A stretch of 64,000 bases of DNA from an uncultured Cryomorphaceae bacterium (GCA_913056155.1 CAJXMT010000001.1:2976-66975); one strand, 5' to 3'. Counted from the stretch's first letter, positions 1 through 64,000 are shown. Numbers and translations are program-made. Notes: a model not told the origin generated them from the sequence alone.

Positions 1-2
1 AA

Positions 3-671
3 AGAGACTGTTCTATCCAGCGACGTCATCAAAAACTTATCGAAGAAACCCCTTCGCCGTTTATGACCAAGGAGTTACGTAAAAAGATGGGTGAAGCTTC
101 CATAAAGGCGGTTGAGGCCATTCGGTACGAAGGAGTGGGAACCATTGAGTACTTAGTTGACAAACACCGCAACTTCTACTTTATGGAAATGAATACCCGT
201 ATTCAAGTTGAACACACCATAACTGAAGAGGTAATAGACTACGATCTCATCAAAGAACAAATTAAACTAGCGGCAGGTGATAAAATCACAAAAAAAGAAC
301 ATCTGCCTAAATTGCATGCAATTCAATGCCGAATCAACGCTGAAGATCCGGCAAATAATTGGCGCCCCTCACCCGGTAAAATTGAGGTGTATCATGAGCC
401 CGGCGGACACGGCATAAGAATTGACACGCATGTTTATGCGGGATATACCATTCCCCCGCATTACGACAGTATGATTTCAAAACTTATAGTTGTAGCACAA
501 ACGCGCGAGGAGGCTATCGCAAAAATGCGACGTGCTTTAGACGAATACATCATCGAAGGTATAAAAACAACCGTGCCCTTTCATATTGCACTACTCAAAA
601 CAGAAGCATTTAATAAAGGTCAATTTACAACAAACTTCCTGGAAGAGTGGGATTACAAAAAAGACCTGTAA
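3..671 (+). CDS. accC: acetyl-CoA carboxylase biotin carboxylase, C-terminal part (5' end lies outside the window)
   Basis: The frame is open from the window edge ([19 protein letters not shown]...). [15 protein letters not shown] and the C-terminal domain are typical of biotin carboxylase. Confidence 0.9.
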
Positions 672-692
672 GCCCATTAATAATTCAAGCAC

Positions 693-719
693 AATAAGCC
701 CGCAATGCGCGGGCTTATT
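693..719 (+). terminator. hairpin downstream of accC
   Basis: AATAAGCCCGC / GCGGGCTTATT form an 11-bp stem 22 nt after the stop. The U-tract is weak. Confidence 0.45.
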
Positions 720-816
720 GCGTTTCAGCAGTCAGTAAATCGAAAACACTTTTACACCTTCGTTCCATGCTAAATAAGTACCTTTACAGTCTCAAAATAG
801 AAGCCCGCAAACAACA

Positions 817-1557
817 ATGAAGCTACTAGAACACGTAGGTCGTTTTACTTTGTTGATGTTCACCACTTTCAAATTCCCCGAAAGCTGGAAAGCATTGCGA
901 AAAAATGTGATTACGGAAATGCACAGCTTGGGTATCAAAAGCTTGGGTATTATTATTATTATTTCCGGCTTCATGGGAGCCGTCATCACCATACAAACGG
1001 CAACAAATTTAGAGTCGGGTCTCATCCCCGCCTACACCGTAGGATTTGCCGCCAGGCAAAGTGTGATTTTAGAATTTTCACCCACAATCATCGCGTTGAT
1101 TTTAGTGGGTAAAGTAGGTTCCAACATCAGTTCAGAAATTGGGACTATGCGCGTTACAGATCAAATTGACGCGTTGGAAATTATGGGAATTAACAGCGCC
1201 AATTACATTATTCTGCCCAAAATCATTGCAGCCGCATTGATCAACCCCTTCTTAATTACGTTAAGTATGGCAGTGAGTATTGGTGGCGGCTACGCAGCAG
1301 GTGTGCTATCCGGCTTAGTAAGCGGTGCCGACTATGAGTATGGCGCCAAATTGGATTTTAAGATGTATTTTTACTTTTACGCCATGGTTAAAACGGTTGT
1401 TTTCGCCTTTGTTCTTACAGCGGTACCTGCCTATTACGGCTATTTCACAAAAGGCGGATCGGTAAATGTGGGTAAATCCAGTACCGAGGCTGTGGTGGCG
1501 GGCAGCGTCATCATCTTGTTGCTCAATTATGTGCTCACTCAACTGTTATTGATATGA
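817..1557 (+). CDS. mlaE: MlaE-family ABC transporter permease
   Basis: 246-aa multi-TM protein with an MlaE/YrbE-like sequence (RVTDQIDALEIMGI). It overlaps the next ATPase gene by 4 nt. Confidence 0.75.
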   Translation: MKLLEHVGRFTLLMFTTFKFPESWKALRKNVITEMHSLGIKSLGIIIIISGFMGAVITIQTATNLESGLIPAYTVGFAARQSVILEFSPTIIALILVGKVGSNISSEIGTMRVTDQIDALEIMGINSANYIILPKIIAAALINPFLITLSMAVSIGGGYAAGVLSGLVSGADYEYGAKLDFKMYFYFYAMVKTVVFAFVLTAVPAYYGYFTKGGSVNVGKSSTEAVVAGSVIILLLNYVLTQLLLI

Positions 1558-2312
1558 TTGAAGTGAAAAACCTATATAAATCTTTTGGAGAAGAAGAAGT
1601 TCTTCGCGATATAAGCTTCAATTTCAAACCGGGTACTGTCAACGTAATTATTGGCGGCAGCGGCTCAGGCAAAACCGTATTGACGAAGTGTATTGTGGGA
1701 TTGTTTGAACTGACAAAAGGTCAAGTTTTATACGAGGGTGTTGATTTTCACCCCTTGTCTTTTGAGGAGAAAAAGGAAATTCGTAAACAAATCGGATTCC
1801 TGTTCCAGGGCGGCGCACTGTTCGACTCCCTCACCGTTGAAGAAAACGTCATGTTTCCGCTGAATATCTTTGAGCAAGGCACTCAAAAAGAGCGCAAAGA
1901 ACGCGTTGATTTTGTACTGAACCGCGTTAATTTAACCGGTTCTGAAAAAAAATACCCCGCTGAAATTTCGGGAGGAATGCAAAAGAGAGTAGCCATTGCG
2001 CGCGCCATTGCCATGAAGCCCAAATACCTTTTTTGTGACGAACCCAACTCCGGGCTCGATCCCAAAACTGCGATTGTCATTGATAACCTCATAGGCGAAA
2101 TTACGGCAGAATACAACATGACTACAGTGGTGATTACCCACGACATGAACTCTGTTTTGGAAATCGGTGAAAATATCATGTTCATTTACCAAGGCGAATT
2201 GGAGTGGAGCGGAACACGCGACGACATTCTCAAAACCACGAATAAAAACCTTTCCGATTTCGTCTATGCCTCTGATTTCATGAAACAAATACGATCCATA
2301 GCCAACAAATGA
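1554..2312 (+). CDS. mlaF: ABC transporter ATP-binding protein (MlaF-like)
   Basis: Walker A GGSGSGKT, signature ISGGMQKRVAIARA, Walker B LFCDEP. Confidence 0.8.
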   Translation: MIEVKNLYKSFGEEEVLRDISFNFKPGTVNVIIGGSGSGKTVLTKCIVGLFELTKGQVLYEGVDFHPLSFEEKKEIRKQIGFLFQGGALFDSLTVEENVMFPLNIFEQGTQKERKERVDFVLNRVNLTGSEKKYPAEISGGMQKRVAIARAIAMKPKYLFCDEPNSGLDPKTAIVIDNLIGEITAEYNMTTVVITHDMNSVLEIGENIMFIYQGELEWSGTRDDILKTTNKNLSDFVYASDFMKQIRSIANK

Positions 2313-2318
2313 TTTTCC

Positions 2319-2332
2319 TTTTGGTCAGAACC
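2319..2332 (+). repeat. iterated 14-mer TTTTGGTCAGAACC, exact copy (intergenic)
   Basis: Read directly from the sequence. Lies 7 nt after the ABC ATPase stop. Confidence 0.9.
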
Positions 2333-2518
2333 TCAAGCGTTTGTAAAGCGGTATTTCGAAGAATAAAAGCAAAGTACGAACCGGCTCAAGGTTTTAACCG
2401 AAAACCCCAAACAGATATTTCCAATTTACCGGGTAACCCCATTCATTTTACGAAACTACAAGCAGTACAATCACATATTTTCCGCATGACGAAACAGGAA
2501 CAAATCCCCTTAATTTCT

Positions 2519-2526
2519 TAATTTTG
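2519..2526 (+). promoter_or_regulatory. Bacteroidota -7 box TAATTTTG
   Basis: Matches TAnnTTTG. Ends 27 nt upstream of the ATG at 2553. Confidence 0.4.
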
Positions 2527-2552
2527 ACGCTTGTAAAAACTCAAATGATCAT

Positions 2553-3323
2553 ATGACAGACAAAACCACACAAGGCGGCGTAACAACCGAAATCGAAAAC
2601 GGAATAGCGACAATAGAATTTTTTCATCCTGCAAGTAACTCCCTTCCCGGAAAAGTGCTGGCTGAACTAGCCGGCGAAATCACAGCAGCGGGTAAAAACG
2701 ATCAAGCAAAAGTAATTGTTTTAAAATCCGGCGGTGACCGTGCGTTTTGTGCCGGCGCCTCATTTGATGAGCTTTTGGCCATTGAAGATTTTGAAACGGG
2801 TAAAAAGTTTTTCATGGGATTTGCGAACGTCATCAATGCAGCTCGCCAATGCCCTAAACTCATCATTGGTCGCGTGCAGGGAAAAACTGTAGGCGGCGGT
2901 GTAGGTATGGCTTCAGCAGTAGATTATTGCTTGGCCACGAAATACGCCTCCGTAAAACTCAGCGAACTCGCCATCGGGATAGGCCCATTTGTAGTGGGGC
3001 CGGCAGTTGAACGCAAGGTGGGAACCTCGGCCATGTCCCAATTGGCTATTGACGCCGGTGAATGGCAAACCGCTGAATGGGCGCGCCAAAAAGGGTTATA
3101 CACAGAAGTATTTGATACCGCAAATCAATTGGATGAAGCCGTGCACAGCCTCGCCGAAAAACTTTCAAAGTACAATCCCGATGCGATGAAGGAACTCAAA
3201 AAAATATTTTGGGAAGGCACTGAAGATTGGGATGAAAAACTGAGTTCGAGAGCTGCCCTCAGCGGCAAATTAGTGCTCGGTGATTTTACTAAAGACTTTA
3301 TTCAAAAATTCAAAAACAAATAA
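2553..3323 (+). CDS. enoyl-CoA hydratase/isomerase family protein
   Basis: Crotonase-fold motifs (FCAGASFDEL, GKTVGGGVGMA). Confidence 0.8.
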   Translation: MTDKTTQGGVTTEIENGIATIEFFHPASNSLPGKVLAELAGEITAAGKNDQAKVIVLKSGGDRAFCAGASFDELLAIEDFETGKKFFMGFANVINAARQCPKLIIGRVQGKTVGGGVGMASAVDYCLATKYASVKLSELAIGIGPFVVGPAVERKVGTSAMSQLAIDAGEWQTAEWARQKGLYTEVFDTANQLDEAVHSLAEKLSKYNPDAMKELKKIFWEGTEDWDEKLSSRAALSGKLVLGDFTKDFIQKFKNK

Positions 3324-3380
3324 ACCACTTCACACCCGGCGGTTTTAAAGCAACAATATCGCGCTTAACACCATTCCATT

Positions 3381-5093
3381 ATGACACGAGAAGAAATTAC
3401 AGACAAGTTGAAAAACTTGGCAGAGGCCGAAATGAATAATGAAACGTTTAAAGAGGCTAAAGAACTCAAGGCTCAATTTGACACCGAAACTGCGGCTATC
3501 AACCAAAAACAACTTGAGGACTTTTTAAACGATGGCGGAGAGAAAAATGAGTTTAAAATAAAGCGCGACAAACTCGATGAGGCTATTGAAAACACATGGG
3601 TGCACGTAAAGAAATCCCATAGAGAAAAACAAAAAGAAGAGGCTGCCCAACAACGCGTTAACCTTACCCTAAAACGCGAAATTATAGAGGACATTGAAAA
3701 ACTCGCCGAGAAGGAAGAAAATATCAAAAGAGCTTTTGAAACTATGAAAGAGCTCGAGGAAAAATGGAAATCTACAGGTCCTGTCCCCTCTTCTGACTTT
3801 AGTGCGTTACAAGCCGACTTCAGCAAGGCTCGCGATGCTTTTTTCTACAACATCAGAATTCACAAAGAGCTGTTTGAACACGACTTAAAACGAAACCTCC
3901 AACTCAAACAGGAATTGGTAGATAAGATGAATCAACTTAAAGAAAACCCTAAAATTAAAGAGGTTGATGCTTTGGCGAAATCCTACTTAAAAGATTGGGA
4001 TGAAATTGGCCCCACCTTTAAAGAAGAATGGGAAAAAGTTCGCGATGACTTTAGAGAAGCACGTTTTGCAGCTTTTGAACGCATTAAGGAACATTACCAA
4101 AAAGTCAAAGAGCAACAAAAAGAAAACTTGACCAAAAAAGAGGCTATTTTGGAAAAGGCAGAAAACATCTTGAAAGAAGATATTCAAACCAAAAAACACT
4201 GGAATAAACTCACAGACTTTTACAAGGAGTTACAAACCGAGTGGAGAAAAATAGGTTTTGCACCTAAAGATAAAAATGAGGAGGTTTGGAAGCGATTTAA
4301 AGAAGCCGGAGATGCATTTTTTGCGCGCAAAAAAGAATTTTTCAAGGATTTGCGGGAGGCTCAAAACAAAAACAGAGATATTAAACAAGACTTGCTCAAG
4401 AGTGCTGACGAATTAAAGGAATCTGAAGAATGGAAAGACACCACGGAAAAACTCAAGCAACTTCAAAACAAGTGGACTTCCACCGGTGCGGCTTCGCAGC
4501 GTGATGAACAAAAGTTATGGCTCAGGTTTCGCGAGGCTTGCAACTCCTTTTTCGACCGAAAAAAAGAACATTTCGCCGGTCGTAAACAAGAAGAGATTGA
4601 AAATTTGAAAGCCAAAAAAGAACTCATTGAACAAATTAACGCGATAGAAGCGGGTGACGATCAAAAAAGCACTTTGGAAACACTCGAATCTAAAATTGAG
4701 GCATTCAATAAAACAGGCTTTGTACCGATCAAAAACAAAGGGGAAATTCAAAACGATTTTCGCTCAGCAACCCAAAAAGCTTATCAAAAGCTGGGACTTT
4801 CCCGAGAGGAAATCACCAAGAAACAACTGAATCACAAGCTCGACGAAATCAAACAAACGGGAGATACGAGAACGCTTGAACGCGAAAAACGCAATATCAC
4901 TGACAAAATGAAAGAGCTTGAATCTGTAATCAGTCAATATGAAAATAATATGAGTTTTTTCGGATTGTCCAAAGGAGCTGAACAACTCAAAAAAGAGGTG
5001 GAAGAAAAACTGGACGGAACTCGAAACAAATATGAGAACCTGAAAAAACAACTTATCGCCATCAAAAAGACGATACGCGAAACACAATCTTAA
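3381..5093 (+). CDS. DUF349 domain-containing protein
   Basis: 570-aa K/E-rich protein with repeated units of the form W..IG......E.LW.RF..A.D.FF.RKKE. Confidence 0.7.
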   Translation: MTREEITDKLKNLAEAEMNNETFKEAKELKAQFDTETAAINQKQLEDFLNDGGEKNEFKIKRDKLDEAIENTWVHVKKSHREKQKEEAAQQRVNLTLKREIIEDIEKLAEKEENIKRAFETMKELEEKWKSTGPVPSSDFSALQADFSKARDAFFYNIRIHKELFEHDLKRNLQLKQELVDKMNQLKENPKIKEVDALAKSYLKDWDEIGPTFKEEWEKVRDDFREARFAAFERIKEHYQKVKEQQKENLTKKEAILEKAENILKEDIQTKKHWNKLTDFYKELQTEWRKIGFAPKDKNEEVWKRFKEAGDAFFARKKEFFKDLREAQNKNRDIKQDLLKSADELKESEEWKDTTEKLKQLQNKWTSTGAASQRDEQKLWLRFREACNSFFDRKKEHFAGRKQEEIENLKAKKELIEQINAIEAGDDQKSTLETLESKIEAFNKTGFVPIKNKGEIQNDFRSATQKAYQKLGLSREEITKKQLNHKLDEIKQTGDTRTLEREKRNITDKMKELESVISQYENNMSFFGLSKGAEQLKKEVEEKLDGTRNKYENLKKQLIAIKKTIRETQS

Positions 5094-5123
5094 TGATTAT
5101 CTTTGGAAAAATATTAAAGCCCT

Positions 5124-5993
5124 ATGAAAAAGATCTTATTTCCCACTGATTTTTCTGACGCCGCACAAAATGCAGAAGACTATGCTTATGAATTGGCCTT
5201 GCAATACAATTTAGAGCTGCACTTTATTCACTCTATTGATGTTACCAAAAAGTATCTCAATATGAGTATGATGAATTCAGGAGATCCTTCCGTTCCGGGG
5301 TTTGAACCCGAGTTGATTTTAAAAACGGTAGAAGAAGAAAAGAAAACCGCAAATGCTAATCTCGATAAACTCAAAGAAAAGGCGGAGAAACAGAACATCA
5401 CTTCCCAAGTGAAACTCAGTTCGGGTAATATGCATGAAGATGTGATTCAATATGCCAAAGAAAAGGAAATAGACCTGATCGTGATGGGAACTCACGGAGC
5501 AAGCGGTTTTCACGAAGCTTTTATTGGTTCAAATGCCCAAAAAGTTGTGAGGCTCTCTCCGGTTCCGGTTCTGACCATTAAGGAAAAACCCAATGACGTT
5601 AAATTTGAAAATGTTGTTTTTGCATCAGACTTTGTTGAAGATGAAATAATCGACTTGCTGCCCAAAGTAAAAGATACAGCTTCATTTTTAGGCTCCGGTT
5701 TGGATGTGGTATATATCAATACGCCAACGCATTTTGAACGTACAGATGTTTCATTAAAACGCATGATGTCTGCGCTTGAAAAACACGATGTTTCTTTTTC
5801 TCAATGCGATGTTTTTAATGATTTCGATATTGAAGACGGTATTGTGAATTATGCAAATCACCGCGATGCCGACTTGATCATCTTAATTACTCACGGTTTT
5901 AGCGGTTTGAAAAAACTGTTCAACGACAACATCACTGAAGCTGTTGTTAACAGTGCCAAAAGACCCGTTTTAAGTGTTAATTTACAGTCTTAA
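5124..5993 (+). CDS. universal stress protein (tandem Usp domains)
   Basis: Two Usp-like halves (MKKILFPTDFS..., DLIVMGTHGASG / DLIILITHGFSG). Confidence 0.75.
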   Translation: MKKILFPTDFSDAAQNAEDYAYELALQYNLELHFIHSIDVTKKYLNMSMMNSGDPSVPGFEPELILKTVEEEKKTANANLDKLKEKAEKQNITSQVKLSSGNMHEDVIQYAKEKEIDLIVMGTHGASGFHEAFIGSNAQKVVRLSPVPVLTIKEKPNDVKFENVVFASDFVEDEIIDLLPKVKDTASFLGSGLDVVYINTPTHFERTDVSLKRMMSALEKHDVSFSQCDVFNDFDIEDGIVNYANHRDADLIILITHGFSGLKKLFNDNITEAVVNSAKRPVLSVNLQS

Positions 5994-6005
5994 AGTTAAA
6001 TACTT

Positions 6006-7091
6006 TTAGAGCTTGACGGATAGTGCTGTCCCGGCAAAAAGATTAAAATCCTTGTAGTTTGCTCCCGGCCAAAGCGTGCCGGTGCGCGGTTGAAAAGTGC
6101 GGCACTCCAAGCGCCAAAGTACATTTTCACGCAAGTCAAAATCGGTGTTTAACGAGTAGCCAAACGTTTCAAATCCCGCGGGAAATCCGGCAGAAAGAAT
6201 TACGTTATCGGGATCTGAATAATACTCTGCCCGAGCAGAGACAGAGATTTTTTCACCGGCTTGCCATTGCGCAACCACAACAGGAGAATACCAGGTGTTG
6301 TATTTTGTTGCTCGGTAACTTTCTTGTTCTACTCCAATATCAAAACCGGCAACAAAATTAAATCGCTCACTCAACTCTACCTCAGCATATAAGTTGTGGA
6401 AATATCGCATTCTACGCTCAGTATCGGGATACTCACTCCCAACAAACGAGCTGCTTGTAAAGGAAAATGCAGCTGAAGGAGAAAACCTCAACTCATGACC
6501 AAAGGCGGGCAAACTACTGCCGGGAACACGTGTAATACGCTGCCAACCGTTGAGCATCATAGCACTTGCAAACCATTTTTCATTTTTCGAGGTGTAAGAG
6601 AGTTTCACGCCCGCCTCGTAATAAGGTGAGTTTTCAGCCAATATGCCGCGCGTCATGGTTCTACACCGCCTACCAACAGCACTTTCAAACCCGATATGCG
6701 ATTCAAAAACACCGGCGTCAATCCACAGCTCATGATCTTCAAGCAGCTTAACGCCGGCATTGGCTTCGAATATATTTCTCAAATATAAGGGCTCGTGGGC
6801 TAAATTGGCACCCGCATAGGTACCGCTCATCAGCGCTAAATTTGCCCGCGTCCCGGCAGTTTTATAATCAACTTTGAGGTAACCCAAATTCAAATTTACC
6901 TCGTTGTGCCTGTTGAAATTAAACAAAAAGGGCGGCGTATTATGATTCTCGGGATTTGCAAAATCATACAGGTAATACAACTCGACGTATCCACTAAATG
7001 TTAGATTTTCACCAAAGGTCGGCTCACCCTCATCTTGCCCCAAACAAGTGAAAACAATTAAACTAAAAACAAGCAGTAAGCCTTTTTTCAT
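6006..7091 (-). CDS. putative outer-membrane beta-barrel porin
   Basis: Signal peptide, alternating beta-strand pattern and a C-terminal aromatic-rich strand. Overlaps the upstream GH3 gene by 4 nt. Confidence 0.5.
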   Translation of the reverse strand: MKKGLLLVFSLIVFTCLGQDEGEPTFGENLTFSGYVELYYLYDFANPENHNTPPFLFNFNRHNEVNLNLGYLKVDYKTAGTRANLALMSGTYAGANLAHEPLYLRNIFEANAGVKLLEDHELWIDAGVFESHIGFESAVGRRCRTMTRGILAENSPYYEAGVKLSYTSKNEKWFASAMMLNGWQRITRVPGSSLPAFGHELRFSPSAAFSFTSSSFVGSEYPDTERRMRYFHNLYAEVELSERFNFVAGFDIGVEQESYRATKYNTWYSPVVVAQWQAGEKISVSARAEYYSDPDNVILSAGFPAGFETFGYSLNTDFDLRENVLWRLECRTFQPRTGTLWPGANYKDFNLFAGTALSVKL

Positions 7092-8584
7092 ACCTTGTAC
7101 ACCTCCATAAAATCGGCAATTTTACGATCGTCAGCCAATCGCGGAATTTTATTTTGTCCGCCCAACTTACCCCGGCTCTTCATCATCTCCACAAATCCGT
7201 TTCGTTTCACTTTTGAAACAACAAGAGGTCTTAAAATATTACCCTCAATCAAATCTTTGTAGTACGGGTTTTTTGAACACATCAACTCATTCAAAAAGGA
7301 GGAGAAACGCTCCATATTGTGCGGTTCGGTTTCAAACTCAACAAACCACTCGTGGTACGGTTTTCCCTGCGCCGGACTCACTTGAGGAGCTACGTGAAAC
7401 TCACGCACCTGAGCATCAAATTGATCCAGCGTTTCCTTCATTGCCGACTCGGCCTCCTCAGCAATAACGTGTTCGCCAAAAGCCGATATAAAGTGACTTA
7501 CACGCCCCGTTACCACAATGCGATATGGGTTTAACGATACAAATTTTATTTTATCTCCAATATTGTAAGCCCACAAACCGGCATTGGTAGAGAGTATTAT
7601 AGCGTAGTGAACATCTTTTTTCACCTGTGCCAAGGTAAGGCGCGTAGGATTTTCATTATTTATTTCATCGGCAGGCACAAATTCAAAAAACATCCCCGCA
7701 TTGGTATTGAGCAATAAACCGGGTTGCGTTTGTGAATCTTGAAAAGCAATAAAACCCTCGCTCGCCGGATACGTCTCAACAGAGGGCACTTCTTTACCTA
7801 TTAGCTTCTTAAAAATGGCGCGGTACGGCGCATAGTTTAAACCGCCGTAAACAAACAATGAAAAACCGGGGAAAACCTCAGCCACGGTTTTTTTTCCCGT
7901 TACCTCAAGTAATCTCTCAAAATACATTTGCACCCATGAGGGAATTCCGCTAATAAGGCGCATATCAGCTGTTTTGGTTTCATCTACTACCGCATCCACC
8001 TTTTTTTCCCAATCCTCAATGCAATTCGTCTCCCAAGTCGGCATTCGGTTTTTTTGCAAATAGCCCGGCACCCAATGTGCTGTAATTCCGCTCAAACGAC
8101 CCACGGGAATATTAATTTTTTTATCCAACACCGGGCTCCCCTGCAAAAACATCATTTTACCATCTAAAAACTTTGAATTCCCGGTTTCGGCAATATAGCA
8201 CAGCAGCGCATTTTTGGCTGCTTTTATATGAAAAGGCACCGATTCCTTTGTCAACGGAATATATTTGGCTCCCGAAGTTGTACCCGATGTTTTACAAAAA
8301 TAAGCGGGTACTCCCGGCCAAAGCACGTCCTTTTCGCCCTCTATGATTCGATCTACATAAGGTTTATGGCCTTCATAATCTCTCAAGGGCACGTGCTTTA
8401 CAAAATCTGCATGGGTTTTAACTTCATCAAAATTATGGTCAGAACCAAAAGCCGTTTGCCTCGCTTTGCCGATAAGTGTCACCAAGGTTTTTTCTTGAAG
8501 CTCCACAGCTTTTAATGCCTCATTGCGCACCTTTTTAGCTACGGACTTAGCATATATTTTTCCACCAAAAGATTTTATTCCCAT
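7088..8584 (-). CDS. GH3 (auxin-responsive promoter) family adenylating enzyme
   Basis: 498 aa. The FCKTSGTTSGAKYIP motif and overall layout are typical of bacterial GH3-family proteins. Confidence 0.75.
   Translation of the reverse strand: MGIKSFGGKIYAKSVAKKVRNEALKAVELQEKTLVTLIGKARQTAFGSDHNFDEVKTHADFVKHVPLRDYEGHKPYVDRIIEGEKDVLWPGVPAYFCKTSGTTSGAKYIPLTKESVPFHIKAAKNALLCYIAETGNSKFLDGKMMFLQGSPVLDKKINIPVGRLSGITAHWVPGYLQKNRMPTWETNCIEDWEKKVDAVVDETKTADMRLISGIPSWVQMYFERLLEVTGKKTVAEVFPGFSLFVYGGLNYAPYRAIFKKLIGKEVPSVETYPASEGFIAFQDSQTQPGLLLNTNAGMFFEFVPADEINNENPTRLTLAQVKKDVHYAIILSTNAGLWAYNIGDKIKFVSLNPYRIVVTGRVSHFISAFGEHVIAEEAESAMKETLDQFDAQVREFHVAPQVSPAQGKPYHEWFVEFETEPHNMERFSSFLNELMCSKNPYYKDLIEGNILRPLVVSKVKRNGFVEMMKSRGKLGGQNKIPRLADDRKIADFMEVYKV
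8443..8456 (+). repeat. iterated 14-mer, 13/14 copy (TTATGGTCAGAACC) inside the GH3 CDS
   Basis: Read directly. Followed by AAAA. Encodes G-S-D-H on the gene strand. Confidence 0.7.
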
Positions 8585-8698
8585 ACCGTATCGTTATTCC
8601 TGAATAAACAACAAAAGTAAGATATAAAAAGTGAGTTTCAATTGAGAGCGAATTTTCCTCGGGATACTAAAAGCATCACTTTTTGAGCAGTTGAATTG

Positions 8699-8712
8699 GG
8701 TTCTGACCAAAA
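8699..8712 (-). repeat. iterated 14-mer, exact copy (intergenic)
   Basis: The plus strand reads GGTTCTGACCAAAA. Lies 115 nt upstream of the GH3 start. Confidence 0.9.
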
Positions 8713-9015
8713 CACAAAAAGGAAAATAAAATAATGGTAAGTTATCGAGATGCCGATTAAGTTATTTAAAAACTCACACAGCAAAATGTGTGCTAAAATT
8801 CATTTCAAAAATCTTTTCAAAATATGATTCCCTCAAAATCATTGCGGCGACTCGGGAAAAATAAGTTATCAACTTACAGCCGGGAATTTAGTTTTTCAAA
8901 CCTATTGCATCTCCCTTTTAAGTAGCTTTATTTTGTTGCTCTTTCCTCCTTTGAAAAGAAAGAAAATTGTTTTTTCCAAGAATATCAAGTCTAGTATTTT
9001 ATAAAATTCAATGTT

Positions 9016-11571
9016 ATGGCAACAGTAAAAACAACACTCAAAACCTATACCCGCGATCAAGTTTTAAAAGAATCTTTGAAGTATTTTGATGGTGATGAGC
9101 TGGCAGCCTCTACATGGATTAACAAATACGCCATGCGATGTGAAAACGGCGAATTGGTGGAAAAAAGCCCTGAGGATATGCACAAACGTATGGCTCGAGA
9201 ATTTGCACGAATGGAAGAAGTTCACCGCAACAAAACGCACCTCAACGGCAGCTTTAAAAAGTTGAGCAGTTACGGACAAAAAAGAGACCCGCTGGTTTAC
9301 GATAAAATTTACGAGTATTTTAAAGATTTCAAGTATGTGATTCCGCAAGGCAGTGTAATGGCTGCTTTAGGCAACAAGTACATGATTGCTTCACTTTCAA
9401 ATTGTGTTGTGCTGCCTGAAATTTACGACTCGTACGGCGGCATTATGTACACCGATCAGCAGCTTACCCAATTATTTAAAAGGCGTTGCGGTGTGGGCAT
9501 TGATATTTCTACCCTTCGCCCGGCGGGAAAACACGTTTCCAATGCGGCCGGCACTACATCAGGAGCTATTTCATTTATGGAGCGTTTTTCTAACACTACC
9601 CGTGAAGTGGCGCAAAACGGCAGGAGAGGCGCTTTGATGATTACTATTGATATTGCACATCCCGATGCCGCCGATTTTATTTCCATTAAACAGGATTTGA
9701 AAAAAGTAACGGGCGCCAATATATCGGTAAGATTGAGTGATGAATTTATGGAAGCCGTAAAAGGTAAAACTACATTTACCCAACGCTGGCCCATTGATAG
9801 CGATTCTCCAAAATTCACGCAAGAGGTTAATGCCGAAGAACTGTGGAATAAAATTATTTCATGCGCACACCAAAGCGCGGAGCCCGGATTGATTTTTTGG
9901 GATCGGCAACATTATTACAGCACATCATCGGTTTATCCCGAGTTTAAAAACGTTTCAACCAATCCGTGCAGTGAAATTGCCATGCAAGGCGGCGACAGTT
10001 GCCGATTAATTGCACTTAACTTATACAACTTTGTAGAAAATCCGTTTACGCCTCAAGCCGAATTTAATTACAAAAAGTTCAAAGAGGTTACTTATGAATC
10101 TCAGCGCTTGATGGATGATTTGGTGGACTTGGAATTGGAATCCATCCAAAGGATTTTAGACAAAATCGATTCGGATCCCGAGCCGGATTACATCAAATCC
10201 GTAGAGCGCAAAACTTGGGAAACGCTTTATGAAGCCGGAAAAAAAGGTCGCCGAACCGGATTGGGTTTCACGGCTTTGGGCGATGCGGTAGCGGCACTCA
10301 ACCTGAAATTCGACTCAGATGAAGGTTTAGAGGCCATCGATAAAATCATGCGCGTGAAGTGTGAGGCTGAGTTTGATTCATCAATCGATTTGGCTCTTGA
10401 AAGAGGTGCTTTTGAAGCTTTTGATCCGGAGATTGAAAAGCAGTCGGAATTTGTTCAAATGATGGAAAAGGAAATGCCTCAAGTTCACGAAAGAATGATG
10501 AGTTGCGGCCGCAGAAATATCAGCATCAGTACGGTTGCTCCAACGGGAACTTTGAGTATGTTGGCCCAAACCTCATCGGGAATTGAGCCCGTTTTTATGA
10601 CCCATTACAAGCGCCGCAGAAAAATAAATGCCAATGACACCGATGCGCGCGTTGATTTCACTGACGAAATGGGCGATACCTGGCAAGAGTTTACTGTATA
10701 TCACCCTAAAGTGAAGGAGTGGATGGAAATCAGCGGCCAAAAGAAACCGGAGAAAAGTCCGTATTACAAAGCCACCGCTCCTGATATTGATTGGATCAAG
10801 CGCGTAAAAACGCAAAGTATCGTACAAAAATATGTAACGCACTCCATCAGTTCAACCATCAACTTACCTTCAACGGTGAGCGTTGAAAAAGTAGGAGACA
10901 TTTACCTGGAAGCCTGGAAAATGGGTTTAAAGGGCATTACGGTTTACCGCGACGGTTCAAGAAGCGGCGTACTTATTTCAGACGAGAAAAAAGAAGAAAA
11001 AACCACCGAGACATTTGAGGAAAACCGCATTAAAAAACGCCCTAAGGTTTTAGAGGCTGAAGTGATTCGTTTCCAAAACGAAAAAGAAAAATGGATTGCC
11101 GTAGTGGGTTTGCTGGATGGAATTCCGTATGAAATTTTCACCGGTAAAGCCGAGGATGTTTTTGCATTGCCGCCTTGGTGTGAAACCGGGCGCGTAATTC
11201 GAAACAAAACCAAAAACAAAAAATCGCGGTACGATTTCCAATTTACCGACCAAGCCGGATATAAAGTAACCATTGAAGGATTGAGCCGGTCATTCAATAA
11301 AGAGTATTGGAATTACGCCAAATTGATATCGGGCATATTGCGTCACGGTATGCCCCTGCCCTATGCCGTTGAATTGGTTGAAGATTTAAATTTATATTCA
11401 GATCACATCAACACTTGGAAAAACGGGGTGGCCAGGGCGTTAAAAAAGTTCATTCCGGACGGAACACCGCGAACAGATTTGAAATGTCCCGATTGCGGAG
11501 ACCCCAAAGGACTCGTTTACGAAGAAGGTTGCTTAAAGTGTAAAAGCTGCGGCCATACCAAATGCGGGTGA
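9016..11571 (+). CDS. nrdJ: class II (adenosylcobalamin-dependent) ribonucleotide reductase
   Basis: 851 aa. Carries the NPCSEI active-site region, GLGFTALGDA, and a C-terminal Cys cluster CPDCG...CLKCKSCGHTKCG. Confidence 0.85.
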   Translation: MATVKTTLKTYTRDQVLKESLKYFDGDELAASTWINKYAMRCENGELVEKSPEDMHKRMAREFARMEEVHRNKTHLNGSFKKLSSYGQKRDPLVYDKIYEYFKDFKYVIPQGSVMAALGNKYMIASLSNCVVLPEIYDSYGGIMYTDQQLTQLFKRRCGVGIDISTLRPAGKHVSNAAGTTSGAISFMERFSNTTREVAQNGRRGALMITIDIAHPDAADFISIKQDLKKVTGANISVRLSDEFMEAVKGKTTFTQRWPIDSDSPKFTQEVNAEELWNKIISCAHQSAEPGLIFWDRQHYYSTSSVYPEFKNVSTNPCSEIAMQGGDSCRLIALNLYNFVENPFTPQAEFNYKKFKEVTYESQRLMDDLVDLELESIQRILDKIDSDPEPDYIKSVERKTWETLYEAGKKGRRTGLGFTALGDAVAALNLKFDSDEGLEAIDKIMRVKCEAEFDSSIDLALERGAFEAFDPEIEKQSEFVQMMEKEMPQVHERMMSCGRRNISISTVAPTGTLSMLAQTSSGIEPVFMTHYKRRRKINANDTDARVDFTDEMGDTWQEFTVYHPKVKEWMEISGQKKPEKSPYYKATAPDIDWIKRVKTQSIVQKYVTHSISSTINLPSTVSVEKVGDIYLEAWKMGLKGITVYRDGSRSGVLISDEKKEEKTTETFEENRIKKRPKVLEAEVIRFQNEKEKWIAVVGLLDGIPYEIFTGKAEDVFALPPWCETGRVIRNKTKNKKSRYDFQFTDQAGYKVTIEGLSRSFNKEYWNYAKLISGILRHGMPLPYAVELVEDLNLYSDHINTWKNGVARALKKFIPDGTPRTDLKCPDCGDPKGLVYEEGCLKCKSCGHTKCG

Positions 11572-11580
11572 CATGAAATT

Positions 11581-11619
11581 AAAACCTCAGTGCCGGCGGG
11601 CATTGAGGTTTTGTTTTTT
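11581..11619 (+). terminator. intrinsic terminator after nrdJ
   Basis: AAAACCTCAGTGCC-GGCG-GGCATTGAGGTTTT followed by GTTTTTT. Confidence 0.75.
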
Positions 11620-11671
11620 ACAATGACCCCAAAAACGCAAAAGCAATTAACTTTGCGCCAAACACCCGATT

Positions 11672-12250
11672 ATGTCCCTACAACTCATTTACGCCCAATT
11701 GAAAGAGGCACGAGATACGCTGGATCACTTTACAAGTGATAAGGCCAATCTTGAAGCTGTTGAGAGTGCCGCTGAGGTTATGGCTGCATCATTGGCCGCA
11801 GGAGGTAAAATCATCAGCTGCGGCAACGGAGGCTCCATGAGCGACGCCATGCACTTTGCCGAGGAGCTCACCGGGCGTTTTCGCGAAAACAGACGAGCCC
11901 TGCCGGCCATGGCTATTGCAGACCCTAGTCATATTACATGCACGGCCAATGATTTTGGATTTGACTATGTTTTTTCGCGTTATATTGAAGCCCACGCCAA
12001 TACCGGTGATGTGTTACTGGCTATTTCCACCTCGGGTAATTCTCAAAATGTAATTAATGCCGCAGTTTCGGGTAAAAAATCAGGAATGCATGTTGTTGCA
12101 CTAGCCGGCAAAAACGGAGGGGAACTCGCAAAAAAATGTGATACTGAAATACGGGTTGAACACAACGGCTATGCCGACAGAATTCAAGAAATGCACATCA
12201 AAATTATTCACTGCTTGATATTTCTTATCGAAAAAAAACTTGGCGTTTGA
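11672..12250 (+). CDS. gmhA: D-sedoheptulose-7-phosphate isomerase (SIS domain)
   Basis: 192 aa with [17 protein letters not shown] and AISTSGNS motifs. Confidence 0.8.
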
Positions 12251-12279
12251 TTTTATAAGCCGTACACCCGGCGATTCAA

Positions 12280-12330
12280 AAAAGCCCCGGCTTTTTCCTT
12301 CCGCTCGGGAAGGAAAAGCGCGGGGCTTGA
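12280..12330 (-). repeat. 51-nt long-hairpin repeat, copy 1 (terminator-like on the minus strand)
   Basis: AAAAGCCCCGGCTTTTTCCTTCCGCTCGGGAAGGAAAAGCGCGGGGCTTGA. Identical at 48/51 positions to 16943..16993, in the same orientation. Folds into a stem of about 20 bp followed by T6 on the minus strand. Confidence 0.85.
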
Positions 12331-12349
12331 GTGATCAAATAACGTTGAG

Positions 12350-12637
12350 TTATTTTTCTCGTACTGAACAATCGACATCAAAGTCAACATCGCCTACTAA
12401 TCCAACCATAGCAAACGAGTTTTTAAACTGCGTTTCATAATCGTTGCATTTTTCCTCAGCTTCATCTTCTTTTACACTTTCGATAGTCCAGCTTTCAGCT
12501 CCCATATCTTCAGTTTGGGTCATTCCGTTACCAAAATCTACTGTATAGGTTCCGTCGTAGTTGCACTCGTAATCTTTTTTACAAGAGGTCATTGTCATAA
12601 CAGCCAAAGCGGCTGCAAATAAAATAAGCTTTTTCAT
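12350..12637 (-). CDS. small lipoprotein, unknown function
   Basis: Lipoprotein signal MKKLILFAAALAVMTMTSC followed by an acidic mature part. Confidence 0.5.
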   Translation of the reverse strand: MKKLILFAAALAVMTMTSCKKDYECNYDGTYTVDFGNGMTQTEDMGAESWTIESVKEDEAEEKCNDYETQFKNSFAMVGLVGDVDFDVDCSVREK

Positions 12638-12666
12638 ATTTCTGAATTTTGATTTTAATTAATAGA

Positions 12667-13548
12667 TTAATCCTGCTCTTCCACGACAATTTTGCCGTTT
12701 TCTTTTTTTACCGTTAAATATATTCGATTCTCACCCCCTATCTTTTGATGGGGGTATTCAATCATTTCAAAATCCAAAACTATAGGATTGTGAGTTTTTA
12801 AGCCTCGGGGAGAGACAGGAGGCAATTCCCCAATTTCTGCCTTACTTCGCCCCGCCAAATCACTATCATCAGTTACAAAAAGATGATATTCAGGTTGTAT
12901 CATCGAATATGTAAGAAAGTAATTCAGTTCATTAGTGAATCGGAATGTGAATTCCTTTGTCCCCACAAAATCAACCAAGGGCATCTTCATAATGTGCCAA
13001 AATTTATTTTCCCAGGGGTCAGCAGGCAGTAAAAAATACAACGTGTCCTCAACATCAAATTCAGAGTTGTTTATAGACTTGATTGCTACGTAGTTGGTAA
13101 AATAAGAAAGCCTGTCCGGGAAAAACATACCGTCCGGGGAGTTAAAACCCGCACCATTTATGTGATCTTGAGAAGCGGTAAACAGTTCCAGTTTTGCATA
13201 AATCTTATCAACTTTAACTCCCTCTTCATTAAACACTAACATATCTACTTCATCAACAACCCTGCAGTCATGGCCTATACCTACTTCAAAGTAACCATTG
13301 CCGTCTGTTTTCACAATGGTTTCAGTTCGTTCGCACCACCCCAAAAATTCTCCCCTACCTTCAGGTGTTATCAAATGTACTTCGCCGTTAATTACCGGAT
13401 TGTGATTTTGATCCATCACAATACCGGAAATCACGCGTGCCGCGCCTTTTGTTGAGTCATTTTCATCTCTCCTACAGCCGGCGGTAAATAAAATGACCAG
13501 TACCGGTAAAATAAAGAGACCTAAAAATATATTTGCTTTTTTCATCAC
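12667..13548 (-). CDS. lipoprotein with an N-terminal carboxypeptidase-regulatory-like domain
   Basis: Signal peptide plus Cys (FTAGC). The GIVMDQNHNPVINGEVHL pattern resembles a CarboxypepD_reg fold. Confidence 0.45.
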   Translation of the reverse strand: MMKKANIFLGLFILPVLVILFTAGCRRDENDSTKGAARVISGIVMDQNHNPVINGEVHLITPEGRGEFLGWCERTETIVKTDGNGYFEVGIGHDCRVVDEVDMLVFNEEGVKVDKIYAKLELFTASQDHINGAGFNSPDGMFFPDRLSYFTNYVAIKSINNSEFDVEDTLYFLLPADPWENKFWHIMKMPLVDFVGTKEFTFRFTNELNYFLTYSMIQPEYHLFVTDDSDLAGRSKAEIGELPPVSPRGLKTHNPIVLDFEMIEYPHQKIGGENRIYLTVKKENGKIVVEEQD

Positions 13549-13550
13549 TT

Positions 13551-14675
13551 TTATTTTTTAATGATTTTGAAATTTTGCTGAGTGGATTTTGTTTGTACAA
13601 TCACTTGATAAATGCCCGTTGCCAAATGAGGCGGCAAATCAATTACCGCATGATTCACCTTGAGCTGGCGGCTGTAAATCAACATCCCTTGCAAATTAAA
13701 GATTTTAATACTTTCAATTTGTTCAAGGGATTTGATATTTAGTTCATTTCGCGCCGGGTTGGGGAAAACAGAAATTTTCTTTTCATTTTCTTCTTCAACA
13801 GCAGATGTTGTCCGCTCTTTTTTACCTGACGGCGGACACCATATTAATTCCACTGCAGAAACATCAAAATCAGTCCCCTCCTCACCATCTAGATCATAGT
13901 TCTTAAAATCATCTGTATCCTCCACTCCAAAATTGGCAAAAGGCATACCGCCAAATGGTGAGGGATTTGCAAAGGTCATAGTCCGTTCTTTTGAATAAGC
14001 ACCTCCAACTTTGTAACCCGCAGCCGGGTTTTTGCTTGGATAGGTATAGAAATCGTTTACATGCATCCCGGCACGAATCTCCTCCCGAGCAGTAAATGAC
14101 CCTTCCCAAGCTAATTCATAGTTTTCCAACCAGAGTTTTTTATCGCCGATTTCACGAACTAGAAAACCATGATCTGTACGACAATTTCCGCCATCGTAAT
14201 GCCCAGGTTTTTCATTTCTGAATTTGAACCCATGATGGCGATGTTCAGCATAATTAATAAATGTATTATCACAAGTGGGGGAAAGATGACCTCCCATATC
14301 TCCCCCAACAATCAAATCAAAGGGTGTATTATTTATTTGAGCGGGCATGTCATTTAATACATCGTGAGAAAGAGAAAATGCACCCCAATTGTAACCATTA
14401 TCAATACCACTTTGCATAGGTATAAAATTGAATTTAAACCCTTGCGAAATCATAACAACATTACCGCCAATTCCTCCTAACCATTTTGGGCCTACATTCC
14501 ATGTTGAAGGTGTAAGATCGTTATTTGCTTCTAAACCTAAAAAGCTCTTGCCTCCAATATATCCACCTGCCGCAGAACACACAGGCTCAACGTTTGATGC
14601 TTTTAAAGTAAAGCTCGTGGGAAGAGTTTTTATTTTTAAGCGAATACGCCACCTTCTAAAACGAACAATAGGCAC
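13551..14675 (-). CDS. ORF with a T9SS C-terminal sorting domain but no signal peptide (likely the 3' part of a split gene)
   Basis: C-terminus ISVFPNPARNELNIK...GIYQVIVQT matches a Por-secretion tail. Has a GTG start, a basic non-hydrophobic N-terminus, and the same frame as 14685..16520. Confidence 0.55.
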   Translation of the reverse strand: MPIVRFRRWRIRLKIKTLPTSFTLKASNVEPVCSAAGGYIGGKSFLGLEANNDLTPSTWNVGPKWLGGIGGNVVMISQGFKFNFIPMQSGIDNGYNWGAFSLSHDVLNDMPAQINNTPFDLIVGGDMGGHLSPTCDNTFINYAEHRHHGFKFRNEKPGHYDGGNCRTDHGFLVREIGDKKLWLENYELAWEGSFTAREEIRAGMHVNDFYTYPSKNPAAGYKVGGAYSKERTMTFANPSPFGGMPFANFGVEDTDDFKNYDLDGEEGTDFDVSAVELIWCPPSGKKERTTSAVEEENEKKISVFPNPARNELNIKSLEQIESIKIFNLQGMLIYSRQLKVNHAVIDLPPHLATGIYQVIVQTKSTQQNFKIIKK

Positions 14676-14684
14676 ACGTACTGT

Positions 14685-16520
14685 TTAACCAAAACTCATT
14701 AAATCACCACTCCCACTTGGATTACTGTAAATTCCACCACCAATTTCAAACACTTTAAACTCTCTTCGTAATATTCTAAAATGCTTTGTGAAACCGCCAC
14801 TTAAAATGGGATAAGTTATGTCCTTTTCCGGTTCATCTAAATCTTCATATTCTTTTAATTGCCTACTGCCATTCAACAAACCTTGAGTTACAGCAACATT
14901 TTTACAATACTTGGGATACCCCCCCATCATAGCTAAGGTGTCATAAAGTTCCACACCTAAGGAATGTCGTGAATAATTATAATCCAAAAGAGATCCTGAT
15001 CTGGTATCTGCGTGAAACAGCAACATTTGTTTTGCAGCTGTGGAACCTAAAATTGGTGACCAATGCATCGGACCGTCAATAGCCATTGAATAACCCCCTA
15101 ATCCCATTGCCATTGATGGCAGACCGCCAATTGCAGTATTACCCACTAATGCCTCCCAAATTTCTTGTATGGCCAATGGAATATTAGCTCCTTGCTGCGG
15201 GCTATCCATTGAAATGAACAATCTGGTATTGTGTCTTTGCTCAAAACGACACTCTGTAGCATAACTTGAGGATTCCATATAATTTAAAGCATAACGAGTT
15301 ACTAATCCTCCCATGCTGAATCCCATAATCACAAATTGCTCATTGCTATTCAGGTATGGGCCACACTTTAAATAATCAAGAAACTTCACTAATGCACGAC
15401 CATTTTTCTTTACACTTCTGTAAACATTATTTCCGTGATAGTTCACAATATAAACATCATAACCTTCATTGCGCAATTCTGTAATACGACTTCTTTGCAA
15501 ATCTCGATAATGCTCCGGGAAACTTCTATTTATTTTCACGTTTAGATTAGGCAAGGTATTAACCACTTTTTCTATTGCACCTCCAAATGGAATAAAGGGA
15601 CCAAAGCCGGTTACATAAATGAAGGCCTTTCGGTGTTCTGGTTCTATATCATCCGGCAAACATGGCTCATAATGGCCAACATTAAAACCATCAAAATCAA
15701 ATTGAAAATCAGGTTGGTTTTCAGTTAAATCAATATCACTGGCAATATGCATTTTAGATAAGGAATGTTTATAATCCTCCCATTCATCTTCAGGCACATT
15801 TTCACCAATATAATCAGTTGATTGTAAACGGAAATGAATGGGGTAATGACCTATTGTCGGATAAGTCACAGCAACATAATCTACACCGAATGTATTTATA
15901 GTATGGTAGCCGGTACCATCACCAAAATCAATCTGCAACCTGTATTGCATATCATTAAACTCATGAGAAGTGAATTGATCTGCAAATATCATTGCAGGAT
16001 CTATTCTGTAGGTAGCATTCCTAAACATCAAAGTGCTATTAAAAATTGACCCGCTAAAAATATTGCTATATAAAAATGGATCCGGTGCGCCCGGTTTATG
16101 AGTAATCCAATTATTTACTTCATCTACATCAAAATACTCGTCAGTATAGAAAACCGAAGTATCATAAACCCAATGGAAATTATAATTCATCAACATAACA
16201 GGCACTGTATCCCCAATGGACTCTTGATTTAGCGCGTCAGAAATATCACAGATATTCATTAAATTACTTGTATCGTGTGCGGCATAGAACATGTGTTCAT
16301 ACGCCGCTCTCCATACATTTGAATTCACGGTATCCTCATCATTATAGGGACTAAAAAAAAATTCAGGTAAAACTTGAACAGATTGATCCCATGCTCTATT
16401 TGAAGTAGGTTTTTGTACCACCCACCGAAAAGAATGCCTCAAACTATCTTGTGCTTCTATTAAAGGCCAACTCATGTGACATCTTATATTTTGAGTTTTG
16501 GAGCTCAAAGGAAAAACCAC
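14685..16520 (-). CDS. alpha/beta-hydrolase (lipase-like GFSMGG) ORF lacking both an intact signal peptide and a sorting domain
   Basis: GxSxG nucleophile-elbow motif (MGFSMGGL). The GTG start sits inside a hydrophobic stretch. Ends at a TAA in frame with the next ORF. Confidence 0.55.
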   Translation of the reverse strand: MVFPLSSKTQNIRCHMSWPLIEAQDSLRHSFRWVVQKPTSNRAWDQSVQVLPEFFFSPYNDEDTVNSNVWRAAYEHMFYAAHDTSNLMNICDISDALNQESIGDTVPVMLMNYNFHWVYDTSVFYTDEYFDVDEVNNWITHKPGAPDPFLYSNIFSGSIFNSTLMFRNATYRIDPAMIFADQFTSHEFNDMQYRLQIDFGDGTGYHTINTFGVDYVAVTYPTIGHYPIHFRLQSTDYIGENVPEDEWEDYKHSLSKMHIASDIDLTENQPDFQFDFDGFNVGHYEPCLPDDIEPEHRKAFIYVTGFGPFIPFGGAIEKVVNTLPNLNVKINRSFPEHYRDLQRSRITELRNEGYDVYIVNYHGNNVYRSVKKNGRALVKFLDYLKCGPYLNSNEQFVIMGFSMGGLVTRYALNYMESSSYATECRFEQRHNTRLFISMDSPQQGANIPLAIQEIWEALVGNTAIGGLPSMAMGLGGYSMAIDGPMHWSPILGSTAAKQMLLFHADTRSGSLLDYNYSRHSLGVELYDTLAMMGGYPKYCKNVAVTQGLLNGSRQLKEYEDLDEPEKDITYPILSGGFTKHFRILRREFKVFEIGGGIYSNPSGSGDLMSFG

Positions 16521-16609
16521 GTAAAACGTAATTAAGAATATGCTGAATGCGTTTCCTTCCCTTTTTTCTTGAGGTTTGACTCGGGAATTACATTTACCGC
16601 CGGAACGCG

Positions 16610-16623
16610 GTGTGTGTGTGTGT
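16610..16623. repeat. (GT)7 / (AC)7 dinucleotide microsatellite
   Basis: GTGTGTGTGTGTGT read directly. Lies 90-103 nt 5' of the annotated start of the 611-aa ORF. Confidence 0.95.
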
Positions 16624-16942
16624 AGGCGATAACGAGGATGACAACTGACTATACCCGGCTAAAACTTGACCGTTAGTTATTCCACGTAAACTCGTAAGAT
16701 TGGTTGTGTTGAAAGTTTTCATAATTCATAAGTTTTATGGTGATGAACACCGTTTTGTACAGCATAAAAATTCTATTTCTTTAAGTGTTTTAATTAAATT
16801 TGGTGGTCAAAAATATAACTAATTTTTTAACCACCAAATAAAAAGCAAAAAAAACACATATTATGATTATGTTAATTAGCACTCTATTTTCAACTCAATT
16901 CCGTCAAACGCTAAGTGTGATGATACACTATGCTTATAAATG

Positions 16943-16993
16943 AAAAGCCCCGGCCTTTTCATTCCGCCCGGGAAGGAAAAGCGCGGGGCTTGA
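16943..16993 (-). repeat. 51-nt long-hairpin repeat, copy 2 (acts as the ssb terminator)
   Basis: AAAAGCCCCGGCCTTTTCATTCCGCCCGGGAAGGAAAAGCGCGGGGCTTGA. Ends 19 nt before the ssb stop at 17012 in plus-strand coordinates, so it is downstream of the minus-strand gene. Confidence 0.85.
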
Positions 16994-17011
16994 AAACACA
17001 GTAAAGGGAAG

Positions 17012-17347
17012 TTACTTTTTTCCCAACAACATGATGTCATTGGCAACTACCTCAGTAATGTATCGGGTTTTGCCTTCTTTGTCTTCATATTGGCGATTGA
17101 CCAATTTACCCTCTACGGCAATTTCTTTTCCCTTTTCGCAATATTTTTCTGCCACATCGGCAAGTCCTCTCCAAACCACTACTTTGTGCCAAGTGGTTTT
17201 TTCCACGCGCTCGCCTTTGTCGTTTTTAGAGTACTCATTCGTAGCGATGCTCAAATTGGCGCGCTTTACATTTTTGTCAAAGGTTTTTACTTCGGGATCT
17301 GTTCCCAAACGACCGATTAATTGTACTTTGTTTGCTAATGCATTCAT
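17012..17347 (-). CDS. ssb: single-stranded DNA-binding protein (short form)
   Basis: OB-fold SSB sequence (NKVQLIGRLGTDPEV...TWHKVVVWRGLAD). Confidence 0.85.
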   Translation of the reverse strand: MNALANKVQLIGRLGTDPEVKTFDKNVKRANLSIATNEYSKNDKGERVEKTTWHKVVVWRGLADVAEKYCEKGKEIAVEGKLVNRQYEDKEGKTRYITEVVANDIMLLGKK

Positions 17348-17655
17348 AACGTATAAATTTTAATTGTTAGAAAATAGATTTTTAATTGTTTGACGAGGCA
17401 AAGATTCGGCAACCTCAAAATACAAGCCGTATGTTATGCGGTTACTTGCGTTTATAATCGGCAGTAAACGGATAACCTACTCATTTTGAGCACATACGCC
17501 CTGCTGCGCAAAAATCATCGTCATCAGTTCGCCCGGGCGGTATTATTCATCGGTAAAACTTGCGTCATCCGGTTTAATCGTGATGAAAAAGCGGAAAAAT
17601 TGAAAACAATAAGAGAATCGGTGGTGTAATTTTCCCGGCAATTCACCTACTTCTT

Positions 17656-17663
17656 TACCTTTG
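17656..17663 (+). promoter_or_regulatory. Bacteroidota -7 box TACCTTTG
   Basis: Matches TAnnTTTG. Ends 25 nt upstream of the ATG at 17688. Confidence 0.45.
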
Positions 17664-17687
17664 CCCTATTCTTTAAAGTAAAATTTT

Positions 17688-19229
17688 ATGAGCAATTCAA
17701 AAATCACCGAAACACTAAAGGTTTTAGGTGTAAAATCTGAAAATGCCGGTACGCACTCCGGTTCTGACCAATATTCAAAAGGAGAAAAGATCACCTCAAC
17801 CTCACCGGTTGACGGAAGCACTATTGGCAGTGTTACTGCTACTACAGCCGAGGAATATCAAACTGCCGTTTCAAATGCCGAAAAAGCTTTTTTGCAGTGG
17901 CGTTCTTTACCCGCTCCGCAAAGGGGTGAAATCGTTCGCCAATTTGGCGATAAATTACGTGAGAATAAAGAAGCATTAGGCCGCTTGGTTTCTTTTGAAA
18001 TGGGAAAATCACTTCAAGAGGGTTACGGCGAGGTGCAGGAAATGATTGACATTTGTGATTTTGCCGTGGGTTTATCACGTCAACTTTACGGTCTCACCAT
18101 AAAATCAGAGCGCCCTCAGCATCACATGCAGGAACAATGGCATCCGTTGGGCATTGTAGGAATTATCTCCGCTTTTAACTTCCCGGTTGCCGTTTGGGCC
18201 TGGAATACAGCTATAGCTTGGGTTTGCGGTGATGTGTGCATTTGGAAACCCTCTGAAAAAACTCCACTTACCGGAGTGGCTTGCCAAAACATAATTACAG
18301 CCGTTTTGCAAGAAAATAATATGCCTACAGCTGTTTCAACCTTAATAAACGGAGATCGTCACGTGGGAGAACTCATGACACAAGACGACAAAGTGCGCTT
18401 GGTAAGCGCCACCGGGAGCATCAGAATGGGCAAACAAGTGGCACAAACAGTGGGCGCTCGACTGGGCAAAACCATTTTGGAGTTGGGCGGTAATAATGCA
18501 CTAATTGTCACTCCCGATGCTGATTTAAATATGACTTTGGTGGGCGCCGTATTCGGCGCAGTAGGCACGGCCGGCCAACGGTGCACCTCAACGCGCAGAC
18601 TCATTGTACACGACAGCATTTACGATAAAGTCAAAGACACATTGATAAATGCTTACAAGCAATTGAAAATCGGTGATCCGTTAGATGAGAGCAATCATGT
18701 AGGTCCCGTTATTGACCGCGATGCAGTGAATAACTACCAAGCCGCCTTGAAAAAAGCTGTGGAAGAAGGCGGTAAAATTATTGTTGAAGGCGGAGTATTG
18801 GAAGGCGCCGGATACGAAAGCGGTTGCTACGTAAAACCGGCTGTGGTGGAAGCCGAGAACTCTTTTGAAATAGTTCAAGAAGAAACATTTGCTCCCATTT
18901 TATACTTAATCAAATACACGGGCGATGTAAACGATGCACTTGACCTTCAAAATGGTGTGAAGCAAGGACTTTCATCGGCCATTATGACCAATAACATGAG
19001 AGAGGCGCATACCTTTTTATCCGAGACAGGATCGGACTGTGGAATTGCCAACGTAAATATAGGTACCTCAGGTGCTGAAATAGGCGGTGCATTCGGCGGT
19101 GAAAAAGAAACCGGTGGCGGTCGTGAGTCGGGCTCTGACGCTTGGAAAGCCTACATGCGCCGACAAACCAACACGCTCAACTATTCAACTGAAATTCCAC
19201 TGGCTCAGGGAATCAAGTTCAAAATTTAA
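17688..19229 (+). CDS. aldehyde dehydrogenase family protein (ALDH7 / aminoadipate-semialdehyde dehydrogenase-like)
   Basis: 513 aa with ELGGNNA and GQRCTSTRR catalytic motifs. Confidence 0.85.
   Translation: MSNSKITETLKVLGVKSENAGTHSGSDQYSKGEKITSTSPVDGSTIGSVTATTAEEYQTAVSNAEKAFLQWRSLPAPQRGEIVRQFGDKLRENKEALGRLVSFEMGKSLQEGYGEVQEMIDICDFAVGLSRQLYGLTIKSERPQHHMQEQWHPLGIVGIISAFNFPVAVWAWNTAIAWVCGDVCIWKPSEKTPLTGVACQNIITAVLQENNMPTAVSTLINGDRHVGELMTQDDKVRLVSATGSIRMGKQVAQTVGARLGKTILELGGNNALIVTPDADLNMTLVGAVFGAVGTAGQRCTSTRRLIVHDSIYDKVKDTLINAYKQLKIGDPLDESNHVGPVIDRDAVNNYQAALKKAVEEGGKIIVEGGVLEGAGYESGCYVKPAVVEAENSFEIVQEETFAPILYLIKYTGDVNDALDLQNGVKQGLSSAIMTNNMREAHTFLSETGSDCGIANVNIGTSGAEIGGAFGGEKETGGGRESGSDAWKAYMRRQTNTLNYSTEIPLAQGIKFKI
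17760..17773 (-). repeat. iterated 14-mer, 13/14 copy inside the ALDH CDS
   Basis: The plus strand reads GGTTCTGACCAATA, encoding G-S-D-Q. Confidence 0.7.
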
Positions 19230-19250
19230 ACTGCACAAACCTAACCGTGC

Positions 19251-19285
19251 AAGCCCTTGAAGCATTCGTTTCAAGGGCTTTTTTA
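19251..19285 (+). terminator. intrinsic terminator after the ALDH gene
   Basis: AAGCCCTTGAA...TTCAAGGGCTT stem followed by TTTTTT. Confidence 0.75.
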
Positions 19286-19484
19286 TGCATTATTGATTTA
19301 CCCTCTCGCTGAAGGGCGAAAAATTAAAATGTCGCTTTGGCTGCTTATAAATTAATCCTTAGGCATGAAAACCGCCAAAATACTTAGACGCGAAGCAAAA
19401 ACCTCCTCTCCAAAAACATGGTCCGCAAATAAATGCAAACGCAACAACGGTCAAGAGTTCATTCGCACCATGCCTGTAAATCAT

Positions 19485-19492
19485 TACCTTTG
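19485..19492 (+). promoter_or_regulatory. Bacteroidota -7 box TACCTTTG
   Basis: Ends 31 nt upstream of the ATG at 19523. Supports the shorter pepA start. Confidence 0.45.
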
Positions 19493-19522
19493 CGAAGTCA
19501 AATTCAAAATAATAGAATTCTA

Positions 19523-20944
19523 ATGGTAACACTCAACAGCTCAAAAACAAGCAATTCCAAAATATACTTTGGCAGGAAATCCTCTGATTTCACTTCACTT
19601 TTGCCGAAAAAGCTTTCCCGGCATATTTCTTTCAGAACCCAAACCGACCGGGAGGGATTAGTCTTGATTCCCGAAGACGAACATGTAACGGGTTGCGCTT
19701 GGTACAATTATCAAAAAGCGAGTACAAACGGCGAGTTGTATGAGGAAGCGCGAAAGGCAGGCAGTCAAGTTCTTAAAGCCGCCAAAGAGAACCGATTGAA
19801 AGATGCTGAAATCATACCGGCCAAAGCGGTTTCAAAACAAGAAATCACGGCCTTTATTGAAGGTATGATTTTAGAGAATTACGAATTTATCAAATACAAG
19901 TCAAAACCTGAAAGTACACCGTTTAAGTCACTTTCGGTTACGAGTGATCTCATTTCACCTGCCGATTTAACGGAGCTTACCCACACCTTAGAAGGTGTTT
20001 TTTTAGCTCGCGACTTGGTTAATGAGCCTGTGATTACGCTCAATGCGGAGGAACTCAGCAAGAGAATGAAAGAAGCCGGTTCTGAAGCCGGTTTTTCGGT
20101 TACGGTTCTGACCAAAAAGGAAATTGAAAAATACAAAATGGGCGGCTTGCTGGGAGTGAATTTGGGAAGTATTGATGATCCCACTTTTAATATTATGGAA
20201 TACAAATCTCCCGAGGCCAAAAACAAAAAACCCATTGTACTGGTGGGTAAAGGAATTGTATATGATACGGGCGGTAACAACATCAAAACCGCCGGCCACA
20301 TGAGCCACATGAAAAGTGATATGGGCGGTGCCGCAGCTGTAACCGGCATTATTTACGCCGCAGCTAAAAACAAACTCCCCATTCATTTGGTAGCCTTGGT
20401 TCCCGCAACGGATAACCGAATTGATAAAAATGCGTTGGTTCCGGATGATATCATCACCATTAGTGACGGCACTACCGTTGAAATTCAAAACACCGATGCC
20501 GAGGGGAGATTGGTACTGGCGGATGCACTGGTTTATGCTCGTAAATACAATCCCGAGTTAGTTCTTGACTTTGCCACCCTCACCGGTGCAGCGGCGGCTG
20601 TAACGGGATCATTTGGTTTGGGAATGATGGGAACGGCTGATGCCGAAACAAAAAATAAGGTAAAATCTTGCGGTGACAATGTTTATGAAAGGTGTGCCGA
20701 GTTCCCGTTTTGGAAAGAATACTCAGAATTATTGAAATCGGAAATTGCAGACATTAAAAATATTGGCGGCCCCATTGGCGGGGGAACAGCTGCCGGTAAA
20801 TTTTTAGAGCACTTTGTGCGTTACCCTTGGATTCATTTTGACATTGCCGGCCCGGCATTTGTAAAAAAAGCCGAGCCTTACAAGCCCGTTGGAGGAACAG
20901 GTGTTGGTGTGCGTTTGATTTATGAATACCTCAAGCAGTTGTAG
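19523..20944 (+). CDS. pepA: leucyl aminopeptidase (M17 family)
   Basis: VGKGIVYDTGG, NTDAEGRLVLAD and the C-terminal catalytic domain. The start was moved to M31 of the tracked ORF because the first 30 aa look non-coding and the -7 box lies inside them. Confidence 0.8.
   Translation: MVTLNSSKTSNSKIYFGRKSSDFTSLLPKKLSRHISFRTQTDREGLVLIPEDEHVTGCAWYNYQKASTNGELYEEARKAGSQVLKAAKENRLKDAEIIPAKAVSKQEITAFIEGMILENYEFIKYKSKPESTPFKSLSVTSDLISPADLTELTHTLEGVFLARDLVNEPVITLNAEELSKRMKEAGSEAGFSVTVLTKKEIEKYKMGGLLGVNLGSIDDPTFNIMEYKSPEAKNKKPIVLVGKGIVYDTGGNNIKTAGHMSHMKSDMGGAAAVTGIIYAAAKNKLPIHLVALVPATDNRIDKNALVPDDIITISDGTTVEIQNTDAEGRLVLADALVYARKYNPELVLDFATLTGAAAAVTGSFGLGMMGTADAETKNKVKSCGDNVYERCAEFPFWKEYSELLKSEIADIKNIGGPIGGGTAAGKFLEHFVRYPWIHFDIAGPAFVKKAEPYKPVGGTGVGVRLIYEYLKQL
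20104..20117 (-). repeat. iterated 14-mer, exact copy inside the pepA CDS
   Basis: The plus strand reads GGTTCTGACCAAAA, encoding V-L-T-K. Confidence 0.9.
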
Positions 20945-20956
20945 GCAAACCCAAAT

Positions 20957-20997
20957 AAAAAAAGGGTCATTTACATGTTTGTAAATGACCCTTTTTT
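20957..20997. terminator. bidirectional terminator between pepA and tRNA-Ala
   Basis: A7-GGGTCATTTAC-atgttt-GTAAATGACCC-T6. Confidence 0.8.
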
Positions 20998-20998
20998 G

Positions 20999-21072
20999 TG
21001 GAGCATAACGGATTCGAACCGTTGACCTCTACACTGCCAGTGTAGCGCTCTAGCCAACTGAGCTAATGCCCC
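20999..21072 (-). tRNA. tRNA-Ala (anticodon GGC)
   Basis: I folded the cloverleaf by hand: acceptor GGGGCAT/ATGCTCC with G3:U70, anticodon loop CTGGCAG, T-loop TTCGAAT. CCA is not encoded. Confidence 0.9.
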
Positions 21073-21109
21073 GTTTTTGAGAGGTGCAAATGTAAACCAA
21101 ATTTACTTT

Positions 21110-23785
21110 TCACAAAGCCTTCTCATAATTCTGTTTGAAAAAGTTGAGGTATGCGGCAATGTCCTTTTCTTTGTATAACGTGGCATAATTGGAATATGAA
21201 ATCACAAATCTCATGAATTCACCTTCATTAATATCTTTCACCTCACCTTTACTTTTAGAAAATGTGCGGTAGTAATTCATCGCTTTATCTTCATCGCTAA
21301 AGTCTTTTACACTTACCATTTGTAATTCTTCATTAAACTGAATGGGTGATAGCTGTAAGTTTTTAGTACGGTAGTTTTTCCTGTTAAAATTAGAAATACC
21401 CATACGCAACGAGCGTGTATTCACTCTACCGTCTGCCGGTAACATGACAATAAACAAGTGCCGTTCCTCACTGTCATACTCATAAGGCGACTCCTCCGGT
21501 GCGGGCGCATTTTCTTTCTTTTCCCGTTTTTCTACAGCCTGTATGGCGTCTAAATAAGCTTGAGCTTCATTGCTGATTTCTTTATCAATGGAGTCATTTT
21601 TATTTTTTACGGTTTGCAACTCCATGATCATAGCGTCTCGACCTTGTTCTTTACCAACGGAAAGGGCATAAATCAATTCAAACTTGGGTCCAAAATCGGT
21701 TTCACCGTACTTTTCCATTCCCTCGCGAGCACTTTCAATTGTAACGGCGTAAAACTCCTTCTTAAAATAAGCATACGTTTTCTCGTAGTGTGCTTTTGCC
21801 TCTTTGGTTAACTCACCTTCTCGCTCAAGGAATGAGGGGTCTTGTATGATTTTGGCATAATCAGAGTCGGGGAATTCATTCAGCACCTTGTTTTTATAGT
21901 ATTCGGCACGACTTGAGTTATCTATTTCATCATTCATGCGGTATAAACGGTAATAGGTACTCACCAAATTCATATGCTCGGGAAAACGATTATTGAGCTC
22001 TTCAAAAGTTTCAATGGACTTTTGATGATCGTCGAGTTTTTCACGATACACAATTCCCTTTTGATAATAAGCTTCCATGATCATGGTATCAGATTTTGCC
22101 TTTTTTTCCTCAGTAAGCGGCAAATCCTTCAAGTAATAACTGTACTCACGCCAATCATTTGACACCTCAATGGTATCCCCGCTTTCATCTACGATAAAGC
22201 CCGCGGTATCATCTGCAGCGGCATTTAAATCCTCCAAGTTTTGAACTTGTCTTTTATCACTTCGCCGCCAATCGTCTTCATTTTGTCGAGTGCCCCAGAT
22301 TCGCTTAAACTCAGCCTCACCGGAGGATACAGTTTGCGGATTGTAAAAGTACCATTTTCTGTTTCCGCCGCCCATTCCGGGCAATTGCGCCATTCCGTCG
22401 CCTTCATCCAAACCCATTTCCCTTCGGAACTCGGCAGCTTCTAAAGCTTCTTGTTCTTTACGTTCACGGTCTATGCGTTCTTGAATCACCTCATCAAAAA
22501 TCCTTTCTCGTTCTTTAGGGGGAATGTCTGCTAATCGCTGTAAACTATCCTGTTCCGCAATGACTTTGATGTGCTTCACCAGCTCTGTTAAATTCTCGGC
22601 TAACTTCACCAGCTCCTCATAGCGCTCGTGTTCAGGATCTAAAAATTGAACAGTGCTGTCATAGTACATTTGAGCCGGCTCATAAGAAGGTTCGGCGAAG
22701 TAAATATCAGCCAATTTCAAAAACGAGCGCCCCTTTTGTTTGGTATCGCCCATACTTGCGGCCGTTGATTTTTTGAGTTTCTCTTTGGCCTCTTCCAAAT
22801 TACCCTCGGCGTAGTCCATCTCAGCCAATGCGTAATAAATACGATCTCGAAACTCAATGTATTTTTCATCATTGAGCATATCCATCAATTCTTCACGTAC
22901 TTTACCTCCGCCGCCTGCTCCGTCATAACACATGGCACGCTCAATTCGGGCAAAAAACACCTGCCTGTAATTCAAGTTTATGTCTACCACTTTCGTAAAC
23001 TCACGACTTGCATTGTCATACTCCCCCATCTCCTTATACATTTGCCCCATAAGGAAAATCAGTCTTGATTTTACACGTTTTTTACGCGTTTCATCAATGG
23101 CCAACCTCAGCTCAGGCAACGCCAGCGGATAATTCTTTTGCCTGATGAATAAATCTGCGGTGATGAGTCGGGCCATTGTTATATACTCTTCTTCAACCCC
23201 CTCCTCGGCCTCTAATAAGCGTAAAACGCGCTCTGCCTTTTCGTGATCTTCGCGTTCCAGATGCGTTCTTGCCAGCCAAACCATCGCCGGTTTTGCGGAG
23301 TTTTTATCTTTAAACTTCTTGGAAACAAACTCGAAAAACTTTTTGGCTTCTAAAAATTCACCCTTGTAAAAATTGGCTTTACCCATTAAAAAATAGCAGT
23401 CATCAATCCACTCAACGTGCTCTTTTCCCCGCCGTTCAATGGAGTGCAAATTAATGACGCGGGTACATTTTTCAATTACGGTTTCCATGTTGCTCAGCAT
23501 GAATTCGCGATTTTCTTCTACTGAGCTTTTAAAAACGGGCAACATTAGATCATAGTCATCCTCAACCTCTTTTTCAATTTCCAATTCATCAAATTTGATG
23601 ATTTCCTTGGAATTGAAGTAACCGTTAAATCGCGAATTCAAATTGTGGTAGGTCCTGTGAGCCCACCCCGTTTTTTGCGTGGAACAGCCTTCAATAATGA
23701 GCAACACCGTAAGGGTTCCGACCATTATAAAAAACAGGGGATATGCTATTTTGAATTTATTTAAAACCACGTATTTCGAAATCAA
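21110..23785 (-). CDS. sprE: TPR-repeat lipoprotein, SprE/PorW-like T9SS/gliding component
   Basis: 891 aa. Lipoprotein Cys (IIEGCS) followed by TGWAHRTYHNLNSRFNGYFN, then multiple TPR units. The assignment is by family resemblance only. Confidence 0.55.
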   Translation of the reverse strand: MISKYVVLNKFKIAYPLFFIMVGTLTVLLIIEGCSTQKTGWAHRTYHNLNSRFNGYFNSKEIIKFDELEIEKEVEDDYDLMLPVFKSSVEENREFMLSNMETVIEKCTRVINLHSIERRGKEHVEWIDDCYFLMGKANFYKGEFLEAKKFFEFVSKKFKDKNSAKPAMVWLARTHLEREDHEKAERVLRLLEAEEGVEEEYITMARLITADLFIRQKNYPLALPELRLAIDETRKKRVKSRLIFLMGQMYKEMGEYDNASREFTKVVDINLNYRQVFFARIERAMCYDGAGGGGKVREELMDMLNDEKYIEFRDRIYYALAEMDYAEGNLEEAKEKLKKSTAASMGDTKQKGRSFLKLADIYFAEPSYEPAQMYYDSTVQFLDPEHERYEELVKLAENLTELVKHIKVIAEQDSLQRLADIPPKERERIFDEVIQERIDRERKEQEALEAAEFRREMGLDEGDGMAQLPGMGGGNRKWYFYNPQTVSSGEAEFKRIWGTRQNEDDWRRSDKRQVQNLEDLNAAADDTAGFIVDESGDTIEVSNDWREYSYYLKDLPLTEEKKAKSDTMIMEAYYQKGIVYREKLDDHQKSIETFEELNNRFPEHMNLVSTYYRLYRMNDEIDNSSRAEYYKNKVLNEFPDSDYAKIIQDPSFLEREGELTKEAKAHYEKTYAYFKKEFYAVTIESAREGMEKYGETDFGPKFELIYALSVGKEQGRDAMIMELQTVKNKNDSIDKEISNEAQAYLDAIQAVEKREKKENAPAPEESPYEYDSEERHLFIVMLPADGRVNTRSLRMGISNFNRKNYRTKNLQLSPIQFNEELQMVSVKDFSDEDKAMNYYRTFSKSKGEVKDINEGEFMRFVISYSNYATLYKEKDIAAYLNFFKQNYEKAL

Positions 23786-23897
23786 TCACCTATAACGTTA
23801 AAAAGCGCTTTTTAGTGCTCAAAAAAAGATTTTACTTGATATGCAGGCAAAAGTACAAACTGTGGCGAGGTATTCTTTTTCTTAAAGCCGTTTATTT

Positions 23898-23911
23898 TTT
23901 AGGTCAGAACC
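23898..23911 (+). repeat. iterated 14-mer, 13/14 copy (TTTAGGTCAGAACC), intergenic
   Basis: Read directly. Lies 45 nt upstream of the TM2 gene start. Confidence 0.75.
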
Positions 23912-23922
23912 GGTCTTTGGCG

Positions 23923-23930
23923 TAATTTTG
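23923..23930 (+). promoter_or_regulatory. Bacteroidota -7 box TAATTTTG
   Basis: Ends 26 nt upstream of the GTG at 23956. Confidence 0.4.
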
Positions 23931-23955
23931 ACGGCTCAACACCGAAAACTACGCT

Positions 23956-24402
23956 GTGCGGCAATCCCTGTTTTACGCTTTATTTTTCAGCTTATCCATT
24001 TTTGCAAATACACTCCGCGCGGGAAGTGACAGCACTACCATTTCATTTGAAAATATGAAAACCCGCCACGAACAATTACACCTCGAGGGGAAGTTAAATC
24101 AGCACGCTGAACAACCCGATATCATCGAGCGTTTTTTATACGGTAAAGCGGGAAACCATGAAGATGCAAAAGTAAGAAAGTTGCCCGCAGTGCTCATCAC
24201 TATTTTTTTGGGTCCGTTTGGCGGTCACCGCATTTATTTAGGTACAGATGTAAAAGTGCCCATTATTTACACACTTACTTTAGGAGGCGGCTTAGGTATT
24301 TTGCCTTTGTGTGATATTGTGGCCATTTTAGTGCATGAAAACTTGAACGATTACGCCGAAAACTCTCAAATAATTATGTGGATAAGCGGCGCTTCTAAAT
24401 AA
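23956..24402 (+). CDS. TM2 domain-containing membrane protein
   Basis: The FLGPFGGHRIYLG motif is typical of TM2 domains. Confidence 0.7.
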   Translation: MRQSLFYALFFSLSIFANTLRAGSDSTTISFENMKTRHEQLHLEGKLNQHAEQPDIIERFLYGKAGNHEDAKVRKLPAVLITIFLGPFGGHRIYLGTDVKVPIIYTLTLGGGLGILPLCDIVAILVHENLNDYAENSQIIMWISGASK

Positions 24403-24435
24403 CGATTTACCGGCAAAACCGGGTTTAATTTCAAC

Positions 24436-24443
24436 TACATTTG
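24436..24443 (+). promoter_or_regulatory. Bacteroidota -7 box TACATTTG
   Basis: Ends 26 nt upstream of the ATG at 24469. A second match, TAAATTTG, lies at 24451. Confidence 0.4.
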
Positions 24444-24468
24444 CACTCGCTAAATTTGAAAAATTTTT

Positions 24469-25800
24469 ATGGAAGATATATTGATTAAAGCGGCTCAGTT
24501 AATATTGAGTCTTTCGATTTTGGTTGTACTTCATGAGTTCGGCCACTTTTTACCGGCTAAGTTATTTGGAGTGCGGGTTGAAAAGTTTTACTTGTTTTTT
24601 GATCCCAAATTTTCACTATTCAAAACCAAACACGGCGATACGGAATACGGTGTTGGCTGGCTGCCTTTAGGAGGTTATGTGAAACTTTCGGGCATGATTG
24701 ATGAAAGCATGGACAAAGAACAATTAAGCAAACCTGCCGAGGCTCATGAATTTAGGGCTAAGCCCGCCTGGCAGCGGCTGATTATCATGTTGGGAGGGGT
24801 TGTAGTGAATTTAATTTTGGGCTTTTTAATATACTCAGCCATATTGTTTGTTTGGGGGAAAAGCTACTTGAGTGCGGCAGATGCAAAATACGGTGTTCAT
24901 GTGAGTCAAACTGCCGGTGAAGCCGGATTTAAAGACGGCGACCAAATCATTGCACTCAACGGTGAAAATATTGCTCCTGAATATACCTATGCCAAAATTA
25001 CGCAAGAATTACTACTCAATGATAACCTCAAAGAAGTGAGTGTACTCAACAACGGTAAAAAAAGAACCATTTCATTACCTGAAGATTTTGCTTTGCGCGT
25101 TGTGGGTGCTCGCGAGGGCGGCATGTTTGCGCCCCGCGTTCCTTTTATTGCCGATACTGTATTGAAAGACAGCCCGGCGCTTGAGGCCGGTATAAAAAAA
25201 GGAGATCGATTTGTAACAGTAAACGGTGATACTACCCTGTATTTTCAAGATTTCGTCAAGGTAGTCAAAAACAGCCCAAACGAAACAGTGACTATCGGCG
25301 TAAAACGTGAAGGAAATTATCGTGAGCTTCCCATAAAGGTGAGTGAAGAAGGAACAATCGGCGTAGGCAACAAATCTCCCTCTCAATACTTTGAGTTTAC
25401 ACGAAAAAAGTACGGTTTTTTTGAAGCCATTCCCGCAGGTTTTAATGAGGCCGCCGGCACCATTACCATGTACATCGATCAATTTAAGTTGGTTTTTACA
25501 AAAGAAGGAGCAAGCCAATTGGGCGGTTTTGGAACTATTGGGAACTTGTTCCCGAGCACCTGGAACTGGCAAATGTTTTGGAGCATGACGGCTTTTTTAT
25601 CACTCATTTTGGCTGTAATGAATATTTTACCCATTCCGGCACTTGACGGCGGGCACGTGATGTTTTTATTGTATGAAATCATCAGCGGCCGTAAACCGGG
25701 TGAAAAATTCATGGAATACGCCCAAATCACCGGCATGGTTATCTTGCTGGGTTTGTTACTATGGGCAAACGGGAACGACATCTTCAGGGCGTTTCAATAA
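24469..25800 (+). CDS. rseP: RIP metalloprotease RseP (site-2 protease)
   Basis: HEFGHF zinc motif, PDZ region, and the C-terminal NILPIPALDGG motif. Confidence 0.85.
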   Translation: MEDILIKAAQLILSLSILVVLHEFGHFLPAKLFGVRVEKFYLFFDPKFSLFKTKHGDTEYGVGWLPLGGYVKLSGMIDESMDKEQLSKPAEAHEFRAKPAWQRLIIMLGGVVVNLILGFLIYSAILFVWGKSYLSAADAKYGVHVSQTAGEAGFKDGDQIIALNGENIAPEYTYAKITQELLLNDNLKEVSVLNNGKKRTISLPEDFALRVVGAREGGMFAPRVPFIADTVLKDSPALEAGIKKGDRFVTVNGDTTLYFQDFVKVVKNSPNETVTIGVKREGNYRELPIKVSEEGTIGVGNKSPSQYFEFTRKKYGFFEAIPAGFNEAAGTITMYIDQFKLVFTKEGASQLGGFGTIGNLFPSTWNWQMFWSMTAFLSLILAVMNILPIPALDGGHVMFLLYEIISGRKPGEKFMEYAQITGMVILLGLLLWANGNDIFRAFQ

Positions 25801-25842
25801 GAGTTCCTTTTTTATTACTAAATTGCGCCAAAATTCCTATTT

Positions 25843-26433
25843 ATGGATGATGTAATGCCGGTTGAAATTGAGGGCTTTAGTCAGGTCGAGTACCTGACGG
25901 TTTTCTATACCATTATTTTTGGTGTCATTGCCGCGGAGTATTTCAGCGGTTGGGGCAGCATGTTGCGGCACAGGAAAAACATCAAAATATACTCCATACA
26001 TGTAGTTTGGAGCATTTTCGCCTTTCTAACCCTGATTCAAAACTGGTACGGCATTTGGCCTCGAGTGAAATATATCAATAACAATATACTTTATTTCATA
26101 TTCGGTCTCCTGCCTCTATTCCTTTTTTACTTGATGACGGTTGTGTTGTTCCCCAACATGAAATATGCCGTCGAAACGGACTTTAAAAAGCATTATTTCG
26201 AAAACGCACGGGTGCTTTTCATTCTCTTTGCCATATACCTCGGCATTACCATAACAGGCTCTTACGTATACCGGGATGCGGGCGATGTATTTATGCAAAA
26301 CGTATTGCGCTCCGGCGGTATTGCCTTAGCCCTTACCGGTGCCCTTTATCACCACAAAAAATACTTTCACATCTTCTTTTTAACCTTGATGTTGGGCGGG
26401 CTGGCAGCATTTATACTTGTAATACCAAAATAA
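25843..26433 (+). CDS. hypothetical multi-pass membrane protein
   Basis: 196 aa with 5-6 hydrophobic helices. No family recognised. Confidence 0.5.
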   Translation: MDDVMPVEIEGFSQVEYLTVFYTIIFGVIAAEYFSGWGSMLRHRKNIKIYSIHVVWSIFAFLTLIQNWYGIWPRVKYINNNILYFIFGLLPLFLFYLMTVVLFPNMKYAVETDFKKHYFENARVLFILFAIYLGITITGSYVYRDAGDVFMQNVLRSGGIALALTGALYHHKKYFHIFFLTLMLGGLAAFILVIPK

Positions 26434-26438
26434 AAGCT

Positions 26439-27284
26439 ATGATCAAAAACTTCTTCACCCTTATGTTATGCATGGTTGTGAGCTTTAACGCTGAGGCTCA
26501 AGATGAAACCTACGAGACGCGCACAAATAAAGAACACAAAATAGATTCTGCAGACATGCTGATCGGCGAGGTATATGCCATACCTTTTCAAGACGAACTT
26601 TTCAACTGCATGTTTTCACGGGAAATTATGAGCGAAAACAACGTGGAATTTCACGAGTTGAGATCGCTCATCAAAAATGCCCTTATGAAAAACCTCACGC
26701 ACGCACTCAGCGATTCACTAACAGCTTTATCGTACACCAAAATGCCGGATGCCACCCAAAAACAAAATGATTTTGCCACGGCCAACACCATGTCTTATGT
26801 TTACCGGGAACTGCCCGCCGGCGATCAAGAAGCGGAAAAAAAATCACTGAAAGATCGACTTAAAACAAAGAAGAAACGCAAGAAAAAACAAGAAGGAACC
26901 TATATACAGGACGGACAAATTGTAAGCGAGCGTTCAAAAAGCGAAAAGTTTATGGACGTGGAATTTAAAAATGACGACCTCCTCTTTTTTTTAAAAGAAA
27001 TCCACAAAACACAGTTTATCATTACGATTAACCAGTTTGACATGACCATACCGCCCGGTGCGGGACAACTCCAAATCCAACACGGGAAGTTTGAAAGACA
27101 AATCAGAGCCCACTACTCCATTTTCAATACAGCCGGAGAACACATTCACGGTGGAATTGCCACCGTATCATTTCCGCCCAATGAAAACAACCTCAAAGTA
27201 ATAAACGAAGAGGTTTTAGCCGAATTGACTCGCGGATTATCTGCTACCTTTTATGCTGCAATAAACAAATACCAAAACAAATAA
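26439..27284 (+). CDS. hypothetical secreted protein
   Basis: Signal peptide MIKNFFTLMLCMVVSFNAEA and a K-rich linker. No family recognised. Confidence 0.5.
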   Translation: MIKNFFTLMLCMVVSFNAEAQDETYETRTNKEHKIDSADMLIGEVYAIPFQDELFNCMFSREIMSENNVEFHELRSLIKNALMKNLTHALSDSLTALSYTKMPDATQKQNDFATANTMSYVYRELPAGDQEAEKKSLKDRLKTKKKRKKKQEGTYIQDGQIVSERSKSEKFMDVEFKNDDLLFFLKEIHKTQFIITINQFDMTIPPGAGQLQIQHGKFERQIRAHYSIFNTAGEHIHGGIATVSFPPNENNLKVINEEVLAELTRGLSATFYAAINKYQNK

Positions 27285-27286
27285 CT

Positions 27287-28540
27287 ATGCCTGAGCTAAG
27301 CTCTCCCTACTTTTTGCTCATCTCGGCGGGAATCATCATTGTACTGAGTTATTTTTACAATATCATCAGTCAAAAAACCAACATCCCATCGGTTTTAATG
27401 CTCATTGCCACGGGATTAGTCATTAAAATGCTGCTTGACGGTGCCGATCTTGAATCACTCAACCTCATGCCCATATTAGAACTTTTGGGAATTGTAGGAC
27501 TCATCATGATTGTACTGGAGGCCGCACTGGACCTCAACCTCAATAAGCAAAAACTACCGCTCATTGGAAAATCAATGCTGTTAGGCATACTAGGCGTGTT
27601 GATTACAGGAACAGCCGGCGTTTTTATCATCAAGCAATTTACTGAAGCCGACTGGCATCAAAGTATATTTTACGCCATACCGCCCGCCGTCATCAGCAGT
27701 GCCATTGTTATCCCTTCAGTAAGCAGCTTAAAAGAGGAACAGCGGGAGTTCCTTATTTACGAAAGTACCTTTAGCGATATTTTCGGCATCATGGTTTTTT
27801 ATTTTTTTGAAAGCTTTGTACAAGCCGACCAGACCGGTTCCATGCTCATATCATTCGGCTGGACTACGTTAGTTACCATCGTACTCTCTTTCATTCTCAG
27901 CTATATACTAGTATGGGCCTTTCAAAAAATAGAGTCGGGAGCCAAACTATTTTTACTCATTTCTGTACTCGTATTACTGTATTCGTTAGGTAAAATAATG
28001 CATTTATCATCACTACTCATTATTCTCACCTTTGGTTTGGTATTCAATAACCGCAAGCTGTTTTTTCAAGGAAAACTGAGTAAATTCATTAAACCCGTAG
28101 CCGTGCGCCGCATTTTGGTGGATTTCAGGCTTATTACCATTGAAACCGCATTTGTGGTGCGTACCTTTTTCTTTATCGTGTTTGGTATGACCATCGTTCT
28201 AAGCCAACTTGTAAGCCTCAAAGTTTTTTCAATCAGCATGTTGATGATGGCAGCCGTATTTGGAATCCGTTATATTTTACTTTACCTCATCGATAAAAAA
28301 TCCCTCAAAACCGAGGTTTGGATTGCACCGCGCGGTCTCATTACCATACTTTTGTTTTTCGCCATCCCCGCCGAATATCAAATAGAAGATTTTGAACCGG
28401 GCATTTTACTGTACATCATATTGGGTACAGGCGTTTTAATGTCCTACTCACTCATCAAAAACAAGCAAAAAGATATTTATGACGATCTTTTAGGCGACGA
28501 CCTTGACGACTTGGAAGAACGTGAAGATCAGAGTTTTTAA
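27287..28540 (+). CDS. cation:proton antiporter family protein
   Basis: 417 aa with about 11-12 TM segments and a Na+/H+ exchanger-like layout. The C-terminal tail is acidic. Confidence 0.7.
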   Translation: MPELSSPYFLLISAGIIIVLSYFYNIISQKTNIPSVLMLIATGLVIKMLLDGADLESLNLMPILELLGIVGLIMIVLEAALDLNLNKQKLPLIGKSMLLGILGVLITGTAGVFIIKQFTEADWHQSIFYAIPPAVISSAIVIPSVSSLKEEQREFLIYESTFSDIFGIMVFYFFESFVQADQTGSMLISFGWTTLVTIVLSFILSYILVWAFQKIESGAKLFLLISVLVLLYSLGKIMHLSSLLIILTFGLVFNNRKLFFQGKLSKFIKPVAVRRILVDFRLITIETAFVVRTFFFIVFGMTIVLSQLVSLKVFSISMLMMAAVFGIRYILLYLIDKKSLKTEVWIAPRGLITILLFFAIPAEYQIEDFEPGILLYIILGTGVLMSYSLIKNKQKDIYDDLLGDDLDDLEEREDQSF

Positions 28541-28568
28541 TTGACGCTGTCAATTGACCCCATTAAAA

Positions 28569-28582
28569 TCTTGGTCAGAACC
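28569..28582 (+). repeat. iterated 14-mer, 13/14 copy (TCTTGGTCAGAACC), intergenic
   Basis: Read directly. Forms a 12-bp inverted pair with 28702..28715. Confidence 0.75.
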
Positions 28583-28669
28583 CAAACTCTTCAGCCGATT
28601 CCCCGTGCAAAAAAACAAGTTAACATCCTTGTTTTGATAAAATAATAGTTCCACAAGTGCTGTGATGGT

Positions 28670-28677
28670 TACCTTTG
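28670..28677 (+). promoter_or_regulatory. Bacteroidota -7 box TACCTTTG
   Basis: Ends 61 nt upstream of the ATG at 28739. Located between the two inverted 14-mer copies. Confidence 0.35.
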
Positions 28678-28701
28678 TCGTTTGAATTGAAGAACATATT
28701 C

Positions 28702-28715
28702 GGTTCTGACCAAAA
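28702..28715 (-). repeat. iterated 14-mer, exact copy (intergenic)
   Basis: The plus strand reads GGTTCTGACCAAAA. Lies 24 nt upstream of the M23 peptidase start. Confidence 0.9.
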
Positions 28716-28738
28716 ACAGAAAGCCGAACCTATACAAG

Positions 28739-30034
28739 ATGAAGAAAAACACCCTTTTTTATATACTCGCCGGTGCAGCCGGACTCGTGATTCTATCCTT
28801 ATTTTTATGGGATAAAAACGATCATTCAAGTACTGAGTTATTGGCTGAAAACCATACGCAGAATACTAAAAATGATACACTTACAGAGATTGAACCCACT
28901 ATTGAATACGGTTTACAAACCGACTCATTTTCTGTATTTAAGGGAACGATAAAACGCAATCAATTTTTAGCTGATATTTTATTGGGCTACAACGTAACCT
29001 ACCCCGAAATTGACGCTATGGTAAAAAGCGCCGCCGATATTTTTGATGTGCGCCGCATAAAATCAGGTGGAAACTACGCAGTTTATTGCAGTAATGACTC
29101 TACCGGGAAAGCCAAATGCTTTGTTTACGAAACCAACCCTACGGAATATGTGGTTTTTGATTTAAGAGACTCAATTAGTGTTTATAAGGGTGAAAAGGAA
29201 GTTACTGTTAAGCGCAATCAGGCATCCGGTATTATTACCTCATCACTGTTCAACGCACTTACCGATAACAATTTAAGTCCGGTACTCGCCATGGAGCTAA
29301 GTGAAATTTACGCTTGGACTATTGACTTTTACCGCATTCAAAAAGGCGACTTTTTCAAAATTATTTTTGATGAGCACTACGTGGGTGATAAATTTATAGG
29401 CATTGGTAAAATTCATGCTTCACAATTTAACCACTCGGGAAATGATTTTTACGCTTTTCATTATGAAAAAAGTGAACATCCCGATTATTACGATGAACGC
29501 GGTGAGAGTTTACGCAAAGCCTTTTTGCAATCACCCGTAAAGTTTGGCCGTATTTCATCGGGCTACACTTTGCGCAGGTTTCACCCTGTTCAAAAACGCA
29601 ACAAACCCCACTTGGGTACTGATTATGCAGCGCCCAAAGGAACTCCTATTTTAAGTACAGGTGACGGTGTGGTCACTCATGCCAGATACGCCAAATATAA
29701 TGGGAATTACGTAAAAGTACGGCACAACTCCACCTACACTACGCAGTATTTACACATGTCTCAAATTAAAGGCGGTATAAAGCCCGGAAAAAAAGTAAGA
29801 CAGGGTGACGTCATTGGTTACGTGGGATCAACAGGATTAGCAACGGGCCCCCATGTTTGCTACCGCTTTTGGAAAAACGGCAAGCAAGTGAATCACCGCA
29901 AGGAAAAACTTCCGCCTTCTAAACCGGTAGAGGAAACATTGAGCGAAGATTTTATGGATTTTGCCAACGAACTGAAAAATCAACTCAAGCAAATTCCCGT
30001 GAAGGCCGAAACTGCTCAACCGGAGTTGAGCTAA
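28739..30034 (+). CDS. M23 family peptidoglycan metalloendopeptidase
   Basis: HLGTDYAAPKGTPI and GSTGLATGPHVCYRF motifs, plus an N-terminal membrane anchor. Confidence 0.8.
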   Translation: MKKNTLFYILAGAAGLVILSLFLWDKNDHSSTELLAENHTQNTKNDTLTEIEPTIEYGLQTDSFSVFKGTIKRNQFLADILLGYNVTYPEIDAMVKSAADIFDVRRIKSGGNYAVYCSNDSTGKAKCFVYETNPTEYVVFDLRDSISVYKGEKEVTVKRNQASGIITSSLFNALTDNNLSPVLAMELSEIYAWTIDFYRIQKGDFFKIIFDEHYVGDKFIGIGKIHASQFNHSGNDFYAFHYEKSEHPDYYDERGESLRKAFLQSPVKFGRISSGYTLRRFHPVQKRNKPHLGTDYAAPKGTPILSTGDGVVTHARYAKYNGNYVKVRHNSTYTTQYLHMSQIKGGIKPGKKVRQGDVIGYVGSTGLATGPHVCYRFWKNGKQVNHRKEKLPPSKPVEETLSEDFMDFANELKNQLKQIPVKAETAQPELS

Positions 30035-30049
30035 AAGGCGCCGGCCCGT

Positions 30050-31891
30050 CTATTTCCTGTTTTCACGCTCGATCAAATCGGCAATAGATACTGCGTCAAA
30101 ACCGCATTGCGCCTGTTGTTGGGACTGAGTAGCGTGCTCAATTACCTGATCCGGAATTCCCAATCTCACTATTTTCTTACCAAGCCCTTTTTCGGCAGCA
30201 TATTCACAAACAGCACTGCCTAAGCCGCCCGTTGTAGAGGCGTCCTCAACGGTAATGAGCGTTTCGAATTTCTCAAACACTTCATCGAGAAGCTCTGTAT
30301 CAAGAGGCTTCAAAAACCGCATATCAAAATGAGCCGGTAAGGCGATCCCCCGTGATGCTAATAATTCGCGGGCTTTTATAACATTTTGAGCCGCCGTACC
30401 CAAACTCAATACGGCAATTTTTTCTCCTTTTGAAATTTGAATACCTCGCCCTATTGGCATTTTACTATTTGGTGGGGTTTGATACTTATTTAAAAATCCA
30501 CGCCCGCGCGGGTAACGAATAGCTGCCGGGCCTGTTAAGTCGTCACTTGCCGCTAAAAACATCATATCAACCAGCTCCTGCTCATTTCGAGGGGCGGCAA
30601 TAGTCATATTGGGAATTACCCTCAAAAAAGCCAAATCATAAGCCCCTTGATGGGTAGCGCCATCCTCACCTACTAAACCTGCACGGTCAATACAAAAAAT
30701 CACTTTGAGATTTTGCACGGCGACATCATGAATGAGTTGGTCGTATCCGCGTTGTAAAAAAGTACTGTAAATGACACAATACGGTAAGAACCCGCCCCGA
30801 GCCAATCCGGCCGAGAATGTAACGGCGTGTTGCTCGGCAATTCCAACATCAAAGGCTCTTTCGGGAAATTCTTTCATCAAATACGTGAGGGAACTACCGG
30901 TGGGCATGGCAGGGGTAATACCCACAATACGCGAATATGATCGTGCTAATTCAACCAACGTTTTGCCAAATACATCTTGAAATTTATCGGGCTTTTCTGC
31001 TTTTCCCGCGTGTTTTAAAACCTTTCCTGTTTTTGCATCAAACAATCCGGGAGCGTGCCACTTTGTGGGGTTTCCTTTTTCTGCCGGTGCGTAGCCCTTA
31101 CCCTTGACGGTAAGCGTGTGTAAAATTTTAGGTCCCGGAATGGTTTTCAGCTTCTCAAAAACTTCTGCAAGAAAGACGGTATCATGACCGTCAACCGGCC
31201 CGAAGTATTTGATTCCCAAATCCTCAAAAATATTGGTTTCCTCAGCTTTTTTATAGGGTTCTGACCAAAGCTGCTCTTTTATTTTATCGGGATTTTGGTG
31301 GTATTTTGCTGCTGATTTTTGTAAAAACGTATTGAGCGCTCCAACGCTGGGATCAATGCTCATGCAATTATCATTGAGCACAATCAAAACGTCATAAGCG
31401 GAGTCTCCCAAATGATTGAGCGCTTCAAACGACATACCCGCCTGCATGGATGCATCGCCGATTAAAGCAAGGTGTTTGCGGTGTATACGGGCATTTTTTG
31501 CGGAGGCAGCTAAACCCAATACGGCACTTATAGAGGTTGAAGAATGACCGGTGCCAAAAGTGTCATACTCACTTTCCTCGATCTTAGGGAAACCCGAAAG
31601 GCCGCCTTTTTTGCGAAGCGAATGAAAATCACGACTGCGCCCTGTAAGTATTTTGTGCCCGTATGCTTGATGTCCCACATCCCAAATTATTTTGTCGAAG
31701 GGAGTGTTATACACAAAATGAAGAGCCACCGTTAGTTCAACGGTTCCTAAACTAGCTCCCAAATGACCACCGGCTTGCGACACCACATCAATGATGCGCT
31801 CTCGCAAAGATTGAGCAACTTGAACAAGTTCATGTTTTTCAAGTTTTCGCAGGTCTTCGGGAAACTGTATTTTATCTAATAATTCACCCAT
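30050..31891 (-). CDS. dxs: 1-deoxy-D-xylulose-5-phosphate synthase
   Basis: GHLGASLG, the GDASMQAGMSFEALN TPP motif, and transketolase-like C-terminal domains. The start is set at MGELLDKI because the tracked 5' extension overlaps the upstream terminator. Confidence 0.9.
   Translation of the reverse strand: MGELLDKIQFPEDLRKLEKHELVQVAQSLRERIIDVVSQAGGHLGASLGTVELTVALHFVYNTPFDKIIWDVGHQAYGHKILTGRSRDFHSLRKKGGLSGFPKIEESEYDTFGTGHSSTSISAVLGLAASAKNARIHRKHLALIGDASMQAGMSFEALNHLGDSAYDVLIVLNDNCMSIDPSVGALNTFLQKSAAKYHQNPDKIKEQLWSEPYKKAEETNIFEDLGIKYFGPVDGHDTVFLAEVFEKLKTIPGPKILHTLTVKGKGYAPAEKGNPTKWHAPGLFDAKTGKVLKHAGKAEKPDKFQDVFGKTLVELARSYSRIVGITPAMPTGSSLTYLMKEFPERAFDVGIAEQHAVTFSAGLARGGFLPYCVIYSTFLQRGYDQLIHDVAVQNLKVIFCIDRAGLVGEDGATHQGAYDLAFLRVIPNMTIAAPRNEQELVDMMFLAASDDLTGPAAIRYPRGRGFLNKYQTPPNSKMPIGRGIQISKGEKIAVLSLGTAAQNVIKARELLASRGIALPAHFDMRFLKPLDTELLDEVFEKFETLITVEDASTTGGLGSAVCEYAAEKGLGKKIVRLGIPDQVIEHATQSQQQAQCGFDAVSIADLIERENRK
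31257..31270 (-). repeat. iterated 14-mer, 13/14 copy inside the dxs CDS
   Basis: The plus strand reads GGTTCTGACCAAAG. The gene strand encodes L-W-S-E-P. Confidence 0.7.
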
Positions 31892-31944
31892 ATTTACATG
31901 TGCAATATTACAATCACCGGGCTGAATAGTTTGGCATGTTTTTA

Positions 31945-31981
31945 AAAATAAAAAGCCCCGGCTGCTCAACCGGGGCTTTTT
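31945..31981 (-). terminator. intrinsic terminator after the Cys/Lys-rich gene
   Basis: GCCCCGG...CCGGGGC stem followed on the minus strand by TTTTTATTTTT. Confidence 0.75.
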
Positions 31982-32000
31982 CAATTCAAGTAAAATTCAT

Positions 32001-32354
32001 TTATTTTTTACCGTGAGCACAGCATCCGCCTTTTTTACCTTTCCCTTTTTTAGAGCAAGAGGATTTTCTCGATTGCTTATCGGCTTTTTTACTTTCCTTA
32101 GCATCTGCTTTTTTCGCGTTTTCTTTTTTATTCTCTTCTTTCTTTTTGTCACCTTTATTTTGAGCTAACGCTTTGGCCTCACATTTTTTCGCGCACTCTT
32201 CTTTTTCCTCAGCAGTACATTCCTTCGTACATTCATCTGCACATTTATCACAGCAGTCTGCCGCTAAAACGGGCGCTGAAATTAGGAGTATAAGGCTAAA
32301 AATAAAACTGCTAATCACATTTGCTTTCTTCATAGTTGAACGGTTTTTTGCCAT
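32001..32354 (-). CDS. small secreted Cys-, Lys- and Glu-rich low-complexity protein
   Basis: Signal peptide (start may be the internal MKKANV). Mature part CCDKCADECTKECTAEEKEECAKKCE...GGCCAHGKK. Confidence 0.5.
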   Translation of the reverse strand: MAKNRSTMKKANVISSFIFSLILLISAPVLAADCCDKCADECTKECTAEEKEECAKKCEAKALAQNKGDKKKEENKKENAKKADAKESKKADKQSRKSSCSKKGKGKKGGCCAHGKK

Positions 32355-32463
32355 TTATACAGCAAATATAGCGGATTTTCTTTTGAATAAACATTTTAGG
32401 AGCCTCTTTTATTTATCAAGTGTGCGAAAAACGCGTACTATTGCGTGCCGAAATTCAAACACC

Positions 32464-33399
32464 ATGATTGATTACTCATCCAAACCTGTACAATACATCA
32501 CCTTAGTGCTTTTGGCGTTTACCTGGGGATCATCCTTTATCTTGATGAAGCGCGGCTTAATGGCATTTACCCCGGAGGAAATAGCAGCATACCGCATCGT
32601 TTGTACAACTGCCGTTTTACTTCCCTTTGCGGGAAAACACTTCAAGGTTTTTAGAGGAAAAGACGCCGGCGCACTCTTTTTAACCGGCCTTTTTGGCGCT
32701 TTATTTCCCTACTTTTTGTTTGTTAAAGCACAAACACAAATCGACAGTTCTTTAACGGGCATACTCAATTCAACCACGCCCATTTTCGCACTATTACTAT
32801 CTGTTTTTTTGTTCAAGCAAAAGGTTAAGCCGTTGAGCGGCTTGGGTGTTTTAGCCGGTTTTATCGGAGCTGCGGGCCTGGTTGCTTTTGGCAGTGAAAA
32901 CACCTTTGATTGGAATGCTTTTAATATTTACACGCTATTACCGGTATTAGGAGCCGCTTGTTACGGCGCCAATGTAAACATTGTTAAGCTGTATTTAAAT
33001 AACATGAAACCCATGGCCATATCAGCCCTTTCCTTTTTATCCGTCATGCCCTTTGCGCTGGTATACCTCATTTTCTATACCGATTTTTTTAGTAAAATGG
33101 CAATTGCAGATTCCCAAACCCTGTCATCATTCGGGTACATCACAATTTTGGCCGTAGCAGGTACTGCGATAGCCGTTTTGATATTCAATAACCTCATCAA
33201 ACATACGGGAGCTTTAACAGCCTCAAGCGTTACCTACATGATTCCGTTATTTGCTATTTTATGGGGAGTTCTCGATGGTGAATCCTTCACCTTCATTCGG
33301 TTTTTATTTGCTCTTTTAATTCTCACCGGCGTAGGGTTAATCAACACCAACCGCACTTTAGCTGAATTTCGCGCCAAGGTTCTGAATAAAATGCCATAG
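32464..33399 (+). CDS. EamA/DMT family transporter
   Basis: 10-TM pattern with two EamA-like halves. The start is set at MIDYSSKP because the tracked 5' extension is antisense to the previous gene. Confidence 0.75.
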   Translation: MIDYSSKPVQYITLVLLAFTWGSSFILMKRGLMAFTPEEIAAYRIVCTTAVLLPFAGKHFKVFRGKDAGALFLTGLFGALFPYFLFVKAQTQIDSSLTGILNSTTPIFALLLSVFLFKQKVKPLSGLGVLAGFIGAAGLVAFGSENTFDWNAFNIYTLLPVLGAACYGANVNIVKLYLNNMKPMAISALSFLSVMPFALVYLIFYTDFFSKMAIADSQTLSSFGYITILAVAGTAIAVLIFNNLIKHTGALTASSVTYMIPLFAILWGVLDGESFTFIRFLFALLILTGVGLINTNRTLAEFRAKVLNKMP

Positions 33400-33457
33400 C
33401 GCGCCGGACGGTAAAAAATCTTATAAACCATCACATCAAACACTTTAAAGTCTCGGT

Positions 33458-33471
33458 TTTTGGTCAGAACC
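33458..33471 (+). repeat. iterated 14-mer, exact copy with the full dyad TTTTGGTCAGAACCAAAA (intergenic)
   Basis: Read directly. Lies 111 nt upstream of bcp. Confidence 0.9.
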
Positions 33472-33541
33472 AAAACTTGCAAAAGCCTGTACTGATTCCC
33501 GGCACAGGCCTTTAAATAACAGCAAATACCAAACTAATTTG

Positions 33542-33549
33542 TACATTTG
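33542..33549 (+). promoter_or_regulatory. Bacteroidota -7 box TACATTTG
   Basis: Ends 33 nt upstream of the ATG at 33582. Confidence 0.45.
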
Positions 33550-33581
33550 TTGTTATCCTTGAAAATCAAAAACTTTAAAAT

Positions 33582-34040
33582 ATGACAACTTTAGAAACAG
33601 GAGATAAAGCACCTCATTTTGAGGGCTCTGATCAAAACGGAAATACCATTTCATTGAGTGATTACAGCGGTAAAAAAGTGATTCTTTACTTTTACCCGAA
33701 GGATATGACCCCCGGCTGCACAAAAGAAGCCTGCAATTTGCGCGATCACAATGATGTATTGAAGGAAAAGGGTTTTGAAATCATAGGCGTATCAGCAGAT
33801 GATGAAAAAAAACACGCTAAATTCGCCGAAAAATATGATTTGAACTTCCCGCTTTTAGCCGATACGGAAAAAGAGGTCATAAAAGCCTACGGGGTTTGGG
33901 GACCTAAAACATTTATGGGTAAAACCAATGACGGTATTCACCGCACAACCTTTGTTATTGACGAAAAAGGTAAAATAGAAAACGTTTTTAAAAAGGTCAA
34001 AACGAAAGAACACGCCGAGCAAATATTAGAAAAATACTGA
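33582..34040 (+). CDS. bcp: thioredoxin-dependent thiol peroxidase (peroxiredoxin Bcp)
   Basis: YFYPKDMTPGCTKEAC peroxidatic-Cys motif. Confidence 0.85.
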   Translation: MTTLETGDKAPHFEGSDQNGNTISLSDYSGKKVILYFYPKDMTPGCTKEACNLRDHNDVLKEKGFEIIGVSADDEKKHAKFAEKYDLNFPLLADTEKEVIKAYGVWGPKTFMGKTNDGIHRTTFVIDEKGKIENVFKKVKTKEHAEQILEKY

Positions 34041-34117
34041 TTTGTTTTCCACCGTAAATACATTATGTTGGCGCACTTCACCTTTGCAGCCGCACAAAAA
34101 ACTAAAATAACAACGAT

Positions 34118-35152
34118 ATGGCAAAAGACGTAGCAAAAGAAAAATTAAAAGCCCTGCAGATGACAATGGATCGTATGGAAAAAACATACGGTAAAGGTTC
34201 CATTATGAAATTGGGCGATCAAGTAATAGAAGATGTAGAAGCCATTCCCACGGGCTCGCTCACTTTGGATTTAGCACTTGGTGTGGGCGGCTTTCCCCGC
34301 GGGCGAATAGTTGAAATATACGGTCCTGAGTCATCGGGAAAAACCACGGTGGCCATTCACGCTATTGCAGAAGTTCAAAAACAAGGTGGAATTGCCGCAT
34401 TTATTGATGCTGAGCACGCCTTTGACCGTTCTTACGCCGATGCATTGGGTGTTGACACGGAGAATTTACTTATTTCACAACCCGATAACGGAGAGCAAGC
34501 ACTTGAAATCACTGAAAATTTAATTCGATCGGGGGCTATCGATTTAATAGTAATTGACTCTGTAGCTGCTTTAACACCCAAGGCAGAAATTGAGGGTGAA
34601 ATGGGCGACTCTAAAATGGGCTTGCAAGCTCGCCTTATGTCTCAAGCTTTACGTAAGTTGACGGGAACGGTTAGCCGAACGCATTGCACTGCCATTTTCA
34701 TTAACCAGTTAAGGGAAAAAATAGGCGTTATGTTCGGGAATCCCGAGACTACCACAGGCGGTAATGCACTCAAATTTTACTCCTCAGTAAGGTTGGATAT
34801 TCGACGTGCCGGGCAATTAAAATCAGGTGATGAAGTGTTGGGTAATACCACAAAAGTAAAAGTCATTAAAAATAAAGTAGCACCGCCGTTCAAAAAAGCT
34901 CAATTCGATATTATGTACGGTAAAGGAATTTCGAAAGAAGGCGAAATTATTGACATGGGCGTGGAGATGAATATCATCAAAAAAAGCGGTTCTTGGTTTT
35001 CATACGGAGATACAAAGTTGGGACAAGGCCGCGATGCGGTGAAGCAATTACTTGAAGATAACCCCGATTTAATGGACGAATTGGAAAATAAAATTAAAGA
35101 CAGCTTATCCCCTGACGCTAAAGAAGCAGCGGAACCTGCAAATGAGAATTAA
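34118..35152 (+). CDS. recA: recombinase RecA
   Basis: Walker [10 protein letters not shown], the [14 protein letters not shown] motif and the [28 protein letters not shown] region. Confidence 0.95.
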
Positions 35153-35202
35153 AATTGCGAGTTGACATTAATCTCGACTTGACTAATTTTGTAACCACTT
35201 AA

Positions 35203-35235
35203 ACAGGCTGCCTTTTGGCGGCCTGTATTTTTTTT
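35203..35235 (+). terminator. intrinsic terminator after recA
   Basis: ACAGGCTGCC-TTTT-GGCGGCCTGT followed by ATTTTTTTT. Confidence 0.75.
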
Positions 35236-35251
35236 ACAAAGCCCATTTATT

Positions 35252-36283
35252 ATGAAGTACAACCTTTTCATTTTTGTCGCCTTAATAGGCATTTACGCGT
35301 GTGGTGAAAACACGAGGAATGCATCGTCCGATTCTCAAGAGTTAACTGAAGAACCCATGAAAACCGGTGTTGATTCCGTAGTTTTTTACAATGAGTTAAT
35401 TCAAAAAAGTCCTGATGATGCCGGATTGTACTTTAAAAAGGCTCGCTATTTAGAGGCTCGACGCAATTACAATGATGCACTAAACACATTATATCAGGTT
35501 GAGAAAATTGACAGTGCCAATGCGGATCTTTTTGCTTTTATGGCTGATTTACACTATAAATTGAAAAATATAAATGAATCAAGATCTGCAGCTGAACGTG
35601 CTTTGAATATAGATGAAAACCATATGAAAGCCAACAAGCGAAAAGCATGGATTTATTTTTTATTGAAAGATTACGAAAATACATTTAAGTCAGTTAATAA
35701 AGCACTGGCACAAAATGAACGCGACGCGGAATGCTATTTCCTCAAAGGTATGGCTTACAAAGAGCAAGAGAAGCTCAAACTTGCTGTTTCCTCTTTCAGA
35801 ACCGCAGTTGAACAGGACAACGATTATTACAATGCTTGGATTCAATTAGGTTTACTGCACTCTTTGGCTAACCACGAGCATACGGCTTATTACTACGACA
35901 ATGCCATACGTATAGATTCTACGAAATACGAAGGGCACTACAACAAGGCTTATTTTTTGCAAGAATCTAAAGGCGAATACCGGGAAGCACTTAAAAGCTA
36001 TGATGCTATTTTGCGGCACAACCCCAATTTTTATAATGCCTATTTCAATAAGGGCTATATTTACTTGGAGTATTTGGATGTGTATGACAGTGCACAAATG
36101 ATGTTTACACGCGTTGTAGAAATAAATCCTTCAAGTTATAAAGCATACTTGAACAGGGGACTTGCTTATGAAAGGCAAGGTGATTTACAGCGCGCCATTG
36201 CTGACATTAATAAAGCGCTTAAAATGAAGCCGGATTATGACTTGGCCGCCGAGACGAAAAGCCGAGTATCAGGCAAAATGTAA
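35252..36283 (+). CDS. TPR-repeat lipoprotein
   Basis: Lipoprotein signal (IGIYAC) and about 8 TPR-like units. Confidence 0.7.
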   Translation: MKYNLFIFVALIGIYACGENTRNASSDSQELTEEPMKTGVDSVVFYNELIQKSPDDAGLYFKKARYLEARRNYNDALNTLYQVEKIDSANADLFAFMADLHYKLKNINESRSAAERALNIDENHMKANKRKAWIYFLLKDYENTFKSVNKALAQNERDAECYFLKGMAYKEQEKLKLAVSSFRTAVEQDNDYYNAWIQLGLLHSLANHEHTAYYYDNAIRIDSTKYEGHYNKAYFLQESKGEYREALKSYDAILRHNPNFYNAYFNKGYIYLEYLDVYDSAQMMFTRVVEINPSSYKAYLNRGLAYERQGDLQRAIADINKALKMKPDYDLAAETKSRVSGKM

Positions 36284-36305
36284 AAGAGCTTCACTCCTTG
36301 TTTTT

Positions 36306-37424
36306 TCAGGTTACATCAAAGGAAGATATAAACCAAGGCTTTTCCTTAATTTGTTCGTATTGTTCGTCGGTAAGGTTTAGGTTGTTTACCACAACCGCGT
36401 TTGGTGAGGGACTATAAAACCTTTTGATCCAGCCTAGGTCTCCTGTTTGCATCAGCATTTTGTAATAAGGTGACTCCGTGTCAAACCACATCAAAGCCAG
36501 TTTAAGCTGAAACTCATTTAAAAGTGATTCAAACAAGTTAATTAACACATGCTCTTTTCCCGGCAAACAATACAAGTGATCAAAACTGATGAAACGCAAG
36601 TTTTTCACATCCAGAATTTTACTCGATAAACCCGTCGATTCTAGAACTTTCACTACGTTATTAAACACTTTACTTCCCGTGTTCTCAATATGAAACATAC
36701 AATCGTTTACTTGGCAGGCTGCTATAATTTCACCGTTATCTCCTTTTACGGTGAAGAAATTATCATGATGAAATAAATAATGAAATTGTAGTGCGTTGTG
36801 ATTTGCGTAATGCTTGTTGAGCAGCTTCCTTATGCTTTCTTTTTCATCCTCACACACCTTTGAAAACTCAACTTTTTTTCGCGGTTTCAATCGCGTAAAG
36901 GGCAAGGTTTGAAACAACCGCATAATTTGAAAACTAAACCCTAGGGCATGGTGTAAACTCCTCATGTTATCGGGCTCGATGTAAGCGAAACTTATTGCGG
37001 GGTCTTGAATGTTTTCACCATAACCCACACCGTTAGAGGCGGGATGACCGGCCATAATACGACTTATTAATTTTTTTACTATGCTGTTGCCTTTAGTCTC
37101 TCGATTTTGATCTTCTGATGTTTTATAATCACTCCTAAAAGCGAAGTATCTTACATAATAGGCATTGCACCGGCCAAAAGCCATCATTGTTTCATACCCG
37201 CCGAAGGTTACATTCGCGATAATTTTGTTTTTGCGCGATATCCAAAGGTGATAAGGCCGGTGCAAGTACCCCAGGCGATCGTCTACTCTACCGTGAGTGT
37301 ACTTTAAGCCCTTTGTTCCCAGCATAGTATCTTTGATAAGCTCAGAAAGACCCACCGGCTCAGTCTCTGTGGTGAGTTTGATTAAAATTGAGGCTCTATC
37401 GAATAGTACTTTTTCCATTATCAA
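36306..37424 (-). CDS. hypothetical protein (no family recognised)
   Basis: 372-aa cytoplasmic ORF with good coding character. Confidence 0.5.
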   Translation of the reverse strand: MIMEKVLFDRASILIKLTTETEPVGLSELIKDTMLGTKGLKYTHGRVDDRLGYLHRPYHLWISRKNKIIANVTFGGYETMMAFGRCNAYYVRYFAFRSDYKTSEDQNRETKGNSIVKKLISRIMAGHPASNGVGYGENIQDPAISFAYIEPDNMRSLHHALGFSFQIMRLFQTLPFTRLKPRKKVEFSKVCEDEKESIRKLLNKHYANHNALQFHYLFHHDNFFTVKGDNGEIIAACQVNDCMFHIENTGSKVFNNVVKVLESTGLSSKILDVKNLRFISFDHLYCLPGKEHVLINLFESLLNEFQLKLALMWFDTESPYYKMLMQTGDLGWIKRFYSPSPNAVVVNNLNLTDEQYEQIKEKPWFISSFDVT

Positions 37425-37470
37425 GTTGCACTTACGGTGCGGGGAAAAGGGTGTTTTGCTTTTGGATTGG

Positions 37471-37484
37471 GGTTCTGACCAAAA
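37471..37484 (-). repeat. iterated 14-mer, exact copy (intergenic)
   Basis: The plus strand reads GGTTCTGACCAAAA. Lies between the purS stop and the start of 36306..37424. Confidence 0.9.
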
Positions 37485-37487
37485 AAA

Positions 37488-37748
37488 TTATGCGTTTTGC
37501 ATTTCTTCAACTTCAAACTCAAAGTATTCCATAATTTTGTTTGCCAACAGCTTTTCACAAGCTTCACGCGTTACTTGCTCTGCTTGTTCACGCGTTCCCG
37601 CAGTGATGTTCATGGTGATACGCTTACCAACTCGTACTCCATCGACATTAGTAATGCCGAGGTTTTTAAGCCCCTCCGTTACGGCCTTGCCTTGCGGATC
37701 CAACAATACTTCATGCGGTAATATGCTTATTAATGCTTTAAATTCCAT
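37488..37748 (-). CDS. purS: phosphoribosylformylglycinamidine synthase subunit PurS
   Basis: 86 aa with the PHEVLLDPQGKAV...LGI..V..VRVGK pattern. Confidence 0.85.
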   Translation of the reverse strand: MEFKALISILPHEVLLDPQGKAVTEGLKNLGITNVDGVRVGKRITMNITAGTREQAEQVTREACEKLLANKIMEYFEFEVEEMQNA

Positions 37749-38611
37749 TACTTGAATCGTTTAAATATGAATAATACGAATGAATAAAGTATGTACAAAA
37801 GTATAATTATCGGCACTACTGAATAATCCAAAAAAGGGAAATTGAATTGACGTAAAGCAGGAAGATACGGAATGAACACAAAAATACTGATAAGCAACAG
37901 CATAAGTATGAATCCAAAGCGCTCCTTATTCTGGATCAAGTTGAAATTTTTGAATTTAAAATTAAGTAAAGGGATCGGCGCTACCAATAAAAATGCTGAA
38001 ATGAATGAAACCGTTATATGAAACACGGGGTTCCATAGTGTAGTAAGCAGCCAAAACTCGTAGGGTCCCAATAAATGCATCCTGATAATAAGACTCAGCG
38101 TTTCCAAGTCATCAACAGGGTTATAAAAATTTACGTTGAGTTGCCATTGCATGATTAATGGAAAAGAGGCGATGAAAAACGCATTTGCCGGTGTGGGTAC
38201 TCCAATAAAATTATCGGTTTGTTTGGTGTCTATATTAAAAATAGCCAGCCGGAGTACAGAAAAAAGGGTGACGAGTAATCCGCAACACGCCAATAATTGG
38301 TTTGAAAAAGGCCTTTCAAAGAATGGTGTGTAGTAGTCGCCCAGCCCTATTGATATCCATTGAAAGAGCATAATACCGGGAAGTACACCAAATGTGACCG
38401 CATCGGCCAATGAATCGAGTTGCTTCCCGAGCTCTCCGCTGACATGAAGCAATCGCGCGGCAAATCCATCGAAAAAATCAAGTGCCCCGGCAATCACAAC
38501 AAAAACAGAGGCGAGCAACATAGCTCCTTCAAAGCAAGCTATGATACCCAAGCACCCGCAAAGTAAATTACCTATGGTAAACGAATTGGGTACAGCAGCT
38601 CTCACATTCAT
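37748..38611 (-). CDS. pssA: CDP-alcohol phosphatidyltransferase (phosphatidylserine synthase-like)
   Basis: DGFAARLLHVSGELGKQLDSLADAVTFG matches the DG(x2)AR(x8)G(x3)D(x3)D motif. The start is set at MNVRAAV. Confidence 0.7.
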   Translation of the reverse strand: MNVRAAVPNSFTIGNLLCGCLGIIACFEGAMLLASVFVVIAGALDFFDGFAARLLHVSGELGKQLDSLADAVTFGVLPGIMLFQWISIGLGDYYTPFFERPFSNQLLACCGLLVTLFSVLRLAIFNIDTKQTDNFIGVPTPANAFFIASFPLIMQWQLNVNFYNPVDDLETLSLIIRMHLLGPYEFWLLTTLWNPVFHITVSFISAFLLVAPIPLLNFKFKNFNLIQNKERFGFILMLLLISIFVFIPYLPALRQFNFPFLDYSVVPIIILLYILYSFVLFIFKRFK

Positions 38612-38660
38612 GTGACAAAGGTAATTTATCCCCGAAGAGGAATAGGTACGTGCCGGCAAA

Positions 38661-38692
38661 AATTAAAAAAGCCCGAATCAATTGATTCAGGC
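38661..38692 (-). terminator. intrinsic terminator after the 623-aa T9SS cargo gene
   Basis: On the minus strand, GCCTGAATCAATTGATTCGGGC followed by TTTTTTAATTTTT. Confidence 0.7.
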
Positions 38693-38716
38693 TTTCGATG
38701 CTGGTTTTTATCAAAT

Positions 38717-40588
38717 TTAATTGATGGTGATGCGCTCTACGGAAATAACATGAGAGCCCGCAGTGATTTTCACTAAATACACTCCCGAGGCTATACCGTT
38801 TAATTCAACAGGGTGGACATAATTGCCGGTTACTTCACCGAGTTGCTCGGTTTGTATCACTCGACCTTGAATATCCATCACCTGCAATTTTACATCTTGC
38901 AAATTGTCGGTTTTAAAATCAACGTTAAATCGACCTGAGTTCGGATTAGGGTAAATAGACAACCCGGATGGGTTTTGAATTTTTCCTGATGAAACGGGAT
39001 CCACACCTATTAGTTCATCGGTAGAGCGTTGACCGCATAAATTGAAGGCGGTTAATCGCACCGTATAATTTCCCGGTTGAACGTAAAGGTGCGTGGGTTC
39101 AAAATCAGTAGAAGTTTGGCCGTCACCAAAGTCCCACAGATACGAAGTAGCATCTTGCGTATTGTTGGTAAAAATTAATGAAAGATAATCTCTGTTTTGC
39201 GTAAACGAGGGATTGGGTAATTCATAAATTTCAACATCTACCGAATCGGAAGATAAACACGTTTGTGTGGGATCTGTAGCTTGCACCCAGTATGTTCCGG
39301 ATTGAGTAACTGTAATTCTTGTACCTTGAGAACCGTTACTCCAAAGGTAATTCGCTCTTGGTTTATTACCCTGTAACGTGACGCCGCCGTCAATTGCACA
39401 ACCCCAAACAGTTGTATCGGGTAAATCTACAGGAGTATCTTCGACTACATTAATTTCATATTCATGTTGACAGCCGGTGTTATTATCGGTGATTGTAACC
39501 TCATATATACCTCCTTGATTCACGGTAATTTGGGGTAGACCTGCCCCGGTACTCCACTGGTGTGCTGCAAAGCCGACTCCGGTTGATAAGGTTTTGGTTT
39601 CACCCGGACAAATCAGCTCTTCTGTAGCCATATTGGATGTGGTAAATGTTGGTATGGTAAAAGTCGCGGTGTCATTGAGATTAAAAATATCAGGAACTCC
39701 GTTGGGATTGGCTGTCCACACTTTTATCACATCACCTTGAGCGAAAGGAAAATTACCTACATAAATTGCGGGAGAGGTTGAAAAGGGAGGTAAAAATCCG
39801 TTCCATACCAAGGGTAATTGGTTAACTCCGTTCACGCTCCACTCGATTCGCACATTGGTAACGGGATCAGGACTGATGGTTGTTATTTTCACTTCCAAAT
39901 CCTCACTTAAACATTCCGGAATTCCCGGCTTCACAATTTCCGCCACACCCGCATCATCCGGAGCGCAGCCGAAGACTTCAATTAAATCCACGGCCAAATC
40001 TCCGCGAAAAGATCCGGTTCTCGAATACTTGAATTTGAGATAGATTTGCTGTGTAGCAAAGTTACTCAAATCCGCTGTGTCTTGAACGTAAGGGGCATTT
40101 GAACTTGTTTGTATTTGTGATGTAAAACTTCTGCTATACACATTTGTCCAAGGTCCTGTAGGACTCGTTGAAACTTCAACGTCCAAGGTATTTCCTGCCA
40201 TATCGGTTCCATAAGCGTGCAACCAAAATGTAACCATGGCAAAACCACCCACATTACTCAAATCAATTTGGGGAGAAATCATCTCGTTGGTATTTGATCC
40301 TCCTGATGTTTCAAAGTACACATATTGATTTCCAACATGTGCTCCTGAGGGACCGGTATTAGAAGAGGTGGTAGTTCCCGTGTTCAGATTCCATTGACCG
40401 CTTGTGCCAAAAGCAGTATTAGCAATACCTGTCCAGCCGCCTACGCCGCCGGACCAGTCTTCTGCGAAAGGCTTTAAGGCACTTGCAGTATCGCAGGGGA
40501 ATAACACTTGGGCTGATGCGCCGTAAGCGAAAAGCAACCCTAGAGAAGTTAGAATTGCCGGTAAGATTTGCGTAACTCTTTTTATCAT
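38717..40588 (-). CDS. T9SS-sorted surface protein (N-terminal MAM-like region, PKD domain, C-terminal sorting domain)
   Basis: Signal peptide. PKD signature YLWDFGDGQTS...GNYTVRLTA. C-terminus LSIYPNPNSGRFNV...GVYLVKI. Confidence 0.7.
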   Translation of the reverse strand: MIKRVTQILPAILTSLGLLFAYGASAQVLFPCDTASALKPFAEDWSGGVGGWTGIANTAFGTSGQWNLNTGTTTSSNTGPSGAHVGNQYVYFETSGGSNTNEMISPQIDLSNVGGFAMVTFWLHAYGTDMAGNTLDVEVSTSPTGPWTNVYSRSFTSQIQTSSNAPYVQDTADLSNFATQQIYLKFKYSRTGSFRGDLAVDLIEVFGCAPDDAGVAEIVKPGIPECLSEDLEVKITTISPDPVTNVRIEWSVNGVNQLPLVWNGFLPPFSTSPAIYVGNFPFAQGDVIKVWTANPNGVPDIFNLNDTATFTIPTFTTSNMATEELICPGETKTLSTGVGFAAHQWSTGAGLPQITVNQGGIYEVTITDNNTGCQHEYEINVVEDTPVDLPDTTVWGCAIDGGVTLQGNKPRANYLWSNGSQGTRITVTQSGTYWVQATDPTQTCLSSDSVDVEIYELPNPSFTQNRDYLSLIFTNNTQDATSYLWDFGDGQTSTDFEPTHLYVQPGNYTVRLTAFNLCGQRSTDELIGVDPVSSGKIQNPSGLSIYPNPNSGRFNVDFKTDNLQDVKLQVMDIQGRVIQTEQLGEVTGNYVHPVELNGIASGVYLVKITAGSHVISVERITIN

Positions 40589-40594
40589 AATAAC

Positions 40595-41929
40595 TTATTT
40601 TAGCGTGATTTTTCTAGTCTGCATTACTTCTTTTTGATTCGTTTTTGAAACGACATTCAAAAGATAGACTCCGCTCGGTTGATCAGAAATATCAATAGTC
40701 CATGTTTCAACCGAGCTGTTTAATTTGTTTTCGAATATTTTTCTGCCTTGCAAATCAAAAAGCTGAATAACGAAAGCCTCAGCTTCTAAAAATCTTTTTG
40801 CAAAGCTCACATGCAATACATCATTAGCCGGATTTGGAAAGACATTTATGCCGCGCCCGCCCGCGCTTGATTCCTCAACAGATGTACTATTTTCACGATC
40901 TACCGTAAATTCTTGCGTTGCAGTATCTGAAAAGCAATTATTTTCCGCAATTAATGTAATCGTATAAGTTCCATCAGTTGCATATCGACGAGACGGATTT
41001 ACATCTTGAGATGTAGCATTATCACCAAAATCCCAAAAATAATCGGTCGCTTCTGTTGATTGATTTTGAAAAGCAACAGTCAAATAACCAATAGAGCCCG
41101 TAAAACCCGCAGTTACCGGGAATAAAAAATCAACCTCAACTGTGTCAGATGAAGTACAAGTACCTGATGTATCTGTAACTTCAACCCAGTATTTACCTGA
41201 CGATTGAACATCAATCGTGTTTGAGGATTCTCCGGTACTCCAATTGAAAGTTCCTAAATTCAAATTTGTACTTAAATTAACGTCATCACCGTCACAACCC
41301 TCCAGCGGATTATTTGGAAGTCGTACAGGGTTTTCAGCCGCGACAAACACCGTATAGTTTTGCTCACAACCCGTCACCACATCTTCAGTTGTCACCCGGT
41401 ATTGACCGGCACTTGTAACCGTAATTGCAGAGGTTGAAGCACCTGTATTCCAAGTGTGTCTGGCAAAAGTAACTTCAGTATCAATAATTAAGCTTCCATC
41501 CTCACAGAGCAGCCTTCTGTTAGGCAAATTTGCTTTTTGAAAAATAGGTATTTCATATCGAAGGGAGTCATTAGAGGTATTGGCATCATTACTTCCGCTC
41601 GGATTTGTTGTCCAAACCAACAATTCATCTCCGGGATTGAAGTTATAGTTCCCCACAAATATGGGCTGAGGCGAGTTGCTGTTCGAGTTTATGAATCCCG
41701 ACCAATTCACGGGAGATTGCACTTGGCCATTTACTCTCCAGTTAATTGTTACATTGGTCAAAGCACTTGAGGCTGCATTTACTACGGTAACATAAACATC
41801 ATCTGATTCGCAATCATCAGGCGGAGCCGGAGAATCGATACTCGCTATTCCGGCATCGTTAGATTGAGCCGTGACCATTCCGGAGGCACATAGAAAAGAC
41901 AATAAGATAATTGGTAAAGCTTTTTTCAT
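40595..41929 (-). CDS. T9SS-sorted surface protein, paralog of 38717..40588
   Basis: Shares the middle region, a PKD domain (YFWDFGDNATS...GTYTITLIA) and the C-terminal INVFPNPANDVLHV...GVYLLNV tail. Confidence 0.7.
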   Translation of the reverse strand: MKKALPIILLSFLCASGMVTAQSNDAGIASIDSPAPPDDCESDDVYVTVVNAASSALTNVTINWRVNGQVQSPVNWSGFINSNSNSPQPIFVGNYNFNPGDELLVWTTNPSGSNDANTSNDSLRYEIPIFQKANLPNRRLLCEDGSLIIDTEVTFARHTWNTGASTSAITVTSAGQYRVTTEDVVTGCEQNYTVFVAAENPVRLPNNPLEGCDGDDVNLSTNLNLGTFNWSTGESSNTIDVQSSGKYWVEVTDTSGTCTSSDTVEVDFLFPVTAGFTGSIGYLTVAFQNQSTEATDYFWDFGDNATSQDVNPSRRYATDGTYTITLIAENNCFSDTATQEFTVDRENSTSVEESSAGGRGINVFPNPANDVLHVSFAKRFLEAEAFVIQLFDLQGRKIFENKLNSSVETWTIDISDQPSGVYLLNVVSKTNQKEVMQTRKITLK

Positions 41930-42200
41930 AGTTTAATATTTAAATACACTGTCAATTGTCGCCAATTTTAAGACGTAATAATTCAAAACTATGTTGCCTG
42001 CATTTTGACATTAGCCAAAATTACAAATAACACAAAATAAAGACATTTTAATTCCAAGTAATTTTATCATACACTTTACAGTTGCAAAGCCGCATAAACT
42101 GCAATTAAACATTTGCAAATCTAATAAATTACTTCAAAAACAATCGCATTCTTTTATTTTTTCATCAGTGTGACTTTTTATCTCCTTCAAAATACACCAT

Positions 42201-42233
42201 AAAAAAAGCCGTCCCCAACTCGTTGGGGACGGC
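42201..42233 (-). terminator. intrinsic terminator after the giant adhesin gene
   Basis: GCCGTCCCCAA-CTCG-TTGGGGACGGC followed by T7 on the minus strand. Confidence 0.8.
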
Positions 42234-42261
42234 TTTACTATGAAAAACTAATCTTTCGCGG

Positions 42262-45200
42262 TTATTGAACCACTACTCGTTTGATTGACATCTCTCCGTC
42301 GCGGATGACTTTTACAAAGTAAACGCCCGCCGCTAAGTTGATGTTCAACTCTTCTACCAGCTCACCGCTCAATCGACCGATGTTCTTACTCAACAATTGC
42401 TTGCCTTGCATGTCCATCACATCTAATTGTACAGGCTCTTCGCTGTTGCCGGTGATGCGTACGTTAAACTGACCGCGGTTCGGGTTGGGATATACCTCAA
42501 AGGTGTTTGTTCCACCCGCCAAGTCTGCAACGCTCACACGTGTCAAAGCAAAGCAATCTGAGGTGTCTTGACATCCCGCCACGTTGATGATCAACGCAAA
42601 GTCACCATTGGCGGCAGGCTCGAAGTATTGGCCGCTTGCGCCGGCTACAATCTCCTCGGCCTCACAATCCCACCACTGATAGGTAACATCGCTGCCCGCT
42701 GCATTCGCAATTAACGCTCCGTTGTTTTCTACCACTAATGAAGTGTCAATTTGCGCAGGCTCTTCAATTTCAACAGTGCCCGTTGCCATACATCCGTTGG
42801 CATCCGTAACAGTGATTTCATTGATTCCCGCAGGCAAGTTGTTCGCCGTAGCAGTTTGCGTTCCGCTTGTCCAGCTGTAGCTGTAAGGCATCGTGCCGCC
42901 TTGAACTACCGCTTCTCCGCTACCGTTCGCATAGCCGAAGCATGTCGCATCTTCATCATTCTCAATGCTTACCGCAAGTACGTCAGGCTCTGAAAGTGAA
43001 ACACTGTCCTCAATCATACAGCCGTTTGCGTCTGTTACGGTTACATGTACCATGCCCGCTCCCAAGTTTGAAGCGTTCATGGTTGAGTCGCTGTTGCTCC
43101 ATGCGAAGCTGTAAGGGCTTGTGCCGCCTTGAACATTCACCATTACTTCGCCGTCTGTTTCACCGTTACAGGTGATTTCAGAGGTAATGCTGAGCGATGT
43201 TGTCAAAGCCGAAGGCTCATTCACGAAGTTGCTCAAGATGGTGTTACAGCCGTTGGCGTCCGATACGGTTACCAAGTACAAGCCGGCCGTTAGGCTGTCT
43301 GCTGTGGCATTGGTATCGCCGTTACTCCAATTGTAGCTGTAAGGGCTTGTGCCGCCGCTTACCACTGCTTCAAGCTCTCCGTCAGAACCACCGTTGCAGC
43401 CTACGTGGGTAGCACTCAATGAAGCGCTCAATGCTGTAGGCTCGGTAATAGTAGTACTTACTATCGTGTTACATCCGTTGGCATCGGTTACTGTTACATC
43501 GTAACTTCCCGCTCCCAAGCCGGTAGCTGTGGGGTTTCCTTGGTTATTACTCCATGCGTACGTGTATCCGGGTGTGCCGCCTGCTGCAGTTACGGTTGCC
43601 GTTCCGTTGTTCGCTCCAAAGCAGGTCACATCTGTGGTGTTGCTGATGGAAGCTGTCAACGCTGAAGGCTCACCAATCACTACTGACGATATTGAGGTAC
43701 AGCCGTTGTCATCTGTTACGGTGACATCGTAAGAACCTTGTGAAAGACCCATCGCCATAGCGCCCGTTGAGGCGTTACTCCATGCATAAGTATAAGGCGA
43801 CGTTCCGCCTTGTGCAACTGCTGTGGCTGTTCCGTCACTGCCGCCGTTACAGCTCACATCTTGAGACGATAATATCACTGATTGTAAAGCTGAAGGCTGA
43901 CTGATGTTTACACTTTGAAGCGTTTGACAGTTGTTATCATCTGTAATCGTAACAATGTAACTACCTGCACTCAAGCCGGTTTGAGTTGCGCCCGTACCTG
44001 CATTACTCCAAGTATAAGTGTAAGGAGCTGTACCGCCTGCGGCTGCAACTGTTCCTTCACCGTCATTACCGCCGTTACAGCTTACATTTGTTGTGCTTGT
44101 AACTGAGGCAGTAAGCGGTGCTGCAGGTTGTGAAACCGTTACAGGGCCGCCCACTACTTGACAGCCATTCGCATCAGTTACCGTACCGCTGTAAGAACCG
44201 GGTGCTAAGCCCGAAATCGAAGGTGAGTTCGAGTTGTTGCTCCAGTTATAGCTGTAGGGCAATGTGCCGCCGGCTACCGAAACTTGAATAGATCCGTTGG
44301 CCGCGCCGTTACAGGTTACATCATTAACTGTAGCCGAAGTGATCTCCAATGTATCGGGATCATTTAATGAAACGGTACCTACAATTGAACAGCCCAATGA
44401 ATCTGTTACGGTTACGGAATAATTACCGCCCGATACACTACTCAAAGTGGAAGCGGTAGTACTGTTTGACCAGTTGTAAGAGTATGGCATTGCGCCGCCC
44501 GATACCGAAACCTGAACTTCGCCATCTGTATCCTCAGCACAATCAATATCATTAATAATGTTGAATGATAAGGAAGGTGCGCCGGCATCTGAAACGTTAG
44601 CCGAGTCAATACTCACACAACCATTGCCGTCTGTTACGGTAACAGTATATGATGTTCCGCCGGCTAAACCGCTTTCTGTGGCAGCACTGCCGCCGCTTGA
44701 CCATGCATAACTGTAAGGTGATACACCTCCCGTTGCAGTTACCGATAGCTCACCATCATTGTTTCCGCATGACGAAGGTGTCATAGTAAACGAAAGTGGA
44801 AATTGCGCAGGGTTGGTTAAAGTAACTGTACCTGTATCTGATACATTATTGGCGTCTGTTACAATTACAGTGTAAGAACCTGCCGCCAATCCGGTTGCTA
44901 AATTACCTGTTCGAAGCGGATCATCACTCCATGAATAGGTAAATGGCGCTTGACCGCCCAATGAAGTCACTTCTATACTGCCATCTGTTCCTTGGTTACA
45001 TGAAGGATCGTTGGCTGCTACCACATCCAACTCTGTAAATGCAACTACAACTGTAGCTGTATCATACACAGTACCGCAAGGCGTTCCTGTATATTCTGCT
45101 ACGTACTCATAAATACCGGGAACCGTAAATGGCCCTACAGTTGTTTCTACGTTGGTATCAATTACGCTTGATTGGAAATTCCAAGTGAAACCCGTAAGGC

Positions 45201-48200
45201 TTGCCGGTGCGGGAACTGTTACGTTAGTGTTTACAACATTGGCATCTTGAGGATTTCCTGCTGTCACCACAGTCCAATTCGTAACACTGTTCACATCTGC
45301 ACCTTCCAATCTCATACCTGCCGTGCCACTGGTGCTGGAGGTGTTTCCCGACCAATCTGCTGCAGTAACATTAGAAGCTGCAGGAAATGTATATCCCGAG
45401 AAACCTGAATAACCCACAGCATCCACGATATTTCCTGAGGGGTCTAACAAAATTCTACCTGCACTCCCGCCGGAACTAAAACCTCCCGTGTATGTGCCGT
45501 TAGCGTGGTAATAGAAGTTCGAAGGACTTGGAGTACTTCCACCCAATTGACCAACACCAAAAACCGCTGTTCCATTCGGGCCTAAAACAGTTCCTGGCGG
45601 AAAGGTATAGGTGCCGTTCAAGGCTGATGTTGACCATTGCTCTAGAGTGAACCCGGCTAAATCGCTGTTCGGAACACCTGTAATTTCAATATAATCATCA
45701 GCTTGTAACCAAGCTGCACTATTTCCGCCTGTACCGAAGCCGTTGTAATGACAAATTTCAGTAAAGAAAAAGTCGCCACCGGGGAAAAACGGGGATTGGG
45801 CCGTTAAATCAACGCTGTCACCACTCACAACTACTGTATCTATTTTTGGAGAAACAGCCAACAACGGATCTACAGTTAATGTAGCCGACATAATCAAGGT
45901 GTCATTAACGGCTACATCATTTACTCCATTTGTATCAATATAAGCTAGGGAAACCGTGTAAGTTCCAGGCAACGACATATTAACACCGTCGCCGCCGAAT
46001 TCAACAGAATTCGAAACAGCCAAATTACCCGTGTTTACAGTTATGCTGCCGTTTGAATTTACAGGACCGGTCACTTGCCATGTAAAGTTCAACGGATCGT
46101 TGCTGAAATCAATCGTTGAACCCAAATTATTGGTTACAGTAAAATAAATACTGTCATTACTTCCCAAGCATTCACTGTTTGCCAAATTCACCTCATCCAA
46201 ACTGACATCTCCGTTTGGAGCGGTGTACTCATATGCACCAATACTCGGGTTATTGGGATCTCTCGGGGCACCATTGATGTCAACAGGTATTTGCGGTATT
46301 CCCAAACCTTCATCGTCGATTAAATTGCTAAATGGAAGTAAATTGTCAAATGCTAAGAAAACCGGGTCGGCAGAAACTGAGTTAGCATCGTTGTTTGCAG
46401 GAGTATTTACACCTTGCAATGTTGCTAAATCAGCTCTTGCGCTACCGTAATAGACAAAGTTACTACCATCGCTGTAGTAGTTATTGTAGTCTATATCCTC
46501 AATACTATTTGTACTGCTTACGTATAACGCATAACCCGAACCGCTTCCCGGTGTATGGGCTAAGTTATTATTCCAAATACGCAAATTAGACGGAGAAGTA
46601 TTGGAAACGTTTAAAGCTCTACCGCTAGGTTGATCGACATTTATACTGTTGTGTACAATATCAATATATTGTGATGAAGTATTCAAAATACGAATACCGC
46701 TGGTAAGCGTCGAATTACTTCGAAATCCACCACCAATGGCATTATTTACAATCGCCGAGCGGTTGGTTGACGTACCTCCGCCATTGGTATTGTAAAACCC
46801 GTTGCGTCCCATTCCGCGAAGTGTATTGCCAGTAATTTGGAAATCATCTGTAGACGAGAAATAAATCGCCGAACTAAAGTCTGTTCCCGTGCTTCGAACT
46901 TCTACCAAGTTATCCGCTATGGTTACTCCGTCATTGCGTAACAAGTAAATGCCGTAATAATACGGGCTATCCAAGTGGTTCCCGGTAATAGTTGTATTTT
47001 GCACTTCGTTACCAAAGTTACCGTTAAATCGAATACCATTGTATCCACCAACAATATGATTGTTTTCAAGTGTAATATTCGATACCCCGGATGCTCCGGT
47101 AGTATAAGATGTGTTGCTACCTGAAACGATTACACCTTCAACAAATGAAGATGTAGATGTAGCATCTGTTTCAAGGTTACAATTTCTCAGCGTAATATCA
47201 GATGTATTATCCATAATATGAACAACCCATCCGTAGGTTCCTGAGCTTTGAGCTTCGATAGTCAAACTATCAAATGTAATATGCGATGAACCATCAAAAC
47301 GAACCGTATAGCGATCATTGCTTTGATTCTGCTCAAAAGTCAATATAGTTGTAGCGGGATCAACACCTTTAAAAGTTACCGTATTGGTAGCAGATGCACC
47401 CGGTATAGCGCCTAAATAAACTTGCTCGTTATAAGTACCCGGTTGAACATCTACGTTTACCGGTCCGCTAATACCACAAACCAACATTTCATTCACAATA
47501 TCAGCAAAAGAGTTGTAGTTTGTACCTGCAGTAGACTGAGAACCATCAATAGTAAAGTTACCTGATAAACCGGCGCCGCAAGAGGTGGTATCTGTAACAG
47601 GACCTGTGTTAGTTGCACTGTCGCCCCCACCGCAATCCGCGCGTACGTAAAAATCATAAATTGTACCCGGGTTCAAACCGGAAACCGTGTAAGGGGATGA
47701 AGTTGTATTGGCCGCAGTTCCCGTGCCGGGCGTAAATCCTGCCGGACCGTACTCCACTACCCAAACCGAACCTGTACCGGGATCCACCCAACTCAAATCT
47801 AAAGAATTCGTACCCACATTTGCAGTTTGCAGCGAATCTACAGGTAAACAAGTAGGAGCTTCTACAACTGAAACGTCATCCAATAAAATGTCATTGTAAA
47901 ATGCAGTTCCTGCAGTTGTTTGATCATTAATAAATCGAATTTCAATGGTGTCATTGGCATAGGCGGTTAAAATAATATCCTCTTGAACCCAGTTGGGATC
48001 ATCACCGGCTAATGAGGCCACATTCGTCCATCCCGAGCCGTTGTTCACTTCAATATGCAAGGTTGTATTATCACCGGGATTATTGGTGTTATTACTGAAC
48101 CACTCAAAAGAAAGCATGGGCACATTCAACGCCGTAACATCAATTAAAGGTGTTGTTAAAGTTACGTCAGCAGTAGCCGGAGTTGAACCATCCGTCCACG

Positions 48201-49107
48201 CATACGTACCGGCCGTTTTTCCATTACTTCCTGCCGCGTAACCCGGAGTACCGGTGAATTTCCATAACCCGTTGCCGGATGGATTTGAAGAATTATTCGT
48301 CCAGCAATTCGGAAGCGATCCCGAGTTAAAATCTTCTGAAAATGGAGCGGCTGACAAACAGGGTATGCTTGTGCCGCTTAAATATTCACCCGTAGTTGTT
48401 CTACAACTATTATCTGTATTACATGAAGCATCAGCGGCATAATGGGTCCTATATGTGCCGGTTGACGAAACATTCACTTGCAAAGGCGTAATGCCGGCCG
48501 CTATAATGTTATCGTTGTTATCCGTGAACGTAATATAATCGGTAGCTACCGATGATGTAAACTCATACTGCCCCGCATCTTGTATAGTAAGAGTCGCATA
48601 TTCTGAAGCAAATTGGCAAGTCGTAATATTTACAGGACTTGTGGAAGATGATGACAACGTAGCCGAACCATAAGGACTTGTCATAATACACCCCGGAGGA
48701 CTTAAAAACTCAGCCGTTAAACTCCGTGAGGCAGTGTTGGTTCCACATAATGCATCCGTGTTAATGTGTACTCTGTAATTTCCCGTTGTGGTAAAAGTGA
48801 CATTTAACGGTTGGGCTCCGTGTGTAACCACAACATTGTTATCATCTGTTACCGTTAAATAATCAGAGGCAATCGTAGACCCGATTTGATACTGTCCCGC
48901 ATCGGCAACCGTTGTTGGAGCATACTCTGTTGCCCAATTACCAAAACTGTAAGTAGTGGGAGTAGTCATTGTATTATTAAGGGTACCCCCCCCATATGAT
49001 GAGTTGTTAATGCATTGGGCTGTCAAATTGCCCAATGAAAGCAGGATAAAGACAGCAAACAGTGAAGCCGTTTTCATCCAATCTTGAAATTTGTTTTTGT
49101 TTCTCAT
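42262..49107 (-). CDS. giant T9SS-sorted adhesin (beta-helix region, 10 SprB-type repeats, C-terminal sorting domain)
   Basis: 2281 aa. Signal peptide, parallel-beta-helix-like N/G/S/T-rich repeats, ten units of the form C.G..DG......GG..PY.Y.WS, and a C-terminus of FEVYPNPNRGQFNV...GVYFVKV. Confidence 0.8.
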   Translation of the reverse strand: MRNKNKFQDWMKTASLFAVFILLSLGNLTAQCINNSSYGGGTLNNTMTTPTTYSFGNWATEYAPTTVADAGQYQIGSTIASDYLTVTDDNNVVVTHGAQPLNVTFTTTGNYRVHINTDALCGTNTASRSLTAEFLSPPGCIMTSPYGSATLSSSSTSPVNITTCQFASEYATLTIQDAGQYEFTSSVATDYITFTDNNDNIIAAGITPLQVNVSSTGTYRTHYAADASCNTDNSCRTTTGEYLSGTSIPCLSAAPFSEDFNSGSLPNCWTNNSSNPSGNGLWKFTGTPGYAAGSNGKTAGTYAWTDGSTPATADVTLTTPLIDVTALNVPMLSFEWFSNNTNNPGDNTTLHIEVNNGSGWTNVASLAGDDPNWVQEDIILTAYANDTIEIRFINDQTTAGTAFYNDILLDDVSVVEAPTCLPVDSLQTANVGTNSLDLSWVDPGTGSVWVVEYGPAGFTPGTGTAANTTSSPYTVSGLNPGTIYDFYVRADCGGGDSATNTGPVTDTTSCGAGLSGNFTIDGSQSTAGTNYNSFADIVNEMLVCGISGPVNVDVQPGTYNEQVYLGAIPGASATNTVTFKGVDPATTILTFEQNQSNDRYTVRFDGSSHITFDSLTIEAQSSGTYGWVVHIMDNTSDITLRNCNLETDATSTSSFVEGVIVSGSNTSYTTGASGVSNITLENNHIVGGYNGIRFNGNFGNEVQNTTITGNHLDSPYYYGIYLLRNDGVTIADNLVEVRSTGTDFSSAIYFSSTDDFQITGNTLRGMGRNGFYNTNGGGTSTNRSAIVNNAIGGGFRSNSTLTSGIRILNTSSQYIDIVHNSINVDQPSGRALNVSNTSPSNLRIWNNNLAHTPGSGSGYALYVSSTNSIEDIDYNNYYSDGSNFVYYGSARADLATLQGVNTPANNDANSVSADPVFLAFDNLLPFSNLIDDEGLGIPQIPVDINGAPRDPNNPSIGAYEYTAPNGDVSLDEVNLANSECLGSNDSIYFTVTNNLGSTIDFSNDPLNFTWQVTGPVNSNGSITVNTGNLAVSNSVEFGGDGVNMSLPGTYTVSLAYIDTNGVNDVAVNDTLIMSATLTVDPLLAVSPKIDTVVVSGDSVDLTAQSPFFPGGDFFFTEICHYNGFGTGGNSAAWLQADDYIEITGVPNSDLAGFTLEQWSTSALNGTYTFPPGTVLGPNGTAVFGVGQLGGSTPSPSNFYYHANGTYTGGFSSGGSAGRILLDPSGNIVDAVGYSGFSGYTFPAASNVTAADWSGNTSSTSGTAGMRLEGADVNSVTNWTVVTAGNPQDANVVNTNVTVPAPASLTGFTWNFQSSVIDTNVETTVGPFTVPGIYEYVAEYTGTPCGTVYDTATVVVAFTELDVVAANDPSCNQGTDGSIEVTSLGGQAPFTYSWSDDPLRTGNLATGLAAGSYTVIVTDANNVSDTGTVTLTNPAQFPLSFTMTPSSCGNNDGELSVTATGGVSPYSYAWSSGGSAATESGLAGGTSYTVTVTDGNGCVSIDSANVSDAGAPSLSFNIINDIDCAEDTDGEVQVSVSGGAMPYSYNWSNSTTASTLSSVSGGNYSVTVTDSLGCSIVGTVSLNDPDTLEITSATVNDVTCNGAANGSIQVSVAGGTLPYSYNWSNNSNSPSISGLAPGSYSGTVTDANGCQVVGGPVTVSQPAAPLTASVTSTTNVSCNGGNDGEGTVAAAGGTAPYTYTWSNAGTGATQTGLSAGSYIVTITDDNNCQTLQSVNISQPSALQSVILSSQDVSCNGGSDGTATAVAQGGTSPYTYAWSNASTGAMAMGLSQGSYDVTVTDDNGCTSISSVVIGEPSALTASISNTTDVTCFGANNGTATVTAAGGTPGYTYAWSNNQGNPTATGLGAGSYDVTVTDANGCNTIVSTTITEPTALSASLSATHVGCNGGSDGELEAVVSGGTSPYSYNWSNGDTNATADSLTAGLYLVTVSDANGCNTILSNFVNEPSALTTSLSITSEITCNGETDGEVMVNVQGGTSPYSFAWSNSDSTMNASNLGAGMVHVTVTDANGCMIEDSVSLSEPDVLAVSIENDEDATCFGYANGSGEAVVQGGTMPYSYSWTSGTQTATANNLPAGINEITVTDANGCMATGTVEIEEPAQIDTSLVVENNGALIANAAGSDVTYQWWDCEAEEIVAGASGQYFEPAANGDFALIINVAGCQDTSDCFALTRVSVADLAGGTNTFEVYPNPNRGQFNVRITGNSEEPVQLDVMDMQGKQLLSKNIGRLSGELVEELNINLAAGVYFVKVIRDGEMSIKRVVVQ
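42750..45040 (-). repeat. ten tandem coding repeats of about 228 bp (SprB-type)
   Basis: I counted the repeats in the translated sequence (CNQGTDG, CGNNDG, CAEDTDG, CNGAANG, CNGGNDG, CNGGSDG, CFGANNG, CNGGSDG, CNGETDG, CFGYANG). The boundaries are approximate. Confidence 0.75.
48986..48993 (-). repeat. G8 homopolymer in the 5' coding region of the adhesin (C8 on the plus strand)
   Basis: Read directly. Encodes Y-G-G-G about 40 codons into the ORF. Confidence 0.95.
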
Positions 49108-49642
49108 AATAAATAGTTTAAAAGAATTGAAAAATTAATAGTTAACGAATAAACACGACATCATTATGGCGGTAACCCATATTGATTAAGTAATATCTCC
49201 AAAGCAAATAGAGTAGCTGTCATTGTTATATAAATTTAAAGTGTGTGTTTTTCAATATTAAAAACACACAACAACGCAACATTCTTACAAAGAGTCTATT
49301 ACGTTTTTCAAGAAGCAATTAAAGAACCCCCCGATTTTTTGATTGAATGACAAACATAGAAAAAAATCAATACAACACTCCAAATTTTTCTCATGTTTTT
49401 TTTAAAGGACCCCAATAATTAATTTACTAAAAACCAACACGTACAACTCATTAGGTAAATTTTATAATTTAATTTTTAAAATTAAAACATTAAAGCGCAA
49501 ATAAAATAGTATATAGTCAAAATTGTTTTGTGAAATATTTCGTTATTCTTCAACATCCACAATCCAAATCAATCCCATTCGTTTTCTCACTCAAATGATT
49601 GACTTTTGCATCTGATTTTGAATTTGAATAATACAAACCATT

Positions 49643-51253
49643 ATGACGCTTCATTATTCTTTACGTACATTTCTACCGGGCATACTGTTATTTTTGCTGA
49701 GCTTGGGTACGGTTCTGACCAAAAGCAACTCACTTAGAGCCCAAACTGAGCAAGACTATGTTGATTATTACGATAAAAATGAAAAACACAAACGCAGCGA
49801 AGGGAAATACAAAAACGGAAATGAGCACGGCACTTGGCAGTTTTGGTACAAAAACGGACAGCTCAAGGAATATGCGGAATTTGTAAAAGGTTACAGACAC
49901 GGCAAAAATGCCACATATTATGAAAACGGAAACCGGGAGTTTTTGGGCTTTTTCGATTATGACCGTCGGGACAGTATTTACAAAGCTTGGTACAAAAACG
50001 GCAACCTCAAAGAGGAAGGTCAATATGTGTACAACTTGAGACACGGCACTTGGAAGTATTATTATGAAAACGGCGATTTACGCAAAGTAGAGCAAGCCGA
50101 CTCCGGATTAATCAGACTTGAGAAACTCGTGAGTCCCAAAGGTGAAGTGTGGGTTGAAAACGGCGAGGGCACCATAAAGTATTTTCATGATAACGGAAAG
50201 CTGAAAGAAAGAGCACGCATCAAAAACGGCCGGCGAAACGGTGAGGCCGCGTACTTTTTTGAAACCGGCGAAAAAGCCATTGATGCTTTTTATAAAAACG
50301 GTAAAAAATCCAACCAATGGATTCATTACTATCCCCAAGGCGATACCCATCAAGTTATTCATTATAATCAGAACCGAAAAGAGGGTGAATACACCGCCTA
50401 TTTCCCCAACGGACAAGTGGATAAAAACGGGCCGTATCATAATGATATGCGAAACGGAAAGTGGGAGTGGTTTTATAATGACGGGCAAAAAGCGCAAACG
50501 GGATATTACGAAAACGACCTCCAAAGCAAAAACTGGAAAGTGTATTACCCCAACGGAAAACTCGACGAAACCGGCGATTACCTCAATAATGAAAAACACG
50601 GCTTTTGGGAAATGTATTACGAAGACGGTCAATTGCAATCAAAAGGCGAATTCAGAAAAGGCGAAAAACACGGTGATTGGAAAACCTATTATACCAACGG
50701 CCAAGTTTGGACGGAGGGCACCTTTAATGAAGGGCTTGAAACCGGCCTTTGGAAAGCGTACCACAAAAATGGGAAACTCGAAAGCAAAGGAGAATTTGAA
50801 GCCGGAAAGATGCACGGCGATTGGAAATCGTGGTATCAAAGCGGTCAAATACGCTATACAGGACAAATGGATCACGGCCTCAAAACCGGCGAATGGGAGT
50901 ATTATTACGAGAACGGAAAATTGCGCGAAAAAGGCGCATACCAAAACGGCCTTAAACACGGATGCCGCCAAGTTTATAATCCTACCGGCATTTTATACAG
51001 TGACGGCTGCTATGATGAAGGTCTCAAAACGGGCACTTGGATTTTCAATTACAAAACCGGGCAAAAACAACGCGAGGAAGAATACAAAAAAAACCGCTTG
51101 CACGGTACTTCAAAATCATGGCACCAAGGCATGCAGCTGCGAAGCGAGCGCGAATACAAAAACGGCAGGCTGCACGGTACATTCAAACAATACGATAAAC
51201 GCGGGAATGTAGTGGTTGAAGCCCGCTATAAAAACGGCGTAAAAGTGGACTAA
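49643..51253 (+). CDS. MORN-variant repeat protein (YwqK-like), secreted
   Basis: Signal peptide followed by about 20 units of the form G.W..YY.NG.L...G.Y..G..HG. Confidence 0.75.
   Translation: MTLHYSLRTFLPGILLFLLSLGTVLTKSNSLRAQTEQDYVDYYDKNEKHKRSEGKYKNGNEHGTWQFWYKNGQLKEYAEFVKGYRHGKNATYYENGNREFLGFFDYDRRDSIYKAWYKNGNLKEEGQYVYNLRHGTWKYYYENGDLRKVEQADSGLIRLEKLVSPKGEVWVENGEGTIKYFHDNGKLKERARIKNGRRNGEAAYFFETGEKAIDAFYKNGKKSNQWIHYYPQGDTHQVIHYNQNRKEGEYTAYFPNGQVDKNGPYHNDMRNGKWEWFYNDGQKAQTGYYENDLQSKNWKVYYPNGKLDETGDYLNNEKHGFWEMYYEDGQLQSKGEFRKGEKHGDWKTYYTNGQVWTEGTFNEGLETGLWKAYHKNGKLESKGEFEAGKMHGDWKSWYQSGQIRYTGQMDHGLKTGEWEYYYENGKLREKGAYQNGLKHGCRQVYNPTGILYSDGCYDEGLKTGTWIFNYKTGQKQREEEYKKNRLHGTSKSWHQGMQLRSEREYKNGRLHGTFKQYDKRGNVVVEARYKNGVKVD
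49711..49724 (-). repeat. iterated 14-mer, exact copy inside the signal-peptide coding region
   Basis: The plus strand reads GGTTCTGACCAAAA, encoding V-L-T-K. Confidence 0.9.
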
Positions 51254-51257
51254 CACC

Positions 51258-52250
51258 ATGCGTAATCCCGTGAAAATACTCATCATCAGGTTTAGCTCAA
51301 TTGGCGATATTGTGCTTACAACACCCGTAATTCGATGCCTCAAAAAACAACTGAATCACGGAGATAACGAGGTTCACTACCTTACCAAAAAAAGCTTTCA
51401 CCCTGTTTTAGAAAACAACCCGTACATCAATCGGCTTTACACCATCCAAAGCAAAACAAGTGAAGTGATTCCCCAACTCCAAAATGAAGGGTACGACTAT
51501 ATATTTGATTTGCACAAAAACCTGCGCTCGGGACAAGTCAAACGTGCACTTAAAACGTTATCATTTTCTTTTCACAAGGCCAACTTTGAAAAATGGCTTT
51601 GGGTCAACTTCAACCTCAACAAAATGCCGCGCAAGCACATTGTAGATCGCTACATGCAAACCACCCAAGCGTTCAACATTAAAAACGACGGTGCGGGTTT
51701 AGACTATTTTATTCCGCCCGAGGCAGAAAAGGCGCTCCATAAACTACCCCGCGATTTCAAAAAAACATACGTTTTATACGCCATCGGCGGGCAGCACCCC
51801 GGGAAAATATTACCCGTTGATAAAATCATTGACCTGTGTAAAAAACTCCAATCACCCGTTGTTTTGGCCGGCGGCCCTGATGATGCGCAACGCGGAAATG
51901 AAATTGTAAGTCAAACCGGCGATCGCGTGTATAATGCCTGCGGAAAATTCAGTCTCAATGAATCGGCAGCACTTGTACAACACGCACAATGCGTCATTAC
52001 CCACGACACCGGACTGATGCACATTGCGGCCGCCTTAAAAAAGAAGGTGGTTTCGCTTTGGGGCGCCACCGTCCCGGGCTTTGGAATGTACCCGTATATG
52101 CCGGGTGCAGGCTCTCAAATTATTGAACCCCGCGGCATAAAAAACCGACCCTACTCCAAGTTAGGCGACAACAAGTGGTACAAGAAAAATTTTACGGGTA
52201 TGGACCAAATAGATATTGAGGAGGTGGTTAGTGCCGTCGAAGATCGGTAG
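51258..52250 (+). CDS. glycosyltransferase family 9 (heptosyltransferase-like)
   Basis: The KILIIRFSSIGDIVLTTPVIRCLK N-terminus and the C-terminal HDTGLMHIAAAL motif are typical of GT9. Confidence 0.8.
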   Translation: MRNPVKILIIRFSSIGDIVLTTPVIRCLKKQLNHGDNEVHYLTKKSFHPVLENNPYINRLYTIQSKTSEVIPQLQNEGYDYIFDLHKNLRSGQVKRALKTLSFSFHKANFEKWLWVNFNLNKMPRKHIVDRYMQTTQAFNIKNDGAGLDYFIPPEAEKALHKLPRDFKKTYVLYAIGGQHPGKILPVDKIIDLCKKLQSPVVLAGGPDDAQRGNEIVSQTGDRVYNACGKFSLNESAALVQHAQCVITHDTGLMHIAAALKKKVVSLWGATVPGFGMYPYMPGAGSQIIEPRGIKNRPYSKLGDNKWYKKNFTGMDQIDIEEVVSAVEDR

Positions 52251-52258
52251 CTCATTAT

Positions 52259-52272
52259 TTTTGGTCAGAACC
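52259..52272 (+). repeat. iterated 14-mer, exact copy between convergent genes
   Basis: Read directly as TTTTGGTCAGAACCAAG. The intergenic gap is only 32 bp. Confidence 0.9.
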
Positions 52273-52282
52273 AAGTTACCGA

Positions 52283-53341
52283 CTACCTCACACCTTCCTT
52301 GCGCAAAAAGTTAATATATTGCCGGCGGTAACGATTGTGTTGAGCTAAGGATTTAGAAAAATTGTGGTAGCCCGAGTAATCGGGTTTGGCACACATAAAC
52401 ACATAATCGTGTGCGGGTGCATTCAACACCGCTTCCAAAGCGCGCTTCTCTGCCAGGCCGATAGGTCCGGGCGGCAGCCCTTTGTACAGGTACGTATTAT
52501 AAGGCGACTCTTTTTTCAAATGCTTAAAGTAAATGCGCCTCAAACCGGGGTCACCTACAGCAAACTTCACAGTAGGATCCGCCTGCAACTTCATGCCGCG
52601 CTTGAGCCTGTTTAAATACAGGCGCGCCACTTTAGGCATCTCATCAGGTTGTCGCGTTTCCTCTTGAACGATGCTTGCCAATGCAGCCACCTCACTTTGG
52701 CTCAACCCCAGGTTTGCCGCTTTGGCTTTCCGGTCAGCCGTCCAAAAAACCTTAAACTCACGCGCCATGCGTTTCACAAACTCCTCCTCCGTTATGGTCC
52801 AATACATTTCATACGTATCGGGAATAAACATACTCACAAACGTTTCCGGGGCAAAGCCAAAATGCGCAATAACTTCGGGACGGGTCATGTAGGCAATTAA
52901 ACGTGCCGAGTCTGCCTCAATTTGAGCCCCGGCCTTGGCCGCCAATTCGGGAAGCGTTTTTACATGGTCTAAAGTAACCTGTACGGGTTCTTGATTTCCG
53001 CCTTTCAACTTATTTACCAAATCATTATTGCTGAGTCCGCTCTCAATTTTATACTTGCCCGGCTTAATAAAATCCGGATATTCTTTTTGCTCGGCCACCC
53101 ATTGAAAAGACTCCTCATGAATCAGCACCTCCTTTTGGCGAAGCTCTTCCAAAACCGCTTCAAAGTCGGCATCCGTACCAATGTAAATGTAAGTGAAATC
53201 ACCGTTTACGGCTTGGGTATTTGACTCTTTCACGTAGGTAAAATAACGATACCCCACATAACTCACCGCTAAAAACGCCGAGAGAAACATGAAAACAATG
53301 ATACGTGTTAGCTTACTTGATTTTTTCTTTTTCCTCGCCAT
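52283..53341 (-). CDS. mltG: endolytic peptidoglycan transglycosylase MltG (YceG-like)
   Basis: N-terminal anchor, LASIVQEE and SPYNTYLYKGLPPGPI motifs. Confidence 0.85.
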   Translation of the reverse strand: MARKKKKSSKLTRIIVFMFLSAFLAVSYVGYRYFTYVKESNTQAVNGDFTYIYIGTDADFEAVLEELRQKEVLIHEESFQWVAEQKEYPDFIKPGKYKIESGLSNNDLVNKLKGGNQEPVQVTLDHVKTLPELAAKAGAQIEADSARLIAYMTRPEVIAHFGFAPETFVSMFIPDTYEMYWTITEEEFVKRMAREFKVFWTADRKAKAANLGLSQSEVAALASIVQEETRQPDEMPKVARLYLNRLKRGMKLQADPTVKFAVGDPGLRRIYFKHLKKESPYNTYLYKGLPPGPIGLAEKRALEAVLNAPAHDYVFMCAKPDYSGYHNFSKSLAQHNRYRRQYINFLRKEGVR

Positions 53342-53371
53342 ATCTACTATTCAGAACCAAAATGTGTAAAA

Positions 53372-53890
53372 CTACTTATTGATGAGTTGCATCGTAAATT
53401 CATTTTTAAACCCCGTGCCCTGCTTCACCCAATCCTGTTTTTCACCGGTAACTTCAAAACCATGCTTTTGAAACAGCTTTAAACTGTCTTTGTTATCGGT
53501 AAGCACGGCGCAATAAAGCTGATGCAAGTTTAGTGTATGAAAAGCGTAATCAATCATTAAACCGATTGTTTCAGAAGCCAACCCCTTATTGCGGTATTTT
53601 TCATCGGCTATTAAAATACCGATACCCGCCCTGTCGTGAGTAGGATCAAAATTGAACAAATCCACACAGCCAATAGCATTTCGGGTTCCGTCAAGCTCAA
53701 TCATTAAGCGCAATTGGCGCTGAGCATAAACATCTTGATCTGAGGTTGCATAAGCCCTAATCATCGCCTTTGAAAACGGCTTCACCGTATTGCTCACTTG
53801 CCAAATATCTCTATTGTTTTCCCATTCAAAAATCAAATCGGCATCCTCGGGTTCTACAGATCTCAATAGTACTTTTTCTCCTTTAAGCAT
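53372..53890 (-). CDS. GNAT family N-acetyltransferase
   Basis: RNKGLASE acetyl-CoA motif. The start is set at MLKGEKVLLR, which overlaps the dapF stop by 8 nt (ATGCTTAA). Confidence 0.75.
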   Translation of the reverse strand: MLKGEKVLLRSVEPEDADLIFEWENNRDIWQVSNTVKPFSKAMIRAYATSDQDVYAQRQLRLMIELDGTRNAIGCVDLFNFDPTHDRAGIGILIADEKYRNKGLASETIGLMIDYAFHTLNLHQLYCAVLTDNKDSLKLFQKHGFEVTGEKQDWVKQGTGFKNEFTMQLINK

Positions 53891-54668
53891 GTGGTAACTC
53901 ACCTTTAAACACTTGAACAGCCAGACCGCAAAGCAGTATGTTTGTTGCCGCGCGCCCGTCAAAATTAAAATCTACCCGTAAATTGCCGCCGCGTGTTTTC
54001 ACCGCCATTTGTACAAAACCCGTTTTTTTCTGTTTTAAAGCAGCGGCAATGGCAGCGGCTGTAACACCCGTTCCACAAGAAAAGGTTTCATCTTCAACGC
54101 CGCGCTCAAAAGTACGCATCTCTACATGATTTTCTCTCTCAGCTACAATATTCACGTTAATGCCGTCTTGTAAAAACTCCGCTCCATACCGAATTTCGTT
54201 TGTTACATTCATGAGCAATTCATCGGTAAGCTCACCACCCGCAAATCTGATGTAATGAGGAGAGCCCGTGTCCAAAACAAAATCATTGCCGCGCTGCTCA
54301 ATTTCTCTCACATCATTCATTGATAAATGAATCTCGCCGTCGTGAACTTCAGCAGCATGTTCACCATCGGGGGCGAGAAACCTCATTTTGCCCGCTGCAG
54401 CTCCCTTAAATTGCGCAAAGTGTGCCAAACATCGGGCCCCGTTACCGCACATGCTGCTGCGCTTGCCGTCACTGTTGTAATACACCATTTCAAAATCGTA
54501 ACCCGTTTTGTTTCCCAGCAGCATAAGACCATCTGCACCAATGCCGAAACGGCGGGTGCACAACTGTTGAATGAAACTTGTGTTTTCACGCGGGAATTCA
54601 TTTTGGCGATCGTCCACGATTATAAAATCGTTGCCGGTGCCTTGGTACTTGTAAAAGATATGACTCAC
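53883..54668 (-). CDS. dapF: diaminopimelate epimerase
   Basis: GTGNDFII, SMCGNGARC and FSCGTGVTAAA catalytic-Cys motifs. Confidence 0.9.
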   Translation of the reverse strand: MSHIFYKYQGTGNDFIIVDDRQNEFPRENTSFIQQLCTRRFGIGADGLMLLGNKTGYDFEMVYYNSDGKRSSMCGNGARCLAHFAQFKGAAAGKMRFLAPDGEHAAEVHDGEIHLSMNDVREIEQRGNDFVLDTGSPHYIRFAGGELTDELLMNVTNEIRYGAEFLQDGINVNIVAERENHVEMRTFERGVEDETFSCGTGVTAAAIAAALKQKKTGFVQMAVKTRGGNLRVDFNFDGRAATNILLCGLAVQVFKGELPHA

Positions 54669-55441
54669 TACTCGTTGTTTTTCAATTGCTCAAAAAGCAC
54701 ATGTGTACTATCCACCGTTTTTAACGGCAGCATTTTAAACGAGGGGCGAAGTTGATAAAAATTATTGAAATTGCGCAAGTAAAATGTATCTTGATATTGA
54801 TACAGGGCTCCGTCTTGGTCATAATCTACACCGTACATCAACAATTTTAAGTTACCCATTTTATAACCCGCCGTATTAAAGGGCGTTTGCCAAAACTCTA
54901 CGGTATACATTTTTTCATCGCTTTCTTTAATTTCGCTTTGCTTCTCCAGCAATTCACGAGTTATTGAATCTTGCTCAACATCGGGATCAAAAATATGCAC
55001 CGCTAATTTAACCCTTCCCGTCAACTCGGTTTCATCCACTTCCTCTTGACTTTTCACAACCTCACCCTCCTCAGCCGGTGCGGCGGTTGTTGTATCGGGC
55101 AATTGAGTTGCGGCGGACTCATAAGTCAACGGCGTATCTGTTTCAAGGGTGTCTGCCTCCTCAAATTCTAAAGCAGCCGAATCAATCAACGAGGTATCGT
55201 TTTTCAACTCTATGCCGTTGGGATATTGGTCAGAGCCCGAACTATCATCAGCCGGTTTTTTCGTATTTTGCTTTATTGCTTCGTCGCTTTCGCCGGGCAA
55301 AGACACCCGCCCCACCGGTTCATCATCACCTACGTGATTTTGTCGCGCTTGCGGAGTTAATTGGGGTTCTGACCAAAAAAATACGCCCAAAACAACAGCA
55401 AGGGAGGCCAACAAAATGATCAAAATGAATTTTTTGCCCAC
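54668..55441 (-). CDS. hypothetical membrane-anchored protein with an acidic linker
   Basis: N-terminal TM helix, a D/E/T-rich linker and a C-terminal globular region. Contains two copies of the iterated motif. Confidence 0.5.
   Translation of the reverse strand: MGKKFILIILLASLAVVLGVFFWSEPQLTPQARQNHVGDDEPVGRVSLPGESDEAIKQNTKKPADDSSGSDQYPNGIELKNDTSLIDSAALEFEEADTLETDTPLTYESAATQLPDTTTAAPAEEGEVVKSQEEVDETELTGRVKLAVHIFDPDVEQDSITRELLEKQSEIKESDEKMYTVEFWQTPFNTAGYKMGNLKLLMYGVDYDQDGALYQYQDTFYLRNFNNFYQLRPSFKMLPLKTVDSTHVLFEQLKNNE
55365..55378 (-). repeat. iterated 14-mer, exact copy inside a CDS
   Basis: The plus strand reads GGTTCTGACCAAAA. The gene strand encodes F-W-S-E-P just after the TM anchor. Confidence 0.9.
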
Positions 55442-55512
55442 GGATTTAAGATTTAGCTACAAATATAAACAGCTTACCCGTGAAAAGCTCAAAATGAGTG
55501 TCAAATGTATGA

Positions 55513-56031
55513 TCATAATGTTTCGCCAATACGCCTGTAAACAGTAAAAAAGCGCTTGCGAGCCGGGGTGCTGTTCAGCAATTCACGCTTGTAAGATTGA
55601 ATGGCCTCAAAAAAACGATGCTCTAATTGTGCCCGATTCACGCGATAAACTACAGTTGATTTTTGCTCAAACAGCTTTTCGCCGGTTAAATCGTAAATAA
55701 AGCGATACTGCCTTTTTGTTGCCGAATTTTGAGAGTGTGTTCCAAAACTGTGTGTTACGGCATTGCGAACTTGGTAAAGCAACTCTGCGCTTAATTCATT
55801 CAACTGCATGTAGCGCCGATAAAACAAAACGGTTTTTTTTGCGCTGCGCTTATAGCCCGATTTCCCGGTGTGCATTTGAGCCAGTAAATCAAGTGCGGAG
55901 AATACGCAAAAACAACGTGAAATTACATTTTCATCGGGCGTGTTTCGCAATTCGCGCAAACATGCTGCTAAAACAGATTTTCGATTTTGAGCATCAAATA
56001 AACGCTCGATTATTTTTTCCTCATCACTCAT
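55513..56031 (-). CDS. hypothetical cytoplasmic helical protein with an Rx4H (HEPN-like) motif
   Basis: YQVRNAVTHSFG contains R-N-x3-H. The ATG start overlaps the upstream stop (ATGAGTGA). Confidence 0.5.
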   Translation of the reverse strand: MSDEEKIIERLFDAQNRKSVLAACLRELRNTPDENVISRCFCVFSALDLLAQMHTGKSGYKRSAKKTVLFYRRYMQLNELSAELLYQVRNAVTHSFGTHSQNSATKRQYRFIYDLTGEKLFEQKSTVVYRVNRAQLEHRFFEAIQSYKRELLNSTPARKRFFTVYRRIGETL

Positions 56032-56632
56032 AGTCACCCGATTGGTATTCCTCCCGGCTCAAGTATTTGATTTCCCTGATTACAGTAAAACCAAATAATC
56101 CGCGTGCCACATCATACATGATGTAATCGGCATCCCAAATCTCGGGCTGTTCGGCACTGTCGATAATTCGCAAACCCTCTTCTTTCGCCAAGGCGCTATC
56201 GGCAAAATGAATTTTGACATCATGCGGACTAAACCCGGTGCCGATATGATCTACATCCACAATTTCATAAACTTCAATGCGTCTGTTATCCACAATCAAA
56301 AAGTTGAGCCAAAACAACAAACCCACCGTGAGCGGCCCCAATCCCAAAACGTTGGCTAATACCACTTCAAGCCGCTCCATTTTAAGCGTGTCGCGATACC
56401 AACTGTAGGGTAAAACAAGCAATATCACGCTAAAAAAAATAATGAGGCGCCACATGAGGTGGAGTTCAATCAATGTGTATTTAGAAACGTAAGCAATGGA
56501 AAAGCCGCCGCCGAACAAACCGATTAACATCAGGCTGTGCGACCAATGCCAATCGTTCCCTCTAATTTGATCCTCAACCGGTTTGTTTTGAAATTGAGCT
56601 TTTTTCGGCTTAAATCGATCAAGAAAACTCAT
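56024..56632 (-). CDS. hypothetical 3-TM membrane protein with a soluble C-terminal domain
   Basis: Three hydrophobic helices followed by a domain of about 90 aa. Shares an ATGA overlap with the CPBP gene. Confidence 0.5.
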   Translation of the reverse strand: MSFLDRFKPKKAQFQNKPVEDQIRGNDWHWSHSLMLIGLFGGGFSIAYVSKYTLIELHLMWRLIIFFSVILLVLPYSWYRDTLKMERLEVVLANVLGLGPLTVGLLFWLNFLIVDNRRIEVYEIVDVDHIGTGFSPHDVKIHFADSALAKEEGLRIIDSAEQPEIWDADYIMYDVARGLFGFTVIREIKYLSREEYQSGDYE

Positions 56633-57579
56633 GACTCTCGTTTTTTAAGGTTGCTGTGCGGTTTCCCGATTTGGTAAAAAGCAAAAATCAATAAAGCGGA
56701 AAGCACCACTGAAATAGCCGATGACACAAAAAAGGTGTTTCCGCCCGCCAACTCTTCGGGGTCTTGGTTCATCATTTCGGGACCGTAAAAAAACACGGCG
56801 AAAACTGCGGCGGCATTATTGGTAAAATGCAAGATTATGCTCGGCCACAAACTCTTGCTCCACACAAAAATGTAGCCCAAAACGGCACCCAAAAACAATC
56901 GCGGTAAAAAGCCGCTGTATTGCAGGTGAAAAAGTGAAAACACAAGTGCGGTAATCCAAACCGCCGCATGTACACTCATTTTATTTTGCAATACACGCTG
57001 TAAGTATCCCCTAAAAAACAACTCCTCAGCCACAGCGGGTAAAACAGCTATAAGCAGTAAATTCACGATAAAATCAACCGTTGAATTTTGAGCCAGCAAG
57101 CGCATCATCATTTCAATGCCTTGCTCGTCATTAGCCAGCAGCATTTCACGCAGGTGACTCAAGCCGTTGGGAAAGGGTATGTTTTCATTCAACCAACCCA
57201 AAAACATAATGCCGGGTAAGGCTGCCAAAGGGATGATAAAACTCAACAACCATTGCGAAACGGGAAAATCAATATGAAACAATTTACGATTTGAATACCC
57301 GATAAAAATATTGGCCGCCAAAGCCGCAATCAAAAATCCGCCCAAAGCGTAGCCGGCCTGTAAAATTCGCATGGCGTTCACTCCCTCGGGTGTTGGTGTG
57401 TCACCCTCTAAAAAACCCGTCATTCCACTTGAGCCGTACAATGCCCAACCCAAGGCAAAACCCAAGCCGCCCAAAACCAACGCGCCAAAAGCAAAAAACA
57501 CAACCCCCGCCATTATTTGGCCGAAAAGGCTCTGAATTTTACGGTCTTTTTCCTGTTCCATTTGTTGTTTGATTGACAA
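56629..57579 (-). CDS. CPBP family (CAAX/Abi) intramembrane metalloprotease
   Basis: EELFFRGY, FSLFH and HFTNN motifs. Confidence 0.8.
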   Translation of the reverse strand: MSIKQQMEQEKDRKIQSLFGQIMAGVVFFAFGALVLGGLGFALGWALYGSSGMTGFLEGDTPTPEGVNAMRILQAGYALGGFLIAALAANIFIGYSNRKLFHIDFPVSQWLLSFIIPLAALPGIMFLGWLNENIPFPNGLSHLREMLLANDEQGIEMMMRLLAQNSTVDFIVNLLLIAVLPAVAEELFFRGYLQRVLQNKMSVHAAVWITALVFSLFHLQYSGFLPRLFLGAVLGYIFVWSKSLWPSIILHFTNNAAAVFAVFFYGPEMMNQDPEELAGGNTFFVSSAISVVLSALLIFAFYQIGKPHSNLKKRES

Positions 57580-57614
57580 TTCGCAGAGTCCGTCACCGGC
57601 CGCCGAATTAATTA

Positions 57615-57622
57615 TAATTTTG
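57615..57622 (+). promoter_or_regulatory. possible -7 box TAATTTTG
   Basis: Matches TAnnTTTG but ends only 12 nt before the dusB ATG, which would give a very short leader. Confidence 0.3.
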
Positions 57623-57633
57623 TCCCGATTATT

Positions 57634-58635
57634 ATGGGCGTAAAAATTGCAAATATAGACCTTGGCGACTTCCCGTTGTTACTCGCTCCCATGGAAGATG
57701 TGAGCGACCCGCCTTTTCGCGCGTTGTGCAAGGAACAGGGAGCCGATTTAATGTACACCGAGTTCATCAGCTCAGAGGGATTAATACGCAACGCCGCCAA
57801 AAGCACCCAAAAACTCGATATTTACAAATACGAGCGCCCCGTAGGTATTCAAATTTTCGGCAGTGAGTTGGAATCCATGCAACAAGCCGCTGAGATTGTC
57901 ACACAAACCAATCCCGATATTTTAGATATCAACTTTGGCTGTCCGGTAAAAAAAGTAGCTTGCAAAGGAGCGGGAGCGGGCATATTAAAAGATATCCCCA
58001 AAATGGTGCGGCTCACTGAGGCCATAGTAAAAAGCACGCATTTGCCCGTTACCGTAAAAACGCGATTGGGCTGGGATGAAAACTCCAAATACATTGTTGA
58101 AGTAGCCGAGCGACTGCAAGATGTAGGTATTAAAGCCATTTCCATTCACGGGCGTACCCGTACCCAAATGTACAAAGGCGAAGCCGATTGGTCGCTGATT
58201 GCCGAAACCAAAAGCAACCCGCGGCTGCACATTCCCGTATTCGGCAACGGCGATATCGACACCCCGCAAAAAGCCGCAGATTACAAAAACCGATACGGCG
58301 TTGACGGCATCATGATTGGCCGGGCAAGCATCGGCTACCCGTGGTTTTTTAATGAAATCAAACACTATGTAAAAACCGGCGAAACACTACCTCCCCCAAC
58401 AGTTGAGGAGCGAGTACGCCTAGCCAAGCGCCATTTAGATATGAGCGTTGAGTGGAAAGGTGAACGCACCGGCATTGTGGAAATGCGCCGGCACTACGGC
58501 AAATATTTCAAGGGGCTGGAACATTTCAAACCGTTCCGCACCACGCTGGTCACCTCAACAGAAACAACTGAACTTCACCGTACTTTTAATGAAATCCTCA
58601 ACGCGTATTCGGGATTTGAATTTGAACCGGTATAG
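57634..58635 (+). CDS. dusB: tRNA dihydrouridine synthase DusB
   Basis: LAPMEDVSDPPFR, INFGCPVKKV and HGRTR motifs. Confidence 0.85.
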   Translation: MGVKIANIDLGDFPLLLAPMEDVSDPPFRALCKEQGADLMYTEFISSEGLIRNAAKSTQKLDIYKYERPVGIQIFGSELESMQQAAEIVTQTNPDILDINFGCPVKKVACKGAGAGILKDIPKMVRLTEAIVKSTHLPVTVKTRLGWDENSKYIVEVAERLQDVGIKAISIHGRTRTQMYKGEADWSLIAETKSNPRLHIPVFGNGDIDTPQKAADYKNRYGVDGIMIGRASIGYPWFFNEIKHYVKTGETLPPPTVEERVRLAKRHLDMSVEWKGERTGIVEMRRHYGKYFKGLEHFKPFRTTLVTSTETTELHRTFNEILNAYSGFEFEPV

Positions 58636-58683
58636 CAGCTTTATTCTTTCCATTATCGCTTTACTATTTTAAAAGTTTCCCTT

Positions 58684-58697
58684 TTTTGGTCAGAGCC
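58684..58697 (+). repeat. iterated 14-mer, 13/14 copy (TTTTGGTCAGAGCC), intergenic
   Basis: Read directly. Lies 49 nt after the dusB stop. Confidence 0.75.
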
Positions 58698-58873
58698 GTA
58701 AACCGTTTTTTCGTCAATTGAACTGCGTTGTATATTCATTTCTAATTCCATCATCCCCTCTGTTCAAAAGAGAATTCAAAGGACGCAACACTTTTGAACT
58801 TTATTGAGTGCTAACCAAAACCAACCCCAAATCCCCAAATTTACCTTACTTTGCACTGTAAAATCCAACCGAT

Positions 58874-60148
58874 ATGAACGTATTAATTTTGGGCGGCGGT
58901 GGTCGCGAACACGCTATAGGTCACAAAACGGCACAAAGTAAAAATCTCAAAAATTTGTTTTTTATGCCCGGCAATGCCGGTACGGCGGCCGTGGGGAAAA
59001 ACATACCGGGTAGTCCGGAGGATTTTGAGGGGGTAAAAAAACAAATTATCGATTATGAAATCGATATGGTGATTGTGGGGCCCGAGGCTCCCCTAGTGGC
59101 GGGCGTTACCAACTTTATCAAAAGTGATGCGCAAATTAAAAACACTTTGGTGATAGGCCCCGAAAAGGCTGCTGCACAGCTGGAAGGTTCAAAGGATTTT
59201 GCCAAGCAGTTTATGAAACGCCACCAAATTCCAACAGCAGCCTACCAAACCTTTAGCGCCGGCGAATACGATCAAGCCGCGGCTTTTCTCAAAACACTCC
59301 GGCCTCCCTATGTGCTCAAGGCCGATGGTTTAGCCGCAGGAAAGGGGGTTCTGATTATTAATAATTATGAAGAAGCCTGTAAAGAGCTCAATGAAATGTT
59401 GAAGGGCAAATTTGGCGAGGCATCGGGTAAAGTAGTGATTGAGGAATTTTTGAACGGTATTGAACTATCGGTTTTTGTACTTACCGACGGCAAAGATTAC
59501 GTTTTACTGCCCGAAGCGAAAGACTACAAACGCATTAAAGAAGGAGACAAGGGCTTGAATACGGGTGGAATGGGAGCCGTTTCACCGGTGAAATTTGCCG
59601 ATTGCGACTTTATGAATAAGGTGAAACAGCAAATTATAGAACCCACTTTAACCGGTCTCATGAAAGACAAAATGCCCTACACGGGTTTTATTTTCTTTGG
59701 GTTGATGAATGTAAACGGCGATCCTTATGTTATTGAATACAATGTACGTATGGGCGATCCTGAAACTGAAGTTGTATTGCCGCGCATCAAGGCCGATTTA
59801 CTCGATTTATTTGAAGGCGCTGCAACAGGCGATTTGGTAAACCGCAAATACTCGCACCACTCTGATTATGCCGTTACGGTCATGTTAGTTTCAAAAGGAT
59901 ATCCCGAGGCTTACGAAAAGGGAAAAGAAATCACGGGGATTAAAGAGGCAGAGCAAAAACATTTGGTATTTCACGCAGGTACAAAGGAAGAAAACGGAAA
60001 AGTACTTTCAAACGGCGGCAGGGTGATTGCCGTTACGGGAATGGCCGGCGCACTTGACGATGCCGTTTCCTGCGCTTATGACGGTGTGGCGCAAATCGAT
60101 TTTGAGGGAGTTACATTCAGGCGAGATATTGGTGCAGATTTGAGATGA
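58874..60148 (+). CDS. purD: phosphoribosylamine-glycine ligase
   Basis: MNVLILGGGGREHA, an ATP-grasp core and EYNVRMGDPE. Confidence 0.9.
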   Translation: MNVLILGGGGREHAIGHKTAQSKNLKNLFFMPGNAGTAAVGKNIPGSPEDFEGVKKQIIDYEIDMVIVGPEAPLVAGVTNFIKSDAQIKNTLVIGPEKAAAQLEGSKDFAKQFMKRHQIPTAAYQTFSAGEYDQAAAFLKTLRPPYVLKADGLAAGKGVLIINNYEEACKELNEMLKGKFGEASGKVVIEEFLNGIELSVFVLTDGKDYVLLPEAKDYKRIKEGDKGLNTGGMGAVSPVKFADCDFMNKVKQQIIEPTLTGLMKDKMPYTGFIFFGLMNVNGDPYVIEYNVRMGDPETEVVLPRIKADLLDLFEGAATGDLVNRKYSHHSDYAVTVMLVSKGYPEAYEKGKEITGIKEAEQKHLVFHAGTKEENGKVLSNGGRVIAVTGMAGALDDAVSCAYDGVAQIDFEGVTFRRDIGADLR

Positions 60149-60186
60149 AACCCATCAATTTAGAGAAATAGCAAAAATCGCACACA

Positions 60187-60936
60187 TCACTCCACCTCTT
60201 TGCGCGGCGGTTTGCGTTTGAGTTCGAAATTTTCACCCAAATACACTTTTCGTACTTTTTTATCGGCGGCTAAATCCTCAGCACTGCCGGCTTTTAATAT
60301 GTTGCCCTCAAAAAGCAAGTATGCGCGATCTGTAATAGAAAGTGTTTCTTGCACGTTGTGATCGGTAATGAGAATCCCTATATTCTTGTATTTGAGTTTA
60401 AACACGATATTTTGAATATCCTCAACAGCAATAGGGTCAACGCCCGCAAAAGGTTCATCGAGTAAAATGAACTTAGGATCCACGGCCAGTGCTCTGGCAA
60501 TTTCTGTTCGGCGCCGTTCACCCCCCGAGAGTAAATCACCGCGGTTGGTACGTACGTGTCCTAAAGAAAACTCATCAATCAGCTCTTCCAACTTTTCTTC
60601 CCGCTCCTTTTTGGTCAGATCCCGCATTTCCAAAATGGCCATAATATTGTCTTCCACGCTCAACTTTCGAAATACCGATGCTTCCTGCGGGAGATATCCG
60701 ATTCCCAAATTAGCGCGCTTGTACATGGGAAAGTGTGTAATTTCGGTTTGATCCAGAAACACCTTGCCGCCGTTGGGTTTTACCAAACCCACAATCATGT
60801 AAAAGGATGTGGTTTTCCCTGCACCGTTGGGGCCTAACAACCCCACGATTTCACCTTGGTTTACGCTCACCGAGACTCCCTTTACAACGGTTCTGCTTTT
60901 GTATTTCTTGACGATATTTTCGGCTCTGAGTTCCAT
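60187..60936 (-). CDS. lptB: LPS export ABC transporter ATP-binding protein
   Basis: [24 protein letters not shown] and the LptB-like C-terminus. Confidence 0.85.
60609..60622 (+). repeat. iterated 14-mer, 13/14 copy (TTTTGGTCAGATCC) inside the lptB CDS
   Basis: Read directly. The gene strand encodes D-L-T-K-K. Confidence 0.6.
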
Positions 60937-60946
60937 AAAGATTCGA

Positions 60947-63523
60947 TTAAAATGAAAGTTGGGCCTTGGCTCTGATCCCGATACCGCTAATGCTGCCCAA
61001 AGAGCTTATGTTCGGGTTGTCTAGATAATTCAGCCGCTTCACCACATCAACGCGCAATAGTTTTAAAATATTTTCAATCCCGGCGCTTACCTCCATGTAG
61101 GGTTCATCCCGCAACCTGCGCTCTTCGGTTAAAACAGGGTGGTAGTACAAATTGGGGTTATCAAAGTTTCGGTTTTGCTGCGTTACATCGGCCCAAATGG
61201 CTTTTGCAGATATTACCGCACGCCATTTAAGCTTGTCCATAAAAGGTACTTGCGTGGTTAACAAACCATTGAAATGGTGCTCCATCATCAAACTTACCGA
61301 TTGATCTCCTGCAAACTCCACAAAATTCATCATGTTGAATGAGCGATCGTCATAGGCAAAAGTTTCATTCCCCCTGAATATTTCCAACAGCGGGTAAGGT
61401 ACAGTTCCGAATATTCGATTGGCTTCGAGCAAAACATCGGTGGTGCCGAATATACCCAGCTTAAATCGTTTCTCGGTTGAAAAGTAAATTTTATGGTATT
61501 CAAAGGCACCCAATAACTCCGGACTGTAGGTGTACTGCAACTCAAATACGGGTGCTGTGGTTTTGATGGGCGCTCTTGAAAAATGGCCTTGCACGAATTT
61601 CTCGTTAAGTGCTAATCGGGTTCCCAAGGTGAACTCGGTTACCTGAATCGGAGATCCGGTTTGGTCTTCATTCAGTCTGATTTCCGGCTCGTAAATAACC
61701 GGCCTGAATTCATTGCGATACGTGGTGGTGATTTTTCTGTTTTTAATTTGTATGAAGTTTTGAAGCCCTATAAACCACTCTTTGGTAAAACGGGTAATAT
61801 ACTCCTCTTTGTAAAACATATCGTCACCGGGTGTTCGCCGGAGCGAGAGAAAAATATTATCTTGATTGCGCCAAGGCACATCAAAACCGGGTTGATAAAT
61901 ATCATTGATGTATTTAAACTCCAGTTTGGTAATGGGCTTGGTGCTGAAAAAGTACTCTGCACCGGCATTTACCTTGAACCGCTCATCGCGAAGACCGTAG
62001 GCCGTATGCGCCGAAAAGCGCCAATTTTCATGAAAGTTTTTATTGGTGCGACCGCCGAATTTAAGTCGAATACCTTCTACATCATTATAGCTTAAAAAGG
62101 TGGTGAACGGGCCGATGTCGAATTTTTTACCGGCCTTAATATAACCGCTCACCAAAAGCTCTCCAAGGTTTACAATGGTATTAAACTCGGGCAGCCTTTG
62201 AATAGTATCCACCATTTCATATATCCCTTTTTCCTCTTCTGTTAACGTATCTAAGCGGTGGTTTTGCCAAAAATCTTCATCGCGATAATTGGCACTGTCC
62301 ATGATTTCGGATTCGTTGAGCCCACTGTAGTAATCATCGCTGCGCGGTTTGTTGATCATCAAATTATCATAAGTTACCGTTTTGGTGTTGTATAAACCCA
62401 TGCCTCTGCTCGAGGGTTGCACATCAACCACCATTTTGTCTTTCACCACCATCCATCCCAGGGAATCTTGATATTCAAACTCCTGCTCAATTCGTAAATC
62501 TTCCAAAAAGTTGACGTTAATGCGTTTATCGATATTGAGCTCAATCTCCTTTACCGCGTAATTTTGTGAACTGTCTGCCACCATCATATGGCCGGTAAAG
62601 GCCACCAATTGCGGGTTTCGCGGCATAAAAGACAGCTTTTTGTATTTCTCACCCTCCACTTCAATAGAATCTGTAACGTAATAGCGATATACGTTGGGGC
62701 CCAATTTGGATATGGGAGAGGTAAAGGACTTATCCAGCAAATCAATTCTACTGTCGTAAATATCTACTTCGGATCCCAGTTTGTCCAAAAATTGGCTGAT
62801 GCCCTCGCCCATCACCCCATCCTCAAAGCCCGAAATGCGTAACCCCTTCACTATCTCACGCGTTGTCTTCGGTTCTGACCGAAAATAAATTTTTGATGCT
62901 TTTTCTTTTATGAGTACAGGAACATAGGGCTTGCCGTTTACCTCACTGGTGTCCACATAGTCAAAAAGTACTTGAAAGCTTTTTAATGAGGTACGCTTGG
63001 TCCATTCCTCAGTGAAATTATTGAGGTCAAATTGATCTTTCACGTATTTATCGTACTCCAAATATTTGAGCTTCTCACTTTGTAACCGATTTTCATCGCG
63101 GTGATCCAGCACCTGCCTGATAAGCGATACGGCAGGATTATCTTTGTTTTTATAGCGGTCATTCGATGCTTGAATAGTCACCTCTTGAAGCTCCTCAATA
63201 TTTGATTCCAACTCAAAATCTATGGTTTGCTTTTCACCTTTCACCAGTTGTTTTACTACAGGCTTATATCCCATAAAGGAGGCCTTAATTTCATTCGATG
63301 CCCATTGGGTTTCCAGCTGATAATAGCCTTTCATATCTGTAGTAGTGCCAATATTTTTGCCCACCAGCGAAATATTCACAAAAGGCAGTGGTTCACCGGT
63401 CTCTACATCGGTTACGGTACCGTTAATCTCAGTGTATTGAGCGTGCAGCAAAGACTGTGTAAAACACAGCATTACAAGGAGTAACGAATAAAAAAACTTC
63501 ACTTTTCGCGATGCACTGTTCAT
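60947..63523 (-). CDS. CarboxypepD_reg-like domain plus DUF5686 family outer-membrane protein
   Basis: 858 aa. Signal peptide and an N-terminal [21 protein letters not shown] domain. The large C-terminal region is typical of DUF5686. Confidence 0.65.
62871..62884 (-). repeat. iterated 14-mer, 13/14 copy inside the DUF5686 CDS
   Basis: The plus strand reads GGTTCTGACCGAAA. The gene strand encodes F-R-S-E-P. Confidence 0.65.
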
Positions 63524-63610
63524 TGAGGGGGCAACTGTTTTAAGAATCTGCTAAAGTAACCATTCCGGCTGTACCGGCCGAAGAAGATTTCAAACGGCTT
63601 TTAACTGAAT

Positions 63611-64000
63611 TTACAAACTCATTTGGTCTTTCAATTTAGCAGCCTGCCGGCGCGATATTTCAATTTGGCGTTGATCGCTCATTACCACCAACAAGCCGCC
63701 GTTTAATGAAGGCTCTATTTTTTCAATAAAACTCAAATTAATAATGAACTTGCGTCCCGCTCTAAAAAATTGTTTTTTACTTAGTTTGTCTTCCAGCTTG
63801 TTTAAGGATTTCAAAACCATAGGCTTTTGATTATCGAAAAAAACCTGAACATAATTTCCGTTAGACTCAAAGTACCTGATATCTTTCAAGCTCACAAACC
63901 AGCATTTATCACCGTCTTTTAAAAACACGCGTTCATCTTCTCTCAAAATGCGCGAAGTTCCCTTTTCATCTTTCCCGGGCGGTTGAGCGGGCAGGTCTTT
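63611..64000 (-). CDS. LytTR-family DNA-binding domain protein (probable response regulator; 5' end lies outside the window)
   Basis: LytTR pattern (FLKDGDKCWFVSLKDIRYFESNGNYVQVF...). The frame stays open to the window edge. Confidence 0.75.
   Translation of the reverse strand, partial: KDLPAQPPGKDEKGTSRILREDERVFLKDGDKCWFVSLKDIRYFESNGNYVQVFFDNQKPMVLKSLNKLEDKLSKKQFFRAGRKFIINLSFIEKIEPSLNGGLLVVMSDQRQIEISRRQAAKLKDQMSL

Follow-up and report, generated by a model that had tools for sequence, protein, structure and literature searches.

A short iterated word in a salt-lake Flavobacteriales lineage and in Salibacter resembles DNA uptake sequences

The DNA analysed here, a stretch of 64,000 nt from an uncultured Cryomorphaceae bacterium (the window), raises the question of why a single 14-nt word, TTTTGGTCAGAACC, recurs in its genes and spacers. 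The host is a salt-lake Flavobacteriales bacterium with Salibacter relatives. The wider question is how common self-tagging of DNA is among bacteria. To our knowledge, sequence-specific DNA uptake occurs in only two proteobacterial families, and we know of no uptake tags in Bacteroidota. An initial annotation of the window had likened the word to the DNA uptake sequences of Neisseria (DUS) and Pasteurellaceae (USS), or to HIP1-type oligomers.

To locate the copies, the word was recounted on both strands. The recount returned the annotated numbers, namely 9 exact and 8 one-mismatch copies, 17 in total, with 8 on the plus and 9 on the minus strand; the copy listed at 8443 truly starts at 8433. 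The copies and three more diverged relatives are given below, where L127 and L131 denote two relatives, with aminopeptidases that are 96% and 73% identical.

2319..2332, plus strand: exact; intergenic, sense, 6 nt past the stop codon of an MlaF-like ABC gene
5567..5580, minus strand: two mismatches with the core intact (TAATGGTCAGAACC); Usp gene, read VLT
8433..8446, plus strand: one mismatch (TTATGGTCAGAACC); GH3 gene, antisense, read GSDH
8699..8712, minus strand: exact; spacer between the divergent GH3 and ribonucleotide reductase genes, with a copy also in the L131 spacer
17760..17773, minus strand: one mismatch (TATTGG...); aldehyde dehydrogenase gene, read GSDQ
19626..19639, plus strand: degenerate (TTTCTTTCAGAACC); aminopeptidase gene
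20104..20117, minus strand: exact; M17 aminopeptidase gene, read VLTK
23898..23911, plus strand: one mismatch (TTTAGG...); intergenic, upstream of a TM2 gene, the L127 ortholog being TTTCGG...
28569..28582, plus strand: one mismatch (TCTTGG...); sense, 28 nt past the stop codon of a Na/H exchanger gene, core kept in L127
28702..28715, minus strand: exact; 23 nt upstream of the ATG of an M23 peptidase gene, kept in L127
31257..31270, minus strand: one mismatch (CTTTGG...); dxs, sense, read LWSEP
33458..33471, plus strand: exact, with the full dyad (TTTTTGGTCAGAACCAAAA); 58 nt past the EamA stop codon
37471..37484, minus strand: exact, with a CCCCAAT extension; sense, 3 nt past the purS stop codon
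49711..49724, minus strand: exact; MORN-repeat gene, antisense, read GTVLTKS, right behind the hydrophobic core of the signal peptide
52259..52272, plus strand: exact; at the tip of a larger hairpin (z = -3.25), within the 32 nt that separate the convergent genes GT9 and YceG
55224..55237, plus strand: two mismatches (TATTGGTCAGAGCC)
55365..55378, minus strand: exact, with a CCCCAAT extension; gene for a membrane-anchored hypothetical protein, sense, read FFWSEPQ behind the transmembrane segment
58684..58697, plus strand: one mismatch (GGTCAGAGCC); sense, 48 nt past the Dus stop codon
60609..60622, plus strand: one mismatch (GGTCAGATCC); LptB-like ABC ATPase gene, antisense, read DLTKK
62871..62884, minus strand: one mismatch (TTTCGG...); DUF5686 gene, sense, read FRSEP

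The gene names given in the initial annotation agreed with Pfam, that of dxs by way of PF13292/PF02779 on a 100%-identical contig, L186.

Chance does not account for this number, as had been claimed. Dinucleotide shuffles (n = 100) contained on average 0.04 matches with up to one mismatch, and at most 1, versus the 17 observed. Markov models of order 2-4 predicted 0.0006-0.0013 occurrences of the 14-mer in the window, and an order-5 model trained on the window itself still only 0.036. The core GGTCAGAACC occurred 16 times against 0.03-0.05 expected, and TTTTGGTCAGAACC was the sole strongly over-represented word of the window, none other being comparably enriched. Sites with 0, 1, 2 and 3 mismatches numbered 9, 8, 7 and 11, where about 9 were expected in total, nearly all at three mismatches; the word therefore has degenerate relatives, at 1938, 5567, 19626, 33378, 33624 and 55224. 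Perfect copies dominate, since the 8 imperfect ones are shared among 42 possible single variants. The word holds about 25 bits of information, while about 13 bits suffice for the observed site density, and this excess together with the dominance of perfect copies sets it apart from regulator sites. The density was one per 3.8 kb in the window and one per 4-9 kb across the window lineage; with the Salibacter relatives included, there is roughly one copy per 1-9 kb.

The extended consensus is a partial dyad, TTTTGGT-CAGA-ACCnAA, in which two 7-nt arms flank an invariant CAGA centre. The form TTGGT-CAGA-ACCAA was reported as complete at 33458 and 52259, and both are correct; the copy at 8433 belongs to the same list. 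Three copies had been said to share an extension, and this holds at 37471 and 55365 (TTTTGGTCAGAACCCCAAT) but not at 8699, which has one C fewer (...ACCCAATT). The dyad is only outer and partial, and the invariant core is asymmetric, as first described. A perfect palindrome of the HIP1 type was rejected on this ground. HIP1 of cyanobacteria (GCGATCGC), an example of an iterated word with no known signalling role, is likewise highly iterated, present in coding and non-coding DNA, conserved, lineage-specific and of unproven function. On the other hand, HIP1 is a perfect palindrome tied to cognate methyltransferases, whereas no methyltransferase link was found for the present word. The HIP1 analogy stands as far as an iterated, lineage-specific word goes; given the non-palindromic invariant core, it is weaker than that with DUS and USS. 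A HIP1-like origin, in which an enzyme of methylation, nicking or repair acting on GGTCAGA would bias mutation or gene conversion and leave behind a word with no signal role, is improbable. It would be consistent with over-representation in all contexts and frames, origin by point changes and clade specificity; it fits poorly with the asymmetric core, with the Pfam search, which detected no methyltransferase or nickase gene within the window, and with the usual avoidance, rather than enrichment, of restriction-modification targets.

Strand use was close to even. GC skew is monotonic over the window, and the 8/9 split within this one replichore-like window differs from a Chi-like 75% skew (P = 0.04), so a polar signal of the Chi or KOPS type was rejected. 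In a Salibacter locus, L134, the division was 10 plus and 9 minus. Eight of the 17 window copies lie within ORFs. Genic copies occupy all five stop-free frames (GSDQ 7, VLTK 8, FWSEP/FRSEP 5, FGQN 5, LVRT 2), and those of Salibacter use four. The spacers hold the remaining 9 of 17, as the initial annotation had counted, against an intergenic fraction of 8.2% by the gene map, a six-fold enrichment (binomial P = 2e-6). Its description of a short, orientation-independent, spacer-enriched word that is tolerated in ORFs was upheld and strengthened. The 15.8 kb of accessory surface-protein genes contained zero copies (P about 0.008, post hoc), a point in favour of the uptake reading given below.

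Several copies are located upstream of genes (8699, 23898 and 28702), and the word includes TTTG, the Bacteroidota -33 motif, so that a role as promoter element or regulon operator might be supposed. This is very unlikely. Half of the copies are in genes, on either strand; start codons are anywhere between 23 and 303 nt away; one copy falls between two convergent genes; and one site per 3.8 kb is too dense for a regulon. A transcription-factor operator or promoter element was rejected on the genic copies, the scattered start distances and the nearly exact consensus, in agreement with the earlier view that a simple role of this kind does not fit.

To learn how the copies originated, orthologous genes were compared at the codon level. 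The word arose in place by clustered substitutions, with no indels relative to homologues lacking it, and some of these substitutions are non-synonymous (GVN to GSD in the aldehyde dehydrogenase gene, VLD/VLK to VLT in pepA). The codons at 17760 read GGC GTA AAT (GVN) in L131. Those at 20104 are identical in L127 and L131, with a near-match, GTT CTG ACT, in Salibacter and VLD/VLK in outgroups. The variant at 8433 recurs identically at the orthologous codons of L131. The degenerate site at 19626 is orthologous to an intact core in L131, AAG GTC AGA ACC, which indicates gain or decay in place. These alignments, showing in-place substitution and no insertions, exclude MITE or IS remnants as the source.

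The initial annotation had raised the prospect that every copy sits in a larger mobile repeat. The flanks proved unrelated, any similarity around the window copies ending within about 4 nt to each side, and for these a MITE, REP or IS remnant was rejected. REP/BIME and MITE families are likewise abundant and spacer-enriched, and some pairs form hairpins after genes; they differ in being longer, extragenic and spread by insertion, whereas copies of the word lie within codons, 8 of them in ORFs, and derive from substitution. That the copies are ends or remnants of a miniature mobile element is hardly credible, even though two paired copies in Salibacter sp. (L195 15786-15860 and 18727-18803) have a conserved spacer, about 50 nt long, in common. 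From this shared spacer, a small palindromic element with the word at both ends may exist in Salibacter sp.

Inverted pairs can fold. In Salibacter, the 235/265 pair of L134, between convergent genes, gave a hairpin of -27 kcal/mol (z = -5.6), and the 15786/15850 pair of L195 one with z = -3.9. The window has single copies and only one inverted pair (28569/28702), 119 nt apart. Folding at the single copies 2319 and 58684 was no stronger than in shuffled controls (z = +0.9 and +1.4).

To see how far the word extends, relatives were examined as loci of about 20 kb. It is not confined to this region, a condition that the annotation had named as decisive, for it was found on a further 16 contigs from the same metagenome population, none overlapping the window and with extra, unascertained copies too, on three contigs of a second Cryomorphaceae genome (MAG PXEK01) and in three Salibacter assemblies. 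The region of the copy at 55365 is 99.9% identical to a metagenome contig, L178. L127 and L131 retain orthologous copies, while the spacer flanks diverge. In Salibacter sp. and the cultured S. halophilus the word takes a dialect form, TTYGGTCAGA(A/G/T)CC, at 0.36-0.89 copies per kb. Loci of five neighbouring lineages (GCA_965662345.1, Acidiluteibacter and three further relatives) contained no copies. The word is confined to a single clade, within which Salibacter uses a dialect.

The position of copies relative to transcription was also considered. Of the copies no more than 80 nt from a gene 3' end, 13 were sense and 3 antisense, a count from ORF-based gene calls and from loci of which one half had been ascertained through a single subfamily; many of these lie 0-10 nt past the stop codon, ahead of the terminator hairpin. 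Downstream of the copy at 33458 are a terminator-like hairpin and bcp-recA. Copies within genes tend to be antisense (14:8 in the window lineage, 10:7 in L134). These biases are what one would expect of a polar punctuation signal tied to transcription and read in sense at gene ends, either in DNA, as the site of a protein roadblock or terminator factor, or in RNA, as a 3' UTR site for an RNA-binding protein or processing. We hold out little prospect for it. About one third of genic copies are sense and conserved (e.g., 31257, 55365 and 62871), antisense genic copies were made by non-synonymous changes and maintained, which a role in RNA or termination leaves unexplained, and single copies fold no better than controls.

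The partial dyad, with its two arms around CAGA, bears on a further possibility, that the copies form an array of sites for an abundant chromosomal protein with sequence specificity, for which nucleoid-associated, chromosome-organising and defence-related self-marking factors would be candidates. Such a protein would date back to the ancestor that the window lineage shares with Salibacter, its specificity drifting with its sites, and conservation of orthologous sites in spacers and genes, clade restriction with a dialect, and copies at gene boundaries all agree with this. We regard it as rather unlikely. The sites are far more exact than usual collections, conservation is limited to the left arm and centre, no candidate protein was identified, and parS, matS, NBS and SBS arrays are 10-100 times rarer.

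The word may instead be an uptake-signal-like self tag for natural transformation, a reading that we consider a serious possibility, if short of probable. The resemblance to DUS and USS held in all sequence-level features that could be judged, including clade restriction and the Salibacter dialect. The DUS of Neisseriaceae (ATGCCGTCTGAA and dialects; Frye et al. 2013, PMC3630211) are likewise short, non-palindromic, far above chance and strand-symmetric. They occur in genes and spacers with enrichment in the latter, perfect copies dominate, inverted pairs form hairpins downstream of genes (as USS pairs do), to which the Salibacter pairs may correspond, and their clade-specific dialects keep an invariant core (here GGTCAGA..CC). 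The Pasteurellaceae USS (Hin type AAGTGCGGT, Apl type ACAAGCGGT) likewise combine a core with A/T-rich flanks, arose by point mutation, are conserved at orthologous positions and form two subclade dialects; the majority of copies are coding in some lineages, as in Salibacter, and they fall in poorly constrained protein segments, with amino acids changed (compare Findlay and Redfield 2009, PMC2817400). Differences from both are the unrelated sequence, the other phylum (Bacteroidota), a density of 0.1-0.9 per kb versus about 1 per kb for DUS, the T-tract and partial dyad of the consensus, and the fact that neither a type IV pilus nor a ComP receptor is known for the clade, the likeness being one of sequence; the sense bias directly after stop codons is a further difference from USS.

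In the uptake model, the word would be a lineage-specific tag on double-stranded DNA, kept genome-wide by a process blind to strand, frame and gene, most likely sequence-biased uptake in natural transformation as in Neisseria and Pasteurellaceae. We infer uptake as the driving process, and with it a receptor. A surface or periplasmic DNA receptor of Flavobacteriales-type competence machinery would prefer fragments with (T)TTYGGTCAGANCC, and such fragments would be taken up and recombined more often; as a consequence, point mutations creating the word would spread and decayed copies would be replaced. Copies would accumulate where they are cheapest, in spacers, just past stop codons and in linkers behind signal peptides. 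With much the same likelihood, the Salibacter-clade signal could be the first DNA uptake sequence outside Proteobacteria, read by that transformation machinery, its dialects limiting gene flow between soda-lake and saltern populations.

Several observations count against the uptake reading. The density in the window lineage is several-fold below that of DUS or USS, and a partial dyad would be more usual in the site of a dimeric DNA-binding protein than in the uptake sequences known so far. The sense bias at gene 3' ends is not expected from a pure uptake drive, unless strand composition or stop-codon context steers the placement of T-runs. An abundant chromosomal protein co-evolving with its sites would match the same sequence-level features.

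Competence has received little study in Bacteroidota, where proteins with no assigned function form part of the machinery. Among window genes, Pfam detected recA and ssb, and no competence genes within the 64 kb. Indirect evidence comes from Riemerella, also of the Flavobacteriales, which is naturally competent, prefers self DNA and has unusual machinery, with no uptake sequence identified (PMC7965970, PMC8459023). If the word is an uptake signal, the phenomenon would extend to a new phylum, giving a handle for finding the DNA receptor, and the self-DNA preference of Riemerella would be explained as possibly a general Flavobacteriales trait. If it is not, some protein or repair process is imposing an 18-bp pattern on hundreds of genes, even where this alters amino acids, and this would be equally worth identifying. 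Since S. halophilus is cultured and carries the word, it would allow specificity and receptor to be identified directly. As practical markers, the word and its dialects could also help to bin metagenomic contigs of the clade and to spot recently acquired DNA.

We counted the 14-mer TTTTGGTCAGAACC (core GGTCAGAACC) on both strands of the window, allowing up to one mismatch. Exactly 17 copies were obtained, nine exact and eight with one mismatch, as the initial annotation had reported, and dinucleotide shuffles gave 0.04. The copy placed at 8443 actually starts at 8433. The proposed extension to TTTTGGTCAGAACCCCAAT was present at 37471 and 55365, but the copy at 8699 is one C shorter. The two orientations were balanced as described (8 on the plus and 9 on the minus strand), and this even strand use ruled out a Chi or KOPS role (P = 0.04 relative to a 75% skew). 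A k-mer survey showed no other strongly over-represented word in the window; GGTCAGAACC occurred 16 times, while 0.03–0.05 occurrences were expected from Markov orders 2–4. The numbers of sites with zero, one, two and three mismatches were 9, 8, 7 and 11, respectively, where chance would supply about 9 in all, nearly all at three mismatches, and therefore perfect copies are dominant. A tail of decayed copies was found at 5567, 55224, 1938, 33378, 33624 and 19626. Mismatches were confined almost wholly to the TTTT run and the A of GAACC, with GGTCAGA..CC invariant. The information content was about 25 bits, whereas the frequency of the word requires about 13 bits.

From the Pfam annotation and the gene calls of a public contig 100% identical to it (L186), the window is a housekeeping region, containing MlaEF, GH3, ribonucleotide reductase, ALDH, M17 aminopeptidase, dxs, bcp-recA, purS, dapF, purD and an LptB-like ATPase. 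Also encoded are cargo proteins of type IX secretion, among them a 2281-aa SprB-repeat protein. The aminopeptidase gene starts downstream of the start of the 503-aa ORF.

Features of the window
20999-21072, minus strand: single tRNA gene (Rfam, 68.5 bits), between the aminopeptidase and TPR genes
37487-37747, minus strand: purS, 86 aa, PF02700 on the identical contig, missed by the 100-aa ORF list
42262-49107, minus strand: SprB-repeat, fn3, beta-helix protein, 2281 aa, with a type IX secretion C-terminal domain

The enrichment of the word between genes was borne out, as 9 of the 17 copies lie within the approximately 8.2% of the window that is intergenic (P = 2e-6). The eight genic copies were likewise found in unrelated genes, on both strands relative to the gene and in differing frames. 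The purS stop codon lies 3 nt before the copy at 37471, and thus this "intergenic" copy is really stop-adjacent. The flanks have in common only T-richness on the 5' side and, on the 3' side, a weak nnAA. A promoter or operator role, already doubted in the initial annotation, was ruled out by position, density and exactness. Rfam detected one tRNA only over the window, and no RNA family at any copy of the word; GGTTCTGACC as a tRNA T-arm or B-box, or as an invertase or recombinase site, was rejected on spacing and copy number.

The source organism was placed as an uncultured member of the Flavobacteriales near Salibacter by its M17 aminopeptidase (60% identity to a Salibacter sp. MAG) and RecA (83–84% identity to S. 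halophilus). When species-representative genomes were searched with a 19-mer subfamily of the word, three of the six matches were informative, each of them on a different contig of the soda-lake MAG 'Cryomorphaceae bacterium T3Sed10_378'. Three exact 14-mers are present in a single 8-kb locus of this MAG. In metagenomes, the 18-mer TTTTGGTCAGAACCCCAA was found on 17 contigs, all from the two related samples P_1C and P_2C_Liq. Of these contigs, 16 have no overlap with the window, and one matches window positions 55115-56307 at 99.9% identity. With the ascertained copy excluded, the metagenome and MAG loci contained seven more copies in 70 kb, hundreds-fold above chance. The 16 non-overlapping contigs and the extra copies indicate that this population carries the word throughout its genome, about once every 4–9 kb. 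Confinement to this region, a possibility raised initially, is thus not what was found, as the word is carried by these 16 contigs and by MAG T3Sed10_378. Viral contigs gave just single chance matches to the bare 14-mer among the matches listed, and no match to the 18-mer, which says nothing either way.

The word was present at orthologous sites in contigs of two relatives, L127 and L131, whose aminopeptidases are 96% and 73% identical to that of the window, respectively. Among genes, such sites were seen in GH3, where the TTAT variant of the window recurs, and in ALDH and the aminopeptidase; among spacers, they were seen in GH3/RNR, TPR/TM2 and, as two copies, NaH/M23. Spacer copies retained the core while much of the flanking sequence diverged. 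In the aminopeptidase, the window clade has GTT CTG ACC AAA (VLTK) and Salibacter a near-match, GTT CTG ACT, while the outgroups have GTA CTC GAC AAG, GTG CTT AAA AAG or GTT TTA GAC AAA. In ALDH, the window and L127 have GGT TCT GAC CAA (GSDQ), as opposed to GGC GTA AAT CAA (GVNQ) in L131, between otherwise identical flanking codons. Conversely, an intact copy in L131, AAG GTC AGA ACC, corresponds to a decayed TCT TTC AGA ACC in the window. No indel was found at any codon-aligned site. In these codon alignments, the most informative of the results, the word arises by substitution within sequence that was already there, in some cases with a change of amino acid as the price, and its turnover is slow. 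Substitution without indels rules out that the copies in the window are remnants of a MITE or IS, the refuting outcome named in the initial annotation, and REP elements were rejected together with these by the origin in place and the copies inside genes.

The Salibacter form of the word was examined in S. halophilus (GCA_008806325.1) and two Salibacter MAGs (GCA_031580565.1 and GCA_031581065.1). One 21.4-kb locus of a Salibacter sp. MAG contained 19 copies of GGTCAGA, 10 and 9 on the two strands and in four reading frames, always followed by NCC (N: A6, G7, T5, C1) and usually preceded by TTC or TC. The same pattern, at 0.36–0.43 per kb, was seen in a second locus of that MAG, in the second MAG and in the cultured type species S. 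halophilus. At one orthologous copy, the two Salibacter species are distinguished solely by the free position (G versus T), while the window lineage is fixed for T at -1 and for A at the free position. On the other hand, GGTCAGANCC had zero copies in five neighbouring lineages (GCA_965662345.1, Acidiluteibacter ferrifornacis and three metagenomic relatives; 17–21 kb searched in each). GCA_965662345.1 has the Salibacter gene order and a RecA about as close. The word is therefore a trait of one clade, with lineage dialects around an invariant core.

Approximately 40% of 46 window-lineage copies lie outside long ORFs, and the others occupy all five stop-free frames. At least four genic copies fall precisely where a signal peptide or membrane anchor ends, and three different frames or orientations are represented among them.

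Copies at signal-peptide or anchor ends
L125 (window-lineage locus) 1930: FGQNP reading
L152 (window-lineage locus) 1770: FGQNP reading
Window 55365: FFWSEPQ reading
Window 49711: GTVLTKS reading

Bacteroidota secreted proteins favour an N-terminal Gln, and the FGQN reading places Gln directly after a plausible cleavage site. The CCCCAA(T) extension was rejected as a by-product of the FGQNP peptide, because it also occurs in non-coding copies right after stop codons. By analogy, the location of these copies fits accumulation in poorly constrained protein segments, such as one account gives for USS, the Pasteurellaceae uptake signal (PMC2817400).

Within 80 nt of gene 3' ends in the window-lineage loci, 13 copies were in the sense and 3 in the antisense orientation (14:3 with 37471). 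Many start 0–10 nt past the stop codon, ahead of a terminator hairpin.

Examples of copies at gene 3' ends
Window: 2319, 37471, 52259
L138: 1781
L156: 633
L161: 519
L163: 1564

This bias would suit a polar transcription or 3'-UTR signal, but antisense genic copies are conserved, and we consider such a signal improbable. Folding of the single copies at 2319 and 58684 did not exceed that of shuffled controls, and on this ground single copies were ruled out as RNA hairpins or terminators. Good folding was seen only in dyad-bearing or paired copies, and inverted pairs downstream of Salibacter genes fold into strong hairpins (z = -5.6 and -3.9). Such pairs are at 15786-15860 and 18727-18803 of L195 and 235-274 of L134, both Salibacter sp. 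loci. A conserved spacer about 50 nt long (GCCGGAAATRC..ATTAYGTARACTCMGG) is common to two of them, and Salibacter sp. may have a small palindromic element with the word at both ends.

Zero copies were found in a 5.4-kb block at 12.25–17.69 kb, absent from L131, and in the PKD and SprB cargo genes, which span 10.4 kb (P ~0.008 for this accessory DNA, post hoc). The gene of the 2281-aa SprB-repeat protein, without the word, has a 228-nt periodic DNA repeat (families D1–D6).

What remains is a DNA-level signal, kept regardless of strand and frame. We tentatively rank first an uptake-signal-like self tag, to which the dialects, the point-mutation origin, the orthologous conservation, the paired, possibly terminator-like copies and the depletion in accessory DNA point. 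Fragments with the word would be favoured in DNA uptake and then recombined into the genome, which would require a competent organism, biased uptake and a receptor. Biased uptake with recombination is the only well-understood process that yields the whole combination of features, but the sense bias at gene 3' ends is left unexplained by it. The documented competence of Riemerella, also of the Flavobacteriales, adds to this ranking; it prefers self DNA and uses machinery including proteins of unknown function, and studies of it have identified no uptake sequence (PMC7965970, PMC8459023). The partial dyad TTTTGGT-CAGA-ACCnAA would suit a site array for an abundant chromosomal DNA-binding protein, which we regard as rather unlikely. 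A by-product of methylation or repair, like HIP1 of cyanobacteria, has a slim chance; HIP1 is a palindrome and the word is not, and the analogy drawn initially fails there.

The other analogy, to USS and to DUS of Neisseriaceae, holds by all sequence-level criteria that gave a clear outcome, but the word differs from both families in sequence, phylum and density, and in its T-tract, partial dyad and stop-codon-adjacent orientation bias. TCTGA, common to the word and Neisseria DUS, is taken as coincidence. Since those families are defined by function and the word is known here from sequence, it is likened to them and not filed as a member. No description of this word, or of uptake-type sequences in Bacteroidota or Flavobacteriales, was found in the literature searched, consistent with the initial annotation. 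The main interest is that S. halophilus, a cultured carrier, makes the uptake hypothesis directly testable.

Two further elements were observed in the window.

12280-12330 and 16943-16993: 51-nt palindromic element, AAAAGCCCCGGC..GGGAAGGAAAAGCGCGGGGCTTGA, direct copies, 94% identical
9016-11571: ribonucleotide reductase

Folding energies of the 51-nt palindromes were -38 and -29 kcal/mol (z = -5.2 and -4.1), and no more copies were found in the other loci examined. They flank a low-GC block of three genes (a hypothetical protein, a type IX secretion cargo and a DUF676-like protein), which is without the 14-mer and is missing between SIS and ALDH in L131. They may be terminator-type repeats at an indel or island boundary. 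Upstream of ribonucleotide reductase, at 8770-8900, blocks including the palindrome CACACAGCAAAATGTGTG and AAAAATAAGTTATCAACT are strongly conserved with L131, while the rest of the spacer has diverged; these blocks are possibly operator boxes of the NrdR type, or else a leader element.
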